A stretch of 64,000 nucleotides of DNA from Amoeboaphelidium protococcarum X5 (Eukaryota; Fungi; Aphelidiomycota): positions 2,124,216-2,188,215 of the forward strand of contig JALDTO010000266.1 in NCBI GenBank assembly GCA_023515725.1, written 5' to 3'. Position 1 is the first letter of the stretch. The number at the start of each line of letters is the position of its first letter. Shown one piece after another: positions 1 to 64,000 of this stretch. Below the pieces are notes generated by a model, which searched no databases, had not been told where the DNA came from, and saw only the letters and a program-made list of their open reading frames with translations. The position numbers were made by a program, and so were the translations under genes.

Positions 1-1
1 A

Positions 2-274
2 TGTATCCACTCCTTTGCTGGTGCTTAATCTGCCGTAAGATCTTTAGCTTTCAGCCCTGATGGCAATTATTTAGCTGTCGCTAGCAAGGATTATGAGATG
101 TAAATCTATTCCACTCGCTCCTTTGATCTAGTGGAGTCTATAAAAGTAAAATCGACTGTTAATGCCTTACACTTTCATACTGATGGCAATATGCTTGCTT
201 TCGCTGGAGATGATCTCGATTCTAGAGGTTAAAAAGACGCTGGCTCGTTCCATATTGTTCGATTTATAAAATGA
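2..274 (+). CDS. WD40 protein C-terminus, THO complex subunit 3 (THOC3/Tex1)-like; 5'-truncated by the window edge
   Basis: With TAR=Gln reads ...VRSLAFSPDGNYLAVASKD...VNALHFHTDGNMLAFAGDDLDSRGQKDAGSFHIVRF-TGA; WD40 strands and a THOC3-like tail. Confidence 0.6.
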
Positions 275-338
275 TGATGAAAATTTAGTACACATTTGAT
301 TGAAGATTTAAATAATATTTACATTTCCGTGCTTGCAA

Positions 339-804
339 TCACTGTTCTCGTTTCTATACACTTTCTTTTAATTGAAAGATGCTGTTATCCAGGTCCTTAA
401 TCAAGTTCCCCGAGTCTGTGATAATCTACACTTACGCGCGTCAATATCTTTGCTTAATTAAATGGTGGCCATAAGATATAGATAGATAGATATTACCTGG
501 CTGTAGATTGATTCGGCAGACTTCAATTATTGTTGAGTCATTTAAAGCAATTGCTGTTATTCCTATAGTAAGCGATCTTCCTAATTCAGTCTATTGGTGA
601 GCTGCATAACCTCATGTTGCAACTGGTCCTTCTTAGACATTCGTTCCTTAACGTCTTTAACTAACAAGGATTGCTACTCCTTTAGTTACTCAATTCCTAC
701 ATTCTTGGCATAGATGTGCCTCTTACATACATCTTCAATTTGTAAAACTTACTTTAAACTAAATGGTTGTTGTTCTGCTATAGCAATGCTCCATACTTGG
801 ACAT
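339..804 (-). CDS. SSNA1: SSNA1/NA14/DIP13-like microtubule-associated coiled-coil protein (introns 697-752, 426-496)
   Basis: Spliced product MSKYGALLQQNNNHLVQRIEQLKEQQ...LQHEVMQLTNRL...AESIYSQIITDSGNL; parallels SSNA1 [22 protein letters not shown]...LQNEVRQLTEKL...TEAAYLKILESSQTL; GT..AG introns keep the frame. Confidence 0.7.
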
Positions 805-1058
805 TATTACTAGAATCCTGGTTCTGAAACGTGCAAGTCTATTTAAAATTCGGAATTCAGAAAGGCGCGTGTTTTAATGAACGGCCTAGACGATGCTTGG
901 CGTGCAAGTGATAAGAATAGCCCATCAATGGGATCACCTTATCAAAAATCAACCAGCAATCAAACTTGGAATACACAAAGAGAGATTTAAAAATAATTCT
1001 TCATTTTATCGTTAATAGTAATTGAAGAAGACATTCCTGAAATTCAACAACAATAGTA

Positions 1059-2078
1059 ATGGTGTAAATATCAAAGGGTAGTAAGCCTCCGTCACCATTA
1101 ACATATTCAAACGCGGCAAACACTCAAAAGACATCGGCTCTTCCTGTTGCGGTCGCATAGTAGAAACAACAACAACAGCATCAATCTGATCTGCAACGCA
1201 CGGTGAAACAACTGATTGCCGGCGGTGTCGCGGGATTTGTTAGTCGCACCGTTGTATCGCCGTTGGAGCGAATGAAGATTCTGTTTCAAGTGTAGACTAA
1301 TTCCAACATCAAGTATACCGGTGTAGTGGACACGCTCAGGACTGTTTATCGCGAGGAAGGTGTCAAGGGATACTTTAAAGGGAATGGCACAAATTGTCTG
1401 AGAATTATTCCATACAGTGCAGTGCAGTTTGCCACCTATGAACGGATGAAACGACTGATGATGAAAAATGGCGAAACAGAGCTCGATACTTCTGCGAAAA
1501 TGATCTCCGGAGCTGTTAGTGGATGTGCTAGTGTGGTGACAACTTATCCTCTAGATCTCGCCCGGACGCGTCTAAGTGTCATGACTGATATGCGCACCTC
1601 TGATGGCAATCGCATGGGTATATGGAGATGTTTAACGCAGATTTTCAAATCTGAGGGCGGCTTTAAGGGAATTTATCGCGGTATCACGCCCACAGCCATT
1701 GGAATCATCCCGTATAATGCATTGAACTTTACCGTTTATGAATCGCTAAAGGAGCATTTTGGCAAGAGATCGGGGAACAAAGATCAGCAAGTGGGTGTTT
1801 ATCAGAGATTGCTATTTGGTGGTATTTCAGGCGTGATTGCACAGACAGTCACGTATCCTGTGGATGTGGTGCGCAGACGGTTTCAAGTAATGGGCATGAA
1901 CAATTTTGGATACGTTTACTCTGGCACTTTTTAAGCATTGTACACCATGGTGAAAGTGGAAGGTTTGCGATCATTATACAAGGGATGCATTCCTAATTAC
2001 CTCAAAGTTGCGCCTGCTATCTCTGTGTCATTTGTCACGTACGAATATGTTAAACAGTTGTTGGAATAAACCCGGTGA
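1059..2078 (+). CDS. Mitochondrial carrier (SLC25; SLC25A42/YPR011C-like)
   Basis: Three carrier repeats: PLERMKILFQ, PLDLARTRL, PVDVVRRRFQ; KGNGTNCLRIIPYSAVQF; ends in TGA at 2076-2078. Confidence 0.92.
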
Positions 2079-2156
2079 TTTTAACCAATGTCTTGATTGC
2101 GGCATTCAAATTTTATAACTACTTATCATCTTAAGCATTTTTTCGCAGTATTATTT

Positions 2157-3272
2157 ATGTCTTCTAATGATAATTTAGTGACTTTGGACAAAAGTTCTGG
2201 TTGGAGATTCTTTGCAGAGGGTAATGCGCATATATTGTTTAGACATTGTACTGAATGGACAGGCTGGTTACTGCGGATTAGAAAAGTATCCTCCCCTGCA
2301 CTGTAATCCATCGACTCGGATATTATTGTGCGTTAATTATTTGGTTTTCACTATGCTCCTTTGACTAAGAGTGTGTAAATTAAAGACGAGTTTGTTGACC
2401 ATCTAGTGGAATAGTTTAAAGTGAGTGTTCCAGGTAGATCTACATCAGCTTAATTTATTGAAGATTGCGTGTGGCCGTAGAGTCGCGATCCACTTGATTC
2501 TATAGCCGTTGAGATAAAGCCAAAGTGGGCGTATAAGGATACTAATGATTTTGATCATTGCAGATATTGCAGGTAGTAATGCCTGAAATTAGGTACTGGA
2601 TAAATATCAGAAGTGTCATCGTACTGCCCATTAGATCTATTTTCTCGTGATACTAACAGAATCTGCGGTGCTCTACAATCTCTCATTTATATTCCCTAAA
2701 ATAATCTCAAGGTGTTTGTTAATGGTTAATGTATTGAAGTTGGAACTTACGTCTAATTTGCATAAGTAGTAACATAGGAGTGGAATTTAGCTTGCGTGTT
2801 GTAAGCTATACTGGAGTCTGATGACATTCTTGATCTATTGAAGTCCGCTTAAGTGTAGCTAAAAGATTATACATTAGTCAGAGCGTCGCAAGCCTTTACT
2901 CAGATCTCGCAACGTCAAGATGATCTAGATACACTACAGTAAAAAGTTGTGAACTTGGCGTCATATTTCTTGTATACTCGATCTGCAGGAGACGATGCTG
3001 ATGACAATTATAGATCTCTAGCATTTTTCCTTCTTGGTAAAGCTCTGAAAGATCTATCCATCCTCATTAATATTTCTAGAGCAGCTATTCCAGGTCTCAA
3101 ATCAATCTAAATTGATGGTTAGGCGTATTGGTATGCTATCAAGATAGTTGATGTTGATCTTAAGCCAGCGTCCAAGATTGCATCGTATATCAAGCAGGAT
3201 TTAGAGATTAACTAAGCGTACTCTAAAGTTAGATTGGACATTAGTTCTTTTCAGACTAAATGTCTTGATTGA
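2157..3272 (+). CDS. IPK1: Inositol-pentakisphosphate 2-kinase
   Basis: Motifs EGNAHIL, EIKPKW, CRYC, YCPLDLF, QNNLKVF, DLSI and VDVDLKP, all in one frame with TAR=Gln. Confidence 0.88.
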
Positions 3273-3659
3273 AGATTTGCTATCTGTTTAGCTATATTAG
3301 TGGTTAGACTGTAATCTGGATTTACCTACTGCACGGATGCACGAAACATGATGAAAGGCCGACCTTCTATACCGTATAGCTCAAATACTATTACTATCAG
3401 TTTTGAGATATCAATCGCGTTTGTATTATGGGTGTTTTCGGTTTACAGTCGCAGGTATTATATTTTGCGATTCTAGTAGGGAGCAAAACTTGTGCCCTTA
3501 ATGCAGTATGGTTAGTAAAGACTTCACACTTATCTTACCGGTTTATATACCTTCGATTATGGTCTTGAATTTTAAAATGTTGAATATTCAAGTAAAAATA
3601 GCTTCGCGTGACTTCAAATATGACACTTAATGGTAAACTTCAAATCTTTAATTTAGTGT

Positions 3660-5727
3660 TCAAATTCTCTTTTTAATTGGGCTCTCTAAAACAGTCTTGC
3701 GTTGCTAGTTCATCCATGAGATGGGAGATCCAACACGACTACCGAAAGAACTTGCAGATCTCATACCGCCTGACGATGTTCCAAACTTTTACATCTAAGT
3801 GCCCAGCTCATACCAAGCCTGTACTATGATCTTCTGTTCGCGACTAGTCATCACCTTGAAGTCTTCAAAATCTCTAAATAGTTTCTGACATTCATCGTCT
3901 TTAGCTTTCACTTGAGCTTAAAGTGCGTCAACTGCACCAGCATCCAGTTATGCGTTGTCGCTTGAAGATCTCAAAGACTAGCTATCCTTTACTTGCAGCT
4001 GTAACTTCATAACTTAAGACTGCGCTTCACTTAGAGCCGTCTACAGTTGTGACAATTGCTGGTCTTGGCTACGACCAATCTTAATATCTTAATTCAACGT
4101 TAGATTGACCTTTTCTAATTCTAGTAACTTATCTTTTAACTGCAAATGCTCTCTGTACAGCGTGTCTTTTTCTTATAATAACTAATTGACTCTTTAATTT
4201 AAAGATTCCATTTCTTATTGATGATCAACTGTTGGGCCAGAATTATCTTTAGCATACGAAGTAGAAGAGATACTGACTTACTTTTACAACTAATGCAATT
4301 AAGAACGCAATCTCTAATTTTCTTAGCGAAGAGGATCATCGGCATTACTAGACTCCTTCATATTCAAATCCAATGCAGGTAAAATCTCGCCTTCACCATG
4401 CCTAGAATCCACCAACCGAGACTGAGAGAGTTCAAACTAAAGTTGCCGAATCAAGTCTTCATCACGCATCTTGCTCTATTCCAAATCTTAAATCTTATTA
4501 CGCAACTGATCAAGTTACTAAGTCTGAGCGAACGCAGTCGTGGAGGACTTGAAATCAGCATCAGACAAACCGCCTTAATCAAAAGACTTACCAGCCGCCT
4601 TGATATACTCCTACTCCAACTGATCATATCTACTAGCCAGTACTACATTAGACTACTCTAGTTCCTACAGTTTCTTCTTGGTCTATTATGCATCATCCAT
4701 CTTCTTTTTCAAATTCTCTAAAGCAAGTTCAGATTTCTACAACCGTAATATAGTGTGTTACTACTCTTCAACTTGATCCCTCAGACTCTGAGTACCTTGT
4801 ACCTGCTTATTAGCCGCCTCTAATTTCTTGCTCAACTCACTAGTGATATCCTGCTACTACCTCACTTGATCCTGCAGTTCAATTCTCTACTACTCAACTT
4901 GATCCAATTACTTTTTCAACTTTTCAACCTCAACTTTATACACTACTGTTAAATTGGAATTGTTGTCCTATTACTCTTTGGATTTCTATTTAGCCGTGGC
5001 ATTCTACAACTGCTCTTGTAATTGATCAACATCTAACTACAACTTTTAATTCTTCTCCTACAGAGTTGACACTTCTCGCTTAGAGCTGTCTAACTCTGAC
5101 TATAACTAACGCAAAGTATCAGTATTATATTAAGATGACTGCTCCGGACTAAGATTCTACTCTACAGGTTCTTCTACTTCTTCCAATTACATACTCAATT
5201 ACTAGACATATTCCATAATGGAATGCTAAGAATCTTCAGGGAGTAACTGAATGTTCATAATGTATTCTTAGTTATCAGGCGAACGTATGGCGAGATTGAG
5301 AATAATAAAACCAAGTTCTGATATAGTCTCAGCATCATCACTCTATGCCATTGACTGAAGATTGAATGATGTTGAGGTGTTCAACGTGACGTTCAATACT
5401 TGTTTATAATAGCTATTAATCTAACCAAATAATCGCTTCAACATTGTATGCTTCAAAATCCAGTTCTGACCAGCACCTTCATTGCTATTACCACCAGTAC
5501 TACTCCGAGTAGATTCTTACAGAGCAGACTTACTGACAAGAGTAAACCGATCAGGATCAATGCTATGGAGTAGTGCAGAGAACGTGGAGCCATCCGCCAA
5601 GTCTGCCAATTCATCAATCTTATCATTCGGTCGACATGCACGCCACTACAATTATATATATTTCAAGTATAAATGGTGAAATTAATTGTGCACTTACCCA
5701 TTAAAGAAGAGCCTCAGCTTAGTTCAT
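3660..5727 (-). CDS. HOOK: Hook family dynein adaptor (intron 5646-5697)
   Basis: N-terminus ALLQW...DLADG...LHSIDPDRF (Hook domain); long Gln/Glu coiled coil; C-terminus REQKIIVQAWYELG...SWMNQQR. Confidence 0.85.
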
Positions 5728-6164
5728 TTCAATTGCTAATACTGTGTGCTTCAGTGTTGAATGTGATCGTAAATGGAAAGGACAAAGAAGGGAGAGCGAC
5801 GCGTAGAGTTTCTCACTCACTCTCTCTCTCTTTCTCGCTGTAAAGAGAGCTCCACTTGGATCCTTCTATTAACTTGAAGGTACAGCCCGATTAACATTGA
5901 TATAATGGCAGTCTGTCAGTAAAAGCTTGCAAGTCATCCTCGATTTAAACTCTGAATGTTTTAATGATTTTACAGCTTTATGCTGATGAGTATCTCTATG
6001 CGTAGATCATGGCTATGCACATCGCTGATATAGGGCTAAGATATTGATCTACTGATTATTGGTGATACATCATTGATCTGATGAAAGGCGCTTTATAGTA
6101 TGTAAATGCCAAGTGAGTTTAATTTCATCTTATAAATGCAATTATTAGGAGTGATTATCGCAAT

Positions 6165-7646
6165 ATGTTCAAGTACAGTAATATCTGCTTAAGCATCATT
6201 ATTGGTAATCTTCAACTTGCAACAGTATCAGCGCTGGATTCTTTGACAATATCAGGTAATCGCTTTGTGGACAGCAGTGGTAACGCGTTTGTAGTCAGAG
6301 GCTTGGCTTATTAGCCAACTGCTAATGGCTAATTTAAGGATGTTATTCACAATGATGCTAGAAGTGTTTGGGGTCAAGATATTGACTATTTCAAAGAGTT
6401 GAATGTCAATGTTCTGCGTGTTTATGAGACTGACCCCACTCTGGATCATTCAGAGTTCATGCGAGCGCTTGAGAGTATTGGTGTCTGTGTGCTCTTTGAT
6501 TTACCAAGTTCATAGAATTCCATCAACAGGAAGGATCCATCGTACTCTTTGTAGTTGTCGGAGATGATGAAGTCAAAGATTGACAACTTGGCCAAGTACT
6601 CGAACACTATGGGATTCATCATTGGTAATGAGGTGGCAAACTAGGCTGGTGGTAATACGTCTTTAGCAGATGCGTTTGTCAAGACTTCATTGGTAGATAT
6701 GAAGCGTCATATCAAGTAGATGGGATATCGTGCTATACCTTTTGGATACGCAGCTGCTGACATTGTCGAAATTCGCCGTGAAGAGATGCAGTATTTTTGC
6801 TGTGATGACAGATCATCAGATTATAATGTCGACTTTTATGGTCTCAATAGTTATTCATATTGTGGAAGTGAGTCTGATTTTGCCAAAGCTGGGTACGATC
6901 AGCTGGTTGATATATTCTCTGTGCCTGGTGTTCCGGTATTGTTCACCGAGTTTGGATGTAATGTTGTTTAGCCGCGTACATTTAGTGAAGTGCCAGCTAT
7001 TTACAGTGACGAGATGATGGCCGTCTTCTCCGGTGGTATAGTGTATGAGTATACTCAGGAGACTAATGGCTATGGTCTGGTGGAGAAGGCTGAAGATGGC
7101 GCGGTCAGTAAATTGCCAGATTTTGATAATTACTTGTCAGAGATGAACAAGGTGAGTTTCAATGTGCCTTAGGTGAAGTTTAGTGCATCTGAATCGTGCA
7201 CTCTACCATTAGTCAATGAGCATTGGATACTTTCATCTTCTGAAGTACCGCCAGTGCCTTAATTGGAAGTTTGCGAGTGTCTTTCGTAATCTTCCCAGTG
7301 TACTTACAATGGTAACTCTGATAGTCTTGTCGATGCTTTGAATTTGGTGTGCGGCCTCCTGATTCAACGTGGATCAGATTGTGATGAGATTACTCCAGTG
7401 ACAGATGATGGTAGTTTTGGTGATTTTGCTTACTGCGCAGTATCGAATAAAGTCAACTTTGCCTTGAATAAACTGTCCAAGTCTGGCGGTAAATGTGATG
7501 TTCCTGGCTCGTCAGTATAGAAGCCTGCATAATCTGAGAGTTAATGCTAGGAAATGGCTTATTAAAGTAGTGGTCATAATCTCTTTACTTCTGGTTATTG
7601 TGAAGAGCTATTGATATTGATTGTGGTTATATTTGTGTTGGTGTGA
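6165..7646 (+). CDS. GH72 beta-1,3-glucanosyltransferase (Gas/Gel/Phr family) with Cys-rich X8-like domain and GPI signal
   Basis: Signal peptide; RGLAYQP, NVLRVY, IGNEV, GLNSYSYCG, TEFGCN, FSGGIVYEY; hydrophobic C-terminus. Confidence 0.92.
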
Positions 7647-7892
7647 TTTAGAGGATGCAAGTTGATGAAATGGTTCCGATGCATATCAATTCAAGAAATT
7701 ATAATTTGACTTTGCACAATGAAATCAATATATTTAGCGATGTATAAATTTAATAGCTTATATTTCAATTTTATATCTTTTGAGAAGATGAACACTATTA
7801 AGATGCTTTACACGAATTGCAATTACGCGATAGTCTTGATAAGTTCGCGTTGAACAAGGTCTCTATCACTTAGAAAATTCATTTTGACAGAT

Positions 7893-9500
7893 TCAGTTAT
7901 TATCATTGAATGCAGTACGTATAAGAATGCCTGCCTTATATTTTTCAACCTTATCATAGAGATGGAACCAGCGTAAGCACAGATAGAGTTTGTCTCTTCC
8001 GATTACTGGCAACAACACGCTGATAGGGATACTTTTTTTACTAGCGATATCAAAATGAGGACTAAATGCAATATCATAAAGATACATTCACTACAGAATC
8101 TTGCAATACTATCCTCATGCCTAACACGGTGACATTTTGGTATCCAAGCGGTAGTGTAAGCTCTATAGAGATCGGCTTGATATTCAATAAAGATCACACT
8201 TGACACCACGGAGGTGCTTGACACCGCCGAACAATTTGCATGACGACGAACTTTATAATTTATACCATTGATATTCTCAATGAGCGCTGACTTTTACCAC
8301 ATTCTCCTCCGACTTTCATCTGGGTTATCAATAGTCGCCATAGACACATACTCGATTTCCTCCTCAGGAAACACATAGAACGTATTGATTATGGATAAAG
8401 TTATAGCATACATCTCGTATCTTGAAGTCTTTGCCAACTCTTACATACCATATACAGCCAGTTTTAAAGGAGCACTTATTTCTTTCACCACTAGCTTCTG
8501 AATCTCACACTAAACTTGCTCAAGGCGGTCGTATCCTTTCGTTTAATCTTTCAAATCTTGAATGTATATTGATTTGAACAACTCAAGAAGCTCTTCATAA
8601 AGCTTCTCTGCGGACCGACCGGAGTATACTCAGTAAAACAATTCATGAGCGAAATATTGCTTCTCCAACAAAGTTTTCACGTTATTGACATTTAATACAG
8701 ACGACTTTCTTTGAGGATGAGTTTATTAAAAGTTTCCATCCAGAGCAATTTATAATAATAGCGGCATCTGAGACTCTACAATAGAGGAGATGAAACGAGC
8801 TATAGATGTCAAATATAAATCCAAACTATCATCAGTTGCAAAAGTTTCATCAAACATCCATCTCATCAACGATCTATGAAAATTGCCACAGTAGTAGACA
8901 GCGTTGGGGCAAGCCATACAATCAAGATTATAGCTAAATCAATACTTCTTCTCAAGTGCAATATAGAGCCGCACGGTTCCAAAAAGGTGCTTGACTCATT
9001 GTAGAGCAAAACAACAGCCGGCTTCTTTTTAGTCAATGCAAAATATACTTCTGAAGGAGATGACACGGAAGACAACAGCGTCATATTCGACAACATAATG
9101 AAAGGCTTATATAACTTGCCTTTTTGAACAGAGATGGAACTTCGGAAGCAATCAGTCTCAATGACTAAATTAAAAACGTGTAAAAGTAGTAGCTGCTACA
9201 CTATGCACATCAGAACCAAAAGACGACATGCTGGCAATAGATGATTCGGTGGAAATGGATGGTACATTAGCCATTAGGAATCAACGACTGATTGCAACTG
9301 CTATTGTTAATCAGCAACAGAGAGTGCTTGAAAAGATCACGAATTACGTAAAGGATAATAACTTGATCACCTTGAAACCAAACCCGTAGTTTAGATTGAG
9401 CTTTCACTTTCTTCGATCCGCGAACTTGTTCTATATCAACAAATCTAGGAGCTATATCTCCTCTTTATCGACGATACCCAACATGACAAGCCTAACGATT
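7893..9500 (-). pseudogene. Degenerate Kyakuja-Dileera-Zisupton (KDZ)-type transposase
   Basis: Ordered motifs CMACP (8906-8920), IALDGNF (8729-8749), LYDIA (about 8067-8081) and FHLY (7956-7967); broken by an in-frame TGA (8630-8632) and frameshifts; boundaries approximate. Confidence 0.55.
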
Positions 9501-10059
9501 GCAAGCCATACATGAAACTCTAGTCAAATTCGTTTTACGACGACTGTTAAAAGGATGGAGGTAAGAGGTAGACTACTAATCGTAAGTTCAGAGAGTTGAG
9601 AATCGACTGAACGATTGTTCTTCAACATTTATTTCAATCTTTCGAAGACTCTTTCTACTGTAAAGCACGCATTAAATCATCAATGAAACCATAAAATTTT
9701 TACAAGTTCCAGCAGGATGGCACACTTAAGCTTGACCAAATTTATCTTCTCTGTATCCAGAGGAAGCTCTTCCGGGAGTACATGGTGCATTAACAGCATG
9801 CGTGCGATAATTTGCCTTAATCTTCTCAGCAGGAGCAGCAATTAGAAATCTGGGCCAAATGCCAAATTGATCTTCTATTTTGAGTGAATCTTCTAAACCT
9901 TTTATCATTTCACATCCTCCCATAGATCCAAGAATGATTACTTTTTTCAACTCTTAAGATGGACTTCAGAAGTCTGAGTTTAAATATATTTCTCTATTTA
10001 GTCAACCTCAAGTACGTTTACTACCACAGTTCACATTCATCACGGTTTACAATGATATA

Positions 10060-11209
10060 CAGTTTGTCCGTTCCGCGTGAAACCAAAGAGAGCACTGACC
10101 AAAACATGATTGAAAACTTGGATAATAATAGACTAAATGACTTCTAAAAAGGCCAAATTTCAGGCTTTAAAAGATTTTAATTACTCATTTAATCAAATAG
10201 CAGAGTATTTGAAAGTTCCACTGTCCACCATTAAGTCATATTGGTACCGTAAGCGCGAGATAGAGGAGTTAGGCGAGAAGCCGGTGATCATTAAGCGCGC
10301 AACGGATGGCAACGTAGGCCGGACAATAAAACGTCTTAGGGATGAGAATCCCTCATGGACCATCAGAGACATTGAAAGAGAGCTCCCTAACCATTTGCAG
10401 CCTGGAGAACGCGCTGTTAAGCGCACTGCCATCAGCAAGTATTTGGCGCGCACTGGGTACCAATACATTAAATTGAAGAAGAAGTAGCTCATTTCTGAGC
10501 GTAATATTGCCAAAAGACTGCAGTTTTGCAAGAATGGAGTGCTTGAGGAAGATTTGTGGTGGATGCAGATCCTTTGGTCGGACGAAACTACGTTCAGGAA
10601 GATCCCCAAGGATAGAGAAGTGCATATGTGGTACACTCAAGTACTCCGGAGGATTAGAGGCCCTTAAACCTTTAAGTTCAAGCGGGTGGTTTTTCGGTGA
10701 TGTTTTGGGGGTGTTTTAGCTTCTTCGGTCTGGGGCCTCTGGTGGCTCTAGATGATAACATGAATGCAGATTATTACCTATAAATCTTAGAGGAGTTTGT
10801 CATACCTGAGATCAATGCTGCCAAGGAAGTTCACGGGGTCGATTTGACCTTTATGCAGGACAATGCCCCTTGTCATAAGGCGATGAGGGTCATGGACTAT
10901 TTGAAGCAGTAGGGGGTCCAAACATTGGACTGGCCAGCTCAAAGTCCGGATTTAAACCCTATAGAGAACCTGTGGGCCATCCTTAAAAGGAAGAGAGAAA
11001 AAAAATATGGTGTGCCTATGACCCGCGATGAGTTAATCGATCAGGTGTTCGCTGTATGGGATGAAATCGATGAGGAGCTGTGCAAGAACCTTGCTACTAG
11101 TGTATACAATAGACTAACCGAGTGTATTAAGGCATATGGTATATAAACCAAGTACTGAATAAATTTTTTATAATCAATGTTTTAAGTTTCAAACCGCGCG
11201 GTCAAACTG
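10060..11209 (+). mobile_element. Tc1/mariner DNA transposon, 1150 bp
   Basis: 24-bp imperfect TIRs (10060-10083 and 11186-11209, 18/24 match) flanked by TA duplications (10058-59, 11210-11). Confidence 0.9.
10137..11158 (+). pseudogene. Tc1-type DD34E transposase with a 1-bp frameshift near 10629
   Basis: N-terminal HTH, WSDET, VMFWGCFS, QDNAPCH-(34 residues)-E in WPAQSPDLNPIENLW; frame changes at CATATGTGGTAC. Confidence 0.9.
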
Positions 11210-11624
11210 TAGTAGTAAATGGTAAAACTGAGGAGAGCTATAACCACTCAGGCATATGCAGACTTAACAAAATGCTAACATACTTCATGACTACAGTTAA
11301 CAACATTATTAGGAAATAAATATAGCTCAATATTGCAAAGAGTCTATGAGCAAGTAGAATCTCCACATTAACACGCCACGACTCATAAAGGTCAACCTCT
11401 TCTGGATTAATCATGAGTAGATAAAAATTCCTGATGGTGTAAATAAATTAGTCTCTTAAACTGTAGGTCAAGTGGTCGCAGTACCAGCATTATGAGCAGT
11501 GTCACCTTGTAGAATCCGAATATATTTTAGTCATACTGTTGAAAGAAGAGGAGAAGAGAAGATACGCAATAACGTCAACGAGTTTTCTAAAAACGATCTA
11601 TATTTTAATTTTTTATCATTCATC

Positions 11625-12761
11625 TCATCTTAATGAACTCTTTATTACTTTAATCAGCCCGTCTGCGAATCCTCCCAAGACTGCACCACCAATCTTGGCT
11701 CCAGCAGGTCCCAGCTCCACAATAGCTTTAATTGCGAGTTTCAAAGTAACTTCTATGGTGCTCGATGCAGCTCTGAACGCCAGTCCAGACATTCCAGAAC
11801 GGACACCGCGCTTATGCAACCGGCTTTTACCAGCGGATGATTACTGTATCTGATTCAGAACATCACATTTCTTGTCAAGTGTACTCTTTTATTCATCAGT
11901 GAGGCCAGATTTGGTTCTAAACGGATTCTTGATTCTGGATCGACGCGTTTGACGCAGCTCACAATACTGGCTCAATGGAATCAACTTTCCCTTGTAAGGA
12001 ACCGACTCATTAGAATCGGGTCTTCTACTTCTTCCAGGACGAAGCGGACGACCTTGTTAATAGCCAAGACTTTGCAGATATTCCTACTACTCAGGAGTAT
12101 ATTTGTTTTATTATTATTGTTGTTACCTCGCTCTAGTTTCATGCTGTGTTGAGGCAAACACGTTCGACTAACGGCCATTCATCGCGGCGTTTCTGCCTTG
12201 ACCCGACTGACCAGGATATTACTAAAACGCAGCATTCTGTGGAATATAGGCATGCTCTATCGATTGGACATTGGATGGACGTGCGTCAACAGATTCAACA
12301 GATGAGCCAATCTCAGAGTCACTCGAGTCCAAACCATCTCCCAGCTGACGACACAAGCTCATCAATTGAAATTTACGCTTCAGAGAAACCCCGCGATATG
12401 TAACCTTTCTAAAAAATGACTACTGGCAATACTCTTCTTCAATCTCATTCAAATCCTCCTAAATTTCACCCGCAAATCTTAGGGCTTTATCAACCACCTC
12501 GTCCCATGGAATATCACAGAATCTACTCAATACTTGGAGACACTTTTGTTCAAACGCTTCTTGCTTACTCTGCGAATATTTCTTTTTGCTCTAGAAATAA
12601 CCTACTGCGTCGGATAATGTCTAACCTTGAGGCGTTAGACAAATTGCAACTGACAGGCCTCGACAGACCTGCCCGCCAATCTCTTCCTAAACAGATTGTC
12701 GATTCGCGGCAACTATTGAGATAGAAAGCAGTATCGTTATTAAAGCATTCATATTGAGCAT
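11625..12761 (-). CDS. Secreted orphan precursor (378 aa) with an LHKR dibasic site before a 60-aa amphipathic C-terminal peptide
   Basis: Uninterrupted ORF with TAR=Gln; signal peptide MNALITILLSISIVAA; Cys-containing helical N-domain, low-complexity linker, SRLHKR|GVRSG... Confidence 0.75.
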
Positions 12762-13413
12762 TAAGTCTATTTTATCTATAATCTATAAGGATATTATATA
12801 ACCGCAGAATGAAGGTAGAAAGGTGTTAGAGGCGAATAAATGGATAACATGGGTGTGACGTTGCAAGGTTACACATGACAGACTGACATGTGAACTATAG
12901 CTGGCTTGTAACAATGTATGATTGAAAACGGTCTATTGGGCATTCTTGTTGAGTGAGATTGGTATGTTTCTTGAATAGGCTTATGCAGATAGAATATTGT
13001 CTGATAATCAGAGTCTAAGGAAGTTATCATCAAGATCAGAGCTTTAATCATTTGAGCTTGATTGTGCAAGAGTGCTGAAACGGGAAAGTGCAACGTCATC
13101 AAGGCGTCCTCAATTAAAAAAGCGCCTCAAAATTGTATGCAGCTCTAATTTGTACACTTTAAGGCGGAATTTACATTTCATTTCTTTATAAGTCGTTGCA
13201 ATATTCTAGCCAATTAGACACAATTAGATATCGCACGTAATAACATAAAGTCAGGATGTATTGGCTGCGCCTGAGTCAAATGTAACCGCGACTGACATCA
13301 AAACAAATCAGGTGACTAGAATTCATCCGATATGGGAGCTTCTTTTTCTCATTAAACCAATTAATAGCAATCCTCTTTAACTATCACCACACAGTCTATA
13401 CTGTACATATATA

Positions 13414-14639
13414 ATGCTATCGAGTAACAAAAAGAATAACGAGGACGTGCCACATCATACTAGCAAAGATCATGGTGCCGCCCAGCCAGAGGAGAAGGGG
13501 AGTCGAAACGTTTCAACTGCTCCTGCCGATCAAACATAAACTGAAACACTTGACGGGTTCTTGGTGCTGGCACTGCGCAACCATAATGACAGAGAGCTCA
13601 TACTGAAACTGGAGTAGGATATGGAGTATTTTATATTGGATCAAAGGTAAGATTGCATGCATTATGCTCTTTATTTGAATCTCATAACCATCACTATGAT
13701 GACTGAATGTGTAGACGTTACCGACTCGCTTTCCCTCGCATGAATTCCTACCATCGTCTTGTTATCCATCGCGTCGCTTAGTACTACAATCTGGCGCATG
13801 TTGTCAATTCTAACAAGAATATAGTTATTTTGTACAGGACAGAGCACACGTTGATTCCTAATCTGAAACTATCTGACCTCATTGATTTGAGTTACGATGA
13901 TGCTTCTGCTGCTGGTGAATCTTCAAGGTAGTCGCGCTCTATGGCAGTGGCAAAGAGTCAAAGTGGAATGTATGGTGGAGATTTTCCCTTTATGTATCTC
14001 TATAATAGTATGTACGCTTACGCTCCAGCATATTAGTATACTCCAGATTACGTTCACGCGTCTTATAATTAGTATTCTGTCTAGCCGCAAGATACACCTG
14101 GCCGTGTTGTTTCAAGTGAAGGAAAATCATCGCGTTTATAAAATCCGTCCGTATAATTGGACTAACACTCTCTTGGTATTAATTTTATGCCCAATCCAGC
14201 CGCTGCTTATTAGTAAGAATCTGATATAGCATTGATCTCTAATCAATTCGCTGCAATGCACGTAGCCATGCCATACACTGGTTTGCTGCACGATTATTCT
14301 GCGTTAGCCTCATATGACGGTGTTAAAATCGACAAAAACATGGATGTTAAAGTGACGCACATATTGTTGATTTTGTAGTAATATTTAAGTCAATCTCTGG
14401 ATTCAAGGCTTAAAGAAATTGGTCAAAACACTTAAGTGATTTTCTGCTTACGGCAGTCCAAGAAGGGCAATAATCTACTCGTATTCTAGTCCACCATGGA
14501 GGCTGACCATTTTTTGAAATAGTGCAAGTAACATGATCTCAGGCAAGTCACGCGTTGGAATCCTCTAATAGATTTGGAAATGTCTGTACCTCCCGTGTAA
14601 CATCAGCGACCAAAAGGTGGTCGCCATTAAAGTCAATGA
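13414..14639 (+). CDS. R3H domain protein (R3HDM/ARPP21/Rbs1-like; intron 13647-13714)
   Basis: DRELILKLEQDM...FPRMNSYHRLVIHRVAQYYNLAHVV. Confidence 0.85.
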
Positions 14640-14781
14640 TATTGTCATAACTGGTACCTCAGCAATTGTTTCATTAATTAAAAGTGATTTATTATTACAT
14701 ATTAGTGGTTAACACGACATATCGCGCCTCGTTGAAGTATTTCCAATTTTTCGTATTATAGATCTTAATAGATGAACAGAA

Positions 14782-15639
14782 TCACTTTTATTGATATAAA
14801 ATGTCAAAGTGACCAGGACGGAATAGCAGATGCAGTTCAACTATATCATCTGTTCCATTCCAGTCAGTGGGAGTAAATCTGTGGAATATTCCTCTTTAGT
14901 CTGTCAATGCGCCTCCTTATGCATCCAAGTACGCTATATTCAACACAATGTTCAGAGCATTTACCAAAGCCACAATTTACACCTGATCAGCCTCACTGTC
15001 CATAGACTCGACATACATGCGACAAAAAGTGTCCATGTCTAGCACAGAATCGCCAGGTAGATTATTCAAATAGCGTGAACTATCGGATTGAGACAATAAA
15101 AACGGCAGGTACAACTCTTCATTGCATTTTAAATACGCGCTAGCTAGAAATCGCAGGTGCACCACAACAGCGTTAGAAATCATAATGTCATTCATGTCAG
15201 TCAGAAGACCACCGACATCCTTACCCGAGTTGGTAAGAAGACGGTAATACTCGTCCCAAAAGTCCACTATGGCAAACTCTTCATACCCGGCCCCGGCGAG
15301 CCAAAGCCAATGCTTTCCATTCGGTTTCTGAGCATCTTCCACAGCCTGCTACTTCAGCGTCTTTCGAGAGAGCAAAAATTCCAAATACGCAAAGGCCACA
15401 CATCTGTAGAAGCAATTCCCATCTCCTCTTATACGTCTAAACTGCCAATCGGCAACAGAATTCAACTTGACTAGAAATGGGACATTGTCCTTGTATTCTT
15501 GTTCAATCAAAGCCGATTTCACAGACTCTCTATCCCTAGACACCAAGTCCTTTGTATCTTTAATCTAATTTTCATATGCGGTAACTTGTTCAATCTCTTA
15601 AGCTGAAGATGCTATCTATTTAACCTCTTTATCTGCCAT
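14782..15639 (-). CDS. Otubain-like deubiquitinase (peptidase C65)
   Basis: FRRIRGDGNCFYR catalytic Cys motif; LLFRPGHFDILY His motif. Confidence 0.92.
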
Positions 15640-15856
15640 TATTGAGCTATAAATTGAACTCTTATCACGCTCAATGTGTATACAGTACAGGAACAAAGTT
15701 GATGGAAAGGAGGTTCATTCAAAGAGAGAAAAAAACGAAGACAGAGCTGAAACATTTGAATCGAAGGAGAAGTAGATATGGTATAAACACGACTAAAATA
15801 TATAAATTCCACAAAATAAATCAACAATTCATCTCCAAACTGAAATTATTATCGAC

Positions 15857-16108
15857 TCATCCCTTAACATCATCTTCATCTTGATCATCAATGTCAGATA
15901 ACAATTCCTCGTTAAGTATATCGCTCTGCATCAGCAAATCTAACAAGGACGCGTTCTACTCCCTATTCTTCCGAATCGCAGCCTTCAACTATGCCAACTG
16001 CCTTCGAAGCGTCTCATTTTCTCTCACAAGCTCTTCTTTACTTCGCTCCTCTTATAATGGCTACTATTATTATTACTACTATGAATCTCCTTAATTGATC
16101 TATTCCAT
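15857..16108 (-). CDS. Small coiled-coil protein (83 aa), possibly INO80 Iec3/INO80E-like
   Basis: MEQINQGDSQQQQQQQ...VRENETLRRQLAQLKAAIRKNREQNASLLDLLMQ plus an acidic tail; family resemblance is weak. Confidence 0.5.
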
Positions 16109-16357
16109 TACATATATGTGTTGATAATAATAATGAGGAATAAAGCGAATTTTCCCCCAATCGTGTATCAAGTACAAGGACTAGAGAGAACTCGAGAAAG
16201 AAAAGGTCAATCTCTCTCTCTTTTGCCCTCCTCAATCAGTGAAAGTCCGCGTTCTCTTCTTTCTTCTAATGATTCTGAATGACTGACTATAACTGAATCA
16301 ATCAATAGTGAACTTAGATTGCAAATTCAGTCAAGACTAGCTATAAGTAAAGACTGA

Positions 16358-19300
16358 ATGTCGTTTATTCATATGAATAAATTGAAATAGAAACGTTCTG
16401 ATAGCACAGTGAATGCTTAAATGTTACATGATGACACTACGCCTCTTATTGTGGACACTTAGTTAAACTCTTTATCGTCCTCTCATTAGTAGTAGTAGCA
16501 GTAGTAGTAACAGTCGATTGGTACTGCTGATCAGTATCAACAATCGATCTTTGTAAGGCTTGGATTGAAGACTGCCACTCCATTGGCTCGCACAATTTTC
16601 ATACCGTCAGATTAGAATGCGAATGTTGCTGATAGATTCCCAAGGAACGCCATCAAGAATCAGAAATATAATGTCATCACCTTCCTGCCTGTGGTGTTAT
16701 TTGATCAGTTCAAGTACTTTTTTAATTTGTATTTTCTATTGGTGGCCCTTTCATAGCTGATACCTGCACTATAAATTGGCTATCTGTTTACATATTTTGC
16801 ACCTCTGGCTTTTGTACTATTTGTCACTATAAGTAAAGAAGGTTATGATGATTTTGTTAGATATAAACGTGATTAGGAAGCCAATTCATAGCGCTATTGG
16901 AGGCTAGCACGTACTGGACAGTTTGAAAGTGTCAAGTCGGATGATCTCATGGTGGGGGATATAATCAAAGTGGAGAAGGACTGTAGATGTCCAGCTGATT
17001 TGATACTTTTGAAAGTTGCTTCTGAACATGCGTCTTGCTATATACGCACTGATCAAATGGATGGTGAGACTGATTAAAAGTTGAGGATTCCTATTGGTAT
17101 CACGCAGAAGTTACATGATATATAGTTGGTTGATGGATCTACACATGGAGAGGTTTACGCTGAAGCACCTCATAAGGACATTTACAGTTTTATAGGCAAT
17201 TGTAAAGTTGGAATGGAATAAGAGGCTCTGACTGTAGAGAATACTATATGGGCCAATTGTGTTGTGGCTAGTAAGTCTATCCTTGGCCTGGTGATTTACA
17301 CTGGCTCTGATACTAGAGCTTAACTGAACACATCGCACCCGAGCAGTAAAGTTGGTCTCATCGATTTGGAGATTAATAATCTGAGTAAGATTTTATGTGG
17401 CGTACTGGTTGCAGTCTCCATCTTACTAGTTGGGTTGCATGGGTTTATAAACAAGTGGTACATTTACCTTATGCGCTTCATTATCATTCTATCTTCCATT
17501 GTGCCGCTGTCTCTACGTGTCAATATCGACTTGGCCAAGACTTGGTATTCATACTCGATAATGCGTGATAAATTGATTGAAGAGACTGTGGTGAGATCAT
17601 CTACTATTCCGGAAGAATTGGGTAGGATATAGTATCTCATGTCTGATAAGACTGGAACTTTGACCAAGAATGATATGGAGATGAAAAAGTTGCATCTGGG
17701 CACAGCATCGTTTAGTGCTGATGATCCTTCGATTTATGAGCTTTTGTAATCGAGTGGCAGTGGACATCCACTTAGTCCAAGTACTCCTGGTCATTCTAAG
17801 CCTTATAAGAGTCGTGATCTTTCTTTCAGATTATCAGAGTTCCTGCTTGCAATGGCTTTATGCCACAATGTCACTCCCGTACGAGATGATAGTGCTCCCA
17901 ATTCTTCTACTTCAGATGAAGCTAATGGCACAATCAGTAATAATCGTCCAAAGAGTCAATAGTATGAAGCTAGTAGTCCAGATGAAGTTGCAATTGTTAA
18001 ATTTGTAGATTCTGTTGGAATTTAATTATCAGATAGATCCATGACTAGTATCACCTTATTAAAGTAGAGTTAGCAGATGAAGTTTGAGATTCTTAATCTA
18101 TTTCCGTTTACATCAGAGACTAAACGGATGGGAATTATAGTTCGTGGTGAAGACTCTAGGATAACATTCTACCTAAAAGGGGCAGATGTGGTCATGTCTA
18201 AACTTGTGCAGTACAATGACTGGCTCGATGAAGAGTGTGGAAACATGTCTAGAGAAGGATTGAGAACTCTGGTGTTTGCAAAGAAGGCCTTGTCATAGGA
18301 GTAGTATGATAGCTTCTCGAAATTATATGAATAAGCCAAGTTGTCTGTTTAGAATCGTAACGCTAACGTGGCATCTGCTATTGCAACCTTGGAGAAGGAT
18401 TTGGAACTTATTGGTCTCACTGGAGTGGAGGATAAGTTGTAAGATGATGTAAAGATTACCCTAGAAATGCTTAGAAATGCAGAGATCAAAATATGGATGC
18501 TCACTGGCGACAAGATTGAAACAGCGACTAACATTGCCATTTCTAGTCGACTAGTATCTAGAAGTCAGACTTTGTACTGTATATCGAGACTAAACAATGA
18601 GATTGAAGCTAATCGTGAACTTGATCAGTTGGAATCACAATAATTGGATACTGCTCTCATTATTGACGGGCAGTCTCTTTAGTGGTGTCTTGATCATCTG
18701 GAGGCTAGATTTTTCTAGGTGACTATGATGCTCCCAGCAGTGATTTGTTGTAGATGTTCACCTACGTAGAAAGCTGCTATAACCAGCACTATGAAGAGGT
18801 ATACAAAGAAGCGCATCTGTGCCATTGGAGATGGTGGAAATGATGTGTCCATGATCTAGGCTGCACATTGCGGAGTTGGAATAGTTGGCAAAGAGGGAAA
18901 ACAGGCTTCTCTGGCTGCAGATTTCTCGATTACTCAATTCAGTCACTTGGGAAGACTTTTATTCTGGCACGGCCGTAACAGCTACAAGCGAAGTGCAAAG
19001 TTGACGCATTTTGTCATGCATCGTGGTCTGATTATTGCCATCATTCAGGCAGTATTTAGTGCCATATTCTATTTCACTCCCATCGCCTTGTATTAGAATT
19101 TTATTGTAGTTGGCTATAGTACGGTGTATACGATGCTGCCAGTGTTCTCTCTCGTCCTCGACTGTGATGTCAATGATGACGTCGCCATGACGTACCCCGA
19201 GTTGTACAAAGATCTCACCAAGGGAAGAATTTTAAATTTCAAGACGTTCCTAGAGTGGCTTCTCATATCCATTTATCAGGGCGGAGCGATTATGATATTT

Positions 19301-19618
19301 GCACTCCTCCTCTTTGAAGATGATTTCCTACGAATAGTGTCGATATCGTTCACCGCTCTGATTTTCAATGAACTGCTTATGGTTGCTCTAGAGATTGAAC
19401 GATGGCATATTCTGATGGTTTTGGCAGAAGTACTCACCCTGGCCGTCTATTTGGCGTCAATGTACTTTTTAAAGACTGAATTCGATCTTCAGTTCATTCT
19501 TACGTGGCGATTCGTGTGGAAAACTGCAGTCATTGTCTCCATTAGTTGTATCCCGCTGTATGTTATTCGCGTTCTCCGTCGCTACTACTCTCCTCCAATT
19601 TACTAAAAACTTAATTGA
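16358..19618 (+). CDS. NEO1: P4-type ATPase phospholipid flippase (Neo1/ATP9)
   Basis: [62 protein letters not shown]; C-terminus PPIYQKL. Confidence 0.95.
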
Positions 19619-19996
19619 CGCTGTGTAATCAATCATAGTTGGATTAAATACATTCTCTCGCTACTGTACTTGCTTTGATATCTCTATTAAATATTGATAT
19701 GGATGAAATCCTTCGTAAATGCACGATGCGATGTACAGGATTTTTGTCCTATTAGCTTTAAATTGATCTTGGAGAATAGTTAGCTTATATCGATCTCATT
19801 GTTGCTCTCGGCATAGATGACCTTAATCGCTTCACTTCATACGACTAGTGATTGATTCTTTTTGACGATTTGCTTTTGACTTCTGACGAATCCCAACTTA
19901 ATCATCAACTCACTGCTTAATCTCCTCTTGCTTTATTACTCAATCAGTATTTAAACTTTTTAACTAAAGTTATCAGGTTTTTAAGTAACAAAAATA

Positions 19997-22222
19997 ATGA
20001 AGGCGAATCAGCTGATTAAGGAGAAATCTCCGTACCTGTTACAGCATGCGTTTAATCCTGTTGAATGGTATCCGTGGGGATAGAAGGCTTTCGAGTTGGC
20101 CAAGTAGCAGGACAAGGCTATATTTCTATCCATCGGGTATACAACGTGCCATTGGTGTCACGTTATGCAACATGAATCCTTTGAAGATGAAAAGACTGCA
20201 GAAATCATGAACAAGTACTTTATCAATATCAAGGTGGACCGCGAAGAGTTGCCCGATGTCGATAGTGTGTACATGACCTTTGTGTAGGCCACGAGTGGTC
20301 GCGGTGGTTGGCCATTGTCTTGTTGGCTCACACCAGAGTTGAAGCCTTTCTATGGTGGTACGTACTTTCCACCGCGTAATCATTATGGGAGACCAAGTTT
20401 CATCAATGTGTGTGAACTGATTCATAATAAATGGACCTCGGATCGATCCAAATTATTAACTTCTGCGGATAATGTTTACTTGCAGTTGAAATAGGCTCTG
20501 CGAATGGAATCTACTTAATCTGCGGGTGCACTGCAGGATTCTAATGCTTGGAAAGTGGCTAATAAGTGCTTCAAGTATTACCAATCCCGCTATGATTCTG
20601 AATATGGTGGATTTACACCTGAGCCAAAGTTCCCCACTCCATCTATATTCCAATTTCTCTTTGCATATCACCGCTCTGTGACTAGTAGGTTGCGTGACCT
20701 ATCTAAACTATCCTCTACATCTTCACAAGATAATGATAAGTATGAACTTGCTCGTAAACTTGGCTTTGATGATTAGAGTTCATCAAAGTCTACGACTAAT
20801 GCGGAAGTCTATCTGTAGTAAATGTAGGAGAATGCCGAGTCGGCGAAAGATATGGCTCTATTCACATTGAAAAAGATTGCTCATGGTGGAATACATGACC
20901 ACGTAGCCAAAGGATTCCATAGATATTCGACTGATAATAGGTGGCACGTTCCTCATTTTGAAAAGATGCTTTATGATTAATCTCAATTGCTAGTTGCCTA
21001 CTCTAATGCTTACTCTATCACCAAGGATCAGTTCTATCTTGACATTGTGAGAGACATTTGTGAATACATGAACAGAGATTTAGGTAATAAAGATAGTGAA
21101 CATAGCGGTGGATATTATTGTGCTGAAGATGCAGACTCGTATCCTCATGATGGAGCTTAACATAAGCTGGAAGGTGCATTTGCTGTGTGGACCAAGTCGG
21201 AGGTTGAATAGGCATTGGGAGAGGATGCAGAGATGTTTTGTGAGTATTATGGGGTTAAGCAGGATGGTAATGTTCGGCCAGATTTGGATATTTAAGGAGA
21301 GCTTAGTGGTAAGAATGTTTTAATACTTGATAAGGATGTTAAAGCTGAAGATTGCGATGTCATGGATTAATGTTTAAAGAAGTTGTATGGTGTGAGGTAA
21401 TAGAGACCAAAACCTCACTTGGATGATAAAATTTTGACTGCTTGGAATGGATTGGCGATTCACGGTCTGGTTTAGGCATATAACTGCTCCATGAATAAAG
21501 AATATCTAGATAACGCTCTTAATGCAGCCAAATTCATTAAGAACAATATGGTGAACGCAGATGGTCAATTGATTAGAAGTTACCGGGAAGGACCATCAGA
21601 TATTCGTGGAAGCTGTAGTGATTACGCGTTCCTTATTTAAGGATTATTAGCACTTTATTAATCTACTTTCTAGTCTGAATGGTTGGATTGGGCTGTCATT
21701 TTATAGAGAAAGTAGGATGAGTTGTTTTATGATTCCCAGCATGGTGGATATTATTCATCTAGTGATAAGTCTCTTCTGTTTGAATTAAAAGAGGATCATG
21801 ATGCTGCAGAGCCAAGTCCCAATTCTGTGTCCATGTTGAATTTGTTGAAGTTTAGTGCCCTGCGCGGCGATTAATCATTTATGGATAAGTCGAAGTAGAC
21901 GTTTAGGTTATTCAAAGACAAGTTGGAAGATCATCCATGGTCAATGCCGCTGATGGCTGCTTCTTATCTACTTTAGGATGTGGGATTGAAGACGGCTGTT
22001 TATATTGGCTTTTAGGATAGTAATGAGTTTGTTGAATTACATCAAGGTGTCCTTAGGGAGCATTTACCAGATGTGGTGTTGTAGCATGTTATAGATAGTT
22101 TATCTTCAGAGTTGAGGGAGTCTAGTGGTGCAGACGAAAATGCCTAAGTGCATATATGTCAGGATTAGAGCTGTGGAATGCCATGTAAAAATGTTAGAGA
22201 GCTGCTCGACGAACTTTCATGA
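19997..22222 (+). CDS. SPATA20: SPATA20/YyaL (DUF255) thioredoxin-like plus six-hairpin protein
   Basis: [67 protein letters not shown]. Confidence 0.93.
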
Positions 22223-22325
22223 ATTAATTTATACGAAAAATTCTATTACTAGTTATTCACTGATCTATCACCTTTGCTCTTCAACATGCGGATCACATCC
22301 TGCCGATGCTATTTTACTAAATAAA

Positions 22326-23683
22326 TCAATCCTATTCATGAAGAGCCTCCTGATCTTCTACTATTTCTTATTATTTTAGTATCTGCTTTTCACGCTGCAG
22401 ATCTTTCAAGTCCAGTAAAATGCAGTCTTAAGGTTTAGACGCACCAACTTCAGTCACTCTGTAAGCGTGGGCTCTCTTACCACGAACTTTTAGCCTTTCA
22501 AACTTAAACCATTTTTAGTCATCATCCGAGTCATCATCCGAGTCATCAGAATCTGGGGCCTCTTTTTACTGCAGTTCCTTATATCTGTCCTTTAAAACAT
22601 GCAACTAGTATCCTAAATGAGTGGCGTTTTAGTAATTAAACTCATAAACTGGGGCAGACTCATATTTGAACTTAACTAATTTATCGATGTCCTCACTTTG
22701 TATTATCTTACCTCCAAATCCAAAATCGTTAAACCCCTATTTCTATTTCCCTGTTACAATAACGGGTTCTAGACTATTAGGCTCCTCGGGTTTCTATTAT
22801 TACTTGAGGACAATGCCTTGGCCCCAAAAATAAAGTAACAAAACGTAGAAGGGGAACCTTTTAACCATCTTGATTAAATAGTTTGTCTCCTCACGCGCAA
22901 CCACTATCAGCTCCCCAAAAGTTTCTGCCATGAGTGCTGCTGTTCTTTTGGAACATTCGAAGCCACTTTAATTACTTTGAAATAAAGACCGTATTCGTTT
23001 TTCTACACTTTACTAGATATTTCATCTTAGGTTTGAAACGATGAATCCATATAAGAAGTCGCAAATATATTTTCCAACCATGCGTGTGGCATATCTCTCC
23101 CACATTTGCAGAATAACGCGTAAAAGACTGATCGAAACAGCGCATGTCTTTGCGACTCTAAACCAGAGGGATATTTCGTTATAGTTACTTAGTATGTCTT
23201 CAGATTTGTTTATAAGCCCCAAGAGCCTTGAAATTTAGAGCCCTGTTATTTGCATTATCTTACTTTCAGCTCAAAATAACTTCCATTTTCCGAGTGGCCT
23301 CTTTTCTCACTTTGAAAACGTAGGTCCAAACCCTAAAATTATACGTTTTTACCCAGGATAGAGTCTTGTTTCTTCTCGCATTAGAACCATTAAACTTGAG
23401 CGCAAAATCTGATTTCATCTACGACAGTGCAATGAAAGAACTGAGTAACCAGCAGGAAAATTGCATCAAACTGCTTTAAGGACAAAGCTAGTGCCTGCTT
23501 TTATACTTCTGGGGACTATTTAGATATTAGATGTCTTCTGTCATAACTTAAAATTATTGCCTCTATCTTTTCTAGGGTCTCGTGACATATCTGTTAGACT
23601 TTCTGCGTATTGATTTACGCAGAGAGAGTCTCAGGTAATTGATCTTCTTTAGGAGGGTGTTATTTGAAAGTAGGTAGTTTCAT
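22326..23683 (-). pseudogene. Degenerate orphan coding region, possibly a tyrosine-recombinase relic
   Basis: 258-aa ORF (22907-23683) plus an offset downstream frame; weak YR-like pattern FFHCTVVDEI...HSWQK...IQSRW-x8-Y broken by TGA. Confidence 0.3.
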
Positions 23684-23926
23684 ATAAACGTAGGCCAAAA
23701 TATTATAAAACATCTTTGAAAATACTAAGCGAATTTAAGAAAGTGCAATAGGATAAGAAGACGTTATTTATCGATGCAGCAACCGATTAGGATATAAATG
23801 AATAGGTTGTGTACGATACGGAATATTCGGAAAGATCTTTGCTGATCGCTGTTGTCATGGCCGATTTAGCTCAAAAAATTATGATCGCTTTAAACTCCTT
23901 AAGATAATAAGGCTTTGTTTTATTAA

Positions 23927-24913
23927 TCATTGTTACCCATTATTATCCTACTCTTCATTTATCTATCCAGCAGAAGAAGAACCGCCTGCACCAGCACCAC
24001 CCATAGCGGCCATCAAATCTTGCAAATTCGGCATACCACCTGCTCCACCTTAACCACCAGCACCGCCCATCATATTACCCAGCATTGACGCCATCTACGG
24101 ATTAGACATCACCTACTAGGCCATATTCATAATCGCTGGATTGCTCATCAGTGCGTTCAAGTCCATACCGCCCAGATTAGGTAATCCACCAGCAGCACCA
24201 CCAAGCGGATTAGCACCCGGAGCAGATCTAGTACTAGATGTACCAGAACGAGCCTTCTAACGCGCCGTGGAAAGACTATTCTTGGTGACTTCATTCGATG
24301 GATCCAACTCTAGACTCTTCTCATACGCTTTAACAGCATCTTCATACTTGCCCAGAGAGTAGTATGCTAATCCCAAACGACTGTACGCTTTCACAAACTT
24401 TTCATCAATTGCAATGGCACATTCACAATCCTTGATAGCATTCTCATGTTGGCCCAACTGACTATAGGCAGCAGCGCGGTTGCTATAATACACTGGATTA
24501 GAGGCATCTAACTCAATTGCCTTACCATACTGTTCAATAGCTTCGGCATACTTTTTCTCCACCAGCAGCTGATTACCGCGCTTCTTCACCTCTTCAGCTT
24601 CCTTCTGCGTCTATGCCGATGACGAAGAAGATGAACCAGCAGCAGAGGACTCGGCAGTCTACTTCTAAGCGCCCTACTATGACTTTTGCATATTCAGATA
24701 CACGTCAAAGATGGACTTTAATGAAGCGGGCTTGATGCTATACTTGGCAGCTTCAGTTTCCTCCATAACTCTAAAAGCTTCCAGTATGCACGACTTGGCA
24801 ACACCCAGTGACTCTACGTCGTCTCCCGTTATAGCTCCGGAACTGACCAGCTGATCCAAATACTCTCCAATCGCGACTGCTAATCTCTTGTCTTTATCAT
24901 CCAATTCAGTCAT
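23927..24913 (-). CDS. SGT2: SGT2/SGTA TPR co-chaperone
   Basis: N-terminal dimerisation domain (ESLGVAKSCILEAF), three TPRs (YYSNRAAAY, KAYSRLGLA), Met/Gly-rich STI1-like tail. Confidence 0.93.
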
Positions 24914-25279
24914 CTTACAATTTTATGACTTATAATTTTAAAACTATCTTTAATTTACTATTGATTAGAAAGCTTTTTTTGAGTGTGGAGGGATTGTTAC
25001 GAGACGGGACGAGCGAAGAGCGCGGCTATTAGCATTTGCAGTAATCATCTCACTCCCTTACTCCTACTCACCTAGACTAAATCTGCATACCTATATAGCC
25101 AAAAACCTAAAATCAGACATATATAGTATACTTACGATAGATTGAAACACTATATTTTATTATTTTATTTTATTTTATTCACATTCTATATCATATAAAA
25201 AAACACAATAAAATATATACATTTTCATTATGCACTTAAAAAACTATATAGATAAGGCTAGGTGACTTAGATGGGATTT

Positions 25280-27118
25280 TCAGATAAGCCCTTTACTGTA
25301 AGGAGTTCCGGTCATGAACCAAACATCGTCAACGCGCCATTCGTGACCAGCTTTATCATAATAATGTCCTTTTTGACCATGTTTAATGCCGCCTTTGCAA
25401 TCATCAGGAGTCTCGACGTAATCAACCACATCAACAGTGTCCACTTCATTCAGAGGTTGCAATGCCTTGACATTGTCTCCACTTATGAAGCCTAAATCAT
25501 GACCATAAAGTTACAGACACGCCTTAAGTTTAGGTAAGGACACCATTACAGACTTGTCTTTAGGATTCGCAGATTTTTCAATACACAAGGGTTAAGCATC
25601 AGCTTCAATAGCTAGCTTATGCAGAGCTTCAAAACCATTCACCGCTTTATAGGACACGTTGGTAAAAGGACTCAATGTTCTATTACCAAACACTTCTTCG
25701 ATATCAATTTAGCCATTTCCATTCATATCAGGCATTGCTAGCATTACATCACCACCATCAGCTCCGGCATGTAGTTCAGTTACATTGCTTGGATCCAACC
25801 AGATACCTGTGCCAAACTTGACTTGAACGCGCCAATCATAGTTGACATCAAACACCAGAGGGGATGCACAACAACTACCAGCAGAATCTGGACTATAATC
25901 ACCCATGTCCGGAGGAGGGGCAGGAGCAGAAGGAGGAGGCGGTGGAGGAGGCATCACAGGACTAGGAGGCTATCGAGGAGTATCTCTAGAAGGTGGACGT
26001 CTGTCTGGAGGTGGACTCCTGTCGGTAGGTGGGCGACGAGATGGAGGAGCATCCGGTTCAGCAGGCGGTTAAGGAGGACGCTCACGAGGTGGTGGAGGAG
26101 GTGGAGGTTAATTTGGCGGTGGTGGAGGATTAATAGGGGGAGATGGAGGAGTATCTCTAGAAGGTGGACGTCTGTCTGTAGGGGGACGACGAGATGTAGG
26201 AGCATCCGGTTCAGCAGGTGGTTAAGGAGGACGCTCACGAGTTGGTGGAGGAGGTGGAGGTTAATTTGGCGGTGGCGGAGGATTATTAGGAGGAGATGGA
26301 GGAGTATCTCTAGAAGGCGGACGCCTGTCTGTAGGGGGACGACGAGATGTAGGAGCATCCGGTTCAGCAGGTGGTTAAGGAGGACGCTCACGAATTGGTG
26401 GAGGAGGTGGAGGCACATTAGGAGGTGGTGGAGTAGGTTCATCAGGAGTTGGTGGTGGAGGTTGCGGCTATCTTGGATTCCAGAAAGCAGGCGTACTAAC
26501 TGTTAATGATGTAGTTACACTTGGCGAGGATGTCACAATAGTACCAGTGGACACTGCAGTTGTAGTAGAAACCTTATAAGATGACTGATACTTAGTAGAG
26601 GTAGATACAGTTGTATTCGTATATGTAGATGGGGTGCTAAACCAAGACTAAATCACCATAGAAGATGGCGTCTCACCAGTTACTAAAGTAATCTTAGTGG
26701 TAGTAGTCAACATTTCTGTTGTATCAACTTAAGACGACGTACCAACACTACAAAAAGAGGAACTCGAAGAGACCTTAGTCTGAGTGGCAGGAATATCCAA
26801 TGAAGTATTTTGATCAAGAGTTCTAGTGAATTGGCACGTTGCGCAAGGCGTGCTTTTAACAACAACCAGAGAAGTGGAGGAAATCGCGTGAGTTGTGACG
26901 CAAGTGGTAGATACAAATGTACGAGTACTAGCAGTAGAGGAGCAGGATGTAGATGTTTGTTGACTTGCTTTAGGGGCACAAGATGCACAGCCATCAGGTC
27001 CACCACTAGCAGTTACATTGTCCCTCAAACGGCACTTGATCGCAAGACCGTCGTTTGGCATCGCACGCGTAAACATCACAGCGGACGTTAAAAGCGAGCA
27101 CAGTTTTAACAGTAGCAT
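25280..27118 (-). CDS. Secreted Ser/Thr- and Pro-rich stalk protein with C-terminal FrpC self-processing-module-like domain (family copy A, 612 aa)
   Basis: Signal peptide, IKCRLR...CASC, S/T-rich region, Pro repeats, then CCASPLVFD...DMNGNGQIDIEEVFG...NGFEAL...QKGHY...DDVWF. Confidence 0.85.
25981..26410. repeat. Intragenic tandem repeat, 153-bp (51-aa Pro-rich) unit, about 2.7 copies
   Basis: TATCTCTAGAAGG recurs at 25981, 26152 and 26305; encodes PPPPPxRERPPQPPAEPDAPTSRRPPTDRRPPSRDTPP. Confidence 0.9.
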
Positions 27119-27262
27119 TATCGCTATTAAGTACAATGACAAACTTGAATGTAGAAAGATAAGCTGTGTGCTTGGTAGAAAATAGAAAAAGAGCAACATA
27201 ACGATCAGTTACAGAAGTAGTTTAGGCAGGTCCAGAACACAAATTCATCCTTGGCATTAGAA

Positions 27263-27300
27263 TGATTGGCTGTTGGGTAAGTCAACGGCGGCTTGACCAA
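27263..27300 (-). promoter_or_regulatory. Conserved upstream element of family copy A (TTGGTCAAGCC..CCCAACAGCCAATC, contains CCAAT)
   Basis: The same bipartite motif lies upstream of copy B at 36953-36987. Confidence 0.55.
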
Positions 27301-27672
27301 CTAAAATCATTATCGACCATTTTGTGTAAAGATAATTCGTGTTGTACTACTTCATCAAAACAAATCAGAGTTACACTACATTATCAAAGGAACACATGCG
27401 GATTCCTTGTATTCTGCTGTAATATAGTAGTGAAAAACTAACCCAAGCTTTAAATAAAAATCCTTACATAATTTAGCTTCAATCACAGAAAATGTGCAAA
27501 GTCTTCAAGGCTCTCTATAGTTGAAGAGTCTTACAACTCAATAAATATATATAAAAAATTCGTTAAACAGAAACGTACTCATTACTCATGCGCTCTTGGC
27601 CTATCAATACGGCCATTCTTTACCACAAAGGACATAGTTTCTCTATCTGCCCGGGCGCGGCCAAACAGTACA

Positions 27673-28020
27673 TAAAAATGCCAGAATCGGGAGCACAAGG
27701 CATCAGCGGTGCAATAACGGGACACAGAGCAGAATCAGGGCCAGAAGGGCCAGCAATGTAGGTATCTTCTTCAGTAGGCGTTAAGCAATCAGCAAAATTA
27801 GAAGCAGAACCAGCGTTGCCTTGTGTAGCCACTGTCGCCCCAGCGGGATGGCTTTTCACTTCATCTACACTCTAAGAGACGGCCCGAGCAAGCTATGAAT
27901 GTATGGTCTCCGCACTTGTCGGGGAGGCTGAGAAGCATATGCAAAGCTACTAGGACCGCACTAATTACAAAAGTTATTTCCCGCGCACCATCCTCAATGA
28001 ATATGATTCCAGACATTTTT
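27673..28020 (-). ncRNA. Candidate structured RNA (a short orphan CDS is not excluded)
   Basis: Nested long-range helices 28005-28020/27674-27688 and 27979-27990/27707-27722, whose mismatches become G-U pairs only on the minus strand; CGCG-rich promoter-like region at about 28050-28155. Confidence 0.35.
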
Positions 28021-28255
28021 CTTCATATTTACTTGTGTACTCTAAGAGATAGAAGTAGAAGAGAGTGGAGTAAACTGAGTCGAATGTCGTTTGGAGTGTT
28101 GAAATGAGGCGCGTTAAATTTCCCTCGAACGGACGCGTCTGAGACCGAGGCGCGCTTCATCAAACATTACCCATGTCGGAAGCGGTAATTACACGCAGCA
28201 GTCACACAGCAAGTATAATATTATGTTAAATGCTCTTTAATAATCTTTCAAATGC

Positions 28256-31000
28256 TCACTTGATAAATCCGTTGGCAATTCTTACAATCACCTTGAGATT
28301 TCTCAAACTCGGATGAACGGGAGACATCTTGGACATGACTTGACACGCACCATCAAGCATTTAGCATACAGATGGCATAATTGCACTAACGTATTCTTTA
28401 ATCAGCGCATCATCTGGATTCAGTGATACTAAAGCTTCTTGGACCCATAGCAATAGCATCTCTACTCCCTGCACATCCTTCAAATTCTACGACACGTAAA
28501 TAGACGCGTACTGCACAAATGATAAAAGGACTGGCTATGAAATCAACGGCTATTCATCCTCAAAGACTTGATCAATATCCAACTTAGTGACCAATTTCAG
28601 CAAAGTATCAAAATTCTTCGACTCCAGAGCTCTTACGAAAGCCGTCTCATAATCTCGTTGCTCAATATCCTGCTTGATCAAATCATCAATGCTCTTGGAC
28701 ATTAGGAGACCACTCATCTAACGTCCATTCTAGCCCATTTGTTGCTACTATTGCTGCTACATCTATTATTACTATTACTCCAACTGCTGCCTGCTCGCAG
28801 TCTTCAATTCATGTACAGCATTACCCAAGTCTAGTACCATCTTCTGCAAGGTGTCAATCTATTACTTTTAGAGCTATTACGTTTACTCCACTCTCTTCAG
28901 CAGTTCATACTCTGTCTTTTACATTTTCTCAGTCTGCTGCTTAACTTGCTTAGTCAGTTCAGCCATTCCATCTGCCACGGCGCGATCTAACTGCTTCATA
29001 ACACCTTACAGAACGGTTTAAAAAGATGGCAATAAAGTGTCTTTGAATTCCACCTTGAAAATATCTTTCAACTGATTCTGTACGATTTAGCTCAATTCCG
29101 CGCTGATAGCCTCTTAATCAATAGATAGTGCAGCTTTCACCGGAGATCCCTGGCTTAATTGTTTCTAGATATCCCTGCCAATCTGCTCTTTGAACGTCTC
29201 CATCTCCTTTTTGATTAGCTATACTACAGACTGATCAGCATTTATAGATGATGCTACAGGTCCGTTACTAGCAGGAGTAGGAGTATTCTCTTTGAACAGG
29301 CCGAGCTACTTCATGATGGAATTCCCAGGAGCCATGGAAGTCGGTGAGGATCTGTTCATATTTTATTAGTTGATAGCGTACTACTTTTCAATATCAGCAA
29401 CCGATAAGATACCAGGAGCCTTAGAAGCAGATGATTAGCGTGAGCCGGTATTGTCTTACGCAGCGGATTGTACTTTAAATTACTTCTACTAAATATTGGC
29501 CGCTTTGGTGGACTAGCCATACTAAAACTGTGGACTAGATACTCCCTGCACTGCATACTGATGTTCTATCAAACGCACACTCTTACCGGATAAAATAGAT
29601 ACGACCAACCCGACACCTTCTGAACTATACGTGTACAAGTCAATAACATCAGACTCGCCGAAAGTTTAACAATCCAAAGACAATTGAGACTGATCTCTGT
29701 CCCACAGGAAGATCAGATACTTATTATGCGCACTAAACGACACTGCCAACGTGGCGCATTTCTGATCAAAAGACAGCTTTATAAACTCATTACCACCCAT
29801 ACCATCAAACTTAAATCTCTGCACCCATTTAAAGTCAACTTTATTAGCATTTGCACTATTAGACTCCAAATTAAAGACTGACATAGTACTATCCTTATTG
29901 GAAGAAGTCACAAACGAGGATGGAGACAGCCAAGCAAAAGAGTCCACATGAGCATTAAGATCAATCAATTTGAAGCTCTTCAAATCATCCACTTGGAACC
30001 GCAACAGGCGATGACTCTGATGCTGATTCAAAATAGCCATACTAAACTGACCACTAGCATCACACTCACTTACCACCATATGGTCAATGCTGATAAACTT
30101 CAACTTGAACACGTCGCTCACCTCATCCAAGCTAACAAGCTACTTTTTAGGATTATTGTACAGGGCCTTCAAAGAGTTGGTATCCACAATGTACAGCTAT
30201 TCACTGGTCAATATCAGCAGAAGGCGCTGGTAAGGAGACAACAGTCTTGCGCAGATAATATTCTCGTTACACCTCAACTTGACCAATAACTAACACATAT
30301 CCTTCACCTAATCCTCACCGTCTACCGGCTAAACTCTGTACAGCGACAACTATCCACGACTATCCGTCGCCACCAGCATTCTATCGTACAGACAAAAGTC
30401 CACCACTGTGCTCTAGTCTCCACCCACGCGCCAAAATAGTCCATCGCTGAGATGGATAACGCGTACACCACCCTTACTCTCATACGCGATAAAATCCTTG
30501 TTATGAGACACCAGCTGCTTATTGGAGAACTTTACTGAATGCTTCAGCATGGTAATGGTCTCTTGATTCTAGGGCTGGTATGATTTCACCGCAGCGTTGT
30601 CATCCAAATCTATAGCGACACTCTAAACACCAGCATTCACATCAGATGACTGCGGATTAAATTCCAATGGCAAATTATCCGTAGACTATTGCTAGGAAGA
30701 CTAAATCAGCTCTTGCAGTGTCCGACCTGTGAAAGACATGTCTCCAACTCTTTCGCTGGCATTGATTCTATCCGAGCTCGATAAACCATCGCCACTCATA
30801 GTAGTTGAGCCATCATAACGTGCACCAGTAGAACTAGCATTATCAACGTTCGAATCGCCATAGTCACCATCGTCATCGCCTTGGGACATTTGATCCTGAG
30901 GTGTCTGCGCAACCAAACTCTACCCAGAATCTTTACGGGATGAACTGCCCAACAGAATATCCAATAAACTCACACTAGACGGCTTCTTTTTCTCAGACAT
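28256..31000 (-). CDS. EDC4: Enhancer of mRNA decapping 4 (EDC4/Ge-1/Varicose)
   Basis: N-terminal WD40 region, coiled coil, C-terminus ISQPVLLSFVQ...WVQEALVSLNPDD. Confidence 0.8.
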
Positions 31001-31285
31001 GAAAATGGAAATTAAATATTGTCAGTACGACTTTATAATGAACCAACCTCAACGAGCGTCAATAAGGTAAAGACTTTCGGTAGGAGAAGAATTGGAGAAG
31101 AACGAACGACGCGCGCCGTTCACGACTGATAGGGACGATTTTAAATTACTCGCTCATTCCATCTGTTACAGTACAGTCGTCACGGTTGAGAGAGTGCAAA
31201 GGGGCGGATTCTTCAAATTTGATTGATTGATTACCTCTATCGTTTATGTCATTACCGTGAAAAATACAATTAAATTTTGTTGAGA

Positions 31286-32683
<1,398 letters not shown>

Positions 32684-33205
32684 AATTTGTGAATTCATAA
32701 TTCAATATAGTGACAGAATATTATTCTTACTTATTCTTTGTTATGATTCAGCATACTGAATAGTCAACTATAACGCGCTTGCCTGAATCCATTAATCACT
32801 GCACTTTACTCTTTCAAGGGACTTGATATTTAGCGAAACTGATACTCTCACTTAATTAGTATTATCTTTGCGGCAAGATGTCATGTAATTTGCTGAATAA
32901 CTCGGCAACTGTAAGCTATATAAACCGCCACATCATCTCTTTCTTTCAGCGTTTATTGTTTCAGCTTTGTCATTTCGATCGTTTCTCTTTCTTTCTTATA
33001 ACTCTTACCGTATAACGCGACTTTGAGTTCAATAGGATTTTATTTCTCATATAGGTTGCAAGATATTTGTGATTATATAATTCTCTTATCATATCCCTTT
33101 TGAAATTATAGTATCTGATAATATTGTTTCAATAAGAGTTGAAGGATTATGAAGACTCCGTACAAGTTGTATGTGAGTGGCTCCTCTCCACAATCTATTA
33201 ATGCA

Positions 33206-35032
33206 ATGTCAGAGTTCACAGCCGACTACAGTATGGAGGAGATGTATTGTGAGACAGACTTGGATTTTGAGTGTGATGCTCCTAAATGGTTTGACTTTCG
33301 TACTATGCCCAAGTAGCCTGAGAATGTGGACTAGTGGTTTGATAACAAGATGGATACTCCGCTGAGTTAGAGATTGAATGAGCCAGAGTGTCTGTACGTT
33401 CCCGGTGAAGACTCTGCTGTTCTTGGTGGATCTGCGTATGGTGATGGTGGTCATGATTTTGATAGCTTTTCTACTCCTAGCAAGATGCCATCTATCCCTG
33501 AGCCAGGCAATAATAATAATAATAATAATAATGAGAACGGTGTGCATTCTGCCTCTTAGTCAAGTGACTCTCGGCCGTCATTCGCCTCCGAGACCAAGTC
33601 GTTTGCATCTTCACGCAGCTTCAGTCTGGAAGAGTTGCGAGAGTCTCTTGAGCTGGATAATAATAATAATAATAACATTAATGATAATGAGTCTTAGAAT
33701 TCCTTTAGATTTGATGAGGATGAGACTCCTACCAAGAATAAGATACAGTTATTAAGGCTTCAGTAGCAGTCTCTTTTGAAGAATAAGCCATTCAGTCCAG
33801 TAAAGCCATCTCGATTGTTCAAGAGTGCAACTGCGGAAGATTTTCTGTCTTCTGAAGAGTCTTAGAAGGTGTTGGTAGAATCTAAGCAAGTGGAATCTTA
33901 GACTATTCAATTGTCTAAAAAGTATCCCTCAATGAAGACCAAGAGCTCTCTTCTAAATTCTTAAAAAGAGAATGATTCTGGTGGATTCAATGTGGAAAAA
34001 TAAAGAAACTCTCTTATGCATAAGAGTGGTAGATAGGATAATAACATTACTTCTGTCCAGCCAGTTGTCGCTAAGAAGAAAGTGGTCACATTTATGGCCA
34101 CAAAGTCGGTGAAGCCTCTCACTGTGCCTGTTGAATTCAATTTTTCAAAGAGAGATGTTCCTAGGTAGAAGTCTGCTGTCCCATAGCAATCATAAAGTTA
34201 ATTCAAGTAAAAAGATACTGTGGGTACTGCGCAATAGAAACCGCAGGTACAAAAGTCTGCACCCAAGTTGACAAAGCCTAAGCCGTTCAAATTCCATTCA
34301 GTAACTCGAGCTGCTCACAAAGTGACGTAAGAAAAGTAGTCTCCCTACGTCCCTCTGGCAGAGTGCGTTAAAAAGTTTGAAGCCACTCCCGCTAGATTCA
34401 AGTCACATGTGAATGGGAACATTAAAGGGAAGGTTCAAGATGTATCAAGAAAATCTATTGCGCCTAAAAGATAGTATACTCATTTGCGAATTACTCATCC
34501 CAAGTCACCAAAGTTTTTGACTGATAAGCGTCTCATGGAAAAGAAAGTTGTGTAGTAGTAGTTTTAATAAAAGAAAGAAGAGTAAGGCAATGTCTCTCAA
34601 CTGGTAAAGCCAAAAGTCAAAAAATTTAAATCAGCTGCACCTCTTAAGAAGGTAAATTCAAATGTTAACGGACTCGCCGGTGTGCCTCGAGTCAAGAAAT
34701 AGGCTCTTACTATTCCAAAGTCGCCTAATATTACCAAGCCGTCCAAGTTGAGACAAGTAGTTCAATAACCATAGCAGTTATAAACGAAAGATACATCAGC
34801 GGGATAGAGTGAGAAGACTGCTGCGTCTTTGAAAGTTCAAGTGCCTCATAAGACTGCTTCTTCTGTGTCTCGTACCTTCGCCGCTAAAGAAATTAAGCCT
34901 GCTCCGAAGATTAATGTTTAGCCGTTGAAAAAGGATAACAATAATGGTGCGAATATGCAGAAGAAGCCTCCGAGAATGTCCTTCTTTGAGAGACTGGCCC
35001 AGCCGAAGCATCGCGTTGAAGTAAAGCACTGA
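33206..35032 (+). CDS. TPX2: TPX2-like spindle assembly factor
   Basis: N-terminal DFECDAPKWFDF (Aurora-A-binding-like); TPX2-type repeats LTVPVEFNF, LTKPKPFKF, ITHPKSPKF, LTIPKSP; SPYVPLAECVKKF. Confidence 0.72.
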
Positions 35033-35158
35033 CTGTCTGATATGTATTTCGACACAATACTAAAAGATTGATAACTGTAAATAACATAACATAATTGTAA
35101 AATCACGTAATCTTATGGATACGGCAAATCTATTGGCGACTCTGCTTACACTTTAACT

Positions 35159-36609
35159 TCATCTTTTATTATTTTGATACTGCCCAGCATAATGTTGTTA
35201 TTGATAATAAGGATCCTGATATTATGATTGATACTATGGATCATAACTACCGCCAAAATTTCCATCATACTACGCGTAGTACGGCTAATTAGGAGGTGGG
35301 TAGTCGCCACCAAATTATCCATATGGATCATACTGATACTGATCGTAGCCACCATAAAACTACTATTAATATCCCTACGACTGCGCGGAAGGATCCAACT
35401 AATAATATTAGTCATACTGGTTATAATCATACTGCGGCTGAGCATCATAATAATTGTAAGTTTAACCATACGTATCTGGAGCAGCCTAGAAGGACGAAGT
35501 ATCAGATGCCGGCATAAAATCACTTGCAGCACCACTAAATTTGAACTCTGCAGCATTTGGATTGAACGAGAGCTATTTGCTCAGCTTTTCTGGTGAGCTT
35601 GGCTTTTCTTCAGCGTATTACTACTTTGCAGCCTCTGGTGCCTTTTCAGAGAGCTCTTACTGTGGCTTGACTTTACTTTCAGATGTGGCAATAGACTGCT
35701 CAGTTTTTTAAGCCTTGCCATCAGTCTTTCCACCAATCTGTGGTGATTACTACTTAGATCTCAAAGATGGTGGTACATATTTCCCCTCACCGCGACTTTT
35801 AATACTACTACTACTGCTAACGTGAGAGGGAGATGGTTTATCTCTAACTACGGCGCCATATAAATCCTCTTCATCTATATCACCGCTAAGTTTATGACCA
35901 CGCTCCTCTGCCAAATGAATATTACTAGTTTGTCCACGCTCAATTTCCCTGGCGATTCTTGCAGCTTCACGCTCCCGCTTCTTATACTCTGCAGAATTCT
36001 TATCTAATGTAGTGGTGTATAATTCTTCTTTGAAATCAGTCTTTACTCCAAATAGTTTCTCATTAGCTGCGAATTAATCCCACCTGCCTCTAGACTTTTC
36101 ATTGCTATTACTGCTATTAGGTGTTTGTGGAAGAGGCGACGAATTATCTGGCGCCCATGCGACTAATTCTCTCTGCTTGCCATCCTATTAATTTTATACT
36201 TCACCTCTATTATTACTGCTATTACCACCAGATATACCCGTGTCAGTTTTGAATCCTTGACGATCATTTAATATTCCGCCACTAGCAAAAGTGAGATCGA
36301 TATCCGTGGCATGCATCATCTAAAACTTCTGCAAACTAATCTTTATCTCCGACTTGACATCTTCCAAAGACACTCTTTATTATTATTATTTGTATGACTG
36401 ATGCACGCACTTTAAAGTAATTCCACTAGAATCCAAATGACTAAATACACCTTCATACTGCACTCCATCCACAGTTTTCACCATAACATGAGTTCCAACG
36501 AAATTCGTAAGCAACAACTGCAATCTTTGACTTCTACATTAAATTGAATGAAATAATAATCTTAAATATAGCAACAAGTACTTAAACTTTAACCTTACAA
36601 CGATCCCAT
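35159..36609 (-). CDS. PBP1: Ataxin-2/Pbp1 (LSm + LsmAD; intron 36534-36598)
   Basis: [60 protein letters not shown]. Confidence 0.92.
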
Positions 36610-36920
36610 AATTAATAGCTGAATTCACACGTAAAAAGGTTGACTATATTTGCCTAAACTTTAAGCTAAGCAAGCATGAAAGGAAAGGGAGAAAATAGAG
36701 GAGCGGAAGAAAACGAGAGGAAAATTCTCATTCAGTACTATAGTTTTCACTCAGACAGTCAGTCACAGTACAGTGGCTTCAATGGAGAATAGGAGAGGAA
36801 AGACTGACGCGTGAATTGAAACGCCTCCAATTGATCAACTCAAGGAGATATGTTTCATATTGTTGATTTTCAGCCTCCCATGCTCGCAAAGAATGAATCT
36901 CCACTGTGGATAATGTTGAA

Positions 36921-36987
36921 TGATTGGTCAAGCCGCTGAAAGGGTTGACATAATTGGTCAAGCCTTAGATTATCCCAACAGCCAATC
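36921..36987 (+). promoter_or_regulatory. Conserved upstream element of family copy B (TTGGTCAAGCC twice, CCCAACAGCCAATC)
   Basis: Shared with the upstream region of copy A. Confidence 0.55.
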
Positions 36988-37093
36988 GTTGAATACCATG
37001 TAATTAGCATTTTTCGGTCACATAAACTACTTTAGGTCACTTCAATCACACAATACATTGTCCTTTTTCAACTCAGATATCGTCTACTTAAAA

Positions 37094-38710
37094 ATGTAAT
37101 ACCTAGTGTTGAAATTGTGCTCACTTTTAACGACTGTTGTGATCTTCACGCGTTCGATACCAAGCGAAGATCTGCCGATCAAATGCCGGTTGAGAGACAA
37201 TACGCCTGCTGGTGGAGGACCTGATAGTTGTGCGTCCTGTACAAAGTAAGTCGTTGTAAGTGAATCGCCGTCTATACCCTGCTCTTCTAATGCTATTACT
37301 CTGGCATCTTCATCTACTGCATCCTCCACAGTCTAGGTGATTTCTTCTACGCCGAGCACAACTACTCTGGCTGTTGTGGAAAGCATTACTTGCACATCGT
37401 CGCAATTAATCAATACCTCTAGCTAAGATAAGACGTCTGCTATTCCAACTACTTAATCCAAGTTCACCTTATATACCTCCTCTCAAATCACTAGTTCATA
37501 GTCTAAGGTTGTTACAACCGAATACGGTTCAAAGTCTACACTGTCTACTATTTATACCTCTACTACCGATTAGATACCCTCGTTAACTAAAACTTCCTCT
37601 AGCTTATTAAGTACTTCTGCTCACGAAAGTATTTTTGCTTCAACCTCTACTACTATAGCAGTGTCCACTACCACTGCAGTATCTACCCCTAGTACAAAGA
37701 CTCGTCGTAAAATCCGTACATAACGTGTAAAGTCGTCTTAGTACTCTTCTGCTGCTTCATCTAGTACATTGTCCAAGACCAAGACTCGTCCAACTGCACC
37801 AACCACGGTGCGTACGACAACTTATTAGTCTATTCCTACCTTTAAGCCACTCGAGTCTTCCACAAAGGTCTCCAAGACCAAGACCAAGTCTACCACTTCC
37901 AAGAAAATGTCTACTTCTGTTCAGCCTCCTAAAACTACCACGAGACAGCCTGTGATTACACCTACTTCCTAGAGGCCGTAAAACCCAATAACTGTACCTA
38001 CACCTCCGCATCCTGCTAAACTGCCTGCGCCATTCTCATAGAAACCCTTAGTTCCCGCACCGCCTCCTCCACCTGCACCTGTAGCTGAAGAGCCACCTAT
38101 GGACAATGGCAGTAGCTGCTGCGCATCCCCTCTAGTGTTTGATGTCAACTACGATTGGCGTGTACAAGTCAAATTTGGCACCGGTATCTGGTTGGATCCT
38201 AGTAATGTGACTGAACTACATGCCGGAGCTGATGGTGGTGATGTAATGCTAGCAATGCCTGATATCAATGGAAATGGCTAAATTGATATCGAAGAAGTGT
38301 TTGGTAATAGAACATTGAGTCCTTTTACGAATGTGTCATATAAGGCAGCTAATGGTTTTGAAGCTCTACACAAGCTAGCTATTGAAGCTGATGCTTAACC
38401 CTTGTGTATTGAAACATCTGCTAATCCTAAAGACAAGTCTGTATTGGTGTCCCTACCCAAACTTAAAGCTTGTCTGTAAATGTACGGCCATGATCTGGGA
38501 TTCATTAGTGGAGATAATGTGAAGGTATTGCAACCTCTGAATCAAGTGGATACCGTTGATGTAGTTGACTACGTTGAGACTCCGGATGATTGTAAAAGTG
38601 GTATGAAGCATGCACAGAAGGGTCATTATTATGACAAATCAGGTCATGAATGGCGCGTCGATGATGTTTGGTTCATGACTGGAACTCCTTACAGTAAAGG
38701 TCTTATTTGA
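37094..38710 (+). CDS. Secreted Ser/Thr-rich stalk protein with C-terminal SPM-like domain (family copy B, 538 aa)
   Basis: Signal peptide MQYLVLKLCSLLTTVVIF, IKCRLRDN..GGPDSCASC, S/T stalk, same C-terminal domain as copy A. Confidence 0.85.
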
Positions 38711-38898
38711 GTGTTCTTTCTTTAGTGATATGTTAGTCACCAAAGGCCTTTATAAGCATGACTTTTTAATATATTATAGTATATCTGTATAAAGTTGTTA
38801 TTTGCAGGTTTAATCACGTTTACTTTGGATGTATCAACGCGGATATATCTTGTACTCAGTCAGCGTCGTTATGAATACTAAAATAGCATTGGGATTTC

Positions 38899-39450
38899 AT
38901 GTTGACCTCATTAAAAAGACAGAAAAAGATATTCCTATCGCTTGTTATAGTAATGATGAACTTTTAATCTAAAGGAAGACATTGCTGCTGCAGCCATCGC
39001 TGTTCACACTCGTGGAGTTTAGCAGAAAAGTCCGAGTTGAAACAACAGAAGAATACAGTCAGGTCCACGATCAAACCGATTTCATAATAATCATCTGGTC
39101 ATAGATTATCTGATTATAATCCAGGCATTTACCAGAACATTAGTATTAACAATTCATAATTTAAAGCAGATGCTATAAAGTAGTAACAGCCGTTTATGGA
39201 TGGTGATGCAATGACGTTGGAAGGCAAGAGTAACAGTCAATCTGAGGCGTCTCGAGAAGTGCCATTATCGTTTAATCAGGACTATGGATGGAGAAGATAT
39301 AGAGAGCATCGCGTTCACTGGGATGATATAATGGTTGACAGAAAGATTATCAACATGTATATATAATAAGATCATCAGGTTGGAAGTGCATTGAAGAGAG
39401 TGCGCCAGCATGTCGACTCGATGAAGTCAAAGTACAGTTCAAATATATGA
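38899..39450 (+). CDS. Hypothetical protein (183 aa)
   Basis: Open ATG..TGA frame with TAR=Gln; no recognised motif. Confidence 0.4.
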
Positions 39451-39476
39451 TAGACTAAGTTTGTTATACAGTGATC

Positions 39477-42289
39477 TCATTATCGCTTTCGAAATACAGA
39501 CATGGCCTACTTTACAAAGTGCACGGGAGATTTTATGCTCTACTAGTGTTATTCCGCGGCTGCCGGCACGAATTAATCCAATTCGCAATCAAGTACGAAA
39601 TTCTTCTACGACGACTCTGGTGTTCTTTCATGGTCAGGTATACGCAAAACTTAGTTGGCCATTTTGGCCACCACTTCTTCAGCAATATTCTAACTTTCCA
39701 CAATGTTATCAGCATCTGCAAGTATAAGTAAATGGTCCTTACCAACTGCAGTATTAACCGGTCGTTTAGGCCTAGGTGAAGAGACGTTAGTTCTATATAT
39801 ACTTTCGCCTGATTTCTAATAAACTACCACAACTCCATATATAGTTCTAGCTTTATTTAGAGACACGATACCTTTAAGTAACTGGGAAATGCATGCTAGA
39901 GGAACATTCAACGCTTCTGTAACTTTATCAAGTTCTGCATCGAAAATGGCCAAGTGTAGAGAATTCATAGTCAGAATCAAACCTCTATCGCCAACCACTG
40001 GAATATTAGCATGTAAACTCACTCCCTAAACAATCTGCTTGTACATCACCATATCATCAGGCGATAAGAGATAAGATTCAACAGTCGTCAATATATCATT
40101 TCGGAGATCCGTTGGTTATGCACTACCAGAAGACAAGGTGTCTTTGTCTGCCTGAATCTATTACTCCTTCTACAGTTTACCATCAAACTATTCGAGTGAA
40201 ATCACACCTTGTACGTAATCAATAACATTCTGCCTAAAGGAATCTCTGAAATTATTCTGATATAATCGATAGACACTATTAGAGCCGTCCTAAATAATAC
40301 CAGTCCACTACCTCTTGTTCGTTCGAGTGATGTCTCCTTTGAGAGCATTAGTGCTTGTATAAGCAGATGATATAGCATCACCATTGTCTGCCCACAGAAT
40401 TTAAAAACTCTTCTCAAAATCACCAAAATAAGCCAATCCCTACTCTGGGGAGGAGTGAATACCAAGCTTTAAGAGTTGCTAATTAAGAATCTAACGCCCA
40501 AGAAGAGATTGGACAAGATTAGTCCTGTCGAGACAATCTATGCAGTTGGTTCTAAATGTACCACATTAAGATGCCAAAACTTTATTTTCATCTTTCCACA
40601 AATACTAAAATCTATCAACGAATGGCTAGATAAGGGATACCAATTTACTTAGGTTCTCATATTTCATCTTCTTACACTCCTTATGGACATCAAATTCTAT
40701 TATGGATAAATGTTGATTAGCCAATCGAGTCATAATCTCAGCAAACTGCGAACCAACTATAGCCTCACGGCCATTCTATTCAACAAGACTAATACTCACA
40801 ATATCTCCATACAATCGACGTAGCTCATCATAATGACTGGTCAAAGCATCCAGATTCTCTTCCTGTGAGCCAAACAATTCTGGAATCGGTTTCCGTTATG
40901 TGGAATTCTATTTCCAAAATAAAGGGATAGAACCTCTGACTTGAACAAAACTAGCCAAGTGTGACTACTTAGTAACACCAGATGTTGCATTATCACCATC
41001 TTCTATGCTTTAATCGCAATCGTTTCCAAAGATTCGTATTCGCTGTTCAGTCTCTACGAAATTCGCCACATGTCCATCAGAGTCAATACCGCGCCTTTTA
41101 TATCTCATTCCAGATCTAAATCTACTCCGCCTACTTAAAAGTGCCAATTGGAATGGATGTCCTTCAATTTGACTATCGACGACACCCACAAATCCCTACA
41201 TGACAGGAATAAGGAATGGCTCCACCAATTTACTGCATTAAAGAGAACCATCATTTGCGTTGAGAAACGGAGAGCAGAGATGTCTATTCCACCAAAATCG
41301 GTCGTCCAATTAGCCAAAAAGTCTTTATGAATTCGATCTATTGTAGAGCTTGCGCTGCTCCGAGTTGGTAATGTCAAATTCGCCACTAGAGTAGAAAAAG
41401 CATCCAGACACAAGTAGAGATTTTAACGTGGCAATAACACTACGATCCTTTAATACGTGTAAAAGCTAGGCGTCTTTACTCACAGTATTATTGTTATTGG
41501 ATACCGATGTCTGAGCCAGTTAATCTTAAGATAGTCTATTTCTATTGTTAAATATTGAAGACACGGTTTATGAGTCAATCTGATTAAACTCTGCGTAGTT
41601 GGTGGGCTGCATTTACATATAAGATTTTATAGAGGATGCAAACTAACCACCAACTTTCAAGAAATAATGCAAGCCCTTTTTAATGTAATCAGATGAAGCT
41701 TGAGATTATTCAACGCTTTGTATTGCATCTTACATCTCAGTATATCCATAATCAACCTGGCCATCACCATCTTATAGTATATCACTCGATTATGTCTTAC
41801 TATTCTTCAACTTGTTCTACAAGTAAAAACAATAAAATATTTAACTCTCAATTACAGACAAATACAGCTTACTATAATAGCGACAGACTAACAAGCTCCA
41901 CGATGAGATAGAGGGATAAAGTGGACATCAGACACTTTTAGAACGGAGCAGTCATCAATCACGCCAACACTCTTGGATTAAGTCACAACAATCAAATATG
42001 AGCCTAAACTAAAAGAAATAAATAGATATAAATTTAAATGAGATGATAACAATATTACCAGTGAAGAGCTATATGATACCAAGGATCCCCTCAATGGAGC
42101 AATGACAATTATCGGAAGGCTAATCAATACTCTCTAATGGCTACTCTACATCACACGAAGATTATTAGCAGGAAACCAAATAAAATATAGAATACCGTGT
42201 ACATTGACTTTCAGAGTCTAGAAATATATAGATAGTGAAGAGAATTCCCCTACTACAGCAAGATGATCGTCCTTAACACTAAGCTTCAT
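39477..42289 (-). CDS. INPP5F: SAC-domain phosphoinositide phosphatase, SAC2/INPP5F-like (two 5' introns)
   Basis: SRRSRFRSGMRYKRRGID..HVANFVETEQ, RTNCIDCLDRTNLVQ, WADNGDAIS; hSac2-like C-terminal domain. Confidence 0.88.
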
Positions 42290-42595
42290 TCTGTTAAATC
42301 CAACCAATGAAGAAAAGAGAGTGAAACATTCGTTCGTTCGCGTTTGAAACGAAATGAGAAGAGAGAGTGATCACCAGCAATCTGCATCGACAGTGAACGC
42401 TTTTGCCGAAAAGGTGAGCGCGCGATTACAATTGGACTAGCCGAGGCTACGCGTCGGTACTGCATAAGGCTCACTCTGCAAATGTACGATAAAGAGAGAG
42501 AAGTACAAATAGCCGCAACAAAATATAAAATCATTCCACTTAAGTACGTAGTATAGTAAATATAAAATGTATAAAATACAATACGATTTATGTAT

Positions 42596-43204
42596 TCAGT
42601 ATGGCGCGTATCCGCCTCTTCCACCACCGCTACCACGACCTCCGCGGTATCCGCCTCCTCTTGATCGACCACCTCTACCGCGATAGGCGCCTCTGCTCGA
42701 TGCTCCTCTAGCACCACCACCGCGTCCTCTTCTATTATATCCAGGGATATTAGTCCTCTTGGCGGTGACCTATAGCATTCGATTCCTGAACAATGTACCA
42801 CTAAGAATGAGAGCATTTTCAACACTTTTCGCATCAGCAAATTCAACATACGCATGGCCTTTGGGTCGACCTGTGAACTTATCAGCCAGGATAGTGACAC
42901 GATTTATAGCACCACAATCTTGGAAATGTGCTTATAACTCTTCAGCTGCAGTCTCATAGTCTACATTACCAACATATATTGACCGTTTATCAATTTCTTC
43001 CTATGCTGCAGCAGTAGCCTGATTCTCCTATTCCAACTAGTCGTGCATCTGTCTCACTTTATCAGCCTCTTTCACTAACTCCTCCACTTTCTACTATATT
43101 TACTCTGGTGTTTATACGGGCAATCCAAAAGAATCTTCCAATTCCATAGCCTTGTCATCATCTTAATTATTATTATTATAATTAGTGACTGTATTGGAAT
43201 TCAT
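42596..43204 (-). CDS. PABPN1: Nuclear poly(A)-binding protein (PABPN1/Pab2)
   Basis: [40 protein letters not shown]; RGG tail ending YAPY. Confidence 0.93.
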
Positions 43205-43351
43205 TTTGAGTGTTTTTGTCGAGTTTTTGTGTTGATCAAATAAAAGCCAAGAGAAGAAGGAGAAAATGCAGCAAAGATCAAATGAAGTGCTTCAAGAGAC
43301 TGCCACCTAGTACATGTACGATCTATTAAAATAATAAGATATGAAAGGGCA

Positions 43352-44503
43352 TCATTCATTAGTACTAAGTATCACAGTTCTCAAGATGTAGATATTTGAT
43401 AGAAAGAAGGCAATACTTGATGCGAACAATTCAATAAACGTGTTCTCGCCTTTAATCTCCAAGCGGTAGGCAAAGTACAACCACACGGCTTGCGACAATA
43501 CCCAATATGTTGTGCATTAGAGTAGTTACTTCATGGACATCCGCACACGCTACTAAATTAAAGGGATAAAGACCAGGAACCAGATAAAATACTGAGACGT
43601 TATAACCTTGTTGAAAGATACAAATACAAAGGTGCACAGGATGACGGCCATTATAAGATCTCGTGCAGCGTATCGCAACGAAATGGCCAGCAGTAGAGCA
43701 ACTTGTGGTAAAAACGTGAGGATTGAAGAGTATCTGATAGCCGATAAGTTATCAGCCGCTGTGACCTGCATGTACATCAAAGTGTTATAAATGGCAAAAT
43801 TATGACGATGGTCTCTTCTCCCAATATGATACAGATAGGCATTGTGTAAGAAGTCCATTCCATACCGTTAATAAAACACCGCGGTCAGTCCGCCTAATGA
43901 GAGTAGAGAAGCCACGCCAAACTTTAGAATTCTAGGGATACTTGCAGAGAGCGTATTAGATCGAGAGCAAATAAAAAAAGCGATAGAAGGTGCGTAAATC
44001 AATGGGTAAATCTTCCAATGAATTGAGACTCCGTATATCATTCCAGCCAATAACAACTTCTAGTTCTATAACAGGTATATGGTTATAATGACCAGTAAAA
44101 CAATAATACACTCAGCATTACCGCGAGTAGATATAGCGATTACAAATGGGTTCAGCCACCACCACCATACGACCGCATTAGACTATGTGCCCAACCGTGC
44201 CAGTAGCAATTCCATAAAGCAGCCACATATGATATCACCAGAGACGAATAATAATTTACCAAATGACTAGTCTATTATGTGGTTCCCTATCATCATCAGA
44301 GCCAGGAGCGGCGTATATCGGTAAGTGGATCTCTCATAAGGACTCTACCCTTCAAGCATGAATCGGGCAGCATCAGTAAAAACTTCATAGTCAATGTCCG
44401 TGTATCTAATCCCCCATAGTTCCAATCCAGACACAGCCACCAACAATACTCTGACCAAAATAGCAACTATTACCAGCCATCGCTTCATCCCGAGGAGAGT
44501 CAT
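43352..44503 (-). CDS. GPI14: GPI mannosyltransferase I (PIG-M)
   Basis: [53 protein letters not shown]. Confidence 0.94.
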
Positions 44504-44744
44504 AGAATATACAAAGCAGTCAATAGCAGATGATGAGACTTAACTTATCCTTCGACCGTATGAAAGTTGATATAATACACTGAAACCTTCAGCGAAATTT
44601 TAAAATGCGTCGCTCTATTTGAGATCTTTTAGTTTGACCGCGTGATCATTTCACCACAGTGCTGTAATATTTTTGCTCTTCTATAAAGACTCATTTTCTT
44701 AGTGCTCACTAAAATTTTAAAACCAGTCTGTATTAAAATTCAAT

Positions 44745-45668
44745 ATGGCGTAATAACTCAAATCTTCAGTCATTATTCCGTCGATGCATGCAATTAGTCG
44801 AGTAAAGATTCCATTGCATACCAATAGTGTACCTGCCGTGTAACCACTTAAGTGGACGCGTGTGGAGGAGCGCACAGGACTGCTGGCCATCAAGAAGGGC
44901 ATGATGAGCGTGTGGGATCAGCAGGGCAGACGCGTACCAGCCACTGTTTTGTAATTGGATTAGACTATCGTTCTGGGACACAAGACTGAGCGTCGCGATG
45001 GTTATGACGCGTTAGTTGTCGGTTGCCGATCAGTAGATGTGGATACCATGGAGAAGTTGGACAAGTATTAGTCACACGTTGCCGTATCGCGTCAGGCTGC
45101 TATTGGATATTGCGTCAAGCATTTTAGTGAATTCAAAGTATCTCCCAATGGATTTATCCCGGTCGGCACTCTTTTGAACGCGGCTCACTTTGTACCGGGT
45201 CAATTTGTTGATGTGCAGGCGAGATCGAAAGATAAAGGTTTCCAGGGAGTAGTGAAGAGGTGGGGATTTCATGGTCAATCCGCGTCACATGGTGTATCTA
45301 AAGCTCATCGCTCCGGTGGTTCGATTGGTATGAGAAAGACACCTGGTAAAGTGTTCAAAGGTAAGAAGATGCCTGGGCACATGGGTGATGAGAACGTTAC
45401 GGTACACAGCTTGCAGGTTCTTCGCGTCGATCGACTGTTGAATCTGCTCTATATCAAGGGCAGTATTCCGGGTGATAATGAGAGCTGCGTTAAAGTGTGG
45501 GATTCTCTATTTAAAAGTGAGGAACAGTTTGATCCTTACCTGAATCCACCTCCATTCCCAACTATAAGTCCTCAATCTCTAGAACTGATGCCTGCTGAGC
45601 TGAGTATACAGTCTGGAGATGATGCCGAATAGTCCTTTTCCTCAAAGTACTTATATAAAATAGACTGA
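44745..45668 (+). CDS. MRPL3: Mitochondrial ribosomal protein uL3m (start uncertain)
   Basis: RTGLLAIKKGM, KGFQGVVKRWGF, SHGVSKAHRSGGSIG, GKKMPGHMG. Confidence 0.92.
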
Positions 45669-45778
45669 TTTTTATTGCATTCAGCGTGTAAATATTTTCA
45701 TTATATAAGCCATTTTATAATAAAGACAGTTTTGAGGCAAGCTTGCTAAAATTACAGTATTACAATACTGCAAGTCTC

Positions 45779-48289
<2,511 letters not shown>

Positions 48290-49343
48290 TTAATATTGAT
48301 ACTTGATAATAGGGACCAATTATGAGTCAGTCTGTTAATAGTGAAGATAAGCTAAGAGGAAAGAATTGGAAAATGCAGAGCGACGTCAAAGAAGAATTCT
48401 GTGCTGATCACGCGTTTGTCATCGTCGTCATCGTTATGCCTTAAACGGCGAAAGATTTTGGGAATATCAAAAATTGATTGAAGTGGATACTTCGAACATT
48501 ATTATTATGCGAACAGTCAGCAGTACGGCGGTAAAGACAATGACGCGATTAATCTTGCCCAAAACTTTTGTGAGATATTAGGGCGTGAACAATTAACCAC
48601 CGCTGATAAAATAGAGTAAATTGAAAAGTTTGTACCATCTTATGCGATTGGATAAGCCTATTGGTACCAATTTGTTATACATTCCTTGCACATGGTATTT
48701 ATTGTCTTTGTTACTCTTGTTAATACATTCTATGATAACTCTCGTTCTGTAGGTCGATTCTAATGGCTTAGTACTATTAGAAAACTTAAGCGATGATTAA
48801 TGTTTAGTCAGGGACGATTGATTAAAGCTAGCAATTGTTTGATGTATTGTCTTAATCATCAGAGTCGTTCAAGATGTTGGCACTGTTTGGAGTTGGTGCT
48901 GTGGTAATGCGCGGTGCTGGTTGCACTATTAACGATATGTGGGATAGAGATTTTGACTCCAAAGTATGATTAATTGTATCGTTTGCTTGTGTAAATACGA
49001 ACTGATTTGATATCATCATTAATGTAGGTTGAAAGGACGCGCAATCGGCCCATTGCCTCAAAGCAGATATCAATGAAGGAAGCATGGGGATTTCTAGCTC
49101 TTCAAATGACTGCTGGTCTGGGCGTTTTGACTTAGCTCAATATGAATAGTATTATCCTCGGCGCATCGTCTCTACCTCTTGTCGGACTCTATCCGTTGGC
49201 TAAACGCGTTACAAAGTATCCGCAGTTTGTTCTGGGTCTCACATTTAATTGGGGCGCCCTGCTCGGCTGGTGTGCTATGACTGACACCGTGGACATTTCA
49301 GTTTGTCTGCCTCTTTATGGTGCTGGAATATGCTGGACGCTCA

Positions 49344-49473
49344 TGTTGAGCTGAAACCGTGTTGACGCGTTTCAGTCACTCACTCTCTCTCTTTATCATA
49401 TAAGAGTTGAAACAACTGTTAATATACTTGTTATATCTCATATTCACTTCACTCTCTTATACTATTCTTAACA
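49344..49473 (+). repeat. 5' LTR
   Basis: Identical to 54191-54320. Confidence 0.97.
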
Positions 49474-49477
49474 GATT

Positions 49478-52400
49478 ATGAGACCGAATGCTCCACCAAT
49501 GAATACTGGTGTATTAATTTAGAATCCAAAGTTAAGCTAACTACTAGGTGCTGATAATGTAGCCTACTCAACTTGGTCTATGGACATGCAAATGACAATG
49601 AAGAAGAATTCATGTTGGACTGCTATAGTTCCTTAGCCTCCTTCTGCTACATCCTCCAGTACTACTTCCGCCTCTCAACCAGATGGTTCTACCGCTAATA
49701 TCGTTTATGTTAATGCTACTGGTCCAAGTGATTACGTCGTTGACTGCAAAGCTTAGAGCATCATATTTGAGAATGTCACCGATGCTGTCAAGGTATATTT
49801 ACGCTCCAAGATGGCCGAACAGTAGTCTCAAGAGTTGACAGCTAAGTAAATGTGGGACTTGTTGAAGGATCGCTACTCCACTGGCTCTCTGGTCAATCGC
49901 TTGGCTGGTCTTCGTAATTTGCTTGTGTGTACTCAAGACAAGAACGAAAAGCTATCTGAGTATGTGAACAAACTCTAGGCTGCTAGTCATCATGCTAGAG
50001 TGGCAGTTGACAATGATGGCAAAGTCTGCTTCAAAGAACTGCAACTGGCAGTCTCCCTGTTTGGCATTGACGCCAAATTCGATCACATCCGCCTAAACGC
50101 TGAGCAGCAACTTTCCGTGTCAACTCAGACTTCCACTCTGACGTTTGATTCTCTGATGTCCATAATGTTGAATGAGCAGGAGCGTAAAGATGCAAAGGAC
50201 ATCGAGTAAAGAGGGCCTTCTATCCAAGTAACAAATGCTGGTGATATTCAACAGGTCAACTTGGTAAAGAAGGAGTATCCTGTGTGTGATTACCCTGGTT
50301 GCCCGAAGCCTCGTGGACACAGAAAGGAACGATGTGATAAGAGAATTCAGGATTTGGAAGCAGATGTTAAGAAGTATAAACCATCTGCCACGGCTAACTT
50401 GTTGTAAACCAATCCGTAGGTAGTCTCTGATTGTGACAGCTCTTTTGACGCAATCTTCATGGCCTCTGATCGTACAGTTAGCGGTAGTGAATGGTTTCTA
50501 GACTCTGGCGCGTCTACTCATTGCTGCAACGACAAGGATGCTTTTATAGAATTGTCTGCCTGTTCAGGCATGAAGGTACAGAACTATGGAGGCAGTGATA
50601 AAGAGTTGGTGTGTGCCGGAGTTGGTACCGTCATCCTCAATGCAGTTGTTGATGGTGAGCGTCGCTGTCTAAAGCTGGAGAATGTTATGCACTTCCCGGG
50701 TGCTAGCTGCTCCTTAATGTCAGTGTCAAAGCTGAAAAGCTCTGGCAAGGTGACGTTGGTTGACCTTGACAGCCAGTTTGTAATCCAGTCAAAGGCAAAC
50801 AACAAGAAGTTGTGTGTGGCTGTCCTAGAGAAAGGTCTTTATCGCATTGTAATTGAGTAGCCATAGAAGGTGCTGAATGTGGTCAATCTCATTAGCCAAC
50901 ATGCCTAGCCGCCGCAGTCTGTAATGGTCAACTATCAAACGCTGCACCGTCGTCTCGGCCACCCCTCTGAAAAGTTGGTGAATAAGTTATGACAACAACA
51001 GTATGTGAATGTGAATTTGAGTGAGTAAAAGACTTTTGAATTCTGTGATGATTGTCTTTCTACGAAGCTGCAACGTGCTCCTTTTCAGCCTTCAGATTCT
51101 ATCTACTCAAACCCGCTTGATCTCGTGGTGTCTGATCTTAGTCCATGCAATATCCGCTCGTTTCATGGGTTCAAATACGTAATGACACTGATGGACATGG
51201 CCACAAGGAAATTATGGTCGTACATGCTTAAGAATAAGTCTGAAGCATTTGGGCACTTCAAGCGGTGGTTGACGTTGGTAGAGAATGAATCTAGTTTCAA
51301 ATTGAAGAAGTTTCGATCTGATGGGGGTGGAGAATACATCAATGGTGAATTCCGTACTTTTCTGGCTGACAGAGGTGTGGCCATTCAAAGCACAACTGCA
51401 CATACTCCTCAGCAAAATGGCAACAGTGAAAGAGTCAACTAGACGCTGTGGTCCATGGCCCGTACGTTCTTGAAAGTGTTTGACACTCCTCACACTCTTT
51501 GGCCAGATGCCATCATGGCAGCATGCTACGTTAAGAACCGTTTGCCTCATTCAGCTGTGAATTTTAAGCTTCCAGAAGAGTTGTGGACTGGAAAAAGGGC
51601 AAGCCTGTTTCACTTGCGGACGATGTTCTGTCTTGCGTATGTCAGACACTCCAAGTCAACTTTTAAGAAATTGGACGATAGAAGTTTTCCCGCTGTCTTT
51701 GCTGGTTACTCGTTAGAAAAGAAAGCTTGGAGATTCTATAGTTTAGATCTAAATAAAATTATCTTCAGCCGTGACGTAGTATTCTTAGAGAACAAGGCGC
51801 CAATGATTTAGCCAAGTTTTGTCTACAAAAGGGAGTAGTTTGAATTGATGGATGAATCTGATTAGTCCGCTGTGAGAGTATCTGCATAGGACATTTACAA
51901 CTCTGCAGGACTTGGTGCAGCTGTAGATCCAACCATTGAGGAGTTAGTCGAGTAACCGCAGATTTCATTTGATGCCGCAGCTGCTACCCGTCCAACTACA
52001 GCATCCATAAACGTCGAACCAAATGCTGAACCGGCTGAAGTCACTGAAGTCCCCAAAGAGACTGTAGACGATGAATTTGTTGACGCTGCGGAGGATACCT
52101 AGCCAATGGATAATGCCATTACTCATCAAGATGAAGATATTTCTGACAAGACTGCCAAAGCTCTCCTGAAGCTATAAAAACAGTTGTAAATTGACATGAA
52201 TGATACTAAAGTAATGAAAGTTGATGTGCAAGACTCCAAAATTGAGGTAGGTAACATGCATCTGAGGGTGAATGATCCGAAAATAGAGGTGGATGACATT
52301 GTAGGGATTGCTCGTAGCATTACCCAATCAAGGAGACACCAGTTGTCTACTCCCACAATTAATTTTGTATCTGCCAACCCGTTTTAAGCACTGGATGATT

Positions 52401-54178
52401 GTTATGAATAAGATTAGCTATCCACTGATATGGATGATAGCGAGCAGTTCCATGATGCTGTGGAGAACTTGGAGTAAGAGTATTGGTATCATATTGTGGA
52501 TCCCTACACCAATAAAGTGTATCAAACGTGTGCATTCGCTTATCAAGAATTGAATCGAGTGTTTGAAGATCCGCAGTCTTACGATGCTGCATTGAAATTG
52601 CCAGATGGTCCATAGTGGGATGAAGGTACTCAAGAAGAATTCTCTGCTCATGTAGAGAATGGCACATTCATCTTGATTGACGAAGATTAAGTTCCAAAGG
52701 GTGAATAAATACTCACATCCAAGCTAGTCTTCAAATATAAGACTGATGCAACAGGTCATCTGGACAGAAGGAAAGTGCGCTGGTGCATTAGAGGATTCTT
52801 GTAAGAGATGGATTGGGCTGAGATTTTTGCTCCAGTGATAAAGTATGCAACTATAAGGATTCTTCTAGTATTGGCGTCACTGTTCAAATGGTAACTTACG
52901 TAGTTCGATGTCAAAACTGCCTTCTTAAATGCGTTCCTAAAGAGACCGGTTTACACTAGGCCTCCAAAGGGGTTCAAGATTCCAAAAGGCAAGATTATGA
53001 AACTCCTCAAATCCGTTTACGGTCTAAAAGAAGCGCCCAAACTGTGGAATGATTTATTGACCAAGTCATTGAAGTCGATAGGTTTCAATTGTATTAATTC
53101 TGACATCAGTCTTTATATGTTTAAGCTTAATGGTCAGACGTTTCTTCTCGCTGTCTACGTTGATGACATGGTATTGGCTGGTCCGTCCGGTGATTTATAT
53201 AATAAGATTTGCGATGACATAATGAAACTGTTCAAGGTTAGAAATCTTGGGTGGCCTGCTTATTTTCTTGGAGCATAGATCAAGACTAACTCTGATTCTT
53301 CATTCACTCTGAATCAAGAAAAGTACATCAGGTCCATTGTAGAGAGATTTGATATGCGGAATGAGCATCATGTTAAGACACCGTGTGCAACTTACAAATT
53401 GGATCTTTCCATGTGTCCTTAAGATGAGAATCAGCGCCAAGAAATGGAATAGATCCCTTATCAGCAAGCTGTTGGCTGTCTAATGCATCTTGTTCAGTGT
53501 TGCCGCCCTGACATTGCTTATGCGGTGTCTCAAGTTGCGCGATTTATGAAGAACCCAGGCATGAAACACTGGTTAGCTGTAAAAAGAATTTATGGGTATC
53601 TCTAAAGCACTGCGCATATGGGAATTGAAATCGATTGTACTAAGGCTGGCTTGACTGGCTTCTCCGATTCTGATCACTGTGGTAACTTAGACCACTCAAA
53701 ATCAACGTCTGGATATGTATTTTACTTGTGTGGTGTCCCAGTATCTTGGAAGTCAAGTCTGCAACCTATTGTAGCTCTGAGCTCAGTCGAGGCAGAGTAC
53801 ATCGCACTGGCAGCAGCTGTCAAAGAAGGTATCTGGATCAAGTAGTTGTTATATGAGCTGCAACTGCAAGATGTTGCGCCTCAACTTTACTCTGTCCCTA
53901 GACTCTTTGCAGACAATCAAGGATCTATTTACTTGACTAAAGCATCTCAACAACATCATAGAACTCGACACATTCGTTTGCGCTATCACTTTCTGCGACA
54001 AGAAATCCAAGACCGTACGTTGGACATAGAATTTGTCCGGAGTAATGCAAATGTGGCTGATGTGTTTACAAAAGGTCTTGGAAAGAATCTGCATTGGCTG
54101 TTTGTAAGCAAGATGGGAATGAAAGTACGAGAGTCATATAAGCCTCTAGAAGTTGAGGTGACCAAAAAGGTGGTATGA
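49478..54178 (+). CDS. Copia gag-pol polyprotein (PR-IN-RT-RH order) with one in-frame TGA at 50990-50992
   Basis: WFLDSGAS (protease), HRRLGH..CDDC, RSDGGGEY, PQQNGNSER (integrase), QFDVKTAFLN, YVDD (RT), FSDSD, VADVFTK (RNase H). Confidence 0.93.
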
Positions 54179-54190
54179 TTTGCGGTCGGC

Positions 54191-54320
54191 TGTTGAGCTG
54201 AAACCGTGTTGACGCGTTTCAGTCACTCACTCTCTCTCTTTATCATATAAGAGTTGAAACAACTGTTAATATACTTGTTATATCTCATATTCACTTCACT
54301 CTCTTATACTATTCTTAACA
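54191..54320 (+). repeat. 3' LTR
   Basis: Identical to 49344-49473. Confidence 0.97.
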
Positions 54321-54783
54321 GCTCATGTATGATACAATTTACGCACATTAAGATAAGCACGATGATGTTAAAGTTGGGATTAAATCTACCGCCTTGACAT
54401 TTGCACATCGTACTAAAACTATCTGCACAGCTCTCAATATCATGCAAACTGCACTATTTCTCTGTGCAGGAATAAATAATGATTAAAGTTTTGGATACTT
54501 TAGTTCATTAATGCTAAGCTCTATTTATATGTAATCTCTTATACGGCGCGTAAATTTGAATAATGTCAATTCTTGTAACAAGGCATTTAGAAAGAGTTAG
54601 TACGCGGGATGGTTGATTTCTTTAGGTGTTGTAGTTGACATACTTATCAAGGCGGCCGTATTAACGTGAATAATACTTTCGTGATGATGAAATTAAAAGC
54701 TTTAAGTTTATCAATTTTATAATCTATTCATTCAATATTAGTCAACCCTTTTAAATTGTTTGAAGTGTCCAGCTTCATAGAGA

Positions 54784-55392
54784 TCACAAATTTCTGATGA
54801 TCACAGAAATAGCGACGGACATGAATGCATTAATCAGGGCAAATGATCCAAAGATGGAGTCTGCGTCATTAGTAATGAATGTGGTTGGAGGAGGTCTGTT
54901 GCTGCTGCTAGGCAGTGGAGGCAGATTGTCCTCAGTCTTGGTAGAGTTGCTGTTATTACGATTGTCAGACTTTGATGATGGAGGATTCTTCTTCTCTTCC
55001 TCCTTTGCCTTGGCATCATCCTCGGCCTACTGCAGCAGCTATGGATTATCCTTGACGTAGTTACAGCTGTTAGTTGCAGAATCAGTCAGCGCCAGTCTCT
55101 GTCCCTGCAGAGCCAAGTCTTGAGGACACAGAGAGTAACACTGAAGAGCCTTTTGCTGTCCTTCACACAAGCACTGGTAGTACTTGATATCTGGCACTCC
55201 AGACAGGTCAGCACTACATCCAGCCATAGCATTGTTGGCGTCCATGTTACACTGATTGAACTGAACAATCTTGTCACAGATAGCAGGCAATTGACCATTC
55301 ACCACAGCCATATCATACGCGCTTTGACCAGACGCGAAACCGATCATAGCAGCCAGAGAAGCAATAACGACGTTTAGCTTGTTTGCAACCAT
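54784..55392 (-). CDS. Secreted Cys-rich, probably GPI-anchored protein (202 aa)
   Basis: Signal peptide, 8-Cys domain (QCLC, CYSLCP), S/N/P linker, hydrophobic C-terminus. Confidence 0.8.
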
Positions 55393-55669
55393 ACTTGATA
55401 TTTAATATTAGAATACTTTGAATTTTAAGTCTTAATAAGAAAAAGAAAGTTATCAGATATAAATCCGCTCTTTAAGTGATCGGTATATCTCGATTTAGTA
55501 TCATGCTTCCCAAAATAGTATCTTGAAGTCTTGGATGGAAACTTCGAAAATTTAAAATAGGATCAACTGATTACAATTCTATATTTAGAATTGTTAAATG
55601 ATTAATCAATATACATTAAAAAGATGACCGAAAGAGTAAAGATATATTACAATAACATTAGGTAAATAA

Positions 55670-57124
55670 TCAAATTAGACCTTAACTGTAAGGAGTTCCG
55701 GTCATGAACCAAACATCGTCAACGCGCCATTCGTGACCAGCTTTATCATAATAATGTCCTTTTTGACCATGTTTAATGCCGCCTTTGCAATCATCAGGAG
55801 TCTCGACGTAATCAACCACATCAACAGTGTCCACTTCATTCAGAGGTTGCAATACCTTGACATTGTCTCCACTTATGAAGCCTAAATCATGACCATAAAG
55901 TTACAGACACGCCTTAAGTTTAGGTAAGGACACCATTACAGACTTGTCTTTAGGATTCGCAGATTTTTCAATACACAAGGGTTAAGCATCAGCTTCAATA
56001 GCTAGCTTATGCAGAGCTTCAAAACCATTCACCGCTTTATAGGACACGTTGGTAAAAGGACTCAATGTTCTATTACCAAACACTTCTTCGATATCAATTT
56101 AGCCATTTCCATTCATATTAGGCATTGCTAGCATTACATCACCACCATCAGCTCCGGCATGTAGTTCAGTTACATTGCTTGGATCCAACCAGATACCTGT
56201 GCCAAACTTGACTTGAACGCGCCAATCGTAGTTGACATCAAACACCAGAGGGGATGCGCAGCAGCTACTGCCATTGTCCATAGGTGGCTCTTCAGCTATA
56301 GGTGGAGGAGGCTGAGGTTCATTACGAACGTTGGGTCGCTTTGAGATGTTAGGCGGAAGTGGATACGGCGCAGGTACTTTAGTAGGAGACTGAGGCTGAG
56401 GTGTCGGAGCAGGTGCTTTAGTAGGAGACTGAGGCTGAGGTGCCGACGCAGGAGACTATGGTTCAGGAGGCGGCGGAGATGGAGGTTACTTTGGAGATGG
56501 CATCGGATGAGGACTGGGAGCAGGATGAGAAGGCGGTTTTGTTGGTGGCTCTTTCGGTGGTGGAGGAGGATTTTTAGGCTTGTGAGGTGGGTTATGAGGA
56601 GGCTTATGAGGAGTCGGTGGTGGAGGTGTAGGAGGAGATGGAGGTGGCATAGGAGGCTCATACGGTGACGGAGGCACGGTAGTCGTAATCTGCGGAGTGT
56701 TTGAAGAAACACGACTAGTAATCAGAGATGAAGGAGGCACCGAAGAGGTTGAATAAGGAGTTTCCACAGACTGAGAAGAGGTTGGCATATAAGCCGACGG
56801 CTCAGGAGTTTTGGTCTGAACTGAACTAGTTTATCCACTAGTGGAGCATGGGGTAGCAGAGAATTCGTTTTCGTGAACCGCGTCACAACTGTCACCACCG
56901 CAGTTTGTATAAGATCCTTAAGGCATCCCATACTGCTTAGACGCAATCTGACCAGGAGAGCTACTAGAATTACTGTTGCTTTAGCCATACTGATTTTGAT
57001 TTGATTCTCTCAACCGACACTTTATAACAGTAGCACCCTATGATTCCATCTCCGGCAGAGCATAAGCAGACGTGGCAACCAAAAGCACTAAACCCAAAGA
57101 TGTAGTATTACCACTAAAATGCAT
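55670..57124 (-). CDS. Secreted Pro-rich (extensin-like) stalk protein with C-terminal SPM-like domain (family copy C, 484 aa)
   Basis: Signal peptide, IKCRLR, PPPP/HKPP/APQPQSPTK repeats, same C-terminal domain. Confidence 0.85.
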
Positions 57125-57851
57125 ATTGAATGTGGACTTGGTAAATAATTTGTAGTGTAAAAGGAGTAAAACTGTGTCTCACAATTACAAAGTAGACTTG
57201 TAATAATACATGGCGATGACTGATATTCGCCAAGCATTCGAATCAACCAATCACTGACACGATGCTGTTGTACAAGTGAAATCATCTGCGTTGTTTGATC
57301 TTTGTGCGACCATTTCATGTAACACATACTGTAGTGGATGTGACTATTCAGAGTTGAGACAGTAACCGCAGTAAAAGTTATCCTGGACCGCAATACTAAA
57401 GGATAATCACGCGTCTAAATTGACACCGCTTTGAGAGTAAATAATCAAAGATGTTCACTGTTGAGTAATGGTTTTAAACGCTAAAATATCTGATGCAATA
57501 ATACAATTCAAGTTGCTGATATTAAATAGCACTTAGTTATCTAATATCTGAAGTCAACGGCTCATTATATACGCGTCAATGTGCAAGCTATCATGTAATC
57601 TTAAAGTATAACCTGTACAATATTCTTACTGCAATCTAGAAAGCAAGCTTTAATGACGCTTACTAAAAGATAATGTAGTTCAAAGCGCCATATAGCATAC
57701 AATATTTCTTTATTACAATCACGGTAGAACGGTCAATCATCACAGCAAGTCCAAGTCAGGACCGGCGGGCAACACAAAGTCCTCGTCATGGCGAAAGTCC
57801 CAGGTAGTGTCAAACTGCTGGAAAAACTCGTCCAAGTAGCCACCTCCTGTG

Positions 57852-58607
57852 ATGGACGGAAGCGAGCAGTAAATTGACGAGTAAGTTCGATTGACCTTGA
57901 TGGTAGATTATATTCTGCTGAATGAGATATAGGATGAGGGCGCGTTCTTCACAGAGCTATTTGAAACTGAAGTCAATAACCTTATTCGTGCATCTGTCGG
58001 AAGTCTAGCTAATTATGAGCATGCAATCGAAAGTTGTGCTCCTGGTGAATGGTTGGATGATTTTGCAGCTCATATTCTGCTTCAAGATTCAACCTTTGTC
58101 AGTCCACTCTTATCTCGGTCGTGGTGCTCAGCGTTAGGGGATATTCACTCTAGATTTGGCTACATATGTGCAGTCGGACCTGATGATGTAGTCTATTAAC
58201 GGTTTCGACAAGATAGAATGCTGTTTTTGGATCACTAGGATCATGTTCACTGGACTTTGTATGCTATATTTAAGAGACGTAAGTAGATAGTTTTTTATGA
58301 TCCGTTCTAAGGAGATGTTGATGCTCTCAAAGTCAAGAAGTACTTCAGTTTATATCGATTTTGGAATCCAGAGGAGGATATCTCAGAGTATCAGGTGAAA
58401 AGGTTTACCAATGTATCGAGACAGCGAGATCAGTACAATTGTGGTGTATTCTGTCTGATTATCGCGTAAAAGTTTATTACATCTGGTTATAGTGTCATCA
58501 ATTCATTCCATAATGTCACTTAACAGATGCTGGAGAACTTCAGATTATCAATTATAGCCAAACTTGTCGAAGAATAGAATAGAACCATCCGCTTGATGGA
58601 CAATTGA
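57852..58607 (+). CDS. Ulp1/SENP-like C48 cysteine peptidase (start uncertain)
   Basis: GEWLDD, HWTLYAI (His), FYDPF (Asp), QRDQYNCGVFCL (Gln/Cys). Confidence 0.8.
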
Positions 58608-59799
58608 TATCAGCGCTACTCAATAGAACTTCTTATTGTATTAATACATCATGCTATCTTTCTTTAGTTTGATATTTAGACACAACCAATGACGTCTTAT
58701 CTTTATATAGTCAAAATATCTTCGATTGCGTAAATGCACTTAGCATGGTTCGTAATGCACTCGCTCATCTCAGGACGCGCTCGAAGTAGAAGTTTGATTC
58801 GATAAAGATTAAGACTCCAGCCACCATACAGACACACATATCAGTCAGAAATCAGAGCAGGGAAGTATTTCCTCATATTAAATTTAATTGCCTAATTTTA
58901 AAGTCCGAAAGAACATTATTCGCATAAGTTGAACTTTTTTTTCTAAAAATTTGATCTGGATCAACATCGCGTACAGAAGGTGTTCGCCAATCTTGATGAA
59001 TAGAAATATCAAGTTACTCTTTCACCAAACCACCCATTTAAAAACCGTAAAAGGCCAATATAGCATTAATCGCTACTAGCAGTATGATTCGTAATAATTT
59101 AAATACCAAATATTGATTGATGAGTGCAATACGAGCAAGCTGGTCTCGCTATCCAAATTATTGCAGCAAGATGCAAACTCTGCAGAGCGGCACCCACCAG
59201 AACTAATCAAAGTAGGCCGGATATACTTTAGCAGCGTGATATTCATGTGGATTCTTACGCAAATGATCAGGAACATCCATCATTATATTACTGTGGTACT
59301 TTCATACTGCAACTGAGCTATATATTGACGTATATAATAGATATGCGGGCAGTCAAGGAAACGCGACACATTCGGTACATCTACTAACTGTTGCACTACT
59401 CAACATCAATAAGACTTGTGGCTAAATTTTACATAATCTAATAAAAGTAGACTTACCTGGCCGTATATAATCCATCAACACCATACTAGCACTGTCTCAT
59501 ATTTCACAATGGTCGGAGGATCCTAACACGAAATGCCCTGTACGCGTTATAAAACGCATGTTATTGATAAAAGATAGCAACTATCATTGTATAGTGCAGT
59601 TACAAAGCATATCGATTTATGTGGTAATTTTAAAGAAAATTCAGCAACGTGATTATTGATGTCTCTATTAAACCGGCATATTCTTCGACCACAAACTTAT
59701 GACGCCCTTTCTCTTCATTCATCTTCCCCGAAAACAGAGTCGCTTCAAACAACGAATTTAATAAATTAACATTGTATCATACTTGTTATATATTATTGG

Positions 59800-60596
59800 A
59801 TGGAAAATCTTAAGCAATTATAAGGCTAATTTAAAGAGACAGCTGAGGGGTATATGAGAATAATGACTGAACATGAGTTCACTGTTTACCTGTGGGAGAA
59901 GGTCTATTGTCGGTAATGTCTTACATTTCAAGAAGCTGACTAAACTCTACCGGCAGATGAAGACTTTGAAAATGAAGAGGATAAAGCATAATTCTACAAA
60001 TTATTAGATAAATGTAAGCTAAAGTATGTTCAGTGTGTTGAGAAGGACATTGCAATAATTAAGTCCAAGCCCAAGCGCACTAGAACATGGAAGGAGAACA
60101 AAATACTATAGGCCATTGAAGATCCATCCTCGGTGGTGGACTTAGATATTCCTTGCTTCTACTCTGAGATGAACTTCTCAAAGGCAAAGAGAGCTGAAGT
60201 CAATTAGAAAAACTGGACGAGGAATGGTTCGAAGTATAATACTAAAAGAAGGTTGGCAAGACAAGAATTTATCGCGAATAAAGATGCCTGTTTTGATATT
60301 CTGAGGTAACACCTTTAGCATTTACATAAGATTATATCATTTGCTTTTGTAGTAATCTGGATTTGGAAGTTCCGTAGACATTTGATTGTAGCAATGTCTA
60401 CATTATCTAGGCAAAGTAGTTATTAGACGCTGAGTTAACGGTAGAATAAGTAAAAGAGCGCGTAGATGTGAAGAAGGCCAAAAGGCATGAGCTGTTGTCA
60501 TTCAAGCTTTATTTGGATCATGCAGAGACTCGTGCGTAATTAAAATGCGCTCAAGAGAGTCTTATGGAATAATTGCAGAAGTTGAAACTGTGTTGA
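59800..60596 (+). CDS. Hypothetical protein (intron 60306-60352)
   Basis: Long open frame with TAR=Gln, continued across a GTAAC..TGTAG intron. Confidence 0.6.
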
Positions 60597-60679
60597 GTTG
60601 ATAAGCTTTGGTAAGTGTAAGTCTACAATCATGATGGCTGTGAGTAATAATTTATGTATGTTTGAGTTTTGGTCACGGA

Positions 60680-61914
60680 TCATTCACTAACTGAGGATGC
60701 TTCTTCAGAGCTGTCTGGATCATCTTCAGAATAGTCATCGAACCCCTTAACAGCAACTGGTTCTTCGGTCTCGACGTCCTCCACATCCTCAAAAGTTCCA
60801 GCATCTCCATCAGAAACTTCAGATCTAGCGCGTTCAGTAGAAGTTGAAGTAGACGCCTGACCCTGATCCTCAGGTCTACGCTCCACAAGCTTGATGCTCT
60901 GGAGATTGTCCTTGATCATTCTAACTTCTATGTCCGTCATCTTCGAAAGCTTTTTCAAACCAATTACCTTATTCTGGCCATGTACAATTCTGGACGGCAT
61001 ACCGATTACCTTGAACTGATATTTACTTGGAGCGTTAGATTGCCAGGGGAACTTCACCGGTTTGACGGCATTAACAGGAGGAACAAAGCGCTCTACACAG
61101 ATAGTATAATTGATATTACTAGCAAGAACTCCAAACTTACACCATAGACGATCGAAATGAGCGCTAACTTTGGCTACATTCTCCTCCGACTTGCGACGAA
61201 TCTCGCGCTATACCTGCTCAAGTGCTGTCGCATCCGGCACAAACTCTAAACGCCCATCGTCATTTTCCTTTACTACAAGACACTGTATGAAATATAGTCT
61301 ATAGAATATGATGAAATACTTTTATGCGGCAAGCCATGCCTCTTGCTGATATTTAACTACGACAGCATCAACTTCAGACGCGACTCGAAGTCGTTCCTCT
61401 GATTCAAATTGAAAGCATTCTCATAGTTTTACTTAAACTACTACATCATAGGAGTGGCCTTTAAATCCACATCCCACTAACCATCCTAATCCTTCCTAAC
61501 GCGGATTAGGAAAAATTCTTCCTAGTTCGTATTAGTAAGATAAGTTATCTACAATGCAATGTGGCACAAAGGGTTGCTTAACATCGAAAGCTTACCGTAG
61601 AATACATCTCTTTCATCAACTTACTGCGCGTCTCTTCTTACCAGGCATCCGGGTAGGGCCCAAACTTTGCCTTGTGCTTGTACAAATCCTTTTATTTCTG
61701 TGGTAGCTTATGCCATTGTTCCTCGAGGATTCGAGACTTTTCCTGAATATCATCGCCCTCTACATACGCGCACATACTTTATTAATTACATGATGTGATC
61801 CATCAAAACATTACCAATAGAATCCGCGTACAGCTTTTTGTAATAATTTAAACCGCCACCAACACGGGCTGCTCTAGGAAGTGGAATGCTTTTACTGTTA
61901 GATTATTTGGACAT
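60680..61914 (-). CDS. Divergent HMG-box protein with acidic tail (four short introns)
   Basis: Spliced LPRAARVGGGLNYYKKLYA...KSRILEEQWHKLPQKQKDLYKHKAK (HMG helices); later FPWQ..KVIGMP; D/E-rich end. Confidence 0.6.
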
Positions 61915-62679
61915 TGATAGAATATACTTTTGACCGTGTTATCAAGATACTGAATGTTAATCAGATAACACGAAGAGGATTTAAAATACGAGAAAAGCCC
62001 CGACACTTTAGAAAAGACTGTGTGGCTCTTTGTACACCATATCATTAACGAGCGCATGCAAAAACTAATATGAAGTAGAACATTCACATGTACCAGGACT
62101 TGTGCGGACACCGGCAGCTCTTTTAGCATGCTGAAACTTAATTCGGTAAAATGATTATTGCCTAAAAATAACACCACATATCGCAGTTATACAGTATCTG
62201 ATGTAATTTATAACTTTCACTTTGTGTAGGATAATTAAATTCCTGTATAAGAAGCCTCATTTCCGAAATATATTGCGGTTAATTGATGAGATTCATTATG
62301 AAAGTTACTATGGATTGAATCATGTCGCGTCCATCTTATGAAATCAGAATTTTATTTGCATACACTTGTGTGATACTTCAGTATCTTCCTAGTTGTTCTC
62401 ATTGACTATCTCATCATTGGGAGAAAAATTTTAATGATATAGAAAAACGTTGGACAACCTCCTAAGCAAGTTCCGACCAACACATGATTCGCTCACAAAT
62501 CGAGCGCGTGATGTTGAAACAATCAAGCCCACGCCCGCTGTATTGCCAGCCAAGAACATGCGGGCATTTACACCAAAATGCCTTATTTTAATACCAGATT
62601 TTCATATAGTATACTCTTTTTCTTAAAATCAATATTATTTTCAAGAAGTATCTTCAATCTCTTTTTTAGTTCGTCGCGC

Positions 62680-63760
62680 GTAACTGTTTGCAGAGTTTTA
62701 ACTAACTACAGTCGCCGAAGAAATACTTGAAGGATATACTGAAAGTTACAGCGACATTTTAATTGATGTCGATCTAAGCTGTAACTGGTTAGTTGCATCG
62801 CGCTGCGACCTGTCTCACTTGAAACTACGTTGTAACAACTAGAAAAGTATATTGTCTACAGTAGGCAATCATGTCGATTCTTAATAAGCGGCCAATAACT
62901 GTAATGCTTTTCTATGATCTGAGCTTATAATTCGACGATCGCTGTACACCTTAGCGTAGAGTTGATGCAACCTGAATTCTAGTTTAGACCGCGCGAACCA
63001 ATCTGAATTCCAGATCAGACTATTAGATTGTCTACAGTAGGCAATCATGTCGATTCTTAATAAGCGGTCAATAACTGTAGTGCACTGCTACGAATCAAGC
63101 TATTATTTTGGCGATTGCTGTATTACTAGTCATACATTAGGTGCAATCTAAATTCCAGGTTACGCCGCGCGATTTAATCCGAATTCCAGATTGGATTATT
63201 ATATTGTCTGTAATGCGAAATATAATCTTCAGTTGGTCAGCGGTCAATCGCTGCAATGTAGTTCCATGATCTAAGCTTATAGCTCAGCGATTGCTCTTTT
63301 GTTCGTCATAAAGTTGGTGCAATCTGAATTCCAGTTTGGACTGCGCGAAACAATCTGAATTCCAGATTGAACTGTAACATTAACTACAACACGCTATATA
63401 GTCATTACTTTATAAGCGGTCTATTACTGCAGTGTAGCCGATGATTTTAGCTGCTCATCCACTGAGCATTGTAAAACTGGGCATAGAGTTGATGCAACCT
63501 GAATTCTAGTTTAGACCGCGCGAACCAATCTGAATTCCAGATCAGACTATTAGATTTCCTACAATGCGTTGTGCAGTCAATTCCTTATAAGCGGTCAATA
63601 ACTGTAATGCAATTCTATGATTTAAGCTATGATTTTGGACATAGCCGTATTGTAAGTCATACATTACTTGTAATCTGGAATTCAGTTTACTACGCGCTAA
63701 TTTGCCTGAAATTCAGTTTACTCCGCGCCAAACAATTTGAATTCCAGATCGGACTAGTAG
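62680..63760. repeat. Tandem array of about six diverged 176-bp monomers
   Basis: Homologous positions at 62852, 63028, 63204, about 63380 and about 63555; each monomer has GAATTC..CGCG..GAATTCCAGAT; outer boundaries approximate. Confidence 0.85.
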
Positions 63761-64000
63761 ACAAGATAGATGCCCAATATTTACCATATGCAGTATGCAT
63801 TCGAGAAATCTCAAGCAAGCAGCTCTTTGTCTGGTCCAAAAAAAGTCGATTACAGTTTTGATGCATACGCTCCATAGCGAATGCAGTTTTTATGCATTTG
63901 GATTACCTTGCCAGCGAAAAACTACCAAGTTACCGCTTCAGGTATAGTTGATTCAGAAAAATCAGTAGATGGGACTTGAATACTTTTTACCGCATCAAAG

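Follow-up and report, generated by a model that had tools for sequence, protein, structure and literature searches.

Three stalk-protein genes in the window

The window analyzed here, a stretch of 64,000 nucleotides from the genome of Amoeboaphelidium protococcarum, contains three paralogous genes, copies A (25280..27118, minus strand), B (37094..38710, plus strand) and C (55670..57124, minus strand), which encode proteins of 612, 538 and 484 amino acids, respectively. Their host, a member of the aphelids, the sister group of the fungi, is a parasite of green algae. The open reading frames lie where the preliminary description had placed them and are open solely when TAA and TAG are read as Gln, as is the case in the genetic code of this organism, with 11-17 in-frame TAR codons apiece and TGA as the stop codon. 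The view that the genes are free of introns is based only on their single open frames.

The three proteins share the layout proposed for them earlier. Each starts with a hydrophobic, signal-like N-terminus, consistent with a signal peptide as judged from hydropathy only, followed by a KCRLR motif at residues 28-32 of copy A (27023..27037, minus strand), 30-34 of copy B (37181..37195, plus strand) and 35-39 of copy C (57008..57022, minus strand). The adjoining S/T/P-rich stalk is variable, with an S/T-rich and then Pro-rich composition in copy A, an S/T/K-rich sequence with a short Pro segment in copy B and an extensin-like Pro/His/Lys composition in copy C. The proteins end with a 20-kDa domain of 194 amino acids, which runs from the Ser of an SPLVFD motif to the stop codon (25280..25864, minus strand, in A; 38126..38710, plus strand, in B; 55670..56254, minus strand, in C). 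This domain had been described as near-invariant, which holds true with respect to its protein sequence (94-98.5% identity among the three copies) but partly reflects gene conversion, which accounts for the near-identity of the domains of A and C (98.5% at the nucleotide level).

A signal peptide, a low-complexity stalk rich in Ser/Thr and Pro and a single globular tip are features common to mucin- and extensin-like stalked adhesins. The aphelid proteins differ from these in that their globular domain is C-terminal and of bacterial origin, and that neither a C-terminal hydrophobic anchor nor a GPI or other membrane anchor is seen in them. They also lack RTX repeats. Copies A, B and C belong to a secreted stalk-protein family with 27 copies in the genome, whose genes are distributed over several contigs. 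Elsewhere in the same genome, the KCRLR-plus-stalk architecture also serves an adhesive domain.

The C-terminal domain has the SPM fold

In bacteria, self-processing modules (SPMs) are calcium-binding domains that cut themselves and glue to other proteins. The homology of the aphelid domain to the SPM of Neisseria FrpC, previously suggested by motif order, is supported by both sequence and structure. When a TAR-free paralogue (L011) was used to stand in for the window proteins, it matched the FrpC SPM (6SJW) end to end (residues 5-180, E 1.7e-8), a full-length similarity to FrpC 415-591. Similarly, the AlphaFold model (pLDDT 91.7) of the NCBI protein P0008, whose domain is 94-95% identical to those in the window, retrieved the FrpC SPM in a Foldseek search (probability 1.0, E 2e-7, TM 0.58-0.66) and in a VIA search (Z 13.9, rmsd 3.7 over 150 residues), with no other structural neighbour in the PDB (next Z 3.0). 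The SPM family PF26745 is precomputed on aphelid paralogues, and all Atlas matches are SPMs. A Pfam release predating PF26745 gave no matches for stop-free pieces of the window domains and only sub-threshold EF-hand matches for the full domains, while an NCBIfam scan of the domains returned nothing above the cut-off. Hint, SEA and GAIN folds did not rise above background in the Foldseek and VIA searches, and homology to Hint or SEA domains was rejected. Across the 27 paralogues, the domain is under strong purifying selection, with dN/dS values of 0.03-0.2 and 53 invariant positions.

Apart from the fold and the end-to-end sequence, the aphelid domain shares with the SPMs of FrpC and Actinobacillus ApxIVA (6SJW, 6SJX; PF26745) the residue Pro415, the loop D419-D423 with D456, the loop D462-E474, and residues G477, G491 and D579. 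By alignment, two of the four Ca2+ sites of FrpC are kept, whereas loops D499-D511 and D521-E532 are remodelled. Copy C indeed carries the Asn reported earlier in its DxNGNG loop, at the position of D462. The window copies have a Trp at G424, and neither W451 nor W519 is conserved. Among the ligands of the transient fifth Ca2+, the equivalent of D579, a residue needed for cleavage in FrpC, where D579A is dead (PMC7078468), is kept, while D478 is replaced in the window copies by Asn, which FrpC tolerates at this position. Both the Pro and the D579 equivalent are invariant in all 27 paralogues.

The Asp of the scissile Asp-Pro bond is replaced by Ser in all three window copies (Ser419 in A, codon TCC at 25862-25864; Ser345 in B, 38126-38128; Ser291 in C, 56252-56254), and by Ser or Cys in the family, so the loss of the essential Asp noted before is real. 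Moreover, the aphelid domain has acquired two invariant Cys and is C-terminal on a signal-peptide protein, whereas the FrpC and ApxIVA modules are internal in type I-secreted RTX proteins. The aphelid domain is not a clip-and-link module of the FrpC type, as it lacks Asp414, two of the Ca2+ loops and the Trp pair. It nevertheless probably still folds on Ca2+ and puts its first residues under backbone strain, because two FrpC sites and the transient-site ligands beside the scissile bond are kept.

Probable bacterial origin of the domain

In a phylogeny with bacterial homologues, the eukaryotic copies form one clade on a long branch (support 100/98). This clade falls within or next to a subfamily known chiefly from Melainabacteria/Vampirovibrionia, as expected for the bacterial origin proposed earlier. 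Members of this subfamily (e.g. MFA6990089.1) are 40-51% identical to the aphelid domain, provide its best structural match in the Atlas (TM 0.85) and share with it the C-terminal position, the remodelled core (GDKMLAM, EVFG, DVWF) and, mostly, a Ser-Pro. They differ in that they lack the signal peptide, KCR head and S/T/P stalk, and in that about a quarter of them have Asp-Pro. No conserved secretion genes were recognised beside the Melainabacteria genes, whose recurring neighbours look like housekeeping genes, and the Aphelidium zoospore paper contained no relevant annotation. The position of the eukaryotic clade makes it likely that the domain entered the aphelids in a single old transfer from the lineage of this subfamily or its ancestor, and its fusion to a signal peptide, a KCRxR head and an S/T/P stalk, already part of the preliminary description, is strongly supported.

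Transfer from eukaryote to bacterium, or from an unsampled donor shared by both, appears very improbable. The nesting is weak (support 82/65; AU p = 0.42 for a sister relation) and the subfamily is patchy, with three strong matches in 201 sampled genomes of the class, as such scenarios would allow, but all outgroup SPMs are bacterial, the bacterial members are devoid of signal peptides and stalks, some of them bearing RTX-like repeats instead, and the eukaryotic copies share one long, well-supported branch. Although an intronless gene with a bacterial-type domain could be a contaminant or a decaying relic, this reading is scarcely credible: the genes require the host TAR = Gln code, have eukaryotic genes as neighbours, number 27 spread over several contigs, show dN/dS well below 1 and are related to genes on further eukaryotic contigs. 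Contamination was ruled out on these grounds.

The residue before the proline and its possible chemistry

Among 214 homologues (at 90% identity), a sample partly gathered with a Ser-type query, the conserved Pro is preceded by Ser in 159, Asp in 47, Cys in four, Thr in two and Ala in two cases, while the positions adjoining this site take 19-20 residue types. In both homologues with Ala, either the Pro or the terminal DDVWF motif has disappeared as well. Asn never occurs in this position, although 50 of the remaining 353 prolines of these domains follow an Asn. This speaks against a simple Asx/ST turn. The reported replacement of Asp is thus confirmed, but it is no aphelid novelty, as Ser is the majority state among the sampled bacterial homologues, including RTX-type proteins. 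In the 27 paralogues, the site is Ser (21) or Cys (6) and never Asp, with a mixture of TCN (10), AGY (11) and TGY (6) codons; one eukaryotic copy, L048, has the complete secreted layout together with a canonical Asp-Pro. The Cys-Cys preceding the Ser, to which a role in the chemistry had been attributed, is clade-specific and absent from 21 of the 27 copies, and was therefore rejected as part of the mechanism. A literature search turned up no study in which an SPM with Ser-Pro had been tested.

With Ser or Cys in place of Asp, the chemistry probably differs from that of FrpC. We tentatively favor self-cleavage by an N-to-O/S acyl shift, to which we give slightly less than an even chance. In this reaction, the least certain part of the reading, the Ser or Cys would attack the carbonyl group of the residue before it, and the break would fall at X|Ser-Pro, which is Ala|Ser in the copies of the window and lies one bond further upstream than in FrpC. 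Hydrolysis of the ester could then free the stalk; alternatively, an amine or hydroxyl could intercept the ester and so attach the stalk covalently to the cyst wall, the appressorium glue or the host wall. As the route of the protein leads through the Ca-rich ER, cleavage may already occur in the secretory pathway, unless it is slowed by the lack of two Ca2+ sites. In Hedgehog-type proteins, the processing domain likewise lies at the C-terminus of a secreted protein. A Ser/Cys/Thr nucleophile at a strained site is common to Hedgehog/Hint, SEA, GAIN and CwpV domains; their likeness to the aphelid domain, seen for Hint, SEA and GAIN in the conserved Ser/Cys/Thr at the putative cleavage site, would be one of working principle, an analogy only, given their unrelated folds. 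CwpV provides a precedent in which backbone conformation drives the acyl shift (PMC3256870).

An acyl shift is consistent with the restriction of the site to S/D/C/T in 212 of 214 homologues, the mixed serine and cysteine codons, the retention of the D579 equivalent (136 of 137 Ser/Thr/Cys types) and the lack of a C-terminal anchor. In addition, Gly precedes the site in 30 of 137 Ser/Cys/Thr types but in none of 38 Asp types, which never have Gly, Asp or Pro there, residues that block cleavage of FrpC (PMC7846742); on independent pairs, which are too few, this bias is not significant, and relaxed selection fits it as well. Against it, the strain described in FrpC affects the (-1)-Pro bond rather than the one upstream, and no column covaries with the Asp/Ser state on independent pairs when phylogeny is allowed for, so that no dedicated base is evident.

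A possible but less probable reading holds that only Asp types cleave and that the aphelid domain is a stable Ca-dependent globular module for adhesion or assembly, its Ser/Cys/Thr/Asp kept merely to cap the turn before the Pro or to help bind Ca2+. Such inactivity would agree with the requirement for Asp414 in FrpC, where D414A is dead (PMC7846742), with the loss of two Ca2+ loops and W451/W519, with the lack of covariation and with the tip-on-stalk layout typical of adhesins, which in this genome also presents an adhesive domain behind a KCRLR head. It could even be favored in a eukaryote, since premature cleavage in the ER has been described for a secreted SPM of the Asp type (PMC12538545). 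However, Asn, a common capping residue, is never found at the site whereas Cys is, Ser predominates in bacterial RTX-type proteins, for which ER pre-cleavage is irrelevant, and L048 retains Asp-Pro despite its secreted layout. Cleavage of the FrpC bond itself, with Ser or Cys only positioning a Ca-twisted amide to be broken by water or an external amine or hydroxyl, seems quite unlikely. The Pro, the D579 equivalent and D478 (as Asp or Asn) are kept, and Asp and Ser have interchanged at least 18 times without accompanying changes, as this route would permit; yet a four-membered ring would be needed for Ser to attack its own carbonyl, and the loss of FrpC cleavage upon the D414A exchange indicates that strain alone is insufficient. 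As for the acyl shift, its furthest extension, in which Ser/Cys/Thr-Pro SPMs, most of the sampled family, are active ester- or thioester-forming autoprocessing modules and the one borrowed by aphelids from Melainabacteria acts during infection as a covalent glue, fixing stalk proteins to the algal wall or cross-linking the cyst wall, appears doubtful.

If borne out, these ideas would mean that most SPMs use a chemistry other than aspartic anhydride formation. For NeissLock-type ligation, in which premature cleavage in the ER is named as a problem (PMC12538545), an SPM compatible with the secretory pathway would also be of interest. The transfer and the expansion of the family stand even if the domain is inert. 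If the inferences hold, aphelids would have built a large family of surface proteins on a domain from non-photosynthetic relatives of cyanobacteria, providing concrete candidates for the factors by which their spores stick to algae and encyst on them.

The aphelid genes and their C-terminal domain

The window is eukaryotic, AT-rich and densely packed with genes; the standard code gives no long open reading frames, and many appear once TAA and TAG are read as Gln. Under this code, the three genes claimed in the preliminary description are indeed found, namely copy A (25280-27118, minus strand; 612 aa), copy B (37094-38710, plus strand; 538 aa) and copy C (55670-57124, minus strand; 484 aa), each terminated by TGA. 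All three comprise a hydrophobic N-terminus, a KCRLR motif, a low-complexity Ser/Thr/Pro stalk and a domain of 194 aa that begins with Ser-Pro. Two long consecutive reading frames lie just upstream of copy C (49355-54178, plus strand); the first gag-like and the second integrase-like, they resemble a Ty1/copia-type retrotransposon by eye.

For homology searches, the window proteins were replaced by two A. protococcarum paralogues, L011, which has no TAR codons in its domain, and P0008, an NCBI protein with 94-95% domain identity to the window copies. L011 matched Neisseria FrpC's self-processing module (SPM; 6SJW) end to end (E 1.7e-8). The predicted model of P0008 was confident (pLDDT 91.7) and had only two structural matches, both of them to structures of the FrpC SPM (Foldseek E 2e-7, TM 0.58-0.66), with a VIA Z of 13.9 compared to 3.0 for the next structure. 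Since PF26745 (SPM, Pfam 38) is also precomputed on aphelid paralogues, the proposed relationship to the FrpC SPM is now established. This homology is thus already captured by automatic annotation; a literature search found no paper mentioning it.

A search of the A. protococcarum genome revealed at least 27 family members, hypothetical proteins by NCBI name, with a hydrophobic N-terminus and stalk in 27/27 and KCR in 22/27 copies. Copies are paired across matching contigs (C264 and C214, for instance), which agrees with the duplicated genome of this species. Among the 27 paralogues, the SPM domain (dN/dS 0.03-0.2; 53 invariant positions) is held by purifying selection. The domain DNA of copies A and C is 98.5% identical, whereas their heads share only 31% of residues; conversely, copy A and its C214 partner are 98% identical in the head and only 88.8% in the domain DNA. 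As the A/C identity also falls off at both domain ends, their near-identity is the product of gene conversion, with a tract limited to the domain in both genes (25280-25880 and 55670-56270). Outside the SPM family, a pAdhesive_15 (ice-binding-like adhesive) domain is carried by a secreted protein (L124:1287-2402, minus strand; G000:C13), where it is followed by the same IKCRLR motif and a Thr/Pro stalk. KCRLR is thus a surface-protein motif common to aphelid proteins beyond this family.

Bacterial relatives and other eukaryotic carriers

An exhaustive search identified about 100 close relatives (roughly 35-51% identity) with a C-terminal domain, and when 185,579 prokaryote genomes were scanned with this SPM subfamily, 65 loci were retrieved. 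In most cases the record title reads Gastranaerophilales, Melainabacteria, Vampirovibrionales, Caenarcanum or unclassified Cyanobacteria; the smaller remainder carry other labels, taken as labelled (Muribaculaceae, Gammaproteobacteria, Desulfobacteraceae). The best Atlas structural match is likewise a Melainabacteria cluster (TM 0.85). The subfamily is patchy, with 3 strong matches in the 201 genomes of the class sampled. Its melainabacterial members (L049-L113) are uncharacterised stand-alone proteins of 400-900 aa, of which these bacteria carry up to several; they have the domain at their end, mix Ser-Pro and Asp-Pro types and lack signal peptides. In the ESM Atlas rows, other bacterial SPMs share a protein with a lipase/Tle-like phospholipase or a DUF6973 domain, company that suggests a wider use of the SPM as a cargo-release module.

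In a tree that excluded the column before Pro and did not have FrpC itself among its rows, the aphelid and environmental eukaryotic copies formed a single clade (100/98), which grouped with the mainly Melainabacteria-type subfamily to the exclusion of other bacterial SPMs (100/99; bootstrap not fully settled). This topology supports the horizontal acquisition suggested previously; a sister relation of the eukaryotes to the subfamily, as opposed to nesting within it, gave an AU p of 0.42.

The same layout is found on other eukaryotic contigs (L046, L047, L048, L123, L154), mostly in the standard code. The L046 gene (612-2633), with four KCRP motifs after its signal peptide, adjoins IFT122, and that on L047 adjoins an RNA polymerase subunit with Paraphelidium as its best named match (68%; fungi 63% or less). 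L154:3361-4863 has a Cys-rich segment before Ser-Pro and one in-frame TAR-type stop in its stalk, which may reflect a code variant, an intron or an error. The matches whose names were looked up included no named eukaryote outside the aphelids. The simplest reading is one old transfer before the eukaryotic carrier lineages split.

The residue before proline and possible chemistries

Compared with FrpC (numbering from the L011-6SJW alignment; functional roles as in PMC7078468), the aphelid domains retain Pro415, loop D419/D421/D423 with D456 (as Asp, Asn, Asp, Asp), loop D462-E474 (copy C has Asn at 462), G477, G491 and D579. The window clade has Trp in place of G424, and the window copies carry Asn for D478, a change tolerated by FrpC (PMC7078468). 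By contrast, Asp414, loops D499-D511 and D521-E532, W451 and W519 are gone. Because a D414A exchange in FrpC abolishes both cleavage and linking (PMC7846742), the anhydride chemistry cannot run in these proteins, which are thus members of the SPM fold family rather than FrpC-type clip-and-link modules.

The position before Pro is occupied by Ser (21/27) or Cys (6/27) in the genomic copies, using TCN, AGY and TGY codons. Among 214 homologues it holds Ser in 159, Asp in 47, Cys in 4, Thr in 2 and Ala in 2, with both Ala copies damaged elsewhere too. Asn is absent from this site among the homologues, yet it precedes 14% of the other prolines in the same domains. The positions on its N-terminal side vary freely, and the Cys-Cys noted before the Ser, while present in the window copies, is not family-wide (6/27 genomic copies). 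Ser also predominates in bacterial RTX-type proteins, a set gathered with an Asp-type query and scored from the Pro onward, so that it is a bacterial state inherited by the aphelids. Asp and Ser were exchanged at least 18 times, with no column covarying with these switches. No Asp type carries Gly, Asp or Pro at the preceding position, in agreement with the rule that these residues block FrpC cleavage (PMC7846742), whereas Gly is found there in 30 of 137 Ser/Cys/Thr types (Fisher p 4e-4, uncorrected; independent pairs too few to confirm). The environmental eukaryotic gene L048:1978-3690, which combines a signal peptide, KCRVR and a Thr-rich stalk with a canonical Asp-Pro SPM, is the strongest eukaryotic candidate for genuine clip-and-link chemistry.

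The residue patterns at this site fit selection for a side-chain nucleophile. For Ser, Cys and Thr, the established route is an N-to-O/S acyl shift to the carbonyl of the residue before, as in SEA, GAIN, Hint and CwpV. CwpV offers a precedent for such a shift driven by backbone conformation (PMC3256870). Together, these points lead us to propose, at slightly less than even chances, a Ca-assisted cleavage at X|Ser-Pro. The Ser or Cys would attack the carbonyl of the preceding residue, Ca would assist the chain break with formation of an ester intermediate, and the ester would then be hydrolysed or captured. Alternatively, the domain may serve as an uncleaved Ca-binding tip, which appears less likely, and cleavage at Ser|Pro instead of X|Ser-Pro is unlikely.

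We infer this entire chemistry of cleavage and tethering. A. protococcarum is a parasitoid whose spores attach to green algae, encyst and pierce their walls via an appressorium (PMC3577820). The covalent adhesin role proposed initially, in which the stalk proteins would be tethered to the host or cyst wall, is unlikely: a secreted Asp-type SPM is partially pre-cleaved in the ER (PMC12538545), making timing a real problem for a covalent glue. The novelty is that an already described domain occurs in another kingdom, in a new architecture and as a putative catalytic variant.
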